A stretch of 63,695 nt of DNA, filler included, from Basidiobolus ranarum (GCA_040143965.1; 45 parts of 45 records of this genome joined end to end with filler, not necessarily neighbours in it), one strand, 5' to 3'; shown: positions 1 through 63,695, counted from the first letter of the whole stretch. Translations and numbers: made by a program. The notes: generated by a model not told the origin, from the sequence alone.

Positions 1-178
1 AGGTGATTTGGAGAAGTTTTGAGAAAATAGTGAAAATTGGTAAAAGTGATCTAATTGATATTTCTATCAATTAGAGCAATAAACACACGTTTTTGAATAA
101 CAGAATTGAGTACTAATTAATCAGAATATGAATAAACTAACTACTAAATAATGAGTTGCTATTTACCTAATTTCAACA
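1..178 (-). repeat. Copia LTR family 3, partial copy
   Basis: Near-identical to ~735-912; ends in TTTCAACA (TGTTGAAA on minus). Confidence 0.8.
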
Positions 179-575
179 AAAATAAGGGCACCAAGGAGAG
201 ATAATGGTGGAAAACACTGCTCTAAAGACTGTACTAGTTTCTGTTAAAAACATGGCATAAAGCAACAAACTACTGTTCCTTATACTCCACAGAGCATGCT
301 AATAGAACCATAGTGGGGAAGGCAAGATCAATGTTACAGTATCAAAAGAGAAATTACCAATATTGGGCTGAATCTGTTGACAATACAGTCTATATCAAAA
401 ACAGATGCCCAACAAGATTAATACAAAATCTAATCCATTTGAGGCACTATGAAGATCAAAACTAAGTGTGGATCATCTCAGAATCTATGGTTACACAGCA
501 CATTGCTTCATTCCAGCTCAAAAATATTCTAAATTGCAACCTAAAAGCAGAAAATTCATATTTCTAGGTAACTGC
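179..575 (+). pseudogene. Ty1/copia integrase remnant
   Basis: Frameshifted motifs QQTTVPYTPQ, ANRTIVGKARSML, YWAESV, NRCPT, FIFLGNC. Confidence 0.85.
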
Positions 576-1323
576 TGATAAAAGTGTTCAGGGGATTTGG
601 AAGTGTTAGTTTTGTGAATTAGACACTTATATTTTATTGAATTGAATATGTCCTATTTATAGCTTACTATGAAATAGACTATTGGACATGCTTAGATTAT
701 CACAAACATGCCTGTTAAGCATCGGCAAAAATTTGAGGTGATATGAAGAAGATTTGAGAAAATAGTGAAAATTGGTAACAGTGATCTAATTGATGTTTCT
801 ATCAATTAGAGCAATAAGCACATATTTTGAATAGCAGAATTGAGTGCCAAATTATCAGAATATGAATAAACTAACTACTAAATAATGAGTTGCTGTTTAT
901 CAAATTTCAACATTCCAACTCAACTAATTATTTTGTATCTCTCTAAAATCTAACTTATATCTTAATTATCCATATTGTGCTTTAGCTAAAGGTTTGGTCA
1001 AGTTGTCAGCTATCAATTCTTTGGTAGGGCAATAGAAAAGTTCAATTATATCATTCTCTATTGCTTCTCTAACAAAATGATGCCTAACATCTATATGCTT
1101 TGTTCTGGCATGAAATTTAGGGTTTTTAGCTAATGAAATACAACTTTGTTTATGATCAAATGCAGTAATAGCACATTTTGTATGTGTCCTAATTCTGTAA
1201 ATAACTTCCTTAACCACATAGCATTTTGTGTAGTAGCAGAGGCAGCCATACACTCTGCTTCTGTAGTGGAAAGTGCTATGGTTGGTTGCTTCTTACTATT
1301 CTAAGTAAAGGCTCCATTACCAT
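576..1323 (-). mobile_element. Ty1/copia 3' end: RNase H, polypurine tract and 3' LTR (family 3, LTR 576-912)
   Basis: ORF 966-1253 SCISLAKNPKFHARTKHIDVRHHFVRE...ADNLTKPL; TTAGTTGAGTTGGAA abuts LTR TGTTGAA...TATCA. Confidence 0.9.
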
Positions 1324-1423
1324 NNNNNNNNNNNNNNNNNNNNNNNNNNNNNNNNNNNNNNNNNNNNTTAATTAATTAANNNNNNNNNNNNNNNNNNNNN
1401 NNNNNNNNNNNNNNNNNNNNNNN
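1324..1423. other. Artificial contig linker N44-TTAATTAATTAA-N44 (first of 44, about every 1.42 kb; last at 62284-62383)
   Basis: Identical 100-bp spacer with stops in all six frames; flanking contigs shrink steadily from ~1323 to ~1312 bp. Confidence 0.99.
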
Positions 1424-1563
1424 TTTCACTCCTGAAACTGAAAAAATTGATTAAAATCAAATCTAACTTGACAATTTTATGATGGTAAGTAAACGGTCAA
1501 TCCCAAATGGATTAAAATTGTGATGGTTTTCCTATGATAACAATCCTCAAATTTCTGTTAGGG
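1424..1563 (-). mobile_element. CCCTA transposon end A
   Basis: Ends ...CTCAAATTTCTGTTAGGG, the reverse complement of the end at 4078. Confidence 0.9.
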
Positions 1564-2026
1564 AATGGTTGTCCTTGATTGTAAGCAATAGGTGTTGCAC
1601 TCTTTGATATGACCAAACACTTGTCACTAGAGAGGTGAGAGCAGGCTGTATATCTATATAGTTGGCTGCATTGGAAAAGCTTTGGGTTTATAGAGGAGGT
1701 TTTAGACCATGTACTTATGATTAATTTGAGAGATAACTAATTATTGAATTGAAAAATACTGTATATCTTGGTGGTGACCCAGGAAACAAATCAGGTGAAT
1801 TCTGCAGGATTAAATGAGCCATCCTGAGGTTAAAGTTAGAATAGGTGGTTAGACAATGCTAATTTCAATAAAAAACACACTTATTCTAATTAATTTTATT
1901 AATCATATATTTTTCAATTGATTTTGAAAGCATTACACTCTTCATAGCAGAGTTTTTGAAAAGCACATTTCAAGTTACCAAATTGATTCCTGCCCTAAAG
2001 CTGCTGAAATTAACCAAACATTTTTA

Positions 2027-2745
2027 TGTTGAAGTATTTGGCAGCCAGTTGGTAGTTGTTTGGAGAATTAGAGAAATTGGTGGTTTCCACTTGCATATTT
2101 ATTGAGTAGAAACTTGACATTTATAGTTTTATATAGATGTAAGCAAACCAACACAGAGAATGTGTTAAGGAAGGTCCCGGAAAAATGTGTGCAAAGTTTG
2201 GGGCATCTAGTACAAGTTAGAAAAATCTATAAATCTGAGAACTTCTAAGTTGGTAAAAATATTCCAAGTGCAATCCTATTGAGAATCATGGATAATATCT
2301 TAGTGAGTTATAAGATAACTAAGTATTAAGCTATATATGACTATAAAGGTGCTTAGGCAATGCTAATTTCAATACTACACAGTCTTATATAGCCTAGTAT
2401 TTAGTTATTCTATATTGAGCTGAGATATCACAAACTATTCAAAATTGGGACTCACTTGGTATATGCTCACCAACTCAGGAATTCTCAGATATGTAGACAC
2501 CTAAACTTGTCCCAGAAGTCCTAAAATGTTGCATACATGCTCCTGATGTTGAAATCAGCATTGCCTAAGCACCTTTATAGTCATATATGTTGAAATTAGC
2601 ATTGCCTAAGCACCTATATAGTCATATATAGCTTAGTACTTAGTTATCTTGTAATTCACTAAGATATTATCAATTATTCTCAATTGGAATTTACTTAGAA
2701 TATTTTTACCAACTTAGAAGTTCTCAGATATATAGATTTTTCAAA
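2027..2745. repeat. Cluster of copia LTR family 2 copies (2027-2374 minus; LTR starts at 2547 and 2588 plus)
   Basis: Matches LTR2 at 21916, 24162, 39379 and 51564; TGTTGAAAT(C/T)AGCATTGCC occurs twice 41 bp apart. Confidence 0.85.
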
Positions 2746-2845
2746 NNNNNNNNNNNNNNNNNNNNNNNNNNNNNNNNNNNNNNNNNNNNTTAATTAATTA
2801 ANNNNNNNNNNNNNNNNNNNNNNNNNNNNNNNNNNNNNNNNNNNN

Positions 2846-4077
2846 GTTAATATCTGCACTATGTAAGACTACCAAAAAGGATTACCAGATGTGGTATATT
2901 GCTTCTGGAGCCTCTAAAAATATCACAAAGGAAAAACATTGGTGTGTGGATTATGAAGAAAACCCAATTAGAAAGGTTTTCATGGGAGATGACTGCACAT
3001 TGGATACTATTGGAATGGGAACAATTCAAGTCAATTTAACTGGAGCTTCTCAAGAGAAAGTATATACTTTTAAGGATGTACTACATGTTCCAGATATTGC
3101 CAAGAATTTAATATCTGCATGCAAGGCCACTGCAAAAGGGCTAAAATTCAATTTTGATAAGTCAGGATGCACCATCACTGATTAAAGTGGGAATCATTTA
3201 GCTTTGGGAGAAAAGGATCAGAACTTATACAAACTTACATATATTCCAAGAGGTTTATGTGTAAATATAAGTTACTCCAATCAAGAAACTATTCAATTAT
3301 GGCATTAGAGATTTGGCCATGTTAGATTTGATTATTTTAGCAAAATGATAAAAAATTGCCCAATTTCTGGAATTCAAATTAACCCCCCCAACCAAAATGG
3401 AAACTTGTGAGGATTGTATATATGGAAGACAAGCCAGGTAACCATTCAAGAGCTCTGGTTTAATCAAATCTGTCAAAAAATTCAATCTAATTCATTCATA
3501 TTTGTGTGGACCTATACAAACATTCTGTTTAGGTGGAAAAAGATACTCAATCACATTTATTGATGATTATACAACATACACTTGGGTCTACTTTATGGAA
3601 AGAAAAGAAGCTCTCTCTATCTTTAGAGATTTTAAAACTCTTGTGGACACTGAAACTGGAACTAAAATCACAAAAATACATACTTATTTTGGTGGAGAAT
3701 ATACTTCAACACTATTTAAGCACTTTTGCAAAGCTGATGGAATTAAGCAAGAAACTACTGCCCCCTATTCACCTCAACAACATGGAGTTGCTGAAAGAGC
3801 AAACAGGACTATAATAGAAATGGCAAGATCTATGACAAATGCACAAAATCTTTCTCATAACTTTTGGTTGGAATCTATTGCTACCGCTGTATATCTAAGT
3901 ATAGGAGTTTTACTACAAGTCTATCTAACCCTACACCATATCAAGCTTGGTTTGGAGTAAAACCTGATGTAACACATTTGAGGATCTTTGGATGAATTGC
4001 TTACATCGAAATTATGACCAAAAATAGTCTAAACTTGATCCAATAAGTAAGAAATGCCTATTGCTGGGTTATTGTAC
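2846..4077 (+). pseudogene. Ty1/copia protease-GAG-pre-integrase-integrase remnant
   Basis: WYIASGAS, VLHVPDIAKNLIS, CGPIQT, FIDDYT, GGEYTS, APYSPQQHGVAERANRT; internal stops. Confidence 0.92.
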
Positions 4078-4167
4078 CCCTAACAGAAATTTGAGGATTG
4101 TTATCGTAGGAAAACCGTCACAATTTTAATCCATTTGGGGTTGACCGTTTACTTACCGTCATAAAAA
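4078..4167 (+). mobile_element. CCCTA transposon end A (CpG-intact copy) inserted in copia integrase
   Basis: CCCTAACAGAAATTTGAGGATTG begins right after LLGYC; near-identical to 50868. Confidence 0.92.
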
Positions 4168-4267
4168 NNNNNNNNNNNNNNNNNNNNNNNNNNNNNNNNN
4201 NNNNNNNNNNNTTAATTAATTAANNNNNNNNNNNNNNNNNNNNNNNNNNNNNNNNNNNNNNNNNNNN

Positions 4268-5164
4268 TGTAGCTGCCGTCACTTGCTTTGCTCAGGAGTG
4301 ATTCAACATTTTGGAAACTGAGTAGAATCTTGCCCAATTTCACCTGGATTTGAGCCAATCAGAGAAAAACCAAAAACCAGGTGTTACTCTGAAGGTTCTT
4401 GACTCATTTCATGTGGCTCATCCTGGGTATTTGCAAGCAAATGGCAATTGGGCTTGTATAGACCTATTCATGAAACATCTCAAAAATGTACACAATTTTC
4501 AACTTGAAAAAGAAAGAAAAGTAGTACAACAAGTACTGGGAGAGCAGGTAGTTAGGAAGCCCAAGGGAAAAGCAAAGGAGCCAGTGAGTTTATGCTCTAC
4601 TGTGCCACTTACCAATTTCTTCACACTATTATAAAGATCAGCATTTCCAGAGTCAGATATACTGGCAAAAAAGCTTAATTTCAACATGGAACCAGGTATA
4701 CCATTTGGAAGAGTGCTAAACTTGGAAGTTTATGTAACATCTAGTGCCTCTTAACAAGCTAAAATACCAGCATATAGAACTCATGGCTCTCCAACCTCAA
4801 CTGGCACTTTTCATAGCGTTGAAATTGGCCCCAAAGTTAAAGTCAAGCAAAAACCACACTTACACCATAATGAACCCTCAGTAACACTACAAAGTTGTAT
4901 GAAAATAGTGAAAGTGCTTGAGGAGTATTTTCAAAAGTATGAAGAGAAAAATGCAGTGCAAGTATGCAGAAAGTGGCTTCAGAAGAAGAACATTCAACTT
5001 GACATTTGGTCCGGTGTTGACCATGCAGATATCTGGGAAGAACTAATACAGAGTAGCACAATATTGCAGGGTATCTGCCTGATAGATGGAAGAATGATGG
5101 TTCAGCAACATTAATACAATGGTGGGCTTTGATGGAGATATTGATATAAACTTGTGTTGGATAT
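4268..5164 (+). pseudogene. CCCTA transposon ORF2 fragment (unknown function)
   Basis: KVLDSFHVAHPGYLQANGNW...KPKGKAKEPVSL; homologous to 44002, 45418 and 52490. Confidence 0.8.
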
Positions 5165-5589
5165 TATTGGGAAAATATGGGCTGTTTGGAGGAGCTTTAG
5201 AAAAGTTGAGTTGTGAACAGCTTTGTGAGACAATTGTTTATTGTCCAGAAATAAAGCATTTATACTTTTTGCTGGAAATACTGAAAACTAACACTGGGGT
5301 TGTGTTCAGAATATCTGTGGGAGTAAAATGAGCTATCTTTGGGGCAATTTGGACAAGTTTGAAATTTCAAATATGGAATTGTTAATTCACACATTATTCA
5401 TATATATATATAATATATGTTCCAATTTTCAGCTAAGTGATATTTGACTAAGTAATGTTAACTAACTTATATGTGATATATGAAATAGTTTGGTGTATAA
5501 GGATAGAGATAATAAATATGATAAAGACAATAAACTTCAACACTCCCACTCAACTAAATATTCATATATCTTAATCCTAACTTAAATCT
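5165..5589 (-). mobile_element. Copia family 1 3' LTR (5165-5542, TG...TA) plus PPT
   Basis: ~378-bp repeat; TTAGTTGAGTGGGAG precedes TGTTGAAG on minus. Confidence 0.88.
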
Positions 5590-5689
5590 NNNNNNNNNNN
5601 NNNNNNNNNNNNNNNNNNNNNNNNNNNNNNNNNTTAATTAATTAANNNNNNNNNNNNNNNNNNNNNNNNNNNNNNNNNNNNNNNNNNNN

Positions 5690-6646
5690 GTTACAATAAA
5701 TCTTTGGCTTTACTAGCTCCTTCTTTTGGAAATAGTTTTCTGGTGATTTTCCCTTGAATACAGCTTTCACATTTTGTTATATCTGAGGGCTTAAGATCCA
5801 TCCCTGTACATAGGCTATTTTTATATAATAGTTTCAGTTATCAGTGCAATATCCAGGTAATATAGATTCCCAATTCTTGTTCTAGTTACTACTATTAAGT
5901 CCTTTGATTTGTATATGGTTGCTTTTCCTTGGCCAAATTTGACATCATAATGTTTCTTTTCAATTGCTCCAATTGAAAACAGATTTGTTGTAAATGATGA
6001 AATATATCAGACATCTTCCAAGGTTACCATTACACTTTTGGTTTTACTTATTTGTAAGTCAAGTGTGACCTTTCCCATTCCATATGCTACCGGTTTGTTT
6101 CTTCCAGCTACCATGATGTCCATAGGTTCTATTTCCTTATAGTCATGCATTATGCTTCTATTGTGACACACATGATCACTTGCACCAGAATCTAGAATCC
6201 ATACATTAGCAGAGTCATTTCTGGATTTAGAGGGTGCCATAAGTACATAGTGGTCATTTCCTCTTTTGGTGGTGTTATATGCTTCCTTTTTCTTTGAAAC
6301 CCATTTCATCTTTGATCTGCAGTAACATTCTATATGTCCCAGTTTTCCACATTTGTAACATATAATAGTGCTCCTTTCTGGTTGGCTATTTTGAGAATAA
6401 AATGCTTGTATAATTTTTGTTTCATCTGCATGCTGACTTTTGTCTTTCCTTTTAAATTCTTCTTGACATAGACAAGAGATCAGATAATGCTGAGTAAGCC
6501 TATCCCTAATTGCTTCCAAAGTGAGTACAAGGGCTGAATATGATTCAGGGAGACCATTGACTATGCTAAGAATTATATCCATTTCAGGTACTTCATAATT
6601 CACTGATTCCAGTTGTTGGGCAAGTTTCTGGACACCATTTACATAT
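5690..6646 (-). pseudogene. Ty1/copia gag-protease remnant
   Basis: NGLPESY, zinc knuckle CYKCGKLGHIECYC, WILDSGASDH; same family as 34088. Confidence 0.92.
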
Positions 6647-7011
6647 CCCTAACAAAAATAAAATTGATTTGATCTGGATTGCATCCACCCTCCAAAATAG
6701 CAAAACCATCAGAGAACCATCACAATATTATAGGTTTGCATTCTGCCAGGGATTTTGATGGTGTGACAGCAATTTCTTGACGGTATCTTAATGGTATTCA
6801 TACATGTTAAAATATTGATCCTCAAATTTGGCATGCGTTACTCAATATTTAGCAATTTTTGCAAAAATATAATTTTCAAATGGCAAATTATTGGGTTTAC
6901 TCCTGGAGGAATTCAAGGTAATATGCATGCCTTTATTTAGATATCTTAGGCTTTGTATTCCAGCCATAATGACAATCAAAAAACACAAGAAGCTTGTTGT
7001 GTTTAGTCTCT
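6647..7011 (-). mobile_element. CCCTA transposon end B with transposase 3' end
   Basis: CCCTAACAAAAATAAAATTGATTTG interrupts the copia gag. Confidence 0.9.
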
Positions 7012-7111
7012 NNNNNNNNNNNNNNNNNNNNNNNNNNNNNNNNNNNNNNNNNNNNTTAATTAATTAANNNNNNNNNNNNNNNNNNNNNNNNNNNNNNNNN
7101 NNNNNNNNNNN

Positions 7112-8433
7112 TTATAAGAGGATCATTTTGTACACAGTTGAGCAATAAGCGTAAAGAGTCTGGATAAACTTTAGTGTCAGCATCTACCATGAGCACAATT
7201 TCAAAATAATCTGGTGTGACTCCCATTAAGTGATGTGTCTTCTTGAAGAGATCGTAATCCAATGGGGTCATGCGATCGTTATAGGTAACTCGGCTAAAGA
7301 AGTTCATCAAGATGATTTGCGAATCACGTTTACCTCTATTGCCAGGTTTAGGAGCACTTTGCTCTTCTGGAGTACCACATTTGACTACCACAATTGTTGG
7401 TACTCTATGACCTTTGTGATTGAAGTGTCCAGCATATACTTTCGCCATGTTGTGTTGTTTTGCACCTGCAGCGACCGCGATATAACTCATAGGTTCAGGA
7501 TTTTCGAAAGCTGGATCAATTTCTAAGAGGTCAACGCAAATGTCAGGTGTACTACGATCATTTCCACTACCGGTGATTATGCCATCAGCGACAATGAATA
7601 GGAGTTTATGGTCGTCACCATATTCTGTGGACGCCAGACTTTCAATAGTACAGCGAATAGAACTTTCTCCTTCGGAGTAGCATGTGACTAATAGAATAGT
7701 GAACAACTCGCTAGAATTCAAGTTGACATTCACTTCTGGTAAACTTATGCTGCTCACACCAAAGCTAGATGTACTTGAATTTTGGTGAAGAGCCCAAGGG
7801 GAAGAGCGTGAGACCACAATGGGTAGAGTTTTACTCTTAGGAGGGGGTCTGGCGAGTTTGAACGAAATCAGCCAATCGAACACCACAGCCATAAGAAATC
7901 TACTCAATACTAGTCCAAGGATAACAATCATAGAGGTAATAAAGAATAGTTTGACCCCGAAACATCCCGTAGTAGCTTTACTCAGATGCCCTGCCTTATA
8001 CTTATTTTGAATACAGGGTATCGAGCTCTTGAGTAGTGGTTGACGTAAGAAGAGTCGCGTAGCGTCAACAATATTATTACTGATAGCTTCACGAATAGCC
8101 GCATCCACTATATCGTTAGGGATAGGACTGGGATTGGCCTGAATGTACGGGTTTAAGTTCAGAACCAACCCATCAATAACAAGGTATTTATCTTTTAGAT
8201 CACTCCAATCGTATCCAACCGACTTTTTTAAATTTACAAGTCCAAACTTTGCTTGTGCACTCTCGATGGGCTCCAAAGGGCATAATTTACTTCCGTTTGG
8301 TGGGCTGCATGGATTCTGATTTATGGCAGCAAAGGCTTGTAAATTTGGAATTTGACATTCTTTAAATGAACTATCGTGTTGAAAAAGATTCGTTTGATCT
8401 GAAGAGCTAGGGGCGTGTAGCAATTCTGATGGG
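7112..8433 (-). CDS. Chitin synthase, division 2, probably class IV (Chs3-like), internal fragment
   Basis: Open frame across the contig with cytochrome-b5-like region, a transmembrane helix, TCYSEG, KLLFIVADG, HNMAKVYAG, GNRGKRDSQ and MVDADT; normal CpG content. Confidence 0.95.
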
Positions 8434-8571
8434 NNNNNNNNNNNNNNNNNNNNNNNNNNNNNNNNNNNNNNNNNNNNTTAATTAATTAANNNNNNNNNNN
8501 NNNNNNNNNNNNNNNNNNNNNNNNNNNNNNNNNTGTATGTATTGCAGCGGTTTGAAGGTGATGGTAATGGG

Positions 8572-8937
8572 TTAGGGACATGCGAAAAGTATGTGTGCCA
8601 AGGATGATTTGATCAGATCAGTAATTGTAAAGATATTGGCCCATAGCTCCCACAGAAAATGCAATATCAGGCCATGTTCAGCCATGATATACATCAAACA
8701 ACTAACCATAGAATGATAAGGAGATTTCTGGTTTTCATTTGAATCCAAAAACATCTGATTTGAGCCATTTTTGGTCATGTTCAGATTTGTCTTCATTGTG
8801 GTAGATACTGGATTGGATTCTTCCATTTCATACTTCTGTAGTATATCTAGGACATATTTGGAATGGTTTAAAGTTATTTGTCTGGTAGTTCTATCAATCT
8901 TAATTTGGATTCCCAGATAGTATGTTGGTTCACCAAG
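8572..8937 (-). pseudogene. Ty1/copia reverse transcriptase remnant
   Basis: LGEPTYYLGIQI, KYVLDILQKYEM, PYHSMVSCLMY. Confidence 0.85.
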
Positions 8938-9490
8938 CCCTAACAAAAATAAAATCAATTTGATCCAGATTTGATTCACCATCCTGAATTGCAAAACCAT
9001 TAGAGAACCATCACAATATTGGTGGCTTGCATTCTGCCAGGGATTTTGATGGTGTGATGGTGGCTTCTTGCTGGTATTTTGATGGTATTCATACATGTTA
9101 AAATATTGATCCTCATATTTAGCATGTCATTTAATTTCCAGCAATTTTTGCAAAAATCTAATTTTCAAATGGCAAATTGCTAGGTTTACTGCTGTTAGAA
9201 TTTGAGTTAACAAGCATGCCTTTTTTAGATATTTTTAGCTTTCTATTCCAACCATAATGAGAATCAAAAAATACAAGCATCTCATTGTGTTTAGTCTCTA
9301 CTTATGCACATACTTGACTGATCAGACATAACTCAGCAACATCAATATGCTTTACTAGCAAACTAATGGTGGAAAAGTTACTAATCATCTGAAATTTTGA
9401 ATAGCACTGACACTTGGCAAATAGCTGACTCTTGTTACCATTCACAATGAGAATAAGCACTGGGATTTTAGCAAATTTCCATAAAGAAAT
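8938..9490 (-). mobile_element. CCCTA transposon end B plus transposase C-terminus
   Basis: CCCTAACAAAAAT at 8938; interrupted by LTR1 at 9491. Confidence 0.9.
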
Positions 9491-9854
9491 TATTGGGAAA
9501 ATATGGGCTGTTTGGAGGAACTTTAGAAAAGTGGAGTTGTGAATAGCTTTGTGAGATAATTGTTTATTGTCTGGAAATAAAGCATTTATACTTTTTGGTG
9601 GAAATACAGAAAACTAACACTGGGGTTGTGTTCAGAACATCTGTGGGAGTAAAATGAGCTATTTTTGGAGCAATTTGGACAAGTTTGAAATTTCCAATAT
9701 GGAATTGCTAATTCTCACATTATTCACATATATACATAATATATGTTCCGATTTTCAGCTAAGTGATATTTGACAAAGTAATGTTAACTAACTTATATGT
9801 GATATATAAAATAGTTAGGTGTGTAAAGATAGAGATAACAAATATGATAAAGAC
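9491..9854 (-). repeat. Copia LTR family 1, truncated by contig end
   Basis: Starts TATTGGGAAAATATGGGC like the other copies. Confidence 0.88.
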
Positions 9855-10890
9855 NNNNNNNNNNNNNNNNNNNNNNNNNNNNNNNNNNNNNNNNNNNNTT
9901 AATTAATTAANNNNNNNNNNNNNNNNNNNNNNNNNNNNNNNNNNNNNNNNNNNNAACAAGTTGCATCTTGAATTTCCAATCATGGAAATCTTCCCTATTG
10001 AATGATGGAACATTATGAATCTCCATTTGGGAAGAAGACTTTAATTCACTTGCTGCCACCATCTTGGAGGATCTTGACATAATGAGGGTAGACTTTGGGT
10101 ATTAGAAGCAACTTATGATAGTGTGCTTTAGTTACTTTATTCTTAAGAGTATATGGTGACTTATATAGTAGAATAGTAAATTAATTGTTTGAGATATTAA
10201 GGAGTCTGTGTAATGAGATATAATAGATAAGTGGGGATAATCAAACATACTTGTTATATAGATATAGAGATATTCCTATTTAAAATATAGGGGCTACAGA
10301 AATATTGCTTTCTGTTGCTGATATATGAATCATAAGTAAAGTTAACTATGATGTTGAATTAAGATTAATTATCTAACAGGATCATAACAAATGATCTTTT
10401 GCTACCATGACTTCAGCTGAGGCATTACTCACTGATCCATCTATTCAATCATATTTCTCTTTTCTCAGAATGAGTCATCTATTATCTTGCCACTGACTCA
10501 TTACCTTTACTATAAAAATGTATAAATGAAGCTAACTGAACCTGTTGGTGTAGTGTGAGTCTCATAGAATACTAGTTCTTCACTACCTTCCTAGTGTATC
10601 ACAAGGATTATGACATTTTCTTCTAGTTTTCTATCAGAGCCTAGTATCCACCAGCATCTATAGAACATCAAGCCTAGCTGACTAGCAAACCTACTCTCTA
10701 CTGCTAATTAGCAAACCACTGCTTATTACTTAGTCCTGCTCTGCTAACTTCTCTGGCTTAAATGGTTCTAGGATTCTGCACTTAATTGTTGCTATGGTCA
10801 ACTTCAAGACTTTTTATCTACTTGTCTGTTGGACAAAACAGTATGGCTCAATAATTATTGTAACTAATTGCTTAGTGTCTCTTAACTTTT

Positions 10891-11275
10891 CCCTACTGAA
10901 ATTTGAGGATTGTTATCATAGGAAAACCATCACAATTTTAATCCACTTTGGATTCACCATTTACTTACCATCAATTTTTCAGTTTCAGGAGTGAAATTTC
11001 AAGATCTTGCAAAATAGTTGAGCATGATTGGCTACAATCTCAGAGAACTATGGACCAACACAAGTGCAAAAAACGTAACTCATATTTTAAACAATTACCA
11101 CTTGAATACTAATTTGTGACCTTCAAAATCCCTAGTCTCTTTGATACATTCTCTTGAATATCTATATAGAGTTCTTCATACCCAAGGTTTAGCTCATACC
11201 CAACACAAGTTTGTATCAATATCTCCATCAAAGCCCACCATTGTATTAATGTTGCTGAATCAACATTCTTCCAGC
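10891..11275 (+). mobile_element. CCCTA transposon end A and ORF2 3' region (diverged)
   Basis: CCCTACTGAAATTTGAGGATTG; continues as the reverse complement of ~44760-45175. Confidence 0.85.
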
Positions 11276-11375
11276 NNNNNNNNNNNNNNNNNNNNNNNNN
11301 NNNNNNNNNNNNNNNNNNNTTAATTAATTAANNNNNNNNNNNNNNNNNNNNNNNNNNNNNNNNNNNNNNNNNNNN

Positions 11376-11594
11376 TTGATTGATGCTACTTCTTACACAT
11401 CTGATAAATTGATTGATGCTTCATCATTACTTCAGTTGGTTTCCAGCATGTTAATGCCTTCCAATGTGGATAGTGGATTGCAAGACTGCTCATTGTTAAG
11501 TCCTCTGTTTTGATGTTTTTTTTCTTTTTGTGCCAGCAGGTGTTGGCTTAGAAGCCAATTTTGATTTAGATTTTGAATGCTTTTTGAATGGCAT
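11376..11594 (-). pseudogene. Putative N-terminus of CCCTA ORF2 (MPFKKHSKSKSKLASKPTPAGTKRKK)
   Basis: ATG at 11594 on minus, divergent from the transposase; homologous to ORF 33540-33767. Confidence 0.6.
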
Positions 11595-11805
11595 TGAAAT
11601 TTTCAGATGGTAAACTTGGTGTAATGAAGTTGCTTAGAAACAGCTATAATAAACCAAAATTGCCATCCATTGCTGGAAATATCTTGTAAATCCCCTGATG
11701 ACTTATCTGTGACACCATCTCAGAATCAGCTGATGATATTGATGGGCTATACCTGAAATACCACCCATACTTTTGAGGTGTTCTTTTTCATACAATATTC
11801 TTCTC
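11595..11805. promoter_or_regulatory. Candidate bidirectional promoter between ORF2 and transposase
   Basis: ~210-bp spacer between divergent ATGs; conserved at ~28510-28697, 33312-33520 and 54304-54496. Confidence 0.45.
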
Positions 11806-12696
11806 ATGCCACAATACAAACATTTAAAGAAGCCCTGATATTATTGTCACAAATTCTTGTACTATGAAAGCTGGAGGCTTCATAGAAAAAATAATCATAA
11901 GCATGGCCCTTGTACAAAGCCACCAGCTGCACAAAGACTGGTGTACAACAACAGTATAAAGTACACTAAATTGACTTTACTTTTGCCCATTGAGTCCATT
12001 GACTGTACTTTGTCTCAAAGTTTTGGTAACACTGCCAAAAGTCAAGATACCTTGGAGTTACCACAGTTATATGACCAGAATCATGCAGCTCAAAATGCAA
12101 CTTTGGTTGAACTCATAAGTCCAGAAAACTTTGAGGACTTGCTGCTAGATGTTGAACTTGGTTATACCTGTACCAATGGTAGTATATCAGAAGTCGAAGA
12201 AGAAGACAACAGGTTTGTTACAGACTCTTTGTTACTGGTGAACATTAGTCCACTCATAACACTTACTGTAAAGAAAGCAGCTTTGATTATTGAAGAGTGG
12301 AGAGTTCAATCCAATCTTAGCAGGCAGGTGTTTATTGGTTGCCTTACACTTTTACCACAGTTGATTAGCAATTGTTGTTTGCCACAGACCGGGTACAAGT
12401 GGAAAACTCTTGTCAATTGTATGACTTATAATTCTTCAGTAATTAAACTACCTTCATGTCCAAATGGTTGTTTGGCTTTCACCAGTGATCTGAAAGACCT
12501 GAAATCATGTACTGTTTGCACACAATTGGCAATCACTAAATCAGATAAATATTGCTCATATTTGGCTTACATCCCCTTGATTCCCCATCTTGAAGGATGG
12601 ACGAAATCACCCAAATATCGATCATTCCTCCAAAACTAAAGGACTTGCCATCAAGCTGATGGTATTACTGATATACTTGATGGATATCACTACCAG
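11806..12696 (+). pseudogene. CACTA/EnSpm-like transposase, N-terminal part
   Basis: MPQYKH..., acidic stretch, CPNGCLAF...CTVC zinc motif, YIPLIPHL, TDILDGYHY. Confidence 0.85.
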
Positions 12697-12796
12697 NNNN
12701 NNNNNNNNNNNNNNNNNNNNNNNNNNNNNNNNNNNNNNNNTTAATTAATTAANNNNNNNNNNNNNNNNNNNNNNNNNNNNNNNNNNNNNNNNNNNN

Positions 12797-13977
12797 GGAT
12801 TTTCTGATGTGGTATACTATTCTTGAGCCTCCCGACATTTCACAAATGAAGATTATTGGTTTGTGGGTGATGAAGAAATCCCAAGAAGGGTTTTCATGAG
12901 AGATAACCATATCAGATGCAATTGAAATGGGACCAATTCAAGTAAATTTAAAACAAGCTTTTGAAGAGAAAATGTATACTTTTAAGGATGTGCAACATGT
13001 TCCAGATATTGCCAAGAACTTAATATCTGTATACAAGGTTACTTCACAAGGGCTAAAATACTTTTTTGATTAGTCAAGAGGCATCATCACTGATCAAAAT
13101 GGGAATTATTTAGCTTCAGGAGAAGTGGATTAGAACCTATGCAAATGTACATATAATCCAAGAGGATTATGTGCAAATATAAGATATTCTAATCAAGAAA
13201 CTATTCAATTATGACATATAAGATTTGGCCATATTGGATTTGCTTTATGAGCAAAATTAACAAATATTGCCTAATTTCGGGTATTCAAATCAACCCTCCA
13301 ACCAAAATGGAAATTAGTGAGGGTTATATTTATGGAAACCAAGCCAGGAAACCATTCAAGTGCTCTGGCTTAATCAAATCTGTTGAAAAATGGATCTAAT
13401 TCATTCAGGTTTGTGTGAACCTAGGCAAAGTTTTTCTTTAGGCAGAAAGAAATATTCAATCAAATTTATTTATGATTATACATGATACACCTTGTTCCAC
13501 TTTTTGGAAAGAAAAAATGAATCCCACCCTATCTTTAGATATTTAAAACACTTGTCAAGACTGACACTGGAACCAGAATCAAAAACTCTGTACTGATAAT
13601 GGTGGAGAATATACTTCAACACTAGTTAATCACTTTTGCAAAGCTCATGGATTTAAGCAAGAAGCTGCTGCCACTATTTGTCTCAGCAAAACTTTGTTGC
13701 TGAAAGAGCTAACAGGACCAGTATAGAAATGGCAAGAACAATGATGAGTGCTCCATATATATCTCATAATATTTGGGTGGAATCTGTTGCTACAGCTTTA
13801 TATCTGAGGAGTAGGAGTTTTACTCAAAGTCTGTGTAACTTTACATCCTATCAAGCGTGGTTTAGATTTAAACCTGATGTATAACATTTGAGGATCTTTG
13901 GATGCATTGCTTATATCAAAATTATAACCAGAAATTGGTCTAAATTTGATCCAAAAAGTAAGAAATGCATATTTCTT
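12797..13977 (+). pseudogene. Ty1/copia protease-integrase remnant
   Basis: Paralogue of 2846-4077; DNGGEYT, VAERANRT. Confidence 0.88.
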
Positions 13978-15079
13978 ATGTAACTACCACCACTAGCACC
14001 CACTGCTAAAGATTGATACCCATCGGTCTCTACTATGCTGGTGACATGGATAAGAGTGGACGTTTACCAGGTTGGATAAAATTGTCTGGTGATGGAAGGA
14101 ACCCAAATACATTCACCNNNNNNNNNNNNNNNNNNNNNNNNNNNNNNNNNNNNNNNNNNNNTTAATTAATTAANNNNNNNNNNNNNNNNNNNNNNNNNNN
14201 NNNNNNNNNNNNNNNNNCAGCCTGCTAGCACACCATCTGGTGCAATCTGTCAATTACCATGGCTGGGTCCTATAACACTCAATCAGACACTATAAGGAAC
14301 AATATGGCACTATCCCTCCACAATAAGACACAATGCTTTGATTAGAAATATCATGCCAGCCTGCACCAAGTCACCTGGTTTAATATTGGCAAATTAAGAT
14401 TTTGGGTAACTGACAAAGTAAGTTCATCCCCTAGTTTGTAACTTACAAATTACTGAATGTGTACCAATAAGCAATTTATACTGTAACACACCCAATCAAA
14501 TGTATAACCAAGACATTCACATGTTTTCAGGCCAATCACTTGTCCCTCACTAACACAGTAACCTGATTTTCAACTGGGCCCAACAGCTTCTGCATTACAA
14601 AACACCAGTAGTTTTAACACACCAGTGACAAATCACAGCACTTGATGATGGATCAATTTGCAGTATGATAGTAGTGATCAGGATCACTTGATTCATCACT
14701 TTTAGATCAGCCAAATATTCATTCAATCATGTAAGCTTCTAATTGGGTAAGAATATGAATGGATTGAGCCACATCAAGCCAATACAGCAGTGCAAGCTTT
14801 TAATTGACAGACATTCTTCATTTAATTGTAGTGAAATTGGTTGTATTAATAGGCTATCATTGATTTTTTTGATATATGACAGTTTCACTCTATCAGTATT
14901 TCATAAAGACATAAGCAATTGATATCCAACTAAAGCAATTTATGTTATATTTAACTGCAATCCATATTGATTTTACATGATGTGCCAATCAGTAAAGATA
15001 GGATAATGTAAGTATTAACAAGAGTATTCAGCAGTTGCCTAGGTTTGAAGCAGTACCTGCTGATTTGCTTCTGCTATTT

Positions 15080-15538
15080 TTGTTGTCTCCTTGATATTTC
15101 CACAGAAGGAACTTTGCTTGAACCTCTGCACTGAGTTGGCTGGTTTGATCCTGCTGAAGTTCCTCTACCTTGGCCAGCATGGGTTGTGGCTTGAGGTCAA
15201 TGTGCTATGATATGCATTGGCTTGTCTGGTCTTGTTTGCAGTTGGTTTTTATCTACAGTCTCTTCTTCAGATGTGGAGCCTTCACTTAAAGGGTCAACCA
15301 GCCATTGCTGCTGGTGCGCAGCTCTACACATTGACCCAGAATGTCTCACTTGAGTTTTGTGCTTGACAGTTATTGCTGCTTCAACTATGGTAGAAGCTTC
15401 ATATCTTTTGATAGCCATGGTTGCAGTTGCATGGCAGTACATGTTGGAGCAAGTCGTCTACTTTGTGGTTTGTGTTTGGTGTTTATTGCTTCTTCAACCA
15501 CAGTGAAAGCTTCATCTCTTTCTACTGGCTGTTGCCAT
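15080..15538 (-). repeat. Copy of the element carrying the 114-bp coding tandem repeat
   Basis: Homologous to ~37770-38237 (EASTxVEE, WLVDPLSEGSTSEEE). Confidence 0.8.
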
Positions 15539-15638
15539 NNNNNNNNNNNNNNNNNNNNNNNNNNNNNNNNNNNNNNNNNNNNTTAATTAATTAANNNNNN
15601 NNNNNNNNNNNNNNNNNNNNNNNNNNNNNNNNNNNNNN

Positions 15639-15780
15639 ATCATCCTTCTGGCTGGCCATGTTGCATTTGTACTCCATTTTGGCAAGGGTAAGCTGAAAGG
15701 TTTTGCCATTTGTTGTCACAGTAATCTCATGGGTTCCCCAGTCAATATTTGGATTCTGCTGATATAGCCAACTTGACTTA
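15639..15780 (-). pseudogene. Ty3/gypsy protease C-terminal remnant
   Basis: Reads WLYQQNPNIDWGTHEIT, the typical WL...NP.IDW motif. Confidence 0.55.
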
Positions 15781-16845
15781 CAGGGTAAGTAGCTCTATCT
15801 GCAATAGAGATATGTACTTGTGTGATGCAAATGTGTTAGTTTTATTCCAACTAGTGGTGGGCCATGTGGTGGTTCAAAGGCATCTTATTTCTGAGATATG
15901 AACAGTGCCTAAGTGGTGATTGGTGGTTTTACCACAGTTGCTGCTCTAGCATGGTTATATATAACTGAAGTACTGCTTTGATTGGATAGGAGGCTGCATA
16001 ATATAGCTTGCTGTCATCTTGAACTCCTTGGGGTTTAAATGCTTCTTTTGGCTGAAAGATTCAGTTTCCAATTTTTGTTTACTTTACCATTATACTGTTC
16101 AACTCTGAAGCTTGTAGTACTCCTTTAAATGGTATGTCCTAATGAGCTATGGTCAGCATTAGTTACTCCTGACTGTTGCTTGCTTAAAAGGCATAGAAGT
16201 AAGGCTGCTAAGCAATGATCTGTTTTATAGCAGAACTCAATGGAGTTGTTTAAGACATGGCAAAGATTCTTCTTCAGGGTGGAGGATATGTTGTTACTGC
16301 TTCCAATGCTATGAATCTTAAGTGGTTAAAAATTATGGTCATTCAAGTAATCTAGTATCATATCCCCTCAAACTGGCCTGACGTTGTTCTAGGCAATGTC
16401 AGTTGATTGAACACTTGGTGAAAAAGTCTAAGTGGAAGCTGTCTCTGCAGCTATATATTATATAAGAGCAAGCTCAAGCACAATCATTTCTGAATTGGCC
16501 TCTTGGCAATATTTTGAAGTCAAAAACTCACTTTCTTTCTCCTCCAACATATAGGATGCATGGCATACAAAGAGGCATTAAACATGTAACAAAGTTAGAT
16601 TGATTCTAAGGCTAGAAAAAAAGTATACATTTGTATACTTGGCTGGAGCACAGGCCTACTGTGTAAATTATTGCAGTTAGACAATCAGGCACTCATTGAT
16701 TAATAAACTTTTTTCATGGGGCATGTCAGACTGCATTGCTCAATCTAGTCTGCTAACCTGCTGTGTGCTGATTTGTCAGTTACTATGGCCAGGTCCTATA
16801 AACACAATCAGACTTTAAAGCATTTGGACATAATGTGATAGCAAT

Positions 16846-16959
16846 TGTCATGATTCTGAACTTGGCATACTGATCCACTACAAATAGAACTCCTCTATTA
16901 TTAGATTATGACATCATATCTGCTGTGCCATCCCTTCTTGGCAATCTGGTGTCAGTTCA
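16846..16959 (+). repeat. Gypsy LTR family 4, 5' part
   Basis: TGTCATGATTCTGA matches 56826. Confidence 0.8.
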
Positions 16960-17059
16960 NNNNNNNNNNNNNNNNNNNNNNNNNNNNNNNNNNNNNNNNN
17001 NNNTTAATTAATTAANNNNNNNNNNNNNNNNNNNNNNNNNNNNNNNNNNNNNNNNNNNN

Positions 17060-18379
17060 CCAAAATGTATAAATGCTTTATTTCTGGACAATAAATAATT
17101 ATCTCACAAAGCTATTCACAACTCCACTTTTCTAAAGTTCCTCCAAACAGCCCATATTTTCCCAATATTTGGGAGCCTGTCAGAAGTGGTTTGGATAATA
17201 AGAGGAATTGGTGGTTTTCACTTATTGATTTAATGAGTAGAAAGCTCACATTTATAGTTTTGTCAGGATGTAAGCAAACCAACATGTAGAATGTGTCAAG
17301 AAAGGTCTCAGGAACATGTGTGGAAAGTTTGGCACTTCTAGTACAAGTTTAAAAATCTATATATCTGAGAACTTCTAAGTTGGTAAAAATATTGCAAGTA
17401 TATTCCAACTGAGAATATTGGATAATAATGTAGTGAAATATAAGATAACTAAGTACTAAGCTATATATGACAATATAAGTGTTTAGGCAATGCTAATTTC
17501 AACATGATTTACTGGATCTTATTCATACAGACTTATGTGGCCCAATGAAAACTCTGACACAAACTAAGTGACAATATTTACTCATCTTTATTGATGATAA
17601 ATCTCACTACACAGTTTCATATCTTCTGTTGAGCAAAGGCAAAATGTTTCTTTATTTCAGGATATATGAAGCAATGGTCACAACCATAACAGGTAGAAAA
17701 TCAAATTCCTATGCAGTGAGAATGGAACTGAACTTAGCAATGAAGCCATGACTAGCTTTTGTCCAGAAAAGGGAATTTAGCAGCAATTTACTATTCTATA
17801 TAGTGCAGACCAAAATGGAGTTCCAGAAAGGAGGAATAGGACTTTAGTTAAGAACATATGTGCAATGCTAAATGATGCAGATCTACCTGAGGACTGTTTG
17901 GGTGAAGCTTTTCAACAACTACATATCTCCAAAATAGAAGTCCAACACAGAGCAACCAGGACTCTAAAGCTCCTATTAAATTCTGGACTATAAACAAGCC
18001 TAATCTGAATCATCTCAGAATATTTGGATCAATAGTATTTGCTCATATTCCTAAACCTGAGCATAGGAAATTGGACAACAGGCAACTAAATTTACCCTAT
18101 TAGGATATCAGATCAAAGGCTATTGTCTCCTAATTGCTGACACAAATCTAATCATCAATTCCAGAGATACTATATTCTTTGAAGTAAATCTCAAATCCTC
18201 TAATCAAGGGAATTTGATTTTGGCAGAAAATCAATTTCTTAACAACTCAAATTCTGAGTTAACAAATCTGTTGAAGTTTATTGTCTTTATCATATATGTT
18301 ATCCCTATCTTTATACACCTAACTATTTCATATATCACATATTAGTTAGTCAACATTGTTTAGTCAAATATCACTTAGC
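17060..18379. mobile_element. Nest: LTR1 end (17060-17167) in LTR2 (17168-17504) in copia integrase (17505-18268), with a second LTR1 start at 18269
   Basis: LTR matches; LDLIHTDLCGPM, FIDDKS, QNGVPERRNRT. Confidence 0.85.
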
Positions 18380-18479
18380 NNNNNNNNNNNNNNNNNNNNN
18401 NNNNNNNNNNNNNNNNNNNNNNNTTAATTAATTAANNNNNNNNNNNNNNNNNNNNNNNNNNNNNNNNNNNNNNNNNNNN

Positions 18480-19799
18480 AGTCTTTGCATTTGAATAAAT
18501 GCCTAGATGAGGGGATATTGAAGGGAGTCTTGGTAAAATATGATGGTATATTGACATTGTCAAATATTTTCCCAATCAATTAAAACTTTGATCCTATCTC
18601 AAATGGCTCATTCATATTGAATTTTCTGCTATATAGCTGAGTAAGTAGAATTGGAATGTTGCTGAATAGTAAGTGCATAGTGTTTAATGGGAAGCTCTGG
18701 CTCCAGCTGATTCCCCTTAGCAATCTAAACTTAGGCTTATGGCTAATACCAAGTTTGATGTTAGACTGAATATTTGGTGAATTGATATCAATGAGCATGC
18801 TGAAATCTGACCAGGCTCTTGACAGTAAAATCATGAAGTTTAGTTTTGTATTTGGATAGTAGTAATGTGTATGCCCAATAGAGTAGACTCCATTGATTTG
18901 ACAAAATCTACAGCAAGATAGTGCATTGTGCCTGCAAAAACCTCCAAGTTTACTGATGGCAAGAGTGTTGCCAATAAATACAATGATATTAGCTTTAATA
19001 AAGTATTCACCCATCTAAACCCCATTAGATAGCCATTCAAATTCAGCAATCAAAGGCTTCAAGAAGCTATCTATAAACACTGATGATTTAGATCCAGATA
19101 TGATGGATAGTATCACAATATTATGACTCTTATACCATTCAAAAGGATGAAGATTTAAGTTAACTGAAATTATTGGCCAGCAAGCCTTTCCAATGGTATA
19201 TTTGTTTAGTGAGAAACCATCCAGAGCCAATGTAAATGCATGATAGTATATATTCTCAAAGAAACCTTGACTTTCAGATTCTGGTAGTTATATCCATCAA
19301 GTATTTTGGTAATACCATAAGCTTTATGGTGAGTACTTTGGTATTGGTTCAATGATCAATATTTGGGTGATTTCATCAAAGCTTTAAGACCAGGAATCAA
19401 CAGTAGGTAAGCCAAATATAAACAGTATTTAACTGATTCAGTGATTGCCAACTGTGTGCAAACAGTACATGACTTCAGGTTTTTCAGATCACTGGTGAAA
19501 GCCAAACAACCACTTGGACACAAAGGTAGTTTATTACTGAAGGATTATAAGTCATAACATTGACAATTGCATTCCACTTGTACCAGGTCTGTAGCAAGCA
19601 ACAGTTGCAATCAACTGTGGAAAAGTGTAAGAAAACCAATAAACATCTGGTTGCTAAGATTGGATTGAACTCTCCACTCCTCAATAATCAAAGCTGCTTC
19701 CTTTACTGTAAGTGGCATGAGTTGAGTAGTTCTTGCAAATAACAAAGTGTCTGTAACAAAACCATCATCTTCTCCTTCAACTTCTGATATACTACCATC
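18480..19799 (-). pseudogene. CACTA/EnSpm-like transposase core (Transposase_21-type)
   Basis: LALDGFSL, CWPIISVNLNL, IDSFLKPLIAEF, GHNA-like/CCRFC, MHLLFSNI; many stops. Confidence 0.9.
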
Positions 19800-19899
19800 N
19801 NNNNNNNNNNNNNNNNNNNNNNNNNNNNNNNNNNNNNNNNNNNTTAATTAATTAANNNNNNNNNNNNNNNNNNNNNNNNNNNNNNNNNNNNNNNNNNNN

Positions 19900-21219
19900 A
19901 TGCCATTTGGACTCACTAATGGCCCTGCAGTCTTTTAACACTTGATGAATGATATCTTTGGAGAGTATCTTGACCAATTTGTCGTAATCTACCTTGATGA
20001 TATCTTGGTCTTCTCAAGCTCTCAACAAGAGCATAATATTCATGTTTCCCAAGTCCTAGAAAAGTTGAAAACCTCTGGGCTCTATGCTAAACTTGAGAAA
20101 TGTGAATTTGATCAAGCTCAACTTGAATTCCTTGGATATAACATCAGCCCATCAGGCATCTCCATGGACCCTATGAAGGTTGAATCTGTTCTGTCTTGGG
20201 TTATTCCCAAGAACGTGAAGGATGTCCAATGTTTACTTGGATTTGCAAACTTTTACCAATGGTTTGTCAAGAACTACTCCAAAATATCTGCTCCATTAAC
20301 AGACCTTACAAAGGAAGAACTCCCATTCAACTGGAACCCATCTTGCCAACAAGCATTTGTAATTTTAAAGAGTGCTTTTACCTCAGCACCAGTCCTGGCA
20401 CATCCCAAGCTAGACAAGTCATTTATTGTTGAAAATGATGCATTGGACTTTGCTCTAGGAGAAGTACTATCACAGTTTGATGATGACAACTTGCTGCACC
20501 CCGTTGCCTTTTACTCAATATAGTTTTCTGCCACAGAAATCCACTATGACATCTATGACAAGGAACTTTTAGCAATTATTGCTGTGCTTTAACAATGGCA
20601 ACAATACTTGGATGGAGTAAATCACAAAATCAAAGTTTATTGTGATCACAAGAATCTTCAGTATTTTAGTACAACCAAAGTTCTCAACCATGTAAAGCAA
20701 GATGGTCATCATTTCTTGCCAGTTTTGATTTTGTGATTACATATTGACCTGGTAGCCAGCAAGGAATGCCTGATGCCTTATCATGTAGAGCAGAATATCA
20801 GCCTAAAGAACATGATGAGGCCTTAGATTAACAAAATACTTCCTTACTGAAGCCCCACCAACTTCAAATTAGTGCAACTGCCCTTTCTCTTCCTGGTTCA
20901 AGCACATTCCATGAAGACAGCCGCAAACTCCAATCTGAAGACACATTGGTAATATCAATCAAGAAAGCCCAGGAAACACCCAAAGACCTCTTAAGCTTGA
21001 ACCTGTGCCACCATTTCTCTATCATCAATGATCTCTTGTTTTACAAGAAGCTCCTTTACATTCCAGACCACACTTCTAGACTCAAAATTATGCAGGAAAG
21101 ACATGCCTCACCACTGGCAGGATACTTAGGGGCTGCCAAATCATATATATTGGCATCAAGGGATTATTGGTGGCCCAAAAAGCATGCATTTGCAAGACTT
21201 ATGTTTCCACCTGTGATAC
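19900..21219 (+). pseudogene. Ty3/gypsy (chromovirus-like) RT-RNase H-integrase start
   Basis: MPFGLTN, YLDDIL, KCEF, LGFANFY, HPVAFYS, YDKELLAI, DHKNL, RDYWWP. Confidence 0.93.
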
Positions 21220-21319
21220 NNNNNNNNNNNNNNNNNNNNNNNNNNNNNNNNNNNNNNNNNNNNTTAATTAATTAANNNNNNNNNNNNNNNNNNNNNNNNN
21301 NNNNNNNNNNNNNNNNNNN

Positions 21320-22262
21320 TATCTTCAATATTATGGATCTGATCAAATCATAGCAGTTAAGTGGATTTCATAAATTTGAAACATACTGTGGATGTGTGCT
21401 TAATTACTCAAATTCTGGGTCAATCTTTGATTGAATGAAAATTCAGATGCAAATTAGAGAAGAAATATTAAAGACAGGAGATCTACAACAGGATACTTAT
21501 TCCTTTACTGTATTGAAGTTATATCTTGGAATTCAAAGAAACAACACACTATAGCACTTTCAACAACAGAAGCAGAATACATAGCTGCCTGTGAAGCAAC
21601 AAAAGAAGCAATATAGTTAATAAAACTCTTGACAGAATCAGGTTATTCCCAAAACTGACCATCTACAATATTACAGGATAATAATAGTTGCATCAAATTA
21701 GCTAGAAATCCCTTGTTTCATAATAGAGGCAAACAAGAAGTTATTAAGCATCACTTCATTAGAGAGACCGTAGAGAACAAGTTTATTGTTTAAACTTATT
21801 GTGCTACAGAAGACATTATTGCTGATATATTAACCAAACCATTAGCTAGAAAGAAATTTGAGAAATATAGACCTTTTTTAGAATTAATTTTTATCACTAT
21901 TTAGTTAAGTGTGAGTGCTGATATTAGAATTGCCTAAACACCTATATAGTCAAATATAGCTTAGTACTTGGTTATCTTATATTCCACTAAGATGTTATAT
22001 ATTATTCTCAATTGCAATTTACTTAGAATATTTTTACCAACGTTGACATCTTCAGTGATAGAAATTTTTTAAACTTGTGCTAGAAGCCCCAAATTTGCAG
22101 ACATGTTGCTGAGACCTTCCTTAATGCATTCTACATGCTAGTTTGTTTACATCTTGACAAAACTATAAATGTCAACATTCAACTCAATAAATGAACAAGT
22201 GAACATCACCAATTCTTCTAATTCTCCAAACCACTTCCTACAGGCTCCCAAATATGTTAATA
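21320..22262 (+). mobile_element. Copia family 2 RNase H, PPT and 3' LTR (21916-22262)
   Basis: [26 protein letters not shown] then LTR2. Confidence 0.88.
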
Positions 22263-22424
22263 AACTCCAGGTAGATCATATGTTCCTTGACATTCCACCA
22301 TGCAACAGAGATCATGGCAGCCAGACAAAAGAGATGAAATTTCTGGTTGACCCAATAAGTGAAGGCTCCACATCTGAAGAATAGACTATAGAAACAAACA
22401 AACTGCAAACTAGACTGGACTGGA

Positions 22425-22639
22425 CATGATGCTGCAGTACCCCCATCAATTGATGAATTTGCAGAGAGCTTTGCAAGAGCTTCCATATATTCAACATATG
22501 ACCTATACTTAGGATATGACCAAATATGTATTGATGAAACCTCAAGAGACATGTTTGGGCTACAGACTCCCTTTGGGCTACTAAGAATGACAAGACTCAG
22601 CCAAGGTGGAACTAACTCTGTTGCACAGTTTCAATGTGT
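22425..22639 (+). pseudogene. Ty3/gypsy RT fragment of a second lineage
   Basis: PPSIDEFAESFA, DLYLGYDQ, SRDMFGLQTPFGLLRMTRLSQGGTNSVAQFQ. Confidence 0.75.
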
Positions 22640-22739
22640 NNNNNNNNNNNNNNNNNNNNNNNNNNNNNNNNNNNNNNNNNNNNTTAATTAATTAANNNNN
22701 NNNNNNNNNNNNNNNNNNNNNNNNNNNNNNNNNNNNNNN

Positions 22740-23240
22740 CTCATTGTGAATGGTAACAAGAGTCAGCTATTTGCCAAGTGTCAGTGCTATTCAAAATTTG
22801 AGATGTTTAGCAATTTTTCATCATTAGTTTGCTGGTAAATCATATTGTTGCTGTTGAGTTATATCTGATCAGCCATGTATGTGCATATATAGAGAGTAAA
22901 CACAACAAGATTCTTGTATGTTTGATTCTCATTATGGCTGGAATACAATGCCTAAAATATCTAAATAAAGGCATGCATATTAATCCAAATTTCTACAGCA
23001 GTAAACCTAGTGATTTGCCATTTGAAGATTATATTTTGCAAATGTTGCTTGATATTAATAATGCATGCCAAATATGAGGATCACTATTTTAACATGTATG
23101 AAGACTGTCATAATATCATCAAGAAACCCCCATCACACCATCAAAATCCCTGGCAGAATGCAAGCCACCAATATTGTGATGATTTTGCAATTTAGAAGGG
23201 TCAATCTGATCCGGATCATGTTGATTTTATTTTGTTAGGG
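22740..23240 (+). mobile_element. Transposase C-terminus and CCCTA end B
   Basis: Ends TTTTGTTAGGG at 23240. Confidence 0.9.
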
Positions 23241-23245
23241 TACAG

Positions 23246-23572
23246 TGTCATGATTCTGATCTTGGCATACTGATCCACTCCAAATAGACCTCTTTTATTC
23301 TAGATTATGACATCTTATCTGCTATGCCATCCCATCTTGGCAATTTGTGCTAGTTCATCCAGATTACCTTATATGGATGTCATGTTCTTTGGAACATTCC
23401 ATGAAACCTAACCAATCATGACATCCCATACATAGTGCATTTCCACCCAGACCTTCCATGGAAGGTCACCAGATCATCCTTACATCATCCTTGCATCATC
23501 CCTCTTTGTATTGGTCCTTGTAGTCCCCAACACCCCAACTCTTGAACTTGCCACAGTATATTCCCTATTCAA
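23246..23572 (+). repeat. Gypsy LTR family 4, partial
   Basis: Matches 56826-57140. Confidence 0.82.
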
Positions 23573-23574
23573 TA

Positions 23575-24020
23575 TATCAGACTTGTTCCATTTTATTGAA
23601 CAAGATCAGGCCAGCTAAAAAGTGTGCCAGCACAAATTGGCATGATTGGTCACTATCCTGCATGATGTTATTTACCATTTTGGAAAAAGTTTATTTTACT
23701 TATGTGGTATGTTTAAGAAAAGCACTTTTAGACATGATTGCACATTCAAAAGATCATGAAAGCTTTATTCATAGTGTCTTAAGTCTGGAGCTCTCAATGG
23801 ATATCTTTGAGTATGAATGTATTGAGAAATAATCAAGATTTTGACTACTTTGCCTAACTTTGATTGAGGCCCACAAAATGATTTTCCTCTATACTTTCCT
23901 GCTACACTGCTATATTTCTTTAGGAAACCAAAGCTATGTTTTACTCTTGCTCTAAAATGGGAAAAAATGTCATTATAAAGCTTTTGCCTCTCTGTGAGTA
24001 TCCCTCCTCTGGGACTCTTG
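23575..24020 (+). repeat. Unclassified interspersed repeat R5 (also 46540-46732 plus and 57361-57802 minus)
   Basis: Three CpG-depleted copies reading KKCASTNWHD...VYFTYVVCLRK. Confidence 0.7.
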
Positions 24021-24161
24021 TTAGCAGTGACACATCCTAGCCTTCTGAATTCCTCCCCANNNNNNNNNNNNNNNNNNNNNNNNNNNNNNNNNNNNNNNNN
24101 NNNTTAATTAATTAANNNNNNNNNNNNNNNNNNNNNNNNNNNNNNNNNNNNNNNNNNNNTG

Positions 24162-25478
24162 TGTTAAAGTATTTGGGAGCCTGTTGGAAGTGGTTCGCAG
24201 AATTAGGGGAATTGGTGGTTTTCACCTATTGATTTATTGAGTAGAAAGTTGACATATATAGTTTTGTGAAGATGTAAGCAAAGTAACATGTACAATGTGT
24301 TAAGGAAGGTCCCAGGAATATGTGTGCAAAGTTTGGGGCTTCTAGCACAAGTTTGAAAAATCTATATATCTGAGAACTTCTAAGTTGGTAAAAATATTCT
24401 CAGTAAATTCCAATTGAGAATAAATACTAATATCATAGTGAATTATAAGATAACTAAATACTAAGCTATATATAACTATATAGGTGTTTAGGCAATGTTA
24501 ATTTCAACACAAAAGCTAAAACTGCTAAGAAGGTATGGAAAGCCTTGGAAGACACCTACCAAACAAGTTCTGCTGCCAACAAGATTTTCTAAGAAGACAA
24601 TTCTTCAACTTAAAGATCAACCCAGGAGAAGACATTTAATCACTAATTAATAGAGTCACTATTTTAGTGGATGAAATCAGATGCATTGAAGTACCTACTA
24701 CTGATCAAGTGATCATAGTTACAGTCCTGAATAGCCTGCTACACAAGTTTCAGAGCTTAGTAATGGATCTAGAATCAAGAACTGAAAATTTGACCTTAAA
24801 TCATGTATTTGGCAGACTTCTGGATGAAGATTTATGCAAATCAGGATCAAACCAAAAGAATGAAGAAAATGCTTTAATAGGCTATGGGAAACCTTGCTAT
24901 AAAGCTTAAAAGCACTTTAAGAAGAAAAGTAACACATTCTGCAATTGCTGTAAAAGAACTGTCCATTTAAGCAAAGATTGCTTTAAACAAATTCCTAAAG
25001 AAGAAAAACATACCAAATCTGGAAATGTGGTTACAACAAAATATCACTTGTTCATATCTGCTCTATCTATGACTACCAACAAGGACTTCCAGATGTGCAT
25101 ATTGATTCTGGAGCTTCCCAATATTTCACAAATGAAAAATGTTGATTTGTGGATTATAAAGAAATCCCAATTAGAAAGGTTTTCATGTTAAATGACCACA
25201 CATTGAATGCTATATATGAAAAACTTTGGTTTGTGGAATATGAAGAAAACCCAATTAGAAAAATTTTCATGGGAGATGACTGCACATTGGATGCTATTGG
25301 AATGGCAACAATTTAAGTCAATTTAACTGGAGCTTCTGAAGAGAAAGTATATACTTTTAAGGATGTGCTACATGTTCCAGATATTGCCAAGAATTTAATA
25401 TCTGTATGCAAGGCCACCTCAGAAGGGCTAAAATTCAATTTTGATAAGTCAGGATGCACCATCACTGATCAAAATGGG
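24162..25478. mobile_element. LTR2 (minus, 24162-24509) inserted in gag-protease (plus) of its own copia family
   Basis: gag matches the reverse complement of 38338-39100; IDSGAS; VLHVPDIAKNL. Confidence 0.85.
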
Positions 25479-25578
25479 NNNNNNNNNNNNNNNNNNNNNN
25501 NNNNNNNNNNNNNNNNNNNNNNTTAATTAATTAANNNNNNNNNNNNNNNNNNNNNNNNNNNNNNNNNNNNNNNNNNNN

Positions 25579-26148
25579 CAATATAAAGATGGAAAAGTCT
25601 GAAAGCATGGTCACTCAAAATACAAATGAGAGATCTTTGGCAAAACAACTGGAAAATATTGGTGCAACTTTACAGGAAGAAGATGTCATTATGACTCTTG
25701 TAAGTAGTCTACCAGAACAGTATTCAAACTTGGTTGCAGCTTTGGAAGCACAATCTGACAAGTTGTCTTTGGAGTTTGTGGTGGCAATGCTAATGGATCA
25801 ACACCTCAGATGTAGGAACTTGGAAAAGAATCTGAGGAACTGGCTCTTTTTAGAGCTGGAAAATGTAGCTTTGGCAAGTACAAAGGTTACAAAAGAAAGA
25901 AACCAGGTTTATGCTATGGTTGTAACAGACCAGGACACTAGTTAAAAGATTGCAAATCAAGAAATTACAGCAAAAATGAGTAGTCAGAACCAGCAAATGA
26001 GGTTTCAACCAAAGAGGAAGTTTTATTCATTTCCGCCCTATCAATGACCTCTGAACAAGACTATAGGTTGTGGTATATTGATTCTGGAGCCTCTGATTGT
26101 TTCTCTCATCCAAAAAGCTGGTTTAAGACAATCAAAACTGACATAAAC
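25579..26148 (+). pseudogene. Ty1/copia gag-protease remnant
   Basis: SSLPEQY, CYGCNRPGH..KDC, WYIDSGAS. Confidence 0.85.
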
Positions 26149-26897
26149 CCCTAACAAAAATAAAAACAATTTGATCCAGATTGGATTCACCGCCTGAAAT
26201 AGCAAAACTATCAGAGAACCATCACAATATTGTTGGCTTGCATTCTGCCAGGGATTTTGATGGTGTGATGGCAGTTTCTTTACAGTATCTTCATGGTATT
26301 GACACATGTTAAAATATTGATCCTCAAATTTGGCATGCATTATTCAATATCCAGCAACTTTTGCAAAAATAAAATTTTTGAATAGCAAATTACGAGGTTT
26401 ACTGCTGTAGGAATTCAAATTAATATGCATGCCTTTATTTTGATATTTTAAGCTTTGTATTCTAGCCATAATGAGAATCAAAAAATACAAGAATCTTGTT
26501 GAGTTTAGTCTCTACATATGCACGTATTTGACTGATTAGACATAACTCAACAACATCAATATGCTTTATCAGCAAACTAACAGTGGATAAATTGCTAAAC
26601 ATCTGAAATTTTGAATAGCACTGACACTTGGCAAATAGCTGACTCTTGTTACCATTCACAATGAGAATAAGCTCTTGGATTTTGGCAAATTTACATAAAG
26701 AATTCAGTTAATATATCCCCCACTTGCAGTCAACAAATGTCCTGCCACAAGTAGATGCGTCATTGCTTAAATAGATTACCCCATGGTTAAAACAATCATA
26801 CTGCGTATCTCCATCTATCTCACCAAGAAGTCTGTCTTGCAGCTTTCCTAAAAATACCATCAGATTATCACACAAGCAAATTAGTCCAATTATAAAG
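26149..26897 (-). mobile_element. CCCTA end B with the longest transposase C-terminal segment
   Basis: CCCTAACAAAAAT at 26149; minus frame FAKIQELILIVNGNKSQLFAKCQCY. Confidence 0.9.
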
Positions 26898-26997
26898 NNN
26901 NNNNNNNNNNNNNNNNNNNNNNNNNNNNNNNNNNNNNNNNNTTAATTAATTAANNNNNNNNNNNNNNNNNNNNNNNNNNNNNNNNNNNNNNNNNNNN

Positions 26998-28235
26998 CTA
27001 TCATCAGGTGCTGTAACTCATGAGACAACCTTTATGACACATATGTCCACTGCTCATCAAGAAGAAATAGCCTTTGATATGATTTCATCACCTCACCACC
27101 CTGTCATCCTTGGTATAGCATGGCTCAAGCAACACAACCAAGTAATCAACTGGAAGAAGAAGATTAGCACATTCAAGCAAACTCCACCTCCTAGTCCATA
27201 TTTGCCAACCTGCAAAGTATCCAACTCATCATCAGCCCCAACCCTAAAAGCATCAATGAAGACAATATCCATTAAAAGTGTTGCTAACAAGCTGAAACCA
27301 ATAAAACCTATGGTTCAGAAGCTCCCACTCAAATACTTAGCCTTTGCTGATGTCTTTAACAAAAAGAAATCTGATATATTCCCAGCTCACCACCAATATG
27401 ATTGCTCTATAGATTCACAAGAAGAAAAACAACCACTATTTGGGCCAATCTATGGACTGACCCAGCTGTAACTCAACATTTTGAAAGAGTACATTGCAGA
27501 GAATCTGGAGAAAGGATTTATCCATGATTCAAAGTCCCCAACAGGATCTCTAATCTTAGTTGTTAAGAAAAAGGATGGATCCCTCCATCTCTGTGTTAAT
27601 TATCAAGGCCTAAATAGCAGCACAGTCAAAAGTTGGTACCCCTTGCCATTAATCAACTTACTCTTGGATCAGCTTGCTTCAGCCAAAGTGCTTACAAAGA
27701 TTGATTTAAGAAGTACGTACAAACTTGTAGGAGTCAAACCAGGAGACCAATGGAAAACTGCCTTTCAAACTTGCTATGAATGCTTTGAATACAATGTCAT
27801 ACCATTTGGACAAACCAATGCCCCTGCAGTCTTTCAACACATGATGAATGATATGTTCAGAGAGTTTTTTGACCAATTTGTGGTAATCTACATTGACAAT
27901 ATCTTGGTCTTCTCAAACTCTCAAAAAGAACATAGTATTCATGTTTCTCAAGTCCTAGAAAAATTGAAAGCCTCTGGCCTCTATGCTGAACTTGAGAAAT
28001 GTGAGTTTGATCAAGCTTAAGTTGAATTCCTTGGATAAAACATCAGCCCATCAGGCATTGCTGTGGACCTTAGGAAGGTTGAGTTGGTTCTGTCTTGCAA
28101 TACACCCAAGAATGCAAAGGATGTCCAATCTTTCCTTAGATTTGCAAACTTGTACCAATGGTTTGTCAAGAACTACTACAAAACATATGCTCCATTAACA
28201 AACCTTACAAAGAAAGAACTCCCATATGACTGGAA
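26998..28235 (+). pseudogene. Ty3/gypsy chromovirus protease-RT remnant
   Basis: VILGIAWLKQHN, KKKDGSL, YPLPLI, KIDLRS, WKTAF, YIDNIL; interrupted by LTR1 at 28236. Confidence 0.93.
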
Positions 28236-28489
28236 TATTGGGAAAATATGGGCTGTTTGGAGGAACTTTAGAAAAGTGGAGTTGTGAATAGCTTTGTGAG
28301 ATAATTATTTATTGACNNNNNNNNNNNNNNNNNNNNNNNNNNNNNNNNNNNNNNNNNNNNTTAATTAATTAANNNNNNNNNNNNNNNNNNNNNNNNNNNN
28401 NNNNNNNNNNNNNNNNTATCTATATAAGCCCCATGTATTCCTTGATCAGACCTCAGTCTGATCAATGCCAGTTATCAATAAAGATTCGG

Positions 28490-29140
28490 TTATTCAGGTG
28501 GTTAGCTTGGTGTGAAGAAATTGCTTAGAGACAACTTATAATAAGTCCAAGTTGCCATACATCACCAGAAATATCTTGCAAATCCCCTGATGACTTATCT
28601 GTGACACCTACCTAGAATCAGCTGATGCTATTGACAGGGTATAACTAAATTACCATCATTACAAATTGGGTGTTCTTTCTTCTACAATATCCTTTTCAAT
28701 TGCTCCTATATGGCACATATACTTTTGATACCTTGTCTTAAATTATTGATAAAATCACTCAAGTATAGATCATTGTTCCAGTATCAATGTACTCATCATA
28801 AAGCTGATGATATTACTAAAATGCTTGATGAATATCACTACCAGAATCCCAAAAGTCAAGATTTCTTTGAGAATACATATGATCATGCATTTGCTTTGGC
28901 TCTGGATTGTTTCTTATTAACAAATATACTAGTAGAAAGGCTTGCTGGCCAATAATTTTAATTTGCCAAAATCTTCCTCCTTCAAAATGGTATAGGAGTC
29001 ATAATATTTTGATACTATGCATCATATCTGGACCTATATCACTGGTATTTATAGATAGCTTCCTGGAGCCATTAATTGTGAAATTTGAGTAGTTATCCAA
29101 TATGGTTCAGAAGGAGGAATACTTATTTCAAGCTAATTCT
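28490..29140 (+). pseudogene. Internally deleted CCCTA transposase copy
   Basis: Spacer region joined directly to the YCSY-like region; FALALDCF, IDSFLEPLI. Confidence 0.8.
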
Positions 29141-29180
29141 GACCTCAGATTTAACTCCAAGCTAAGCTTGATATGGTGTA

Positions 29181-29556
29181 TATTGGGAAACTATGGGCAG
29201 TTTGGAGGAACTGTAGTAAAGTAGAGTTGTGAATAGCTTTTGTGAGATAATTATTTATTGTCCAGAAATAAAGCATTTATACATTTTGGTGAAATACAGA
29301 AAACTAACACTGGGGTTGTGTTCAGGACATATGTGGGAGTAAAATGCACTATTTTTAGGGCAATTTGGACAAGTTTTAAATTTCCAATATGGAATTGCTA
29401 ATTCTCACATTATTGACATATATATAATATATGTTCCAATTTGCAGTTAAGTGATATTTGACTAAGTAATCTTAACTAACTTGTATGTGATATATGAAAT
29501 AGTTAGGTGTATAAAGATAGAGGTAACAAATATGATAAAGACAATAAACTTTAACA
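29181..29556 (-). mobile_element. Solo LTR family 1 with 5-bp TSD GTGTA
   Basis: GTGTA at 29176-29180 and 29557-29561; termini TG...TA on minus. Confidence 0.92.
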
Positions 29557-29650
29557 GTGTAGAGTTAGACAGACTTCCAGTAAAACTCCTTTTCTTCAGA
29601 TATAGAGCTATAGCATCAGATTCTATTGAAATTATTAAGGGAGAAATATT

Positions 29651-29722
29651 GATCTGGCCAGGATTTGAACCTGGGACCTCCTTCACTCTAGCAAGGTGCT
29701 CTAACCACTGAGCTACCAGTCC
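29651..29722 (-). pseudogene. tRNA-like sequence (pseudo-tRNA or SINE head)
   Basis: GGACTGG TA GCTC-AGTGGTTA-GAGC A CCTTG-CTAGAGT-GAAGG AGGTC CCAGG-TTCAAAT-CCTGG CCAGATC; A and B boxes present, acceptor and anticodon stems mismatched. Confidence 0.75.
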
Positions 29723-30635
29723 TTGTATGCTATGNNNNNNNNNNNNNNNNNNNNNNNNNNNNNNNNNNNNNNNNNNNNTTAATTAATTAANNNNNNNNNN
29801 NNNNNNNNNNNNNNNNNNNNNNNNNNNNNNNNNNAATGACTACCCTCAAAAAGTGCTTGATGAATATATGATGGTAAGTAAACAGTCAACCCCAAATGAA
29901 TTAAAATTGTGATGGTTTTCTGGTGATGACAAACCTCAAATTTCTTTTCAGTTTATTACCTTTGGTGTAGCTAGAAGGTAGCATCAGTGTTGGTTCTGAT
30001 GCATGGTTATTTACCCAAATTTGCACAGACACTCAAGACTTCTTTTCAGAATTATTGCAGCTACTTCTATTTGATTTTACTGAAATGAATTACTGCTTCC
30101 CAGTTAGGACACATTGTATTTGTGAACATGTTGTAGTGCTTGTAATTATAATGTTACTTGGGTATTGTTGCAGATGTGACGCTGATCTAAAAAAGTTTTT
30201 AATCGCATTTTTGGCACACATCATTAACTAAATAGCAACCTCCTGGAAAATATCTTTTTTTTGCCATTTAAATGCTTTCCTTTCAAGTGTCTAACTATTT
30301 GAAACATGGATGCCTTGTTAGTTTCTTCTGTATGCACAAGAATATGGAGCTTGTTATAAATGGTTTTCTAGAGCCATGCTGACAGAAAGCTTTTTGTTGG
30401 TGAACAAAATTGCTGAAAGCTATAAATCAAACTTCTTGATGCCACCATTAATTGAGGTTATTCCACCTGTTACTGCAGCAGTGACAGATGTTAAACCTTT
30501 GATATATCACAAAAAGTTCTAATAGTAAAGCTAGTAATCTGGCAGGGTTTAGTATTGAGGCAGAGCTATAATAACCAATGTAGCACTATTAGCAAGCAGA
30601 GACTGACAAAAATTTTTAAAAAAGTGTATATATTG

Positions 30636-31152
30636 GCAGAAACTTAAGGATTGCTATTTTAAGAAAACCATCACAATGTTGATCCATTTAGGATTGATCA
30701 TTTACTTATTGTCATAAAATTGTCAAGTTAGGTTTGATTTTAATCAATTTTTTCAGTTTCAGGAGTGAAATTTCAAGATCTTGCAAAATGGTTGCACATG
30801 ATTGGCTACAATCTCAGAGAACTATGGATCAGCACATGTGTGAAAAAGATAACTCAAATTTCCCAGATATCTGCACAGTCAACACCAGACTGAATGTCAA
30901 GTTGAATGCTCCTCTTCTGAGACCACTTTCTGTATACTTGCATTATGATTTTCTCTTCATACTTTTGAAAATACTCCTCAAGCACTCTGACTATTTTTGT
31001 ACATCCTTGTAGTGTGACACTACTGAGGGTACTTTGTGGTGTTTGTGTGGCTCTTTGCTTGCCTTTAAGTTTGGGGCTAATTCAATATTTTGAAAAGTAC
31101 CATTTGAGGTTGGAGAGCTGTGAGTTTTATTTGCTGGTGTTATGGCTTGTTG
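30636..31152 (-). mobile_element. Degenerate CCCTA end A with deleted ORF2 3' part
   Basis: Homology to 55021 and to the reverse complement of ~53150-53440. Confidence 0.75.
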
Positions 31153-31252
31153 NNNNNNNNNNNNNNNNNNNNNNNNNNNNNNNNNNNNNNNNNNNNTTAA
31201 TTAATTAANNNNNNNNNNNNNNNNNNNNNNNNNNNNNNNNNNNNNNNNNNNN

Positions 31253-31456
31253 ATCTCTTCAGTCATACTAATTATTAAAGCTGCACATTACACTCTTGCT
31301 ACCAAATTCCAAGTCAATAAAAGCAACTGCACTTCTTGATTCAGATGCTTCTTCCTGTTTTATTGACTCTGCCTTTGTCAAATCCCACTCTATCCCAACA
31401 ATCAAGAAATCTAGTTCAGTCCTTGTAGAAGTAATTAATAGGAGGCTGCTATAATC
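31253..31456 (+). pseudogene. Ty3/gypsy aspartic protease remnant
   Basis: KATALLDSDASSCFIDSAFV. Confidence 0.8.
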
Positions 31457-32570
31457 CCCTAACAAAAATGAAATTGATTTGATCCAGATTGGATCCACCC
31501 TCTGAAATAGCAAAACCATCAGAGAACCATCACAATATTGGTGGCTTGCATTCTGCCAGGGATTTTGATGGTGTGATGTCAGTCTCTGGATGGTATCTCA
31601 ACAGTATTCACACATGCTAAAATATCGATCCTCAAATTTGAAACATGTTATTGAATATTCAGCAATTTTTGCAAATATCTAATTTTTGAATGGCAAATTA
31701 CTGGGTTTACTGTTGTAGGAATTCAAATTAATATGGATGCCTTTATTTAAATATCTTAGGCTTTTCATTCCAGCCACAATGAGAATCAAAAAATACAAGA
31801 ATCTTGTTGTGTTTAGTCTCTATATATGCACATACTTGACTGATTAGACATAACTCAACAACATGAATATGCTTTACCAGCAAACTAAAGGTAGAAAAAT
31901 TGCTAAACATCTGCAATTTTGAATAGCACTGGCACTTGGCAAATAGCTGACTCTTGATACTGTTCACAATGAGAATAAGCCCTTGGATTTTGGCAAATTT
32001 CTATCAAGGATTCAGCTAATATATCCCCAACTTGCAGTCAACAAATGCATAAACCTGTAATAAAGTTTTTTGTATCCAATTGCAAAATCTTTGCACAGTC
32101 ACTATATCTGGCTGAGATCTGCCAATGTGAGTTGATGCCATAAGAATATATTAACAATATTGACAAACAACTTCCAATGTTGCCAATACTTATCAGGCAG
32201 AAATCCTTTCAAAATTCCACATAAATATATGCAATTCCAATACTTGCAGTCTTTGAACTTGAATGAATGCCAAGATGAATGGATATTGATGGGAGTCCTG
32301 GTAAAATATGATGGTATCTTGACGTTTTCAAGCATTTTTGCAATTCATTCAAACTTTGATCCTATATCAAATGGCTCATTCATATTAAATTTTCCACTAT
32401 ATAGCTGAGTAAGTAGTATTGGAATGTTTTTGAATAGTAAGTGCATAGTGCCTAATGGCAAGCTCTGGCTCCAGCTGATCCCCTTTAGCAATATAATCTT
32501 AGGCTTATGGCTAATACCAAGTTTGATATTAGACTGACTATTTGGTGAATTGATATCAGTGATCATGTTG
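31457..32570 (-). mobile_element. CCCTA end B contiguous with transposase core (internal deletion near 32050)
   Basis: TIR at 31457, C-terminus, then LPDKYWQHWKLFVNI and MHLLFKNI on the same strand; links the transposase to end B. Confidence 0.9.
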
Positions 32571-32670
32571 NNNNNNNNNNNNNNNNNNNNNNNNNNNNNN
32601 NNNNNNNNNNNNNNTTAATTAATTAANNNNNNNNNNNNNNNNNNNNNNNNNNNNNNNNNNNNNNNNNNNN

Positions 32671-33987
32671 TTAATTACTGAAGGATTATAAGTCATATGA
32701 TTGACAAGGGTTTTCCACTTGTACCAGGTTTGTGGCAAGCAACAGTAGCCAATCAGCTGTGGTAAAAGTGTAAGAAAACCAACAAGCATCTGGTTGCTAA
32801 GATTGGATTGAACTCTCCACTCCTCAATAATCAAAGCTGCTTCCTTTACTGTAAGTATTATGAGTGGACCAATGTTTGCTAATAACAAAGAGTCCGTAAC
32901 AAAACCATTGTCTTCTTCTTCAACTTCTGATATACTACCATCAGAACTGGAATAACCAAGGTCAACATCTAGCAGCAAGTCCTCAAAGTTGTCTGGACTT
33001 ACTGGTTTGGCCAAAGTTGCATTTTGATCTACATCATTCTGGTCATATAACTGTGGTAACTCCACGGTATCTTGACTTTTGGCAGTGTTATCAAAACTTT
33101 GAGGCAAACTACAGTCAGTGGACTCAATAGGCAGAACTAAAGTTGATTTAGTGCACTTATTACTGTCATTATACACCAGGCTTTATGGAGCTGGTGGCTT
33201 TGTACAGTGACCATGCTTGTGATTATTTTTTCTATGAAGCCCCTGGCTTTCATAGCACAAGAATATACAACAACAATAGGAGGGCTTCTGTAAACATTTG
33301 TGTTGTGGCATGAGAAGGATATTATAGAAAAAAGAAAACCTCCCACATAAGGGTGGTATTTGAGGCATTGCCCATCAATATCATCAGTTGATTCTGATAT
33401 GGTGTCACAGATGAGTCATCAGGGTATTTACAAGATATTTCTGGTCATGGATGGAATTTTTGGTTTATTTTACGCTATTTTTAAGCAATTTCATTACACC
33501 AAGTTTACCATCTGAAAATATTCAAAATCTAAGTCAAAATTGGCTTCCAAGCCAAAGCCTGCTGGTACAAAAGTAAAAAAACCAGCAAGAACAGGGGACT
33601 TGATTGATGAGCAGTGTAACGGTCCACTAACCACCTTGGAAGGCGTTAACATGCCAGAAACTAAATCAAGTAATGATGAAGCATTGAGCAACTTACCAGA
33701 TGTGTTCTTTTCCAGCGATAGTGCAAGTGAAGAGATTCAATCCCCCATTGACATCGTAAATCAATAGTTGAGCAAAGTTCAACTGAAATGCCGTCAAGAC
33801 CATCAACCTCCAAAATGGCTACTTGGCCCACTATTGAACAACCCTCCATAGAAAATTTGGATAGAATTATTACAATAAGAGAATTGCAGGCAGAACACCA
33901 TAATGATTTGTATGCAATCATAAGTAAAAACTATGAAGTTGCTATACAGGCCATGACAAGCAATAATGCCACAATATTGCAATTAAT
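32671..33987. mobile_element. CCCTA centre: transposase N-terminus (minus, ATG 33311) and ORF2 N-terminus (plus, from ~33520)
   Basis: MPQHKCLQKP on minus; ASKPKPAGTKVKK...RELQAEHHNDL on plus. Confidence 0.8.
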
Positions 33988-34087
33988 NNNNNNNNNNNNN
34001 NNNNNNNNNNNNNNNNNNNNNNNNNNNNNNNTTAATTAATTAANNNNNNNNNNNNNNNNNNNNNNNNNNNNNNNNNNNNNNNNNNNN

Positions 34088-34979
34088 TCTGAGGATTCAG
34101 ATATTATGACATATGTAAATGGTGTCAAGAAACTTGCCCAACAACTGGAATCAGTGAATTATGAAGTACCTGAAATGGTTATAATTCTTACCGTATTCAA
34201 TATTCTCCCTGAATAATATTCAGCCCTTGTACTCACTTTGGAAGCAATTGGGGATAAGCTTACTCAGCATTATCTGATCACTCATCTTTGTCAAGAAGAA
34301 TTTAAAAGGAAAGACAAAAGTCAGTTTACAGATGAAACAAAAACTACTCAAGCATTTTATTCTCAAAATAGCCAACCCAAAAGGAGCACTGTGAAATGTT
34401 ACAAATATGGAAAACTTAGACATATAGCATGTTATTGCAGATCAAAGAAGAAATGAATTTCAAAGAAAAAGGAAGTATATAACACCACTAAGAGAGGAAA
34501 TGAACACTATGTACTTATGGCAACCTCTAAATCAGGAAATGACTCTGCTGATGTCTGGATTCTAGATTCTGGTACAAGTGATTAAATGTGTTAAAATAGA
34601 AACGTGATGCATGACTATAAGGAAATAGAACCTCTGGACATCATTGTAGCTGGAAGAAACAAACTAGTAGCATATGGAATGGCAAAGGTCACACTTGACT
34701 TACAATTAAGTAAACCAAAAGTGTAATGGTAACCTTGGAAGATGTCTTCAATGTTCCTTCATTTACAACAAGTCTGTTTTCAATTGGAGCAATTGAAAAG
34801 AAACACTATGATGTCAAATTCAGCCAAGGAAAAGCAACATATACAAATCAAAGGACTTGATAGTAGCAACTGGAACAAGAATTAGGGATCTACATCACCT
34901 GGATATTGCACCAATATCTAAGACTGTTTCTAACTTTGCAACAAATACTTCTGGAAACATGATGATGTGGCATCAGCAC
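34088..34979 (+). pseudogene. Ty1/copia gag-protease remnant
   Basis: Paralogue of 5690-6646; WILDSGTS; MMMWHQ. Confidence 0.88.
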
Positions 34980-35404
34980 TGTAGAGAGGTAGCTTTGCTA
35001 CCCACTGACAGGATGATTTATTTCTACTCAGAGCTCATATCATTACTGTTGCACAATTTCTATTTTATTATCCATATTTGACTTACCCATAGTTTTTAGC
35101 CAATTATATCACACTATTAGTATTATCCCCTATTATTTGAGATTTATCAGTATTAACTCACATTAGCCCTGTTATTTTCTTCAAAATACTACAATCTCCC
35201 TGAACATTCCACAAGATTCTTGGAATATTTGATGATTGATTGAGTTTTGACCAATCAGAACATGATTTTGCTGGAACATTCCATGACTTTCTGGATTATT
35301 CTACAACCTTCTGGCATATTCCATGAATTGCTAATCTTATGATTGATGGTGATATCATAACCCTAGATCCACACCAATAGAATTATCTGGAACTTTCTGG
35401 AAAT
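34980..35404 (+). repeat. Probable LTR family 5 (second copy 51076-51231 minus)
   Basis: Both copies start at TGTAG and interrupt different elements. Confidence 0.65.
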
Positions 35405-35504
35405 NNNNNNNNNNNNNNNNNNNNNNNNNNNNNNNNNNNNNNNNNNNNTTAATTAATTAANNNNNNNNNNNNNNNNNNNNNNNNNNNNNNNNNNNNNNNN
35501 NNNN

Positions 35505-36821
35505 AAAGCAGTTTTAACATGCATTTAATTGATTTTTAAGCTGTGTCTTGCTGCTACTGCTAGTATGGCTCTGATGGAGTTAAACTTTGCTACAGGAGCA
35601 AATGTTTCATTGTAGTCCACTCCTTCCATTTGAGAGTATCATTTAGCCACAAGTCTGGCTTTATATCTCTCTAAAGATCCATCAGCTTGCAGTTTATTTT
35701 TAAACACCCATTTGCATCCAGTTGATTTTTGTTCATCAGGTAACTTAATCAAAGCCCAATTTGGTTATCTACAAGTGACTATTTCTCCTCTGCCAATGCA
35801 GCACTCCAAAGCTTTGTGTTGGGCCTCTCCACAGCCTCCTGTACTGATTTGGGTTCATCAGAATAGGCTAAATTAGCACTAGGCTTCTTTTGGCCAGTAT
35901 GAGAATAGTAATCAGTCGGAGATCTCATCTGATTGGATGTCCTAAGATGGGAAATTGGCAGTACATCTTCTGGCACAAATTTAGGCAATAAAACCACCTC
36001 AGGCTTGGTTAAGGAGACTGCAGGTGGGGAATTTTTGATTTTTTTCTCACTGATCAGGATCTGGTGAGAAAAAGTAGAATTTTCAAAATTTTCAGTTGTT
36101 TTCTTGATCCTCAATTGTTTTGATTGAAATTTTCTTTCTTCAGCAAATTCCACATCCCTTGACTTGATTAGCCTTTTATTTTCAGTGTCATATAGTCTGT
36201 ATCCTTTTGTTTCATCACAATATCCCAGAAAAAGACATTTCTGGCTTTTTTGGTCTAATTTTGATCTCTTCTGGTTAGAGATCATTGGATATGTGGTACT
36301 TCCAACAACTCTGAAATTAGCCACATCAGGTTTAGTTGCAAACCAAGCTTGATAAGGTGTCATAGCCAATAGAGACCTTGAAGGATATCTATTCCTAATA
36401 TATACTGCAGATGCAACCAATTCAGCCCAGTACTGTTTTGGTAAATCTTGATCATGAAGCATTGATCTTGCCTTTTCCACTATTGTTCTGTTTGCACATT
36501 ATGCTACTCCATTCTGCTGTGGAGAATATGGCGCTGAAGTCTGCTGTTTTATCCCATGTGTTGAGCAGAAGTTAGAGAAGAGTTTTGAGGTATATTCACC
36601 TACATTGTCACTACAGATAATCTTAATGTTTTGACTTGTTTCAGTCTCCACCATTGCTTTGAATTTCTTGAAGGTATCAAAGGCTTCATCCTTACTGGCC
36701 AGAAAGTACACCCAAGAATACTTTTTCTCATCATCAATAATGGTCGTAAAACACCTTTTTCTGCCTAAGGATTTTGTCTGCATTGGGCCACATAGAGCTG
36801 AGTGTATCAGGCCCAATTTTT
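35505..36821 (-). pseudogene. Ty1/copia integrase to RT start
   Basis: LCGPMQT, IIDD, SAPYSPQQNGVA, KCLFLGYC...[30 protein letters not shown]. Confidence 0.95.
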
Positions 36822-37149
36822 NNNNNNNNNNNNNNNNNNNNNNNNNNNNNNNNNNNNNNNNNNNNTTAATTAATTAANNNNNNNNNNNNNNNNNNNNNNN
36901 NNNNNNNNNNNNNNNNNNNNNATAGAGGTGTAAAGAGAAAAGCAAGACAATTTATTGAATCAAAAGATATTCCCAAAGGCAAATTGGAGCAGTCTACACC
37001 ATTGCAGAGATGTACTAGATCACTCCAAATCAAAGAGACTCCTGACAAGGTATCTATTTCACTAGAAGATTCTACACAACTCACCACTAGAATTGAGGTA
37101 ACACCTCCAACAAGGGCAAGAGCCCAATGAGTTGGTTCATCAGCTAGTA

Positions 37150-38100
37150 GTACACATCAACAGCAATGCCAGCTTGGAAGAGTCTGTGATGTTTCTCCCA
37201 TTTTTGAAGACAAGCAAGCAGTCAATGAAGAACCAGAAAGAGGATGGCCAGTGTTTTCATGCATTGCAGCATGCAATTTACATGATTCAACCAAACTAAC
37301 CAGTCAGCTTTTTACATCTGGAGAAGAGTCAGTTCCAATGAGCATGCCACCAGAAAGAAATACTGGTTTAACGTGTACAACCATGCAACAGCAACACATG
37401 CCAACCACAAGAATCATTGAACCTTCCACTTTGTTGGATGAAGATCTGACACCTGAGAGCAATTGACTAAGACATTAATCTGCTACAATGCTTACCTCCA
37501 CAAGACCAAGACAATGGGTATTTGAGAGAGATAGTGAAGCTCTTACTGAGCTTAAAGAAGCCACAACAGTCAAACAAAAACCTCGACATAGATGATATGC
37601 CCCAACATGTTCTGCCATGCAACCAGGGTCACAGTGGCCAGTCAAAAGAGATGAAGCTTCTACCATGGTTGAAGAGGTAAGAACTGCCAAATGCAAACCT
37701 GAAGATATACAACTCACTCCAACATATACTGGAATGCAACTGCAGTCATGGCCAGTCAAAAGAGATGAAGCTTCTACTGTGGTTGAAGAGGCAAGAACTG
37801 CCAAACACAAACCACAACGTTGACAACTTGCTCCAACATGTACTGCCATACAACCATGGTCACAGCCAGTCAAAAGCGATGAAGATTCCACCATGGTTGA
37901 AGAAGCAATAACTGTTGAGCACAAAACTCAAGGCAGACAACTTGCTCCAACACATTCCACCATGCAACGGAGGTCATGGCGGCCAGTCAAAAGAGAAGAA
38001 GCTTCTACCATGGTTGAAGAAACAGCTACTGTCAAGCACAAACCTCAAGTGAGACATTCCGGGTTGATGAGTAGAGCTGTGCACCAGCAGCAATGGCTGG
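37150..38100 (+). repeat. Coding tandem repeat, ~114-bp (38-aa) units
   Basis: CCAGTCAAAAG at 37638, 37752, 37866 and 37983; older degenerate units upstream. Confidence 0.85.
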
Positions 38101-38337
38101 TGACCCATTAAGTGAAGGCTCCACATCTGAAGAAGAGACTCTAGATACAAACAAACCGCAAACTAGACCGGACAAGCCAATGCATACCACAGCACATCAA
38201 GCTCTAGCCAGAACTCATGCTGGCTGAGGTAGAGGAANNNNNNNNNNNNNNNNNNNNNNNNNNNNNNNNNNNNNNNNNNNNTTAATTAATTAANNNNNNN
38301 NNNNNNNNNNNNNNNNNNNNNNNNNNNNNNNNNNNNN

Positions 38338-39653
38338 ATGTAGTACATCCTTAAAAGTATACACTTTCTCCTCCAAAGCTCTAGTTAAATTGACTTGAAT
38401 TGTTCTCTTTCCAATAGCATCCAATATGTGGCCATCTCCTATGAAAACCTTTCAAATTGGGATTTTTTGATAATCCATAAACCAATGTTTTTCATTTGTG
38501 CAATGTTGCAAGGCTCCAGAATCAATATACCATGTTTAAGTATCCTTGTTGGTAGTCATAGATAGTGCAGATATGAACAAGTGATCTTCTGTTGTAACCA
38601 CATTTCCAGATTCAGTACACTTTTCTTCTTCTTCAATTCTTTCAAAGCAATCTTTACTTAAAGGGCCATTTCTTGTAAAGTAATCACAGAATGTGTTACT
38701 TTTCTTCTTAAAGTGCTTTTAACCTTCATAGGAAGATTTCTCATAGCCTATTGAAGCATTTTCTTTATTCTTTTGGTTGGATCCTGATTTGTGTAAATCT
38801 TTATCAAGAAGTCTGCCAAATACTTAATTTGAGGTCAAATTTCCAGTTCTTGATTCTAGAGCCATTACTATGCTTTGAAACTTGTGTGTCAGCCTATTCA
38901 GGACTGTAACTATGATATCTTGATCAGTGGTAGGTACTCCAATGCATTCCATTTCATCCACTAAAATAGTGATTTGATCTCTTCTCCTGGCTTCATCTTT
39001 AAGTTGAATAATTGTCTTCTTAGAAACATCTTGTTGGCAGCAGAACTTGTTTGGTAGGTGTCTTCCCAGGCTTTCCATACCTTCTTGGCAGTTTTAGCTC
39101 TTGAATAATGAATTAGCTATTTGTCTTTAATATTAAGACAAATCATGTCAAAGGCACATTGTTCTTTTTTAACCTGGTGTGAAACTTTGGTTTCAGATAG
39201 TTTTGCATTGTTTTCTTCTCCTACAACAGTGTCCCAGAGTCCTCTTTCTTGTAGCAGCATTTTCATTTTAATTTTCCTAACTTGATAATTGGTTCCATCC
39301 AATTTTTCAGAGGAAGGCAAAGTTCCATAAATTTGATATGTGGACATTACAGAGAGTGCAAGATTGGGGCTCATAACCTGTTAAGGTATTTGGGAGCCTG
39401 TTGGAAGTCATTTGGAGAATTAGGGAAATTGGTGGTGTTCACTTATAGATTTATTGAGTAGAAAGTTGACATTCATGGTTATGTCAAGATATAAACAAAC
39501 TAACAAGTAGAGTGTCCCAGGAGCATGTGTGCAAAGTATGGGGCTTCTAGCACAAGTTTGAACAATCTATATATCTGAGAACTTCTAAGTTGGTATCAAT
39601 ATTCCAAGTAAATTCCTCTTGAGAATAATGGATAATATCTTAGTGAATTATAT
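38338..39653 (-). mobile_element. Copia family 2 5' end: LTR (39379-39653), PBS, gag-protease
   Basis: KLDGTNY..KMKMLLQERGLWD; YIDSGA; LTR2 match. Confidence 0.92.
39367..39378 (-). other. Primer-binding site complementary to the tRNAiMet anticodon arm (half-tRNA type)
   Basis: GGTTATGAGCCC directly after the LTR CA; its complement GGGCTCATAACC is the initiator-tRNA anticodon arm in yeast. Confidence 0.85.
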
Positions 39654-41169
39654 NNNNNNNNNNNNNNNNNNNNNNNNNNNNNNNNNNNNNNNNNNNNTTA
39701 ATTAATTAANNNNNNNNNNNNNNNNNNNNNNNNNNNNNNNNNNNNNNNNNNNNGCTTACTGTATTATATCACTTACAACAATGTTGAGTGCGTGTAATTT
39801 CCAAACCCATATTAATTGCTAAATAAATTTAAATTGTTACATTCACGTTGTGTCTTTCGCTGGTTTGATTTATCTCTAAGCTCGGCATGGTCAGTATTGC
39901 AGGACAGTGGCCTTCATGTGGCATTTCCCAACTAGTAATGTCAAAATAAAAATTCAGGGTGTAGAACTTAATTTTGGTTTTGTTTGCCTGAAATGAGCAC
40001 AACAAGCGGGTCTGATTCATGAGTTTTACCAGTGCTCTTAATGCATCAAAATAAACAGTAATAAATCAAGCGTATTGATATTTCGCATTAATCAATTGCA
40101 AACAGCCATCTAGATACCATACTATTAGTCACGGTTCGTAAATGGTAACTTTTTCCGTCTCCATGGCTACCTATCAATTACTACCGTTGCGATCTTACCC
40201 ATTGCCATTTTTATTTTTGTTACCATTTCCATCGTTGTGGTCGCAGTCATTATCATTTGTTTGGACAAGGCGCAAGTTACTCTTGTTCTAGGTCATGACA
40301 AGGGAAATGATCTTCGAGGCTACTTTCAGTTTACATCGACATTCCAATACTGAGAAGTTAATGAGCGGATCTATATAGTTTATCTATTCCAACCAGAACA
40401 ATGTGTCACTTTACTCTATATATCTACACTAGCCCATCACTACACTAGCCATATTGGTATCACACTCCATCCATCACTACACTAGCCATATTTCCGTTAA
40501 TCCAATAGAAATCCCCTAGCAAGATCTGGATCATTCACTGAGTTTCAGTACGTATCTTGAATTGATCTATCACTTCAATACACACAGTTGATCTATCAGC
40601 TTGGAACACAGAGTCGATCTATCAGCTAAGTACACAAAGTTAATCGATCGGTCTTGTGTTCGATATCGATTGCTCTTTTCGCATATTTTGGCAAATCTAC
40701 GAAATTTGTGTTGTGCACCATTCCACCATATTGATGCTTCAATTTACAGAAGAGCATTGCGGCCGCGCAAGCATTTTTGTCGGATTAATAGATTTAGCCG
40801 GTACACAAGAATTTTCGGTTCACAAACACGCTTTCCGTGGGTAAGCGAGTGGGAGGGAGGTAGGGTGCTAGAGTATTCTATTAGCAAACAACTGCTAGTA
40901 TTGCTAAATTAGGTCAAGTGATAGAATATTCCATTTCGAGGAAGAACTCCGCATGATCCTTGGAGTCATTAACATTGTGTTGCTACTTCAGTTGCATCGT
41001 TAGGAGGCTGCTGAATTACTCTACTTGTTCTCTACAGCCGCTAAGACTTAACTAGTGTATCGTGTAGCCNNNNNNNNNNNNNNNNNNNNNNNNNNNNNNN
41101 NNNNNNNNNNNNNTTAATTAATTAANNNNNNNNNNNNNNNNNNNNNNNNNNNNNNNNNNNNNNNNNNNN

Positions 41170-42485
41170 AGGTTTCTTTGAGAACACATATGATCATGCA
41201 CTTGCATTGGCTCTGGATGGTTTCTCACTAAACAATTATTTATTGGAAAGGCTTGCTGGCCAATAGCTTTAATTAAGCTGAATCTTCCTCCTTCTGAAGG
41301 GTATAGGAGTCAAAATATTTTCATACTATCCACCATATCTGCATCTAAATCACCAGTGCTTGAAGATAGCTTCTTGGAGCCTTTGATTGAGGAATTTGAA
41401 CATTTATCTAATGGGCTACAGATGGGTAAATATTTCCTTAAAGCTAACATCATTGTATGAATTGGTGACACTCCTGGCATCAGTAAGCTTAGAGGTTTTT
41501 TAGGCACAATGCACACTCTGGCTGTAGATTTTGTCACATCAATGAAGTTAACCCTATCAAGTACATGTATTACTACTGTCCAAAGACATCACTAAGCTCC
41601 ATGATTAATCTGTAAAGTGCCTGGTAAGATTTCAACATGATCACAGATATCAACTCACCATATAGCAAGCCTAACAGCAAACTTGGTATTGGCCTTAAGC
41701 CTAAGAAATTATTGCTAAAGGGGATCAGCTGGAGCCAGAGCATCACAGGAGGTACTATGCTTTACTATTCAACAACATTCCAATACAACTTACTGAGCTA
41801 TATAGTGGAAAATTTGATATGAATGAGCCATTTGAGTTAGGATCACTGTTTTAATCAATTGGGAAAATGCTTGAAAACATCAAGATACCATCATATTTTA
41901 CCAGGACTCCTATCAATATCCATTCATCTATGCATTTCTTTGGGTGCAAAGACTGGAAGTATTGGATTTGTATATATTATGGTGAATCTTGAAAAGACTT
42001 CTGACTGATAAGTATTGGCAACATTGGGAGTTGTTTGTTGATATTGTAAATATCTTCTTATGGCATCAACCCACATTGGCAGATCACAGTCAGATACAGC
42101 AACCAGGCAAAGATTTTGCAATTGGACAGGAATAATTCTGTTACAAATTTGAAGAAGATAGAATGAATCTATGCTGGTAATCAATACATTGCTGGCAGCA
42201 TTTTTCGCAATGCTTAGAGATTGTAGGCCCTTGCTATACATTCTGGGAGTTCCAAATGGAGCATACCGGTGGTGAAATGATGCTCCATGTGAAATTGTCA
42301 GTATTACCTTATGTTAAGCAGATTAACATTATATCAGCAAAGTCAGTGATGATATAATGCAATGGGTTAAGGAGACTCCAGAGTATATTAACCTTCCAAC
42401 AAAGGGCTCTTTTCAACAAGCTCACAGGTTTGTGCTTTGTTAGGGCTCATTCACAGCAACAGACCCCAAGCCATGGACACAGAGT
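41170..42485 (+). pseudogene. CACTA-like transposase with complete catalytic region
   Basis: LALDGF, IGDTPGISKL, YWQHW, FWEFQMEH. Confidence 0.88.
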
Positions 42486-42585
42486 NNNNNNNNNNNNNNN
42501 NNNNNNNNNNNNNNNNNNNNNNNNNNNNNTTAATTAATTAANNNNNNNNNNNNNNNNNNNNNNNNNNNNNNNNNNNNNNNNNNNN

Positions 42586-42778
42586 TCTCAGGTTTGACAC
42601 CACTGACTGAAGCAGCCTTATCGAAGAACTGCTCTACACAACCAAGGAATGCAGGTTCACTTTCTTCGCAAGCAGCATTAGCGTGGGTGCTCATACTTCT
42701 AAGAGCAGGAAGGGCTCTTACGGCATGGGAGGTGATATTTCTGCACAAGGGGACTGATTTGAGTATAGCGATAGACAT
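42586..42778 (-). CDS. Glutamate dehydrogenase N-terminus with mitochondrial presequence
   Basis: Basic, acid-free leader ending LRSMST, then EPAFLGCVEQFFDKAA, resembling animal GDH (PNFFKMVEGFFDRGA). Confidence 0.7.
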
Positions 42779-43678
42779 TGAAACGATAATGCAATGATTT
42801 TGGAACGGATATTTGGATTTCTTTTATATTTCGTTTGACTTGTATACAGGTACAAATCTCAAATGGAAACCAAAATCATTTTACCCAGGACCCAGAAGTG
42901 ATTGTTGATCAGACCACTCCATCTAATCATTCATTCCTTATCTAAACAGGGATTGCCCACGCCACCTACTTGACTGATGAAAGTGCAAGTATTCTAAATT
43001 TGTATATCCTGTTTGGTTACTTCACTTGGCCATCGTATTAGCAGATGACTTGGCTCTGCAACCAGGTAGTAACTTGATTGATTCACACCATCACAAACTT
43101 TCGCAGATTTCATGCAAGTATGGCTCCCCAGGAAAGATTCGGTAGGAAAAGGATGCATAAGGCTCTCTGATCATGAGGTCGAGATTGATGTTAGATATCC
43201 ATCATCTATGTATTACATATTGGTGTTGATGGAGATAAGCCTCGATCACATTGCCTTCTTTCTCAACTGTGAAACCTCCATTGACGCTATACTGTGTCCA
43301 TTTGTTATATGTCAAGTTACATTCCGTGCACTCAAATGAAGCTTAACCAACTTCTTCCGAAATCGTCCGACGAACAAGTAGTGAACAACATCCATACCAA
43401 CAGATTTTTCATAGGAGATAGCCAGCCTCATTGAATAAACCTGTTGAGGTAGTTATGAGTACTTTTCGATGACTCTAATTATCCATGAATCTGTATTTGC
43501 TACTGCTTTCATCGAATGGTATACTTATGAGTAAGATATTTTAACTAAATGTATAGTTGAATTTATTGAAAATCGCATTTATGATTACAGGTAAGAGTTG
43601 TGGTTTTCTGTAGTTGAAATGTTGTGAAGTTAATGCTAGAAATATATGTATATGATAGATTTGCGGACTGAGCACTAT

Positions 43679-43900
43679 TTAACCGCGGTTAGTGAAAAGA
43701 GAGCCTGATCCCTCCGAGACTGATGCGATCTTACGAATGGCATTCACAATGGCAGCGGTACGATAATCAATGTTGCCGAACTCACTGGCAGTGACTCTAG
43801 TCTCCTCACAGGCCTTGATCATGGTATCCTCAAGTCCAGAGTAAACAAGTTCGTGCTCTTCAGCACCATGAATGACCTGTTGACGTTCGGTGATGGTGAG
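43679..43900 (-). CDS. Glutamate dehydrogenase C-terminus
   Basis: GAEEHELVYSGLEDTM...DYRTAAIVNAIRKIASVSEGSGSLFTNRG-stop resembles GASEKDIVHSGLAYTM...DLRTAAYVNAIEKV; absent from the ORF track. Confidence 0.88.
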   Translation of the reverse strand, partial: LTITERQQVIHGAEEHELVYSGLEDTMIKACEETRVTASEFGNIDYRTAAIVNAIRKIASVSEGSGSLFTNRG

Positions 43901-44001
43901 TNNNNNNNNNNNNNNNNNNNNNNNNNNNNNNNNNNNNNNNNNNNNTTAATTAATTAANNNNNNNNNNNNNNNNNNNNNNNNNNNNNNNNNNNNNNNNNNN
44001 N

Positions 44002-45175
44002 ACATGCTGCTCCCTCTGTCCATTCTCATATGGGATTTCAGTCAATCCCACACCATACGTATGAACGTCACCATGACAATCTAGCAGAGCAGAATATGTG
44101 TTGAACCATTAAGCCTACACAATGACCCAAAATTGCTTGGGCACATGAAAGTAGAAATCTGATAGGCAAACCAGCAAACCACAAGACTCTGAATGTCAGA
44201 GCTGCCATCACTTGCTCTGATGATGAGTGGTTTAACATTATGGGAACTGTGCGGAATCTTGCCCAAAATCACCTGGATTTGAGTCAATTGTGGAAAAACC
44301 AAACACCAGGCATTACTCTGAAGGTTCTTGACTTATTTCATGTTGCTTATCCTGGGTTTTTGCAAGCAAATGGCAATTGTGCTAGTATAGGCCTATTCTT
44401 GAAACATCTCAAAAATGTAAGCAATTATTGACTTGTAAATCAAAGAAAAGCAGCTAAAGACATACTGAAGGAGCAGGAAGTTAGTAAACCCAAGGGAAAA
44501 GCAAAGGAGCCAGTGAGCTTGGGCTCTACTGTCCCACTTACTAAATTCTTCACATCATTGCAAAGATCTGCATTTCCAGAGTCAGATATACCGGCAAAAA
44601 AGCTTAATTTCACCCTGGAACTGGGTACACCAGTTGGAAGAGTGCTAAATTTGGAAGTTATCCAATACAGCTTGATATTCAGTCTGGTGTTGACCATGCA
44701 GATATCTGGGAAGAACTTAATACTGAGTGGCACAATATTGCAAGGTATCTGCCAGATAGCTGGAAGAATGTTGATTCAGCAACGTTAATATAATGGTGGG
44801 CTTTGATGTAGATATTGACACAAACTTGTGTTAGGTATGAGCTAAACCTTGGGTATGAAGAACTCAATAAAAATATTCAGGAGAATATATCAAAGAGACT
44901 AAGGATTTTGAAGGTGAAAAATTAGCATTCAAGTGGTAATTGTGTAAAATTTGAGTTATGTTTTGCACATGTGTTGATCCATAGTTCTCTGAGATTGTAG
45001 CCAATCATATGGTACTATTTTGCAAGATTTTGAAATTTCACTCCTGAAACTGAAAAAATTGATTAAAATCAAATCTAACTTGACAATTTTATGATGGTAA
45101 GTAGACAGTCAACCCCAAATGGATTAAAATTGTGATGGTTTTCCTACAATAACAATCCTCAAATTTCTGTTAGGG
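44002..45175 (+). mobile_element. CCCTA ORF2 contiguous with end A, inserted into LTR1 (45176-45313)
   Basis: ORF2 motifs followed by ...TTTCTGTTAGGG at 45175; links ORF2 to end A. Confidence 0.9.
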
Positions 45176-45417
45176 AACCCCAGCGTTAGTTTTCTGTATT
45201 TCCATCAAAATGTATAAATGCTTAATTTCTGGACAATAAATAATTATCTCACAATAGCTATTCACAACTCCACTTTTCTGAAGTTCCTTCAAGTAGCTCA
45301 TATTTTCCCAATAGGTTNNNNNNNNNNNNNNNNNNNNNNNNNNNNNNNNNNNNNNNNNNNNTTAATTAATTAANNNNNNNNNNNNNNNNNNNNNNNNNNN
45401 NNNNNNNNNNNNNNNNN

Positions 45418-46107
45418 TTTCAACACTTTGGAAAGGACCAGTTGAGTTTGGAGAGCCATGAGTTTGATTTGCTGGGGGTTTGGCTTGTTCAGAGGTGCCA
45501 GGTGTTGGATAAACTTCTGAATTAAGCACTCTTCCCACTTGTGTACCTGGATCCATGGTGAAATTAAGCTTTTTTGCCAGTATATCTGACTTTGGAAATG
45601 CATATCATTGTAATAGTGTAAAGAATTTGGTAAGTGGGAGAGTAGAGCCTAAACTCACTGGCTCCTTTGCTTTTCCCTTGGATTTACTAACTTCCTGCTC
45701 CCTGAGTACTTCTTTAGCTGCTTTTCTTTCTTTTCCCAGTCTATAATTGCATACATTTTTGAGATGTTTCATGAATAGACCTGTACCAGCCCAATTGCCA
45801 TTTGCTTGCAAAAACTCAGGATAAGCCACATGAAATAAGTCAAGAACCTTCAGAGAAACACCTGGTTTTTGGTTTTTCTGCAATTGGCCCAAATCCAGGT
45901 GATTTTGGGAAAGATTCCACATACTTTCCAAAATGTTAAACCACTCATCATTTGAGCAAGTGATGGCAGCTCTGACTTTGAGAATCTTTTGGTTTGCCAA
46001 CTTTCCTATAAGATTTCTACTTTCATGTGTCCAAGCAATTTCAGGTTGTTGCATAGGCTTAATGGTCCAACACATATTCTGCTCTGCTAGATTGTCATGG
46101 TGATATT
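45418..46107 (-). pseudogene. CCCTA ORF2, best-preserved segment
   Basis: 156-aa ORF 45605-46075 IAWTHESRNLIGKL...EWFNILE...FHVAYPEFLQANGNWAG. Confidence 0.8.
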
Positions 46108-46832
46108 GTAGTGTGGGATAGGGGTGTTGACTTAAATAATCAGTAATAAAGCTTTATCCCACTAAAAATCTCCAGCAATGCTGAATTTTTTATACTGAAA
46201 GCTTAAAAATATTGATAGGAGATATATTCTTCACTCTATCTTTGAAGGGTAAAGACACACTTTAGTTTGTAATAGCTTGAAGACTTTATGAGAAAAGATT
46301 ATGTCTGATATAAGAACTATCAAGAATCCTGAATACTACAAGGGTAGATAAACTCTGGTGGATTCTCTAACTTGAAGTCTGAAGAAAAAGATTTAGTTCT
46401 TTTGAGATTGGCAGAGACTTTGATTAAGAGTTATATATACTCTTTGGCTGTATAAGCAAAGATAACTATGAAAGAATCTGAACTGCAATCTTTAATAGTC
46501 AAGCCTAGTCAAGTAGCAATAGGAATCTTTATTATCTGACTAGACTTGTTCCATTTAATTGAGCCAGATCAGGACAGCTAAAAAGTGTGCCAGCACAAAT
46601 TGGCATGATTGCGCACTATTTGGCACAATGTTATTTACCATTTTGGAAACAGTGTATTTTACTTATGTGGTATGTTTGAGAAAAGTACTTTTAGACATTA
46701 ATGCACATTCAAAAGATAATGAAAGCTTTATTNNNNNNNNNNNNNNNNNNNNNNNNNNNNNNNNNNNNNNNNNNNNTTAATTAATTAANNNNNNNNNNNN
46801 NNNNNNNNNNNNNNNNNNNNNNNNNNNNNNNN

Positions 46833-47012
46833 TTTTAGCCAATCATTTGCAACTATTTTGCAAGATCTTGAAATTTCACTCCTGAAACTGAAAAAATTGA
46901 TTAAAATCAAATCTAACTTGATGATTTTATGATGGTAAGTAAATGGTCAACCCCAAATGGATTAAATTGTGATGGTTTTCCTACAATAACAATCCTCAAA
47001 TTTCTGTTAGGG
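46833..47012 (-). mobile_element. CCCTA end A
   Basis: Ends TTTCTGTTAGGG. Confidence 0.9.
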
Positions 47013-47666
47013 AAAAGATCATTGGTTATGAGATGCCACTTCTAGTCCAGCTGCCCACTCACAGGAACATCAAAAAACATTTGGTGGGTATAATCTCACA
47101 TTAGAGTGAACTATATTACACATAAATAAATATAAAACAATGTGGTTTGTTAACTAAAATCCAAAAGACACTAATTTGTGTAACCAAAAGGGCTGTTGAA
47201 GTAAAATTTGCATAATGACAAGTGTGGCACAATGGTGTGTTTATTTTTACTTGATGGAGTATTGTACCATAGTCCTTGCATCCACAGGTAATCAACATAC
47301 ATATAGGACTTGTTGCATTGTGCCAGGATTTATTGGACCTTGGATCAATATATTAGAGAAATGTGATTGAAATTAATCTGCCAGAGGGTGCTGGATAGTG
47401 CCAAATTGTGATGCATAAATTTTAGAATGCTTTATCCAATATGATATATACAGCAATCAATTGACCGTGATCATAATCACGACTATAGGTTAAACCGATC
47501 AAGGCTGTAATGAGTAATTACGGTTCATTTAGGCGATATCACACATTAACCGGTAACATAAAATTGGCATAATTAAGGTTGATTATAGAATGCAGAAATA
47601 TCAAGAAATTTATTAAACAATGTATGGTATAATTATGTGATAGGGAATCCAAGAGGAAGTGGGAGT

Positions 47667-48147
47667 CTATTGAACAAAGCGGGCGTTAAATTTGATCACT
47701 TGGCGAAGAGTATCAAGCTGTCTCCAACTCAGCTGAGCAACATTACGGGCAACGGCCCAACGAACACCCTCCTACGAATAAGTCATCTTATTAGTAAGAA
47801 ATTAAAAAGTCAATTCTTTAAATCCAATTGTATTTTTACCGTGCAAGGTGGAGTGGTTAGGCTCCCTTCATATGCCCAGTACTCATCGACATTTCCAATT
47901 TCATTGAAGAGACTTTGGAAATCAAGGCTACCAATAACTACAGATTGTCCGGCAACAGTAGGGATGTTTCTCTAATATTGAAGGTTTGTTAGCGGTGAAA
48001 TCACCTCGAGAGGTAAAGAAATTTACTTACATTGTTACTGAGTTGACTTATAAATTTGTTATTCTTGCTGGTGGCTTCAAAAACCACTCCAACCACATGA
48101 TTTTTATTAAGCTGAGGACTGTTCATAACGAAATGAATTTCCATGTC
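47667..48147 (-). CDS. Alpha-class carbonic anhydrase, 3' part; exons 48147-48031, 47971-47840, 47771-47667
   Basis: Spliced frame MEIHFV...VVGVVF / YWAYEGSLTTPPCT / EGVRWAV...FNARFVQ-stop; two phase-0 GT-AG introns (59 and 68 nt) with CTAA(C/T) branch sites. Confidence 0.92.
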
Positions 48148-48247
48148 NNNNNNNNNNNNNNNNNNNNNNNNNNNNNNNNNNNNNNNNNNNNTTAATTAAT
48201 TAANNNNNNNNNNNNNNNNNNNNNNNNNNNNNNNNNNNNNNNNNNNN

Positions 48248-49561
48248 CAGTCTAACATCAAACTTGCTATTAGCTGTAAGCCTAAGATTATATTGCTAAA
48301 GGGGATCAGCTGGTGCCAGAGCTTCTCATTAGGCATGATGCACTTACTATTCCTCAACATTCTGATACTACTTACTCAGCTATTTAGTGGAAAATTCAAT
48401 ATGAATGAGCCATTTGAGATAGGATCAAAGTTTGAATTAATTGGGATAATGTTTGATAACATCAAGATACCATCATATTTTACCAGGACTCCCATCAATA
48501 TCCACTCATATACGCATTTATTCAAATGCAATGACTGCAAGTATTGGATTTGTATATATTCAAGTGGAATTTTTAATAGATATCTGCCTGAAAAGTATCG
48601 GCAACATTGGGAGTTTTTTGTCAATATTGTTAATATATTCCTATGGTATCAACTCATATTGGCAGATCTCAGGCAGATACAGCAACTGTGCAAAGATTTT
48701 GAAATTGGATATGAAAAACATAATTACAGGTTTAAAGAAGATAGACTGAATCTATGCCAGTATTCAATACATTCCCTGCTGCATCTTTCACATTGCTTAG
48801 TGATTATAGGCCCATGCTATATATTCTGCAAGTTCCCACTGGCATGCACCTGTGATGAAATAATCTTCCTAATGAAATTGTCAGTAGTATCATATGCTAA
48901 TCTGATTAATAATGCCCTAACATATATAAAATTGATTTGATCTGGATTGGATACACCCTCCAAAATAGCAAAACCATGAGAGAACCATCACAATATTGCT
49001 GGCTTGCATTCTGCCAGGGATTATGATGGTGTGACAATGATTTCTTGATGGTCTCTTGATGGTATTCATACATGTTAAAATATTGATCCTCAAATTTGGC
49101 ATGCTTTATACAATATCCAACCATTTTTGCAAAAATATAATTTTTGAATGGCAAATTACTGGGTTTACTGCTGTAGGAATTTGAAATAATATGCATGACT
49201 TTATTTAGATATTTTAGGCTTTTTATTCCAGCCATAATGAGAATCAAAAAATACAAAAATCTCATTGTGTTTAGTCTCTACAGATGCATATGTTTGACTG
49301 ATTAAACATAACTCAACAACATCAATATGCTTTACCAGAAAATTAATGGTGAAAAATTGCTAAACATCCAAATTTTGAATAGAACCAACACTTGACAAAT
49401 AGCTGATTCATATTATGATTCACAATGAGGATAAGCTCTTGGATTTTGGCAAATTTCCGTAAAGAATTTAGCCAATATATCCCCAACTTACAGTCAACAA
49501 ATGTCCTGCCACAAGTAGATGTGTCATTGCTTGAATAGATTACCCCATGGCCAAAACAATA
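48248..49561. mobile_element. Transposase (plus, 48248-48914) interrupted by end B of another copy (48915-49561)
   Basis: 215-aa ORF with SIHSLLHL...GPCYIFCKFP; CCCTAACA at 48915. Confidence 0.88.
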
Positions 49562-49661
49562 NNNNNNNNNNNNNNNNNNNNNNNNNNNNNNNNNNNNNNN
49601 NNNNNTTAATTAATTAANNNNNNNNNNNNNNNNNNNNNNNNNNNNNNNNNNNNNNNNNNNN

Positions 49662-50975
49662 CTGGCATGGATTCAGTCTATCTTCCTAAAACCTGTAATA
49701 AACTTTTTCATATCCAATTACAAAATCTTTGCACAGTTGCTGTATCTGCCTGAGATCAGCCAATGTGTGTTGATGCCATAAGAATGTATTCACAATATCC
49801 ACAAACAACTTCCAATGTTGCCAATACTTATCAGGCAGAAATCTTTTCAAGATTCCACTTGAATATAAATAAATTTAATACTTCCAGTCTTTGCATTTGA
49901 ATAGATACCTAGATGAGTGGGTAGTGATGGGAGTCATGGTAGAATATGATGGTATCTTGATGTTTTCAAGCATTTTCCAAACTGATTCAAACTTTGCTCC
50001 TATCTCAAATGGCTTGTTCATATTGAATTTTCCACTATATGAGCTAAGTAAGAAGTATTGGAATGTTGTAGAATAGCAAGTGCATAGTGCCTAATGGGAA
50101 GCTCTGGCTCTGGCTGATCACCTTTAGCAATATAATCATAGGCTTACCGCTAATACCAAGTTTGATGTTAGGCTGACCATTTGATGAATTGATATCAGTG
50201 ATCATATTGAAATCTAACTAGGCCCTTGATGATAAAATCATGGAGTTCAGTTTTGTATTTGGATAGTAGTAATGTGTATGCTTGATTGAGTAGACTCCAT
50301 TGCTTTGACAAAATCTACAGCAAGATGGTGCATTGTGCCCCCAAAAACCTCCAGGTTTACTGATGGCAGGAGTGTCACCAATACATACAATGATGTTAGC
50401 TTTAATAAAACATTCACCCATCTGAACCGCATTAGATATCATTCAAATTTCACCATCAAAGGCTCCATGAAGTTATCTATAAGTTTTGGTGATTTAGGTC
50501 CAGATATGATGGATAGTATCAAAATATTATGACTATTATACCATTCAGAAGGAGGAAGATTCAAGTTAATCAAAATTACTGGCCAGCAAGCCTTTCCAAT
50601 GGTATATTTGTTTAGCAAGAAACCATGTGCAGCCAATGCAAATGCAATATCATACAGGTTCTCAAATAAACCATGACTTTTCAGATTCTGGTAGTGATGT
50701 CAATCAAGTAAATAGATAAAACCATCAGCTTGATAGTGAGTACTCTGGTATTGGATTAATGAGCTATATTTGGGTGATTTCATCAAGACTCTAAGACAGG
50801 GAATCAGCAGTATCCAAGCCAAATATGAGCAATATTTACCTGATTCATTGATTGACAATTGTGTATACCCTAACAGAAATTTGAGGATTGTTATCGTAGG
50901 AAAACCGTCACAATTTTAATCCATTTGGGATTGACCGTTTACTTACCGTCATAAAATCGTCAAGTTAGATTTGAT
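49662..50975. mobile_element. Transposase (minus) interrupted by a CpG-intact end A at 50868
   Basis: IGDTPAISK, GHNAPSCCRFC; TIR at 50868. Confidence 0.9.
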
Positions 50976-51075
50976 NNNNNNNNNNNNNNNNNNNNNNNNN
51001 NNNNNNNNNNNNNNNNNNNTTAATTAATTAANNNNNNNNNNNNNNNNNNNNNNNNNNNNNNNNNNNNNNNNNNNN

Positions 51076-52389
51076 TAATGGGGGATAATACTAATAGTGT
51101 GATATGATTGGCTAGAAAATATGGGTAAGTCAAATAAGGATAATAAAATAGAAATTGTGCAATAGTAATGATATGAGCTCGGAGTGTAAATAAGTCAACC
51201 TGCCAGTGGGTAGCAATGCTACCCCACTACAATGGTTTTCCTACAATAACAATCCTCAAATTTCTGTTAGGGCAAAGTTGTATTTCTTTAGCTAAAAATC
51301 CCAAGTTTCATGCTAGAAGTAAGCACATTGACATTCAACATCACTTTGTTAGGAAAGCTATTGAGAATAAGCATGTCCAACTACAGTACTGTTCAACTGA
51401 GGACATGATTGCTGACATCGTTACCAAACCATTATCCAGGCCAAAATTTGAAAAATCAAGAATTAAGTTAGGATTAAGATATATGAATACTTAGTTGAGT
51501 GGGAGTGTTGAAGTTTATTGTCATTATCATATTTGTTATCTCTATCTTTATGCACCTAACTATTGTTAAAGTGTATGGGAGCCTGTTGGAAGTGCTTTGG
51601 AGAATCAGAGAATTGGTGGTATTCACTTATTGATTTATTGAGTAGAACGTTGACATTTATAGTTTTGCCAAGATGTAAATAACTAGTGTGTAGAATATGT
51701 TAAGGAAGAACCCAGGAACATTCATGCAAATTTTGGGGCTTCTAGCACAAGTTTGAAAAATCTATATATCTGAGAACTTCTAAGTTGGTAAAAATTATCT
51801 AAGTAAATTCCAATTGAGAATAATTGGTAATATCTTAGTGAGTTATAAGATAACTAAGTACTAAACTATATATGACTATATAGGTGTTTAGGCAAAGCTA
51901 ATTTTTACACTCTCCCTTAACTAAACAGTCATAGAGACTAATCCTAATAGAGGTCTAAATTTCTCAAATTTCTGTCCATCTATTGGTTTGGTTAGTATAT
52001 CAGCAATCATATCTTCTGTAGAACAATAAGTCAAGTCAATAAACTTATTCTCTATAGTCTCTCTAATAAACTGATGCTTAATATCTCTATGTTTGCTTCT
52101 ATTATGAAATATGGGATTTTTAGCTAATTTGATACAACTTTGATATCTTGAAATATTGTAGTTGGTGAATTTTGAGAATAACCCAAATCTGTCAAGAGTT
52201 TTCTTAACCATATTGCTTCTTTTGTTGCTTCACAGCCAGCCGTGTATTCAGCTTCTGTTGTTGAAAGTGCTACAGTAGGTTGTTTCTTTGAATTGCAAGA
52301 AATAGCTCCATTAGAGCAAAGATACAAGTATCCTGTTGTAGATCTCCTGTATTCAATATTTCTTCCCCAATTTACATCTGAATATCCCA
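51076..52389. mobile_element. Nest: LTR5 in end A (51232-51272), in copia-1 RNase H/PPT/LTR1 (51273-51563), with copia-2 3' LTR (51564-51909) and RNase H (minus)
   Basis: KHIDIQHHFVR/ADIVTKPL; PPTs; ALSTTEAEY. Confidence 0.88.
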
Positions 52390-52489
52390 NNNNNNNNNNN
52401 NNNNNNNNNNNNNNNNNNNNNNNNNNNNNNNNNTTAATTAATTAANNNNNNNNNNNNNNNNNNNNNNNNNNNNNNNNNNNNNNNNNNNN

Positions 52490-53722
52490 CATCCATTCTC
52501 ATATGGGATTTTAGTCAATCCCACACCATACATATGAACGTCACCGTGACAATCTAGCAGAGCAGAATATGTGTTGGACTGTTAAGCCTACACAACAACC
52601 CAAAATTGCTTGAGCACATGAAAGTAGAAATCTCAAAGGAAAACTGGCAAACTAAAAGCCTTGAATGTCAGAGCTGCTGTCACTTGCGCTGTTGGTGGGT
52701 GGTCTAACATCTTGGAAACTGTGCAGAATCTTGCCCAAAATCACCAGGATTTCAGCAATTGTGGAAAACCATAAACCAGGTGTTACTCTGACGGTTCTTG
52801 ACTTATTTCATGTGGCTTTCTTTGGTTTTTGCAAGCAAATGGCAATTGGGCTAGTATAAGCCCATTCATGAAAAATTTCAAAAATGGACACATTGATAGA
52901 CTTGGAAAAGAAAAAAAAGAAGCTAACAAAGTACTCAAGTAGCAGGAAGTTAGTTAACCCAAGTGAAATGCAAAGGACCCATGAATTTAGGCTCTACTGG
53001 CCCATTTACCAAATTCTTCACACTATTATAAAGAACTGCATTTCCAGAGTCAGATATAATGGCAAAAAGGCTTAATTTTGCCATGGAACCATGTACACCA
53101 GTTGGAAGAGTGCTAAGTTCCAAAGTTTATCCAACACATGGCACCTTTCAACAAGCCAAAACACCAGCAAATAAAACTCATGGCTCTCCAACCTCAACTG
53201 GTACTTTTCAAAGTATTGAAATCGCCCCAGACTTAAAGGCAAGCAAAAAGCCACACAAACACTGCAAAGCACCCTCAGTAGTGTCACACTACAAGGATGT
53301 ACAAAAAAGTCAAAGTGTTTGAGGAGTATTTTCAAAAGTATGAAGGGAAAAACACATTGCAAATATGCAGAGAGTGGCTTTGGAAGAAGAACATTCAACT
53401 TGACATTTAGTCTGGTGTTCACTGTGCAGATATCTGGGAAGAATTTAATACAGAGTGGTACAATATTGCCGGGTATCTGCCAGATAGCTGGAAAAATGTT
53501 GATTCAGCAATGTTAATACAAGGGTGGGCTTTGATGGAGATTTTGATACAAACTTGTGTTGGGTATGAGCTAAACCTTGGGTATGAAGAACACTATAAAA
53601 TATTCTGCTGAATATATCAAAGAAACTTGGGATTTCAAAGGTGATAAATTAGCATTCAAGTGGTAAATGTGTAAAATTTGTGTTACATTTTTTGCACATG
53701 TGTTGATCCATAGTGTTCTTAG
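52490..53722 (+). pseudogene. CCCTA ORF2 long fragment, interrupted by LTR1 at 53723
   Basis: Collinear with 4268-5164 and 44002-45000. Confidence 0.82.
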
Positions 53723-53903
53723 TATTGGGAAAATATGGGCTGTTTGGAGGAACTTTAGAAAAGTGGAGTTGTGAATAGCTTTATGAGATAATTGTTTATT
53801 GTCNNNNNNNNNNNNNNNNNNNNNNNNNNNNNNNNNNNNNNNNNNNNTTAATTAATTAANNNNNNNNNNNNNNNNNNNNNNNNNNNNNNNNNNNNNNNNN
53901 NNN

Positions 53904-54496
53904 TCTTCTTCTTCAACTTCTGATATACTACCATCAGTACTGGAATAACCAAGGTCAACATCTAGCAGCAAGTCCTAAAAGTTGTCCGGACTTACTGGTT
54001 TAACCAAAGTTGCATTTTGACCTATATCATTCTGGTCATATAACTGTGGTAACTCCACGGTATCCTGACTTGTAGCAGTGTCACCAAAACTTTGAGGCAA
54101 ACTACAGTAAGTGGACTCAATAGGCAAAACTAAAGTTGATTTAGTGCACTTATTACTGTTGTTATACACCAGGCTTTGTGCAGCTCAATGCTTTGTACAG
54201 TGACCGTGCTTGTGATTATTTTTTTATGAAGCCTCTCACTTTCATAGCACAAGAATTTGCAACTATGATATCAGGGCTACTTTAAACATTTGTGTTGCGG
54301 CATGACAAGGATATTGTGGAAAAAAGAACACCTCCCACATAAGGGTGGTATTTTAGGTATAGCTAATCAATATCATCAGCTGATTCTCAGATGGTATCAC
54401 AGATGAGTCATCAGGGGATTTTCAAGATATTTCTGGTAATGAATGGCAATTTTGGTTTAGTATAAGCTGTTTCTAAGCAGTTTCATTACACCAAGT
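53904..54496 (-). pseudogene. Transposase N-terminus and spacer
   Basis: Paralogue of ~32910-33510; ATG at 54303. Confidence 0.82.
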
Positions 54497-55020
54497 TTAT
54501 TTTTTTTCTCCATTCTTGAGGTACAGAGATACTGATAGAAACTGGGTGTATGTTAGCATCAAGGGAGTCCTCAAATTTGTTGTCAGAGTGTATTTCACCA
54601 GGTCTTGGTCCCATTCTTGATAGTCAATCTGCAACAACATTGGTTTTTCCTGGTATGTGTACCACTTCAAAGTCAGCATCTTGAGACAAGCCATCCACCG
54701 ATTGTTAGCATTATCTGGTAGGTCTGGTTTGTTGATCATTGGAATAAGTGGTTTTACATCTGTTTCAAGTATGAGGTGAGTCATGTAGATTTGGGCCTTT
54801 AGTATCTCAATCATCTATACTGCTCCAAGTAGTTCTCTCTTGATCCTGGAATATCTCTGCTCCCTAGGGTTGAATAAGCAGATTTCATATCTGCTGGCAT
54901 GTCAGATGCCTGCTTCATCATTCTGGCCTAAAAGAGCACCTGCCCCAATAGGACTTGAGTCAACTGTGAGTATTGGGTGTCTTCTGGCATCTGCATAGTC
55001 TAGTGGCTTGAGAATTCAAT
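54497..55020 (-). pseudogene. Ty3/gypsy RNase H (second lineage)
   Basis: ILTVDSSPIGAGALLGQ, EQRYSRIKRELLG, ETDVKPL, NRW. Confidence 0.8.
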
Positions 55021-55217
55021 CCCTAACAGAAATTTGAGGATTGTCATCATAGGAAAACCATCACAATTTTAATCCATTTGGGGTTGACCGTTTACTTACC
55101 ATCATTAAAACGTCAAGTTAGATTTGATTTTAATCAATTTTTTCAGTTTCAGGAGTGAAATTTCAAGATCTCGCAAAATAGTTGCAAATGATTGGCTAAA
55201 ATCTCAGAGAACTATGG
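55021..55217 (+). mobile_element. CCCTA end A
   Basis: CCCTAACAGAAATTTGAGG. Confidence 0.92.
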
Positions 55218-55317
55218 NNNNNNNNNNNNNNNNNNNNNNNNNNNNNNNNNNNNNNNNNNNNTTAATTAATTAANNNNNNNNNNNNNNNNNNNNNNNNNNN
55301 NNNNNNNNNNNNNNNNN

Positions 55318-56631
55318 TGGTGAGAGGTTTTTCATAGGCACACATAGGTCAGAATGAATCAAGGCAAAATTCTGAGTGGATTTGATCCCTACAGAGTTTC
55401 AAAACAGCTATCTGTGGATGTTCTCCATGTATGCAACTTTCACATAGATCCAACTTAGTGATATTTATAATTTCCAAGCCTGAATCAAGCTGCTTTTGGA
55501 TCATTTGGGTCAGTTTTTTTCCCCAATGTGGCCTAATCTTTTAAGCCACATTTGACAACTTATTTCACTGGTTTTGGCCAAGTTTGCATGCTCAGAATGC
55601 AATCAGTTGATTTCTAGCTCATATAAGTTCTGGGTTCTGATCTCAGTAGCTGATTTGATGTTATTCTAATCTGTGATAGTGCATCTAGTCTTGCTGAACA
55701 TGAAATTTAGTCCTTGAGTTGTTGCTTGACATACTGAGAGTAGATTCTTGGCTATATTTGGTATATAGAGTAAATGATCCAATTTTGCAGATGATGTAGT
55801 TGAATTTTGGTCTAAATTGAGCACAACTGTGCCCTCACCAACTGCATCTAGTGCATAGTCAACACTTAAGTAGACATTACTTGTTGGGATTGGTTTTAAG
55901 CTGGAAAACCAATCTCTCTGGTTTGACATATGCTGGCAAGATCCTGAATTAATGTAACATGCTTCTGAGTCTTCTTTAGTGGGTACTGATAGGGCAGACA
56001 CAAATAGATGTTCTCTTTCAGTGCTTACTTGATTTGTTTGTTCAAATTTTAGCTTTATAGCAAAAGTCATTTTTCTACAATCTCTGATAATATGGCCTGG
56101 CTTCTTGCAATAATTGCACATGATTGAATTCCTACTAGAGGCACCATTGTTGATGCCTGTTAGGCCATTTACAGCTCCAAAAAATGCCTGTTCTGCATTC
56201 TTTTGCTGAGAATTTGATCTCCTTCATTGCTCTTTCAAAAGCCTAGCACCAACATATTTCATTGTTAATAGCTTTGATCTTGCTTCTGGGGCAAGTATGA
56301 GGTTACAAAGCTCATCTGATAGGTTCCTAAGTAGTGTCATGACTAAGTCATCTACATTTAGAGGTGTTCCATTGGATGAAAGCTGCTCTGCCATATTTTT
56401 ATCTTGTTTACATGATCAAACATAGAACCATCAGAGTTCATCTGAATTGAGAATGTTTTTTGCCTGAGATATAGCCTATTAGCCAGACTTTTGGTCTCAC
56501 ATAATCCCTCAAGTGTTTCCCCAGCATTTTTGATGTTTTTGGCTGATTTTATGTTCCTTAATTGTGAGTGTATGAGATGTAGACAAAGTGTAGAGAGTGC
56601 TTTCCTCTGCTTCTTGTGGAAGGCAAGGATA
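55318..56631 (-). pseudogene. Ty1/copia gag-protease-GAG-pre-integrase remnant
   Basis: CNYCKKPGHIIRDC, YINSGSCQHM, LYIPNIAKNLLSV, LIHSDLC. Confidence 0.9.
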
Positions 56632-56731
56632 NNNNNNNNNNNNNNNNNNNNNNNNNNNNNNNNNNNNNNNNNNNNTTAATTAATTAANNNNNNNNNNNNN
56701 NNNNNNNNNNNNNNNNNNNNNNNNNNNNNNN

Positions 56732-57360
56732 CAATTCCAAGGAACTTTGCCAGGAGTTTCATGAAGCCTACCCAGAAAAACCTGGCGCTATGATGTCTGG
56801 AAATCATCACTAAAGGAGGTGATATTGTCAAGATTCTGATCTTGGCATACTCATCCACTGCAAATAGAACTCTTCTAACATTAGGATATGACATCATATC
56901 TGCTGTGCCATCCCTTCTTGGCAATCTTGTGTTAGATCATTCAGGTTAACTTATATGGAAGTCATGTTCTTTGGAACATTCCATGAAACCTAACCAAGCA
57001 TGTCATCCCACACATGGTGTATTTCTGCCAAGACCTTCCATGGAAGGTCACCTGCTCATCCTTACATCATCCCTCTTTGTATTGGTCCTTGTAGTCCCCA
57101 ACGCCCGAACTCTTGAACTTGCCACAGTATATTCCCTACTCAGTATATTATTTTTCACCCTGCAATATCTATATAAGCCCCAGGTATTCCGTGATCAGAC
57201 CTCAGTCTGATCAATGCCAGTTATCAATAAAGATTCTTGCCAAAGTATCTTCCCTGTCTAGTCTTGTCTTGTCTTGCCTTGTGGTCTACACCCAAGTACC
57301 CTCCTGCTTTCTAGCCTCTTGTTGCTGTTTCCAGCCCTTGTCTGGTTCCTTATTGTAACA
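56732..57360 (+). mobile_element. Chromovirus 3' end: chromodomain tail, PPT and LTR4 (56826-57360, TG...CA)
   Basis: NSKELCQEFHEAYPEKP; AAAGGAGGTGATAT then TGTCA...TAACA. Confidence 0.85.
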
Positions 57361-57802
57361 AAAAGAGGCCCAGAAGAGGGATAATAACAGAGAGGCAAAA
57401 GCTTTATAATGGCATTTTTTCCCATTTTAGAGCAAGAGTAGAACATAGCTTTGGTTTCCTAAAGAGATATATCATTGTTGCAGGAAAGAATAGAGGAAAA
57501 TCATTTTGTGGGCCTCAATCAAGGTTAGGCAAAGTAGTCAAAATCTTGATTAATTCTAAGTACATTCATACTCAAAACTATCCATTGAGAGCTCTAGACT
57601 TAAGACACTATGAATAAAGCTTGCATCATCTTTTGAATGAGCAATAATGTCTAAAAGCACTTTTCCTAAATACACCACATAAGTAAAACCACTGTTTCTG
57701 AAATGGTAAATAACATTGTGCCAGATAGTGCCCAATCATGCCAATTTGTGCTGGCACACTTTTCAGCTGGCCTGATCTGGCTCAATAAAATATAACAAGT
57801 CT

Positions 57803-58044
57803 ATTATCTAAGCACCTATATAGTCATATATTGCCTAGTACATAGTTATCTCATATTTCACTAAGTTATTACCCATTATTCTCAACCAGAATTTACTCAA
57901 AATATCTTTACCAACTTAGAAGTTCTCAGATAAATAGATTTTCAAACTTGTGCTAGAAGCCCCAAACTTTGCACACATGCTCCTGGGCCCTTTCTAAACA
58001 CATTCTACTTGCCAGCTTGCTTACATCATAACAAAACTATAAAT
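57803..58044 (+). repeat. Copia LTR2, partial
   Basis: Matches ~21930-22170. Confidence 0.8.
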
Positions 58045-58144
58045 NNNNNNNNNNNNNNNNNNNNNNNNNNNNNNNNNNNNNNNNNNNNTTAATTAATTAA
58101 NNNNNNNNNNNNNNNNNNNNNNNNNNNNNNNNNNNNNNNNNNNN

Positions 58145-58806
58145 GCTCAAACTACCAGTCATATATCAATAAGGAAATTTCTGGTTTTCATTTCAACCCA
58201 AGAACATCTGATTCAAGTTTTTTTTGGACAAGTTAAGATTTTTCTGCATTGGGGTAGATACTGGATTATATTCTTCCATTTTAAACATTTTTAGTATATA
58301 TAGGATAAACTTAGATTGGTTTAAAGTTATTGTTTTGGTGGTTCTATCTATCTTTACTTGGATTCCAAGATAGGATGTCAGTTCACTAAGATCAATCATT
58401 TTGAATTTGGCTGATAAGCTGGATTTGGCTTTCTTCAAAGTCTTCAAGTCATTATTTGCTATCATAAGGTCATCTACATATAAAGCTAATAAAACTGGGT
58501 TTGTCTTAACTGTCCTGAAGTGAATGCTTTAGTCAGCATTACCCTTTTGGAATTTGAGTGTTTTCAAAAAGGCATCTATCTTGATATTTCAAGCTCTTGG
58601 AGATTGTTTTAAGCCATAGAGTGGTTTCCTGATTCTGCAAGCTTTTTTAGGGTTATCTGGGTCCACAAACCCATATGGCTGGTCCATATAGATCTACTCA
58701 GCAAGCTTACCATTCAAAAAAGCAGTTTTAACACCCATTTGTTGTATAATAAACCAATATTTAGCTGAAATTGCCAAAATCAATATTATTGAATTAAACT
58801 TTGCCA
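58145..58806 (-). pseudogene. Ty1/copia RT
   Basis: KTAFLNG, IYMDQP, KPLYGLKQSPRA, LYVDDL, SYLGIQV. Confidence 0.92.
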
Positions 58807-58910
58807 GAGATCCCAAACTTTGCACACATATTCCTGGGTGTTGGATAATAAATCTTTATTCAACATTATATTTAACTTTAGTCATGATACATTTATCAGA
58901 AACAGAAAGC

Positions 58911-59457
58911 TATTGGGAAAATATGAGCTGTTTGGAGGAACTTTAGAAAAGTGGAGTTGTGAATAGCTTTGTGGGATAATTATTTATTTTCCAGAAACAA
59001 AGCATTTATACTTTTTGATGAAAATACAGAAAACTAACAATGGGCTGTGTTCAGAACATCTGTGGGAGTATAATGAGCTATTTTTGGGTCAATTTAGATG
59101 AGTTTGAAATTTCCAATATGGAATTGCTAATTCCCACATTATTCACATATATATATAATATATGTTCCAATTTTCAGCTAGGTGATATTTGACTAAGTAA
59201 TGTTAACTAACTTATATGTGATATATGAAATAGTTAGGTGTGTAAAGATAGAGATAACAAATATGATAAAGACAATAAACTTCAACACTCCCACTCAACT
59301 AAATATTGATACATCTTAATCCTAACTTAAATTGTAATTCTTCAAATCTTGGCTTGGGTAATGATTTGGTAGGGATGTCAGCAATCATGTCCTCAGTTGG
59401 ACAGTACTCCAGTTGGATGTGCTTATTCTCAATAGCTTCCCTAACAAAGTGATGTTG
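58911..59457 (-). mobile_element. Copia family 1 RNase H, PPT and 3' LTR (58911-59287)
   Basis: HHFVREAIENK, MIADIPTKSL; LTR TG...TA. Confidence 0.9.
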
Positions 59458-59557
59458 NNNNNNNNNNNNNNNNNNNNNNNNNNNNNNNNNNNNNNNNNNN
59501 NTTAATTAATTAANNNNNNNNNNNNNNNNNNNNNNNNNNNNNNNNNNNNNNNNNNNN

Positions 59558-59666
59558 TGACACCAGATTGCCAAGAAGGGATGGCACAGTAGATATGATG
59601 TCATAATCTAATAATAGAAGAGTTCCATATGCAGTGGATCAGTATGCCGAGATCAGAATCATGACA
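59558..59666 (-). repeat. Gypsy LTR4, 5' part
   Basis: Reverse complement of 16846-16955. Confidence 0.8.
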
Positions 59667-59719
59667 CTATATGCATTGCCCCTGATTTTATAGGGGCTAT
59701 ATTGGTGGTAGACTGTCAA

Positions 59720-60310
59720 CACACACTACAAACATGAGCCTCTTTCTAAAAACTTGTTTACTTCCATAGTGCATATAACAGTTACCATGTCATTATATTG
59801 TATCTCTGACTTTACAGGAGTCACAAAGACTGCTCATCGCTTGACGCACACTACAAACATAAGCCTCTTTTAAAAAACATGTTTACTTTTTATGTGCGTA
59901 TAACTTAGACCATGTCATGGTATTTTTTACTTTTGAATTTAATGGAGTTACAAAGACTTCTCATCCCTTGATGCACACTACAAACATGAGTCTCTTCTTA
60001 AAAACATACTAACTTTTGGCATGCATATAACACATACCCTGTAATGATATTTCACTTTTGACTTTATTGAGGTTACAAGATAATATATATCTGAATGTGT
60101 ACTACAAATATGAGCAAACTTTTTATAAAAACCTGTTTACTTTTAGCATTTTTATAACAGATGCTATATCTTTATATTCTATTTCTTATCATGTAGGAGT
60201 CAAGAAGATCATAAATTGTTAAGCATGCCCTACAAATGTAATCAACTTTTTAAAAACTTTATTTTTTTGTCATGTGTAATACAATGACTATGTTGTAATT
60301 TTGCTCTTCA
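59720..60310. repeat. Non-coding tandem repeat, ~125-bp unit, about 4.5 copies
   Basis: CTACAAA at 59726, 59851, 59978, 60102 and 60230. Confidence 0.85.
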
Positions 60311-60641
60311 TGTGATGTTCTCAAACCTGAAAATATTTGAAGTTACTGAATTTCCATATCCACTATAATAGGGTGATGCAAGTGACTACTAATGATTAAC
60401 ATAGTGATTACAGACAAGCCACTGCACATTACAATTACTCCATAGAAATACAATGGCTATACTTTATGATAACTGCTAACATGTCAGCATTTACAAAGTG
60501 TACTATTGAGGAAAGATGAGAGTAAAGATCATGGCTAGGTATGATAGTTGATATGACAAAGCATGCATCATTTCTGCCTTTGCTATATAACTATAGACAT
60601 ATCTTCTCAAAGATGATTTATTTAATGGTTCAAGCAATATC

Positions 60642-60870
60642 ATGCCACAAAAATATAAAGATCGCTTCCCACATCTACCTATTAGAAGAGGCAAAGGTAG
60701 TGTTGAAAGTGGGACAATAGCAAACCAACAGTCTCAAAACCCAGTGGTGCCTAATAGAAACCAAACTAACCATGCATTGGGCACTGTAGAACAACTGGCT
60801 GCAAACAGGCAACAAAATGCCCAAAATACTACTGTTCTACGTAGAAATAGAGCAGAGGCAACTAACACAA
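60642..60870 (+). CDS. Possible N-terminus of an unknown N/Q-rich protein
   Basis: ATG-initiated frame open to the contig end, downstream of the tandem array; no recognised motif. Confidence 0.3.
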
Positions 60871-60970
60871 NNNNNNNNNNNNNNNNNNNNNNNNNNNNNN
60901 NNNNNNNNNNNNNNTTAATTAATTAANNNNNNNNNNNNNNNNNNNNNNNNNNNNNNNNNNNNNNNNNNNN

Positions 60971-62283
60971 ATGGTTGAATCATGGAGTTTAGTCTTGTAT
61001 TTGGATAGTAGTAATGTGTATGCCTGATAGAGTAGACTCCATTGATTTGACAAAATCTACAGCAAGATAGTGCATTGTACCCACAAAAACCTCCAAGTTT
61101 ACTGATGGCAGAAGTGTCACCAATATATACAATGATATTAGCTTTAATAAATACTCACCCATATGAACCCCTTTAGGTAACCATTTAAATTCTGCAATCA
61201 AAGGCTCCAAGAAGCTATCTATAAGCACTGGTGAGTAAGGTCCAGATGTGATGGATAGTACCAAATTATTATGACTCTTATACTGCTCAGAAGGAGGAAG
61301 ATTTAAGTTAATTAATATTATTGGCCAGCAAGCCTTTCCAATGGTATATTTGTTTAACAAGAAACCATCTACAGCCAATGCAAACACATGATCATACATG
61401 TTCTCAAAGAAACCTTGACTTTTCTGATTCTGGTAGTGATATACATCATGTATATTGGCAATAGCATCAGCTTTATAGTGAGTACTTTGGTATTGGATCA
61501 ATGATTGATATTTGGGTGACTTCATCAAAACTTTAAGATGGGGAATCAATGGTTTGTAAGCCAAATATGAATGATTTTTTCCAGATTCAGTGATTGCCAA
61601 TTGTTTGCAAACCATACATGACTTCAGGTTTTTCAGATCGCTGGTGTAAGCCAAATAACCATTTGGACATAAAGGTAGTTTAATTACTGAAGGATTATAA
61701 GTCATATGATTGACAAGTGTTTTCCACTTGTACGAGGTCTGTGGTAAGCAACAGTTACCAATCAACTGTGGTAAAAGTGTAAGAAAACTAATAAACACCT
61801 AGTTACTAAGATTGGATTGAACTCACCACTCCTCAATAATAAAAGCTGCTTCCTTTCCTATAAGTGTTATCAGTGGATTAATGATTGCCAATAACAAACA
61901 GTCTCTAACAAAACCATTGCCTTCTTCTTCAACTCTGATATACTACCATCAGTACTGGAATAACCAAGGTCAACATCTAGCAGCCTGTCTTCACAGCTCT
62001 CTGGGCTCACTGGTTCAACCAAAGTTTCATTTCTATCCACATCATTCAGGTCATAAAATGTGGTGACTCTATGGCATCTTGACTGTCAGCAGTGTTACCA
62101 AAACTTTAAGCCACAGTACAGTCAGTGGACTCAATGGCAAAGCCAAATTCAATCTTTTGCACTGATTACTGTTGATATTCACCATGCTTTGTGCAGCTGA
62201 TGGCTTTGTACAGTGACCATGCTTGTGATTATTTTTTATGAAGCCTCCAGCTTTAATAACACAAGAATTTGTGACAATAATAG
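60971..62283 (-). pseudogene. CACTA-like transposase N-terminal and core region
   Basis: 269-aa ORF with LAVDGFLL, CWPIILINLNLPP, IDSFLEPLIAEF. Confidence 0.9.
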
Positions 62284-63695
62284 NNNNNNNNNNNNNNNNN
62301 NNNNNNNNNNNNNNNNNNNNNNNNNNNTTAATTAATTAANNNNNNNNNNNNNNNNNNNNNNNNNNNNNNNNNNNNNNNNNNNNAATTTTTGAAAGAAAAG
62401 CATTGTAGTTGAAAGTGGTTAACTGAGACTTAGAATATGGAGATTAGAACATTCAAGTTGTATCTTTTATACATTATCGAGACAAGTACTTTATCCCCTC
62501 TTTCAATGATGTTTCAAACATACCCGCCAATGCCCAAATTGAGTTCACAAGTGATCATTCATCTTTAATGGGTCCTTGGGATTAGTATTTTCCCTAGTTA
62601 GTTTATGCAAGCCATATTCCTTTACTAGCATCCTCCGGGACCTTGAAAGTCGGGCTATAGCTATGTTCAAGCCTGTGAGTATTTACTCCCAGCGGTCGGA
62701 ACAGCTATTATTGGGGTACCTCTTCGATATTTGTATCATGAGATCACGATTACCTTTCTTAATTAGAAATTGTTTGGAAATAGGCAGTATATCCGAATTA
62801 TAACTATGAATAGATGGATTATTATTCCTTCAGTGTCAGCTGAGCTGGTAACGTTCCTTAATTACAAATATTTAAAAAGAATGCTTTAAAATGAGATTCG
62901 ACTCTTAGACCTAAAATCTGACTGCTCCCTTTACCAGTGACTACTGATCAAAGTAATAAATTCAACTAATCGATTTGGCTTAAGATGGCTCAATTGCGCA
63001 GCAATCATTTATGCTTTCGATCAATGATCCGAGCTCGAACAAACCGATTCGCGTCAGATATTGATGAATCTCTATCAATTGGACGCTTATACATATTCGG
63101 ATATCATATTATGGTTGTTTAACTTATCGAGGGTTACTATATAATTGTGGTGATAAATTTGATGCTTGAAATGGGAGAAGACGGAAACACAATGGAGATG
63201 GCTATAAAAATATCATCGTTTCTAAGATTATGATGGACTAAGAAGAGCAAAGTGAAGAGAGTTAAAGGGGAGAAAACTAGGTACATATGGTAGGTGAACA
63301 ACACTACTTAACACGATGTTTCTATGGTTTATCCTATCGCTTGCTAGAGGTTTACTTGACATGAAGATGTCATAGATTCACCGACAATATTAGCCGAGTC
63401 ATCAGCTCTAGTCATTAACAGTAAATAAAAGAATATTTCTATTTACCACAGTTAGGCCTGCTTTCATTCTCACATTAGTGAAAACAATACAGTCATTAGC
63501 ATAGTTGCTTTACTGTTGCGCTGAAATTTAGAGTAACTCATAGAATACGCACAAATACAAATATATGAATAGAAATCCGAATTTTATCAAACATTCCTTT
63601 ATTCAGAATTGATTGCTGGTACATCAAATGGTGGCCCCATAAGTACCCCATTAGTTGATACTGAAGGGTTCAAAGACTAAATTCCTTGCGGCATG

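Follow-up and report, generated by a model that had tools for sequence, protein, structure and literature searches.

Composition of the window

The window, meaning the whole analysed stretch of 63,695 nucleotides, consists of 45 separate contigs of 1312–1323 bp each, joined by N44-TTAATTAATTAA-N44 linkers. It carries fragments of what is probably one repeat family, namely two types of terminal arm (A and B), an orphan open reading frame (ORF2), and a transposase gene. The family accounts for 32.6% of the bases (19,349/59,295) and occurs in 24 of the 45 contigs, which agrees with the earlier view that it dominates the repeat fraction. The span 4078–55217 given in the first-pass annotation is not a locus, as it crosses unrelated contigs joined by linkers; this span and all distances between contigs therefore have no genomic meaning. 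Copies of the family are 75–99% identical to each other, and CpG sites account for many of the differences. All copies in the window are broken by stops, frameshifts, or mutated catalytic residues, and every one of them is, to judge from its reading frames, dead. The host genome is repeat-rich, AT-rich, and CpG-depleted, and is probably fungal.

Termini and subterminal motif

All eight A ends and all six B ends reported earlier were recovered. Each of these 14 ends begins with CCCTA, and their consensus is CCCTAACA(G/A)AAAT; the A terminus is CCCTAACAGAAAT and the B terminus is ATTTTTGTTAGGG. With no more than one mismatch, the 13-mer CCCTAACARAAAT was matched 11 times in the window against 0.37 expected, and none of 100 shuffles reached 11. 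The termini at 10891, 23240, and 48915 are degenerate, with an indel or two mismatches each. Two extra degenerate A ends, absent from the earlier list, lie near 29952 (minus strand) and 30631 (plus strand), giving 10 A ends (these two included) and six B ends. Of the 17 CCCTAAC sites in the window, the four outside A and B lie inside genes or repeats, and none is at a repeat boundary. A sharp cut into another repeat, previously described for most ends, was confirmed for five (4078, 6647, 8938, 48915, and 50868), where comparison with an uninterrupted paralogue places the break at the first C or within 1–3 bases. The end at 45175 is embedded in a different repeat family. In their first 88 bp, pairs of A ends are on average 87.8% identical (n = 9, the 41-bp end on contig c37 being left out) and pairs of B ends 86.4% (n = 6).

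A second motif of 12 bp, AACCRTCACAAT, has 15 matches against 1.0 expected, all of which are located in the arms (nine in A and six in B). It always faces inward and lies at +36 in the A arms and at +69 in the B arms. Past the terminal inverted repeat (TIR), the likeness between A and B is confined to this motif, with a local score of 27 against 14.9 ± 2.4 for shuffles; this score was reached by 4 of 2000 shuffles, and a few unrelated pieces of the window score 26–28. The hexamer CC(A/G)TCA occurs two to four times within the first 80–145 bp of the ends, whereas its density across the window is 1.7 per kb. The youngest copies still carry the subterminal motif in its CpG form, ACCGTCA, at positions 4113 and 50903.

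The A arm and ORF2

The A end with its terminus at 1563 (1424..1563, minus strand) comprises the terminal 140 bp and is cut by the contig start. At 4078..4167 (plus), an A end lies within a Copia integrase fragment and keeps the CpG-form subterminal motif (AACCGTCACAAT), and that at 50868..50975 (plus) is nested in the transposase gene of another copy. Further ends measure 180 bp (46833..47012, minus), 197 bp (55021..55217, plus), and, truncated, 41 bp (51232..51272, minus). An arm of 385 bp with the degenerate terminus CCCTACTGAAAT occupies 10891..11275 (plus). The two newly added ends are a degenerate old end at 29856..29952 (minus) and an old, internally deleted arm at 30631..31152 (plus), which is without its first ~5 bases.

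The longest A arm, with 1174 bp, extends over 44002..45175 (minus) to the terminus at 45175, and its host site is repeat R3 (45176-45313). It is without ~255 bp that contigs c04 and c38 have. ORF2 lies in this arm at 44009-44785 on the plus strand and reads towards the terminus, in line with the earlier statement that this contig joins an A end to ORF2. Interior pieces of the A arm were also found at 4271..5164 (plus, ORF2 in the plus sense, cut by an R3 insertion at 5165), at 45418..46103 (minus, with the longest open ORF2 piece, 182 aa, at 45608-46153), and at 52490..53727 (plus, ORF2 in the plus sense with several stops and frameshifts, cut by R3 at 53723).

ORF2 reads away from the transposase. 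It matched no Pfam family, no Atlas entry at ≥0.9, and no structure at TM ≥0.5, and its relatives number only seven among 1.84 billion representatives. A frame on contig c24, a candidate for the ORF2 N-terminus, had no significant similarity. Speculatively, ORF2 might act like TnpA as an accessory protein that binds or bridges DNA.

The B arm

The six B ends have one interior in common over 365–650 bp. The longest B arm is 749 bp (26149..26897, plus). The arm at 6647..7011 (plus) lies within a Copia gag/pol fragment, that at 8938..9488 (plus) is cut by R3 at 9491, and that at 22740..23240 (minus) has a 1-bp deletion in its terminus. A B arm whose terminus carries two mismatches is nested in the transposase gene of another copy (48915..49560, plus). 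The remaining arm, of ~590 bp (31457..32047, plus), runs directly into residue 572 of the transposase gene and represents a deletion derivative. A reverse-strand reading frame of the B arm is kept in all copies and stops ~260 bp from the terminus.

The transposase gene

The earlier recognition of a Transposase_21 protein is borne out by profile comparison with PF02992, as four of the 115 ORFs scanned, all in the family chain, scored 29.3–39.4 bits against a curated cut-off of 28.6. A public protein of 698 aa, P0001, is 79% identical to the window transposase (E 4e-111); it matches PF02992 with 60.3 bits (E 1.9e-16) and PF06869 with E 3.1e-10. Residues 1–684 of P0001 map colinearly and without introns over contigs c09/c24/c39, c44, c14, c36, c30, c35, and c23. 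P0001 has the motifs D260 (LALDGF), D344 (GDTPA), C363-x2-C366 (CRFC), H585-x3-H589 (HSLLH), and E609 (FPME), which together make up the D, D, C(2)C, H(3)H, E pattern of CMC (CACTA/EnSpm-Mirage-Chapaev) transposases. These motifs recur piecewise in the window copies, with some mutated in each. The internal region of the family is thus identified by homology as encoding a Transposase_21 or CMC-type DDE transposase.

The 5' part of the gene is represented by 607 bp of upstream sequence with residues 1-239 starting at 11983 (11376..12696, plus), by residues 1-155 (33134 down to 32673) with 853 bp of upstream sequence (33135-33987) on contig c24 (32671..33987, minus), and by residues 1-74 with the upstream region (53904..54499, minus), where homology ends at 54499. 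No terminus was found in the 853-bp upstream region of c24. The four matches to Transposase_21 are residues 65-506 (18480..19799, minus) with the second D mutated (GNTLA); residues 245-684 (41170..42485, plus) with frameshifts and the motif FWEFQME; residues 181-581 (49662..50864, minus) with GDTPA and CRFC kept and a mutated first D (LAAHGF), this copy being broken by the A end at 50868; and residues 29-392 (60971..62283, minus) with LAVDGF and an open frame of 269 aa at 60992-61798. Residues 411-633 (48248..48909, plus) keep HSLLH and have the E motif changed to FPLA; the B end at 48915 breaks into this copy. An internally deleted copy of the upstream/transposase region lies at 28493..29137 (plus). 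Residues 400-572 (32051..32570, minus) share a contig with the adjoining B arm. That contig (31253-32570) had been described as linking a B end to a transposase with DG, GDTPA, and FxME motifs; the contig does join the two, but the piece is limited to residues 400-572 and does not carry these motifs, which occur elsewhere in the family (LALDGF on c14 and c44, GDTPA on c36, and FWEFQME on c30).

Relationship of the two end types

A and B are probably two different ends of a single family of CMC cut-and-paste DNA transposons. This reading, proposed in the first-pass annotation, is suggested by the common terminus and second motif, by the presence of only two classes of CCCTAACA ends, and by two junctions. 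In the first junction, on contig c23, the B arm passes cleanly at position ~592 into the transposase gene, which is entered at residue 572 and reads towards B. The B arm continues differently in contigs c19 and c35, which marks the joint at 32047/32050 as a deletion breakpoint. The second is found in P0009, an external predicted protein of 100 aa that fuses an antisense transposase region to ORF2 (AKEVLKE...). Its antisense part, HDFR.FR..VK.KQPFGHE, was matched on c09, c14, and c44 with 52–58% identity over 23–29 residues, and its orientation is the one that an A arm located 5' of the transposase would require.

The links of A and of B to the transposase each rest on one junction, and either could be an artefact, with c23 a chimera of short-read assembly and P0009 a chimera of gene prediction. 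Contigs of ~1.3 kb from a highly repetitive genome make chimeras likely where repeats have collapsed, and P0009 is a fragment of 100 aa; the c23 junction could be such a chimera. However, it is clean and without filler, its orientation independently agrees with that of P0009, and other internal-deletion derivatives exist in the family (c21, c32, and c22). It is quite improbable that both junctions are artefacts; even then, only the internal architecture would be affected, and the assignment of the ends to a CMC-type family would stand.

A somewhat less improbable, but still unlikely, explanation assigns A and B to two sister families with a common type of transposase and terminus. For example, B could mark an autonomous family and A another one that was active more recently; in either, the second end would be of the same type (A...A, B...B) or absent from this small sample. 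A young group of six A ends shows 93–99% identity, whereas the best B pair reaches 92% and no equally young B end was sampled, so these A ends could belong to a separate A-bearing subfamily. None of the 45 contigs, each of ~1.3 kb, carries both an A and a B end, no insertion in the window retains its two flanks, and no contig in the window joins an A arm to the transposase region. In contrast, no third CCCTAACA class was found among the 16 ends, and the A ends of sufficient extent (c32, c08, and c22) all enter one interior. The single interior of the six B ends would demand long identical TIRs under this explanation. In addition, the two junctions agree with each other, with A placed 5' and B placed 3' of a single transposase family. 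These observations speak against two sister families.

Classification

The element is, by its sequence features, a member of the CMC supergroup, as it has a PF02992 transposase with the corresponding catalytic residues. Termini of the form 5'-CA..TG-3', which are common to most CMC lineages according to the available part of PMC12730594, are replaced by CCCTA at 14 of 14 listed ends. A plant-type CACTA/EnSpm element in the narrow sense was rejected, as CACTA/CACTG termini are absent, the two genes diverge, and ORF2 matches no known family. The plant-type accessory domains PF13963 and PF13960, found on a second protein (P0002), are absent from P0001 and from the 115 window ORFs. The combination of a Transposase_21 transposase and a CCC-starting TIR is that of the animal/fungal TRC group, and the nearest Atlas clusters by protein features contain arthropod and basidiomycete Transposase_21 proteins.

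The CCC...GGG termini could also point to a piggyBac-like element, whose ends start with CCCTAGAAAG, or to one of the TA-specific lineages, for example ESTA or CNEST. The flanks vary in sequence, and none of 14 ends in TTAA and only 2 of 14 in TA. Moreover, no DDE_Tnp_1_7 domain was found in the 115 ORFs, and the transposase matches Transposase_21. The flanks and the Pfam result refute piggyBac, and the chance that the element belongs to any of these lineages instead of CMC is minimal.

Proposed organization and transposition

The complete element would consist, in order, of the A end, ORF2 reading outward, the transposase gene reading towards B, and the B end. On the A side, an arm of ~1.4 kb encoding ORF2 as an orphan protein would be followed by an unbridged gap. 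The middle would comprise an upstream region of at least 0.85 kb and an intronless gene for a transposase of ~700 aa. Another unbridged gap would separate the gene from the B arm, which measures at least 0.75 kb and leads to the B terminus. The minimum total of 5.1 kb is consistent with the length of more than 5 kb estimated earlier.

The DDE transposase is predicted to recognize the 13-bp imperfect inverted repeat together with the inward-facing AACC(G/A)TCACAAT near both ends. The excised element would re-insert with a short target site duplication (TSD) of variable sequence; the CMC supergroup has short TSDs of 2–5 bp, and 2–3 bp is predicted here. Movement in trans is predicted for internally deleted copies, namely those on c21 and c23 and the copy from which P0009 derives. 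It can also be speculated, as a long shot, that this is a distinct fungal CMC lineage whose ends start with one unit of the telomere-repeat complement (CCCTAA...TTAGGG), whose subterminal motif was originally CpG-bearing (ACCGTCA), and whose orphan ORF2, with a long N-terminal helix, reads this motif in a methylation-sensitive manner. If true, the TnpA-type epigenetic switch of maize Spm would have been invented independently in a genome whose repeats are silenced through CpG methylation.

Significance

CMC/EnSpm elements have expanded in several fungal groups (PMC5751038, in the part available). This kind of element is already known; the CCCTA ends of the present family are unusual. A family that makes up about one-third of the sample now has defined ends and gene content, as a repeat library of the genome would require. 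CCC-type termini, so far described for animal Transposase_21 elements, would extend to a fungal element, and the divergent arrangement of a transposase and an orphan gene gains a further example. Long-range structure should not be read from a window of concatenated contigs.

Comparison with known systems

Maize En/Spm, the plant CACTA prototype, has CACTA ends, a 3-bp TSD, a short TIR, and, at its two ends, differing subterminal regions with short repeated motifs. It encodes two proteins, TnpA and TnpD, from one transcription unit on one strand and frequently gives rise to internal-deletion derivatives. The short TIR, the unlike subterminal regions, the two proteins, and the internal-deletion derivatives have parallels in the family described here. 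The one shared 12-bp motif per arm and the two to four hexamers near the ends are far fewer than the motif arrays of En/Spm. The EnSpm families known from rusts (Pucciniales) and from the wider CMCT clade have 5'-CAC..GTG-3' ends and 3-bp TSDs, and some carry a TET/JBP gene (Kojima 2025, PMC12730594). Here, the ends are CCC..GGG and no TET/JBP domain was found in the 115 ORFs.

In Cryptococcus neoformans, CNIRT6 and CNEST are basidiomycete CMC elements of ~7 kb with short TIRs of 24–33 bp (PMC12139950). CNIRT6 has CACTG ends and a 3-bp TSD, whereas CNEST has CACGG ends and a TA TSD and groups with animal, Mirage, and Chapaev-like transposases. Both are active, unlike the dead copies described here (PMC12139950). 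Sly1-1 of Neurospora crassa is a fungal CMC element in which, as here, the transposase is adjacent to a divergent gene of unknown function, but it is 11.5 kb long and low-copy, unlike the abundant family in the window (PMC4592977).

CCC-starting relatives outside plants, mentioned in the first-pass annotation, are found among animal Transposase_21 elements (PMC1636069). The TRC elements, including SmTRC1 of Schistosoma mansoni and elements of Tribolium and Aedes, combine Transposase_21 with CCC TIRs, as here (DeMarco et al. 2006, PMC1636069). They have a 2-bp TSD, and the available part of that report describes no counterpart of ORF2; it lists fungal relatives of the TRC transposase, the TIRs of which are not characterized there. 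The Tribolium TIR, CCCTAGTAGCACC..., has CCCTA in common with the family described here and differs in its later sequence, and the TRC sizes of 5–9 kb are comparable to the length of at least 5.1 kb estimated here (PMC1636069).

Terminal sequences and insertion boundaries

All 14 of the termini listed in the first-pass annotation proved to be real. With at most one mismatch, CCCTAACARAAAT has 11 matches in the window against 0.37 expected, a number reached in none of 100 shuffles. Degenerate versions of the terminus lie at 10891, 23240, and 48915, and two extra old A ends are present in contig 22, near 29952 (-) and 30631 (+). The termini form exactly two classes, the A ends and the B ends, both starting with CCCTA, and they are conserved inward for up to 1174 bp (A) and 749 bp (B). 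The window is composed of 45 separate contigs of 1312-1323 bp each, which are sorted by length and joined by linkers of the form N44-TTAATTAATTAA-N44 (e.g., 1324-1423). Because these contigs are separate and concatenated, the distance and order between them are meaningless, and any feature spanning contigs is an artefact. The span 4078-55217, given earlier for the transposon, is no more than the range over which pieces occur in the concatenated contigs.

The flanks had been described as unrelated and sharply cut, and both descriptions hold. The sequence outside the ends differs from copy to copy, and in five ends with an uninterrupted flank paralogue, homology stops 0-3 bases from the first C of CCCTAAC, indicating that these are true insertion boundaries. 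The final three bases of the flanks are ATT, TAC, TTT, GTT, TTT, ATA, TTG, and AAT at the A ends and TAT, AAG, GTA, AAC, ATC, and ATG at the B ends. No constant target was found in these flanks, of which 0/14 end in TTAA and 2/14 in TA. The piggyBac and TA-specific lineages were rejected because of these flanks and the Pfam result. No insertion with both flanks, and no pair of contigs flanking one insertion, was found in the window when a TSD was sought. The terminal 9-mers occur in 398 papers; in the 15 of these that were listed, judged by title and abstract, the matches resembled primers or unrelated sequence and none had a transposon context.

Transposase

Comparison of the contigs with one another gave 215 pairwise matches, which were chained into three blocks: the transposase, the A arm (the sequence inside the A end) with ORF2, and the B arm. 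The Transposase_21-type transposase proposed from the sequence was verified by a Pfam scan of 115 ORFs, each of at least 75 aa, in which four ORFs scored above the curated cut-off for this family (19018-19287 (-), 41194-41457 (+), 50442-50699 (-), and 60992-61798 (-)). The frame of contig 44 (269 aa) matches P0001, a public 698-aa reference transposase from outside the window, with an E-value of 4e-111 and 79% identity; its other matches are two plant-type CACTA transposases only, at ~1e-5. P0001 is colinear and intronless over a chain of contigs from residue 1, located at 11983 (contig 9), 33134 (contig 24), and 54127 (contig 39), to residue 684 at 42485 (contig 30).

P0001 contains Transposase_21 (1.9e-16) and DUF1258 (3.1e-10) domains according to Pfam, together with D260 (LALDGF), D344 (GDTPA), C363-x2-C366, H585-x3-H589, and E609 (FPME). 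This D/D/CxxC/HxxxH/E set is the CMC signature as it appears in the available text of PMC12730594 and PMC4592977. The nearest Atlas clusters to the transposase are from basidiomycetes and arthropods, on which basis the source would be a repeat-rich fungus and probably a basidiomycete. Every window copy of the gene is damaged by stops and frameshifts, and mutated motifs include GNTLA in place of GDTPA (contig 14, 18480-19799), LAAHGF (contig 36, 49662-50975), and FPLA (contig 35, 48248-49560). In a test for coding constraint, differences between copies were spread about evenly over the three codon positions, with counts of 75/60/61 for ORF2, 29/31/32 for the frame of the B arm, and 47/49/53 even for the transposase itself, where two of four comparisons were on the wrong strand, with nearly nothing aligned.

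A arm, ORF2, and B arm

The A arm is ~1.4 kb long. Its piece in contig 32 measures 1174 bp and lacks ~255 bp that are present in contigs 4 and 38. ORF2 lies in this arm and reads outward, toward the A terminus. It is a real but orphan protein, for which a search of 1.84 billion representatives gave seven relatives. Of these, P0005 (299 aa, E 1e-30) is the best intact one, being 43% identical over 142 residues, and the others are fragments. In the size range 320-2000 aa, no full-length relative turned up. ORF2 also gave no Pfam family, no Atlas match at ≥0.9, and no structural match at TM ≥0.5. The AlphaFold2 model of P0005, based on a 9-row alignment, is poor (mean pLDDT 58.6, pTM 0.30), and its confident part is limited to a predicted long N-terminal helix at residues 16-78.

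The B arm is at least 749 bp long (contig 19). A reverse frame is kept in all of its copies (26465-26897 (-) and the same region in other B arms) and ends with ...FFDSHYGWNxKxKISK and a stop, ~260 bp from the B terminus. The stretch 26465-26707 of this frame has no relative among proteins of 143-2000 aa and no Pfam family. The frame may belong to the transposase as its final exon, or it may represent a small third gene.

Evidence for and against a single element

It is probable that A and B are the two ends of one element. The A and B termini are identical over their first 8 bases and share 12 of the first 13. The window has 15 copies of the motif AACC(G/A)TCACAAT, where 1.0 would be expected, and every one of them is in an arm (9 A, 6 B), once per arm and always directed inward, at position +36 of the A arm and +69 of the B arm. 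The two classes are similar in number (10 A, 6 B) and in divergence, with a mean identity of 87.8% in 9 A copies and 86.4% in 6 B copies. If A and B instead came from separate families, as many as four end classes would be needed; the 16 ends counted include no third class, which favors one element. Two observations count against one element: a group of six A ends, 93-99% alike, has no equally young B counterpart in the sample, and the similarity of A and B past the TIR is limited to the 12-bp motif. In addition, none of the 45 contigs has both an A and a B end.

The single-element reading is linked to the transposase by one junction on each side. On the B side, in contig 23 (31253-32570), B-arm position ~592 runs cleanly into the transposase gene at residue 572, and that gene reads toward the B terminus; this junction is a breakpoint relative to contigs 19 and 35. 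On the A side, the link is from outside the window and is provided by P0009, a public 100-aa protein found via ORF2. P0009 starts with HDFRFLRAPVKTKQPFGHE, the antisense translation of a transposase region, and continues directly into ORF2. The antisense stretch has its equivalent family position on contigs 9 (11376-12696), 14, and 44 (60971-62283), and it matches the antisense transposase at 52-58% over 23-29 residues. This arrangement reflects a deletion derivative within a related copy. Its junction sets ORF2 and the A arm 5' of the transposase, precisely as the contig 23 junction demands.

Also in favor of one element, contig 24 (32671-33987) extends 853 bp upstream of the transposase with no terminus reached. 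Its frame at 33752-33985 (+), if it were the ORF2 N-terminus, would link the A arm to the transposase inside the window. This candidate gained no support: BLASTP against P0005 gave an E-value of 0.56 in an unrelated stretch, P0008 gave no match, and a profile of two N-termini with phmmer over 1353 window ORFs gave an E-value of 8.9.

The proposed length of more than 5 kb agrees with the summed pieces, namely the A arm (1.43 kb), the upstream region (0.85 kb), residues 1-684 (2.05 kb), and the B arm (0.75 kb), which give a minimum of ~5.1 kb; this is a lower bound, with two unbridged gaps on top.

Abundance, decay, and surrounding sequence

The family dominates the sample, as had been suggested, with 19,349 of 59,295 bases and 24 of the 45 contigs. 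It is also nested in itself, as the B end at 48915 (48248-49560) and the A end at 50868 (49662-50975) each interrupt the transposase gene of another copy. Deletion derivatives are found in contigs 21, 22, 23, and 32 and in the source of P0009; such derivatives are a usual by-product and could be movable in trans.

The window has a G+C content of ~33%, and CpG is strongly depleted (observed/expected 0.15, GpC 1.14). Among transposon copies, a CG in one often stands opposite a TG or CA in another, the pattern expected of methylation-driven repeat decay. The youngest A ends retain the motif CpG (AACCGTCACAAT at 4113 and 50903) whereas older copies have CA, which fits methyl-CpG deamination decay.

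R3 is another abundant repeat, with copies 88-100% alike and eight sharp starts (TATTGGGAAAATATGGGC...) at 5165, 9491, 17167 (-), 28236, 29181, 45313 (-), 53723, and 58911, all with unrelated flanks. It inserted into copies of the family at 5165, 9491, and 53723, both A arm and B arm being affected, and in turn the A end at 45175 has gone into a copy of R3. The sole clear host gene in the window is a fungal-type chitin synthase piece at 7113-8432 (-), a whole-contig intronless open frame of 440 aa (Chitin_synth_2 1.8e-86, CHS4-like domain 4e-18), which is the chief pointer to a fungal source. Otherwise, the coding sequence that could be recognised consists of Copia, Gypsy, and Harbinger-type fragments. 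Copia (gag, Pol_BBD, rve, RVT_2) and Gypsy (RVT_1, RNase H, integrase zinc domain) fragments make up the bulk of the remaining sample (2847-3957, 6010-6648, 19939-21218, 25580-25942, 26998-28017, 35782-36819, 55669-56630, and 58196-58528). A Harbinger-type family common to contigs 17, 33, and 41 gives weak DDE_Tnp_4 matches below the cut-off (23768-24058 (-), 57315-57614 (+), 46541-46732), and related ends lie at 23241 (adjoining a B terminus), 16842, 56822, and 59674. Tandem repeats are present at 37598-38056 (114 bp, 4 copies, 76% matches, also present in contigs 11 and 16) and 59722-60078 (127 bp, 2.8 copies).

Proposed transposition mechanism

The element would move by ordinary DDE cut-and-paste transposition. 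The transposase is expected to bind the 13-bp imperfect TIR and probably also the inward 12-bp motif, and excision would be followed by re-insertion with a short variable TSD. The TSD is predicted to be either 2 bp, the length known from animal elements of the CCC type in PMC1636069 (available text), or 3 bp. ORF2 may be an accessory end-binding protein.

Comparison with known elements

The first-pass annotation assigned the element to the CACTA superfamily. The transposase places it in CMC, and this part of the assignment stands; CACTA in the narrow sense does not, on the evidence of the termini and the second protein. The element works like a member of the CMC supergroup. In the available text of the sources, CACTA elements are among the TIR superfamilies listed for rust genomes (PMC12210899), rust EnSpm termini are CAC..GTG with a TSD of 3 bp (PMC12730594), and Cryptococcus CMC elements have either CACTG ends with a 3-bp TSD or CACGG ends with a TA TSD (PMC12139950). 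The fungal CMC ends described in the accessible parts of PMC12730594 and PMC12139950 start with CAC; the ends here start with CCCTA. Animal Transposase_21 elements have CCC-starting TIRs, such as CCCTAGTAGCACC... in Tribolium, and the TIRs of fungal relatives are left uncharacterised in the same source, as far as its available text goes (PMC1636069). Apart from the TSD, the CCC-type group is the best fit. The layout of two divergent genes is the same as in Sly1-1, a Neurospora CMC element, as presented in the available part of PMC4592977.
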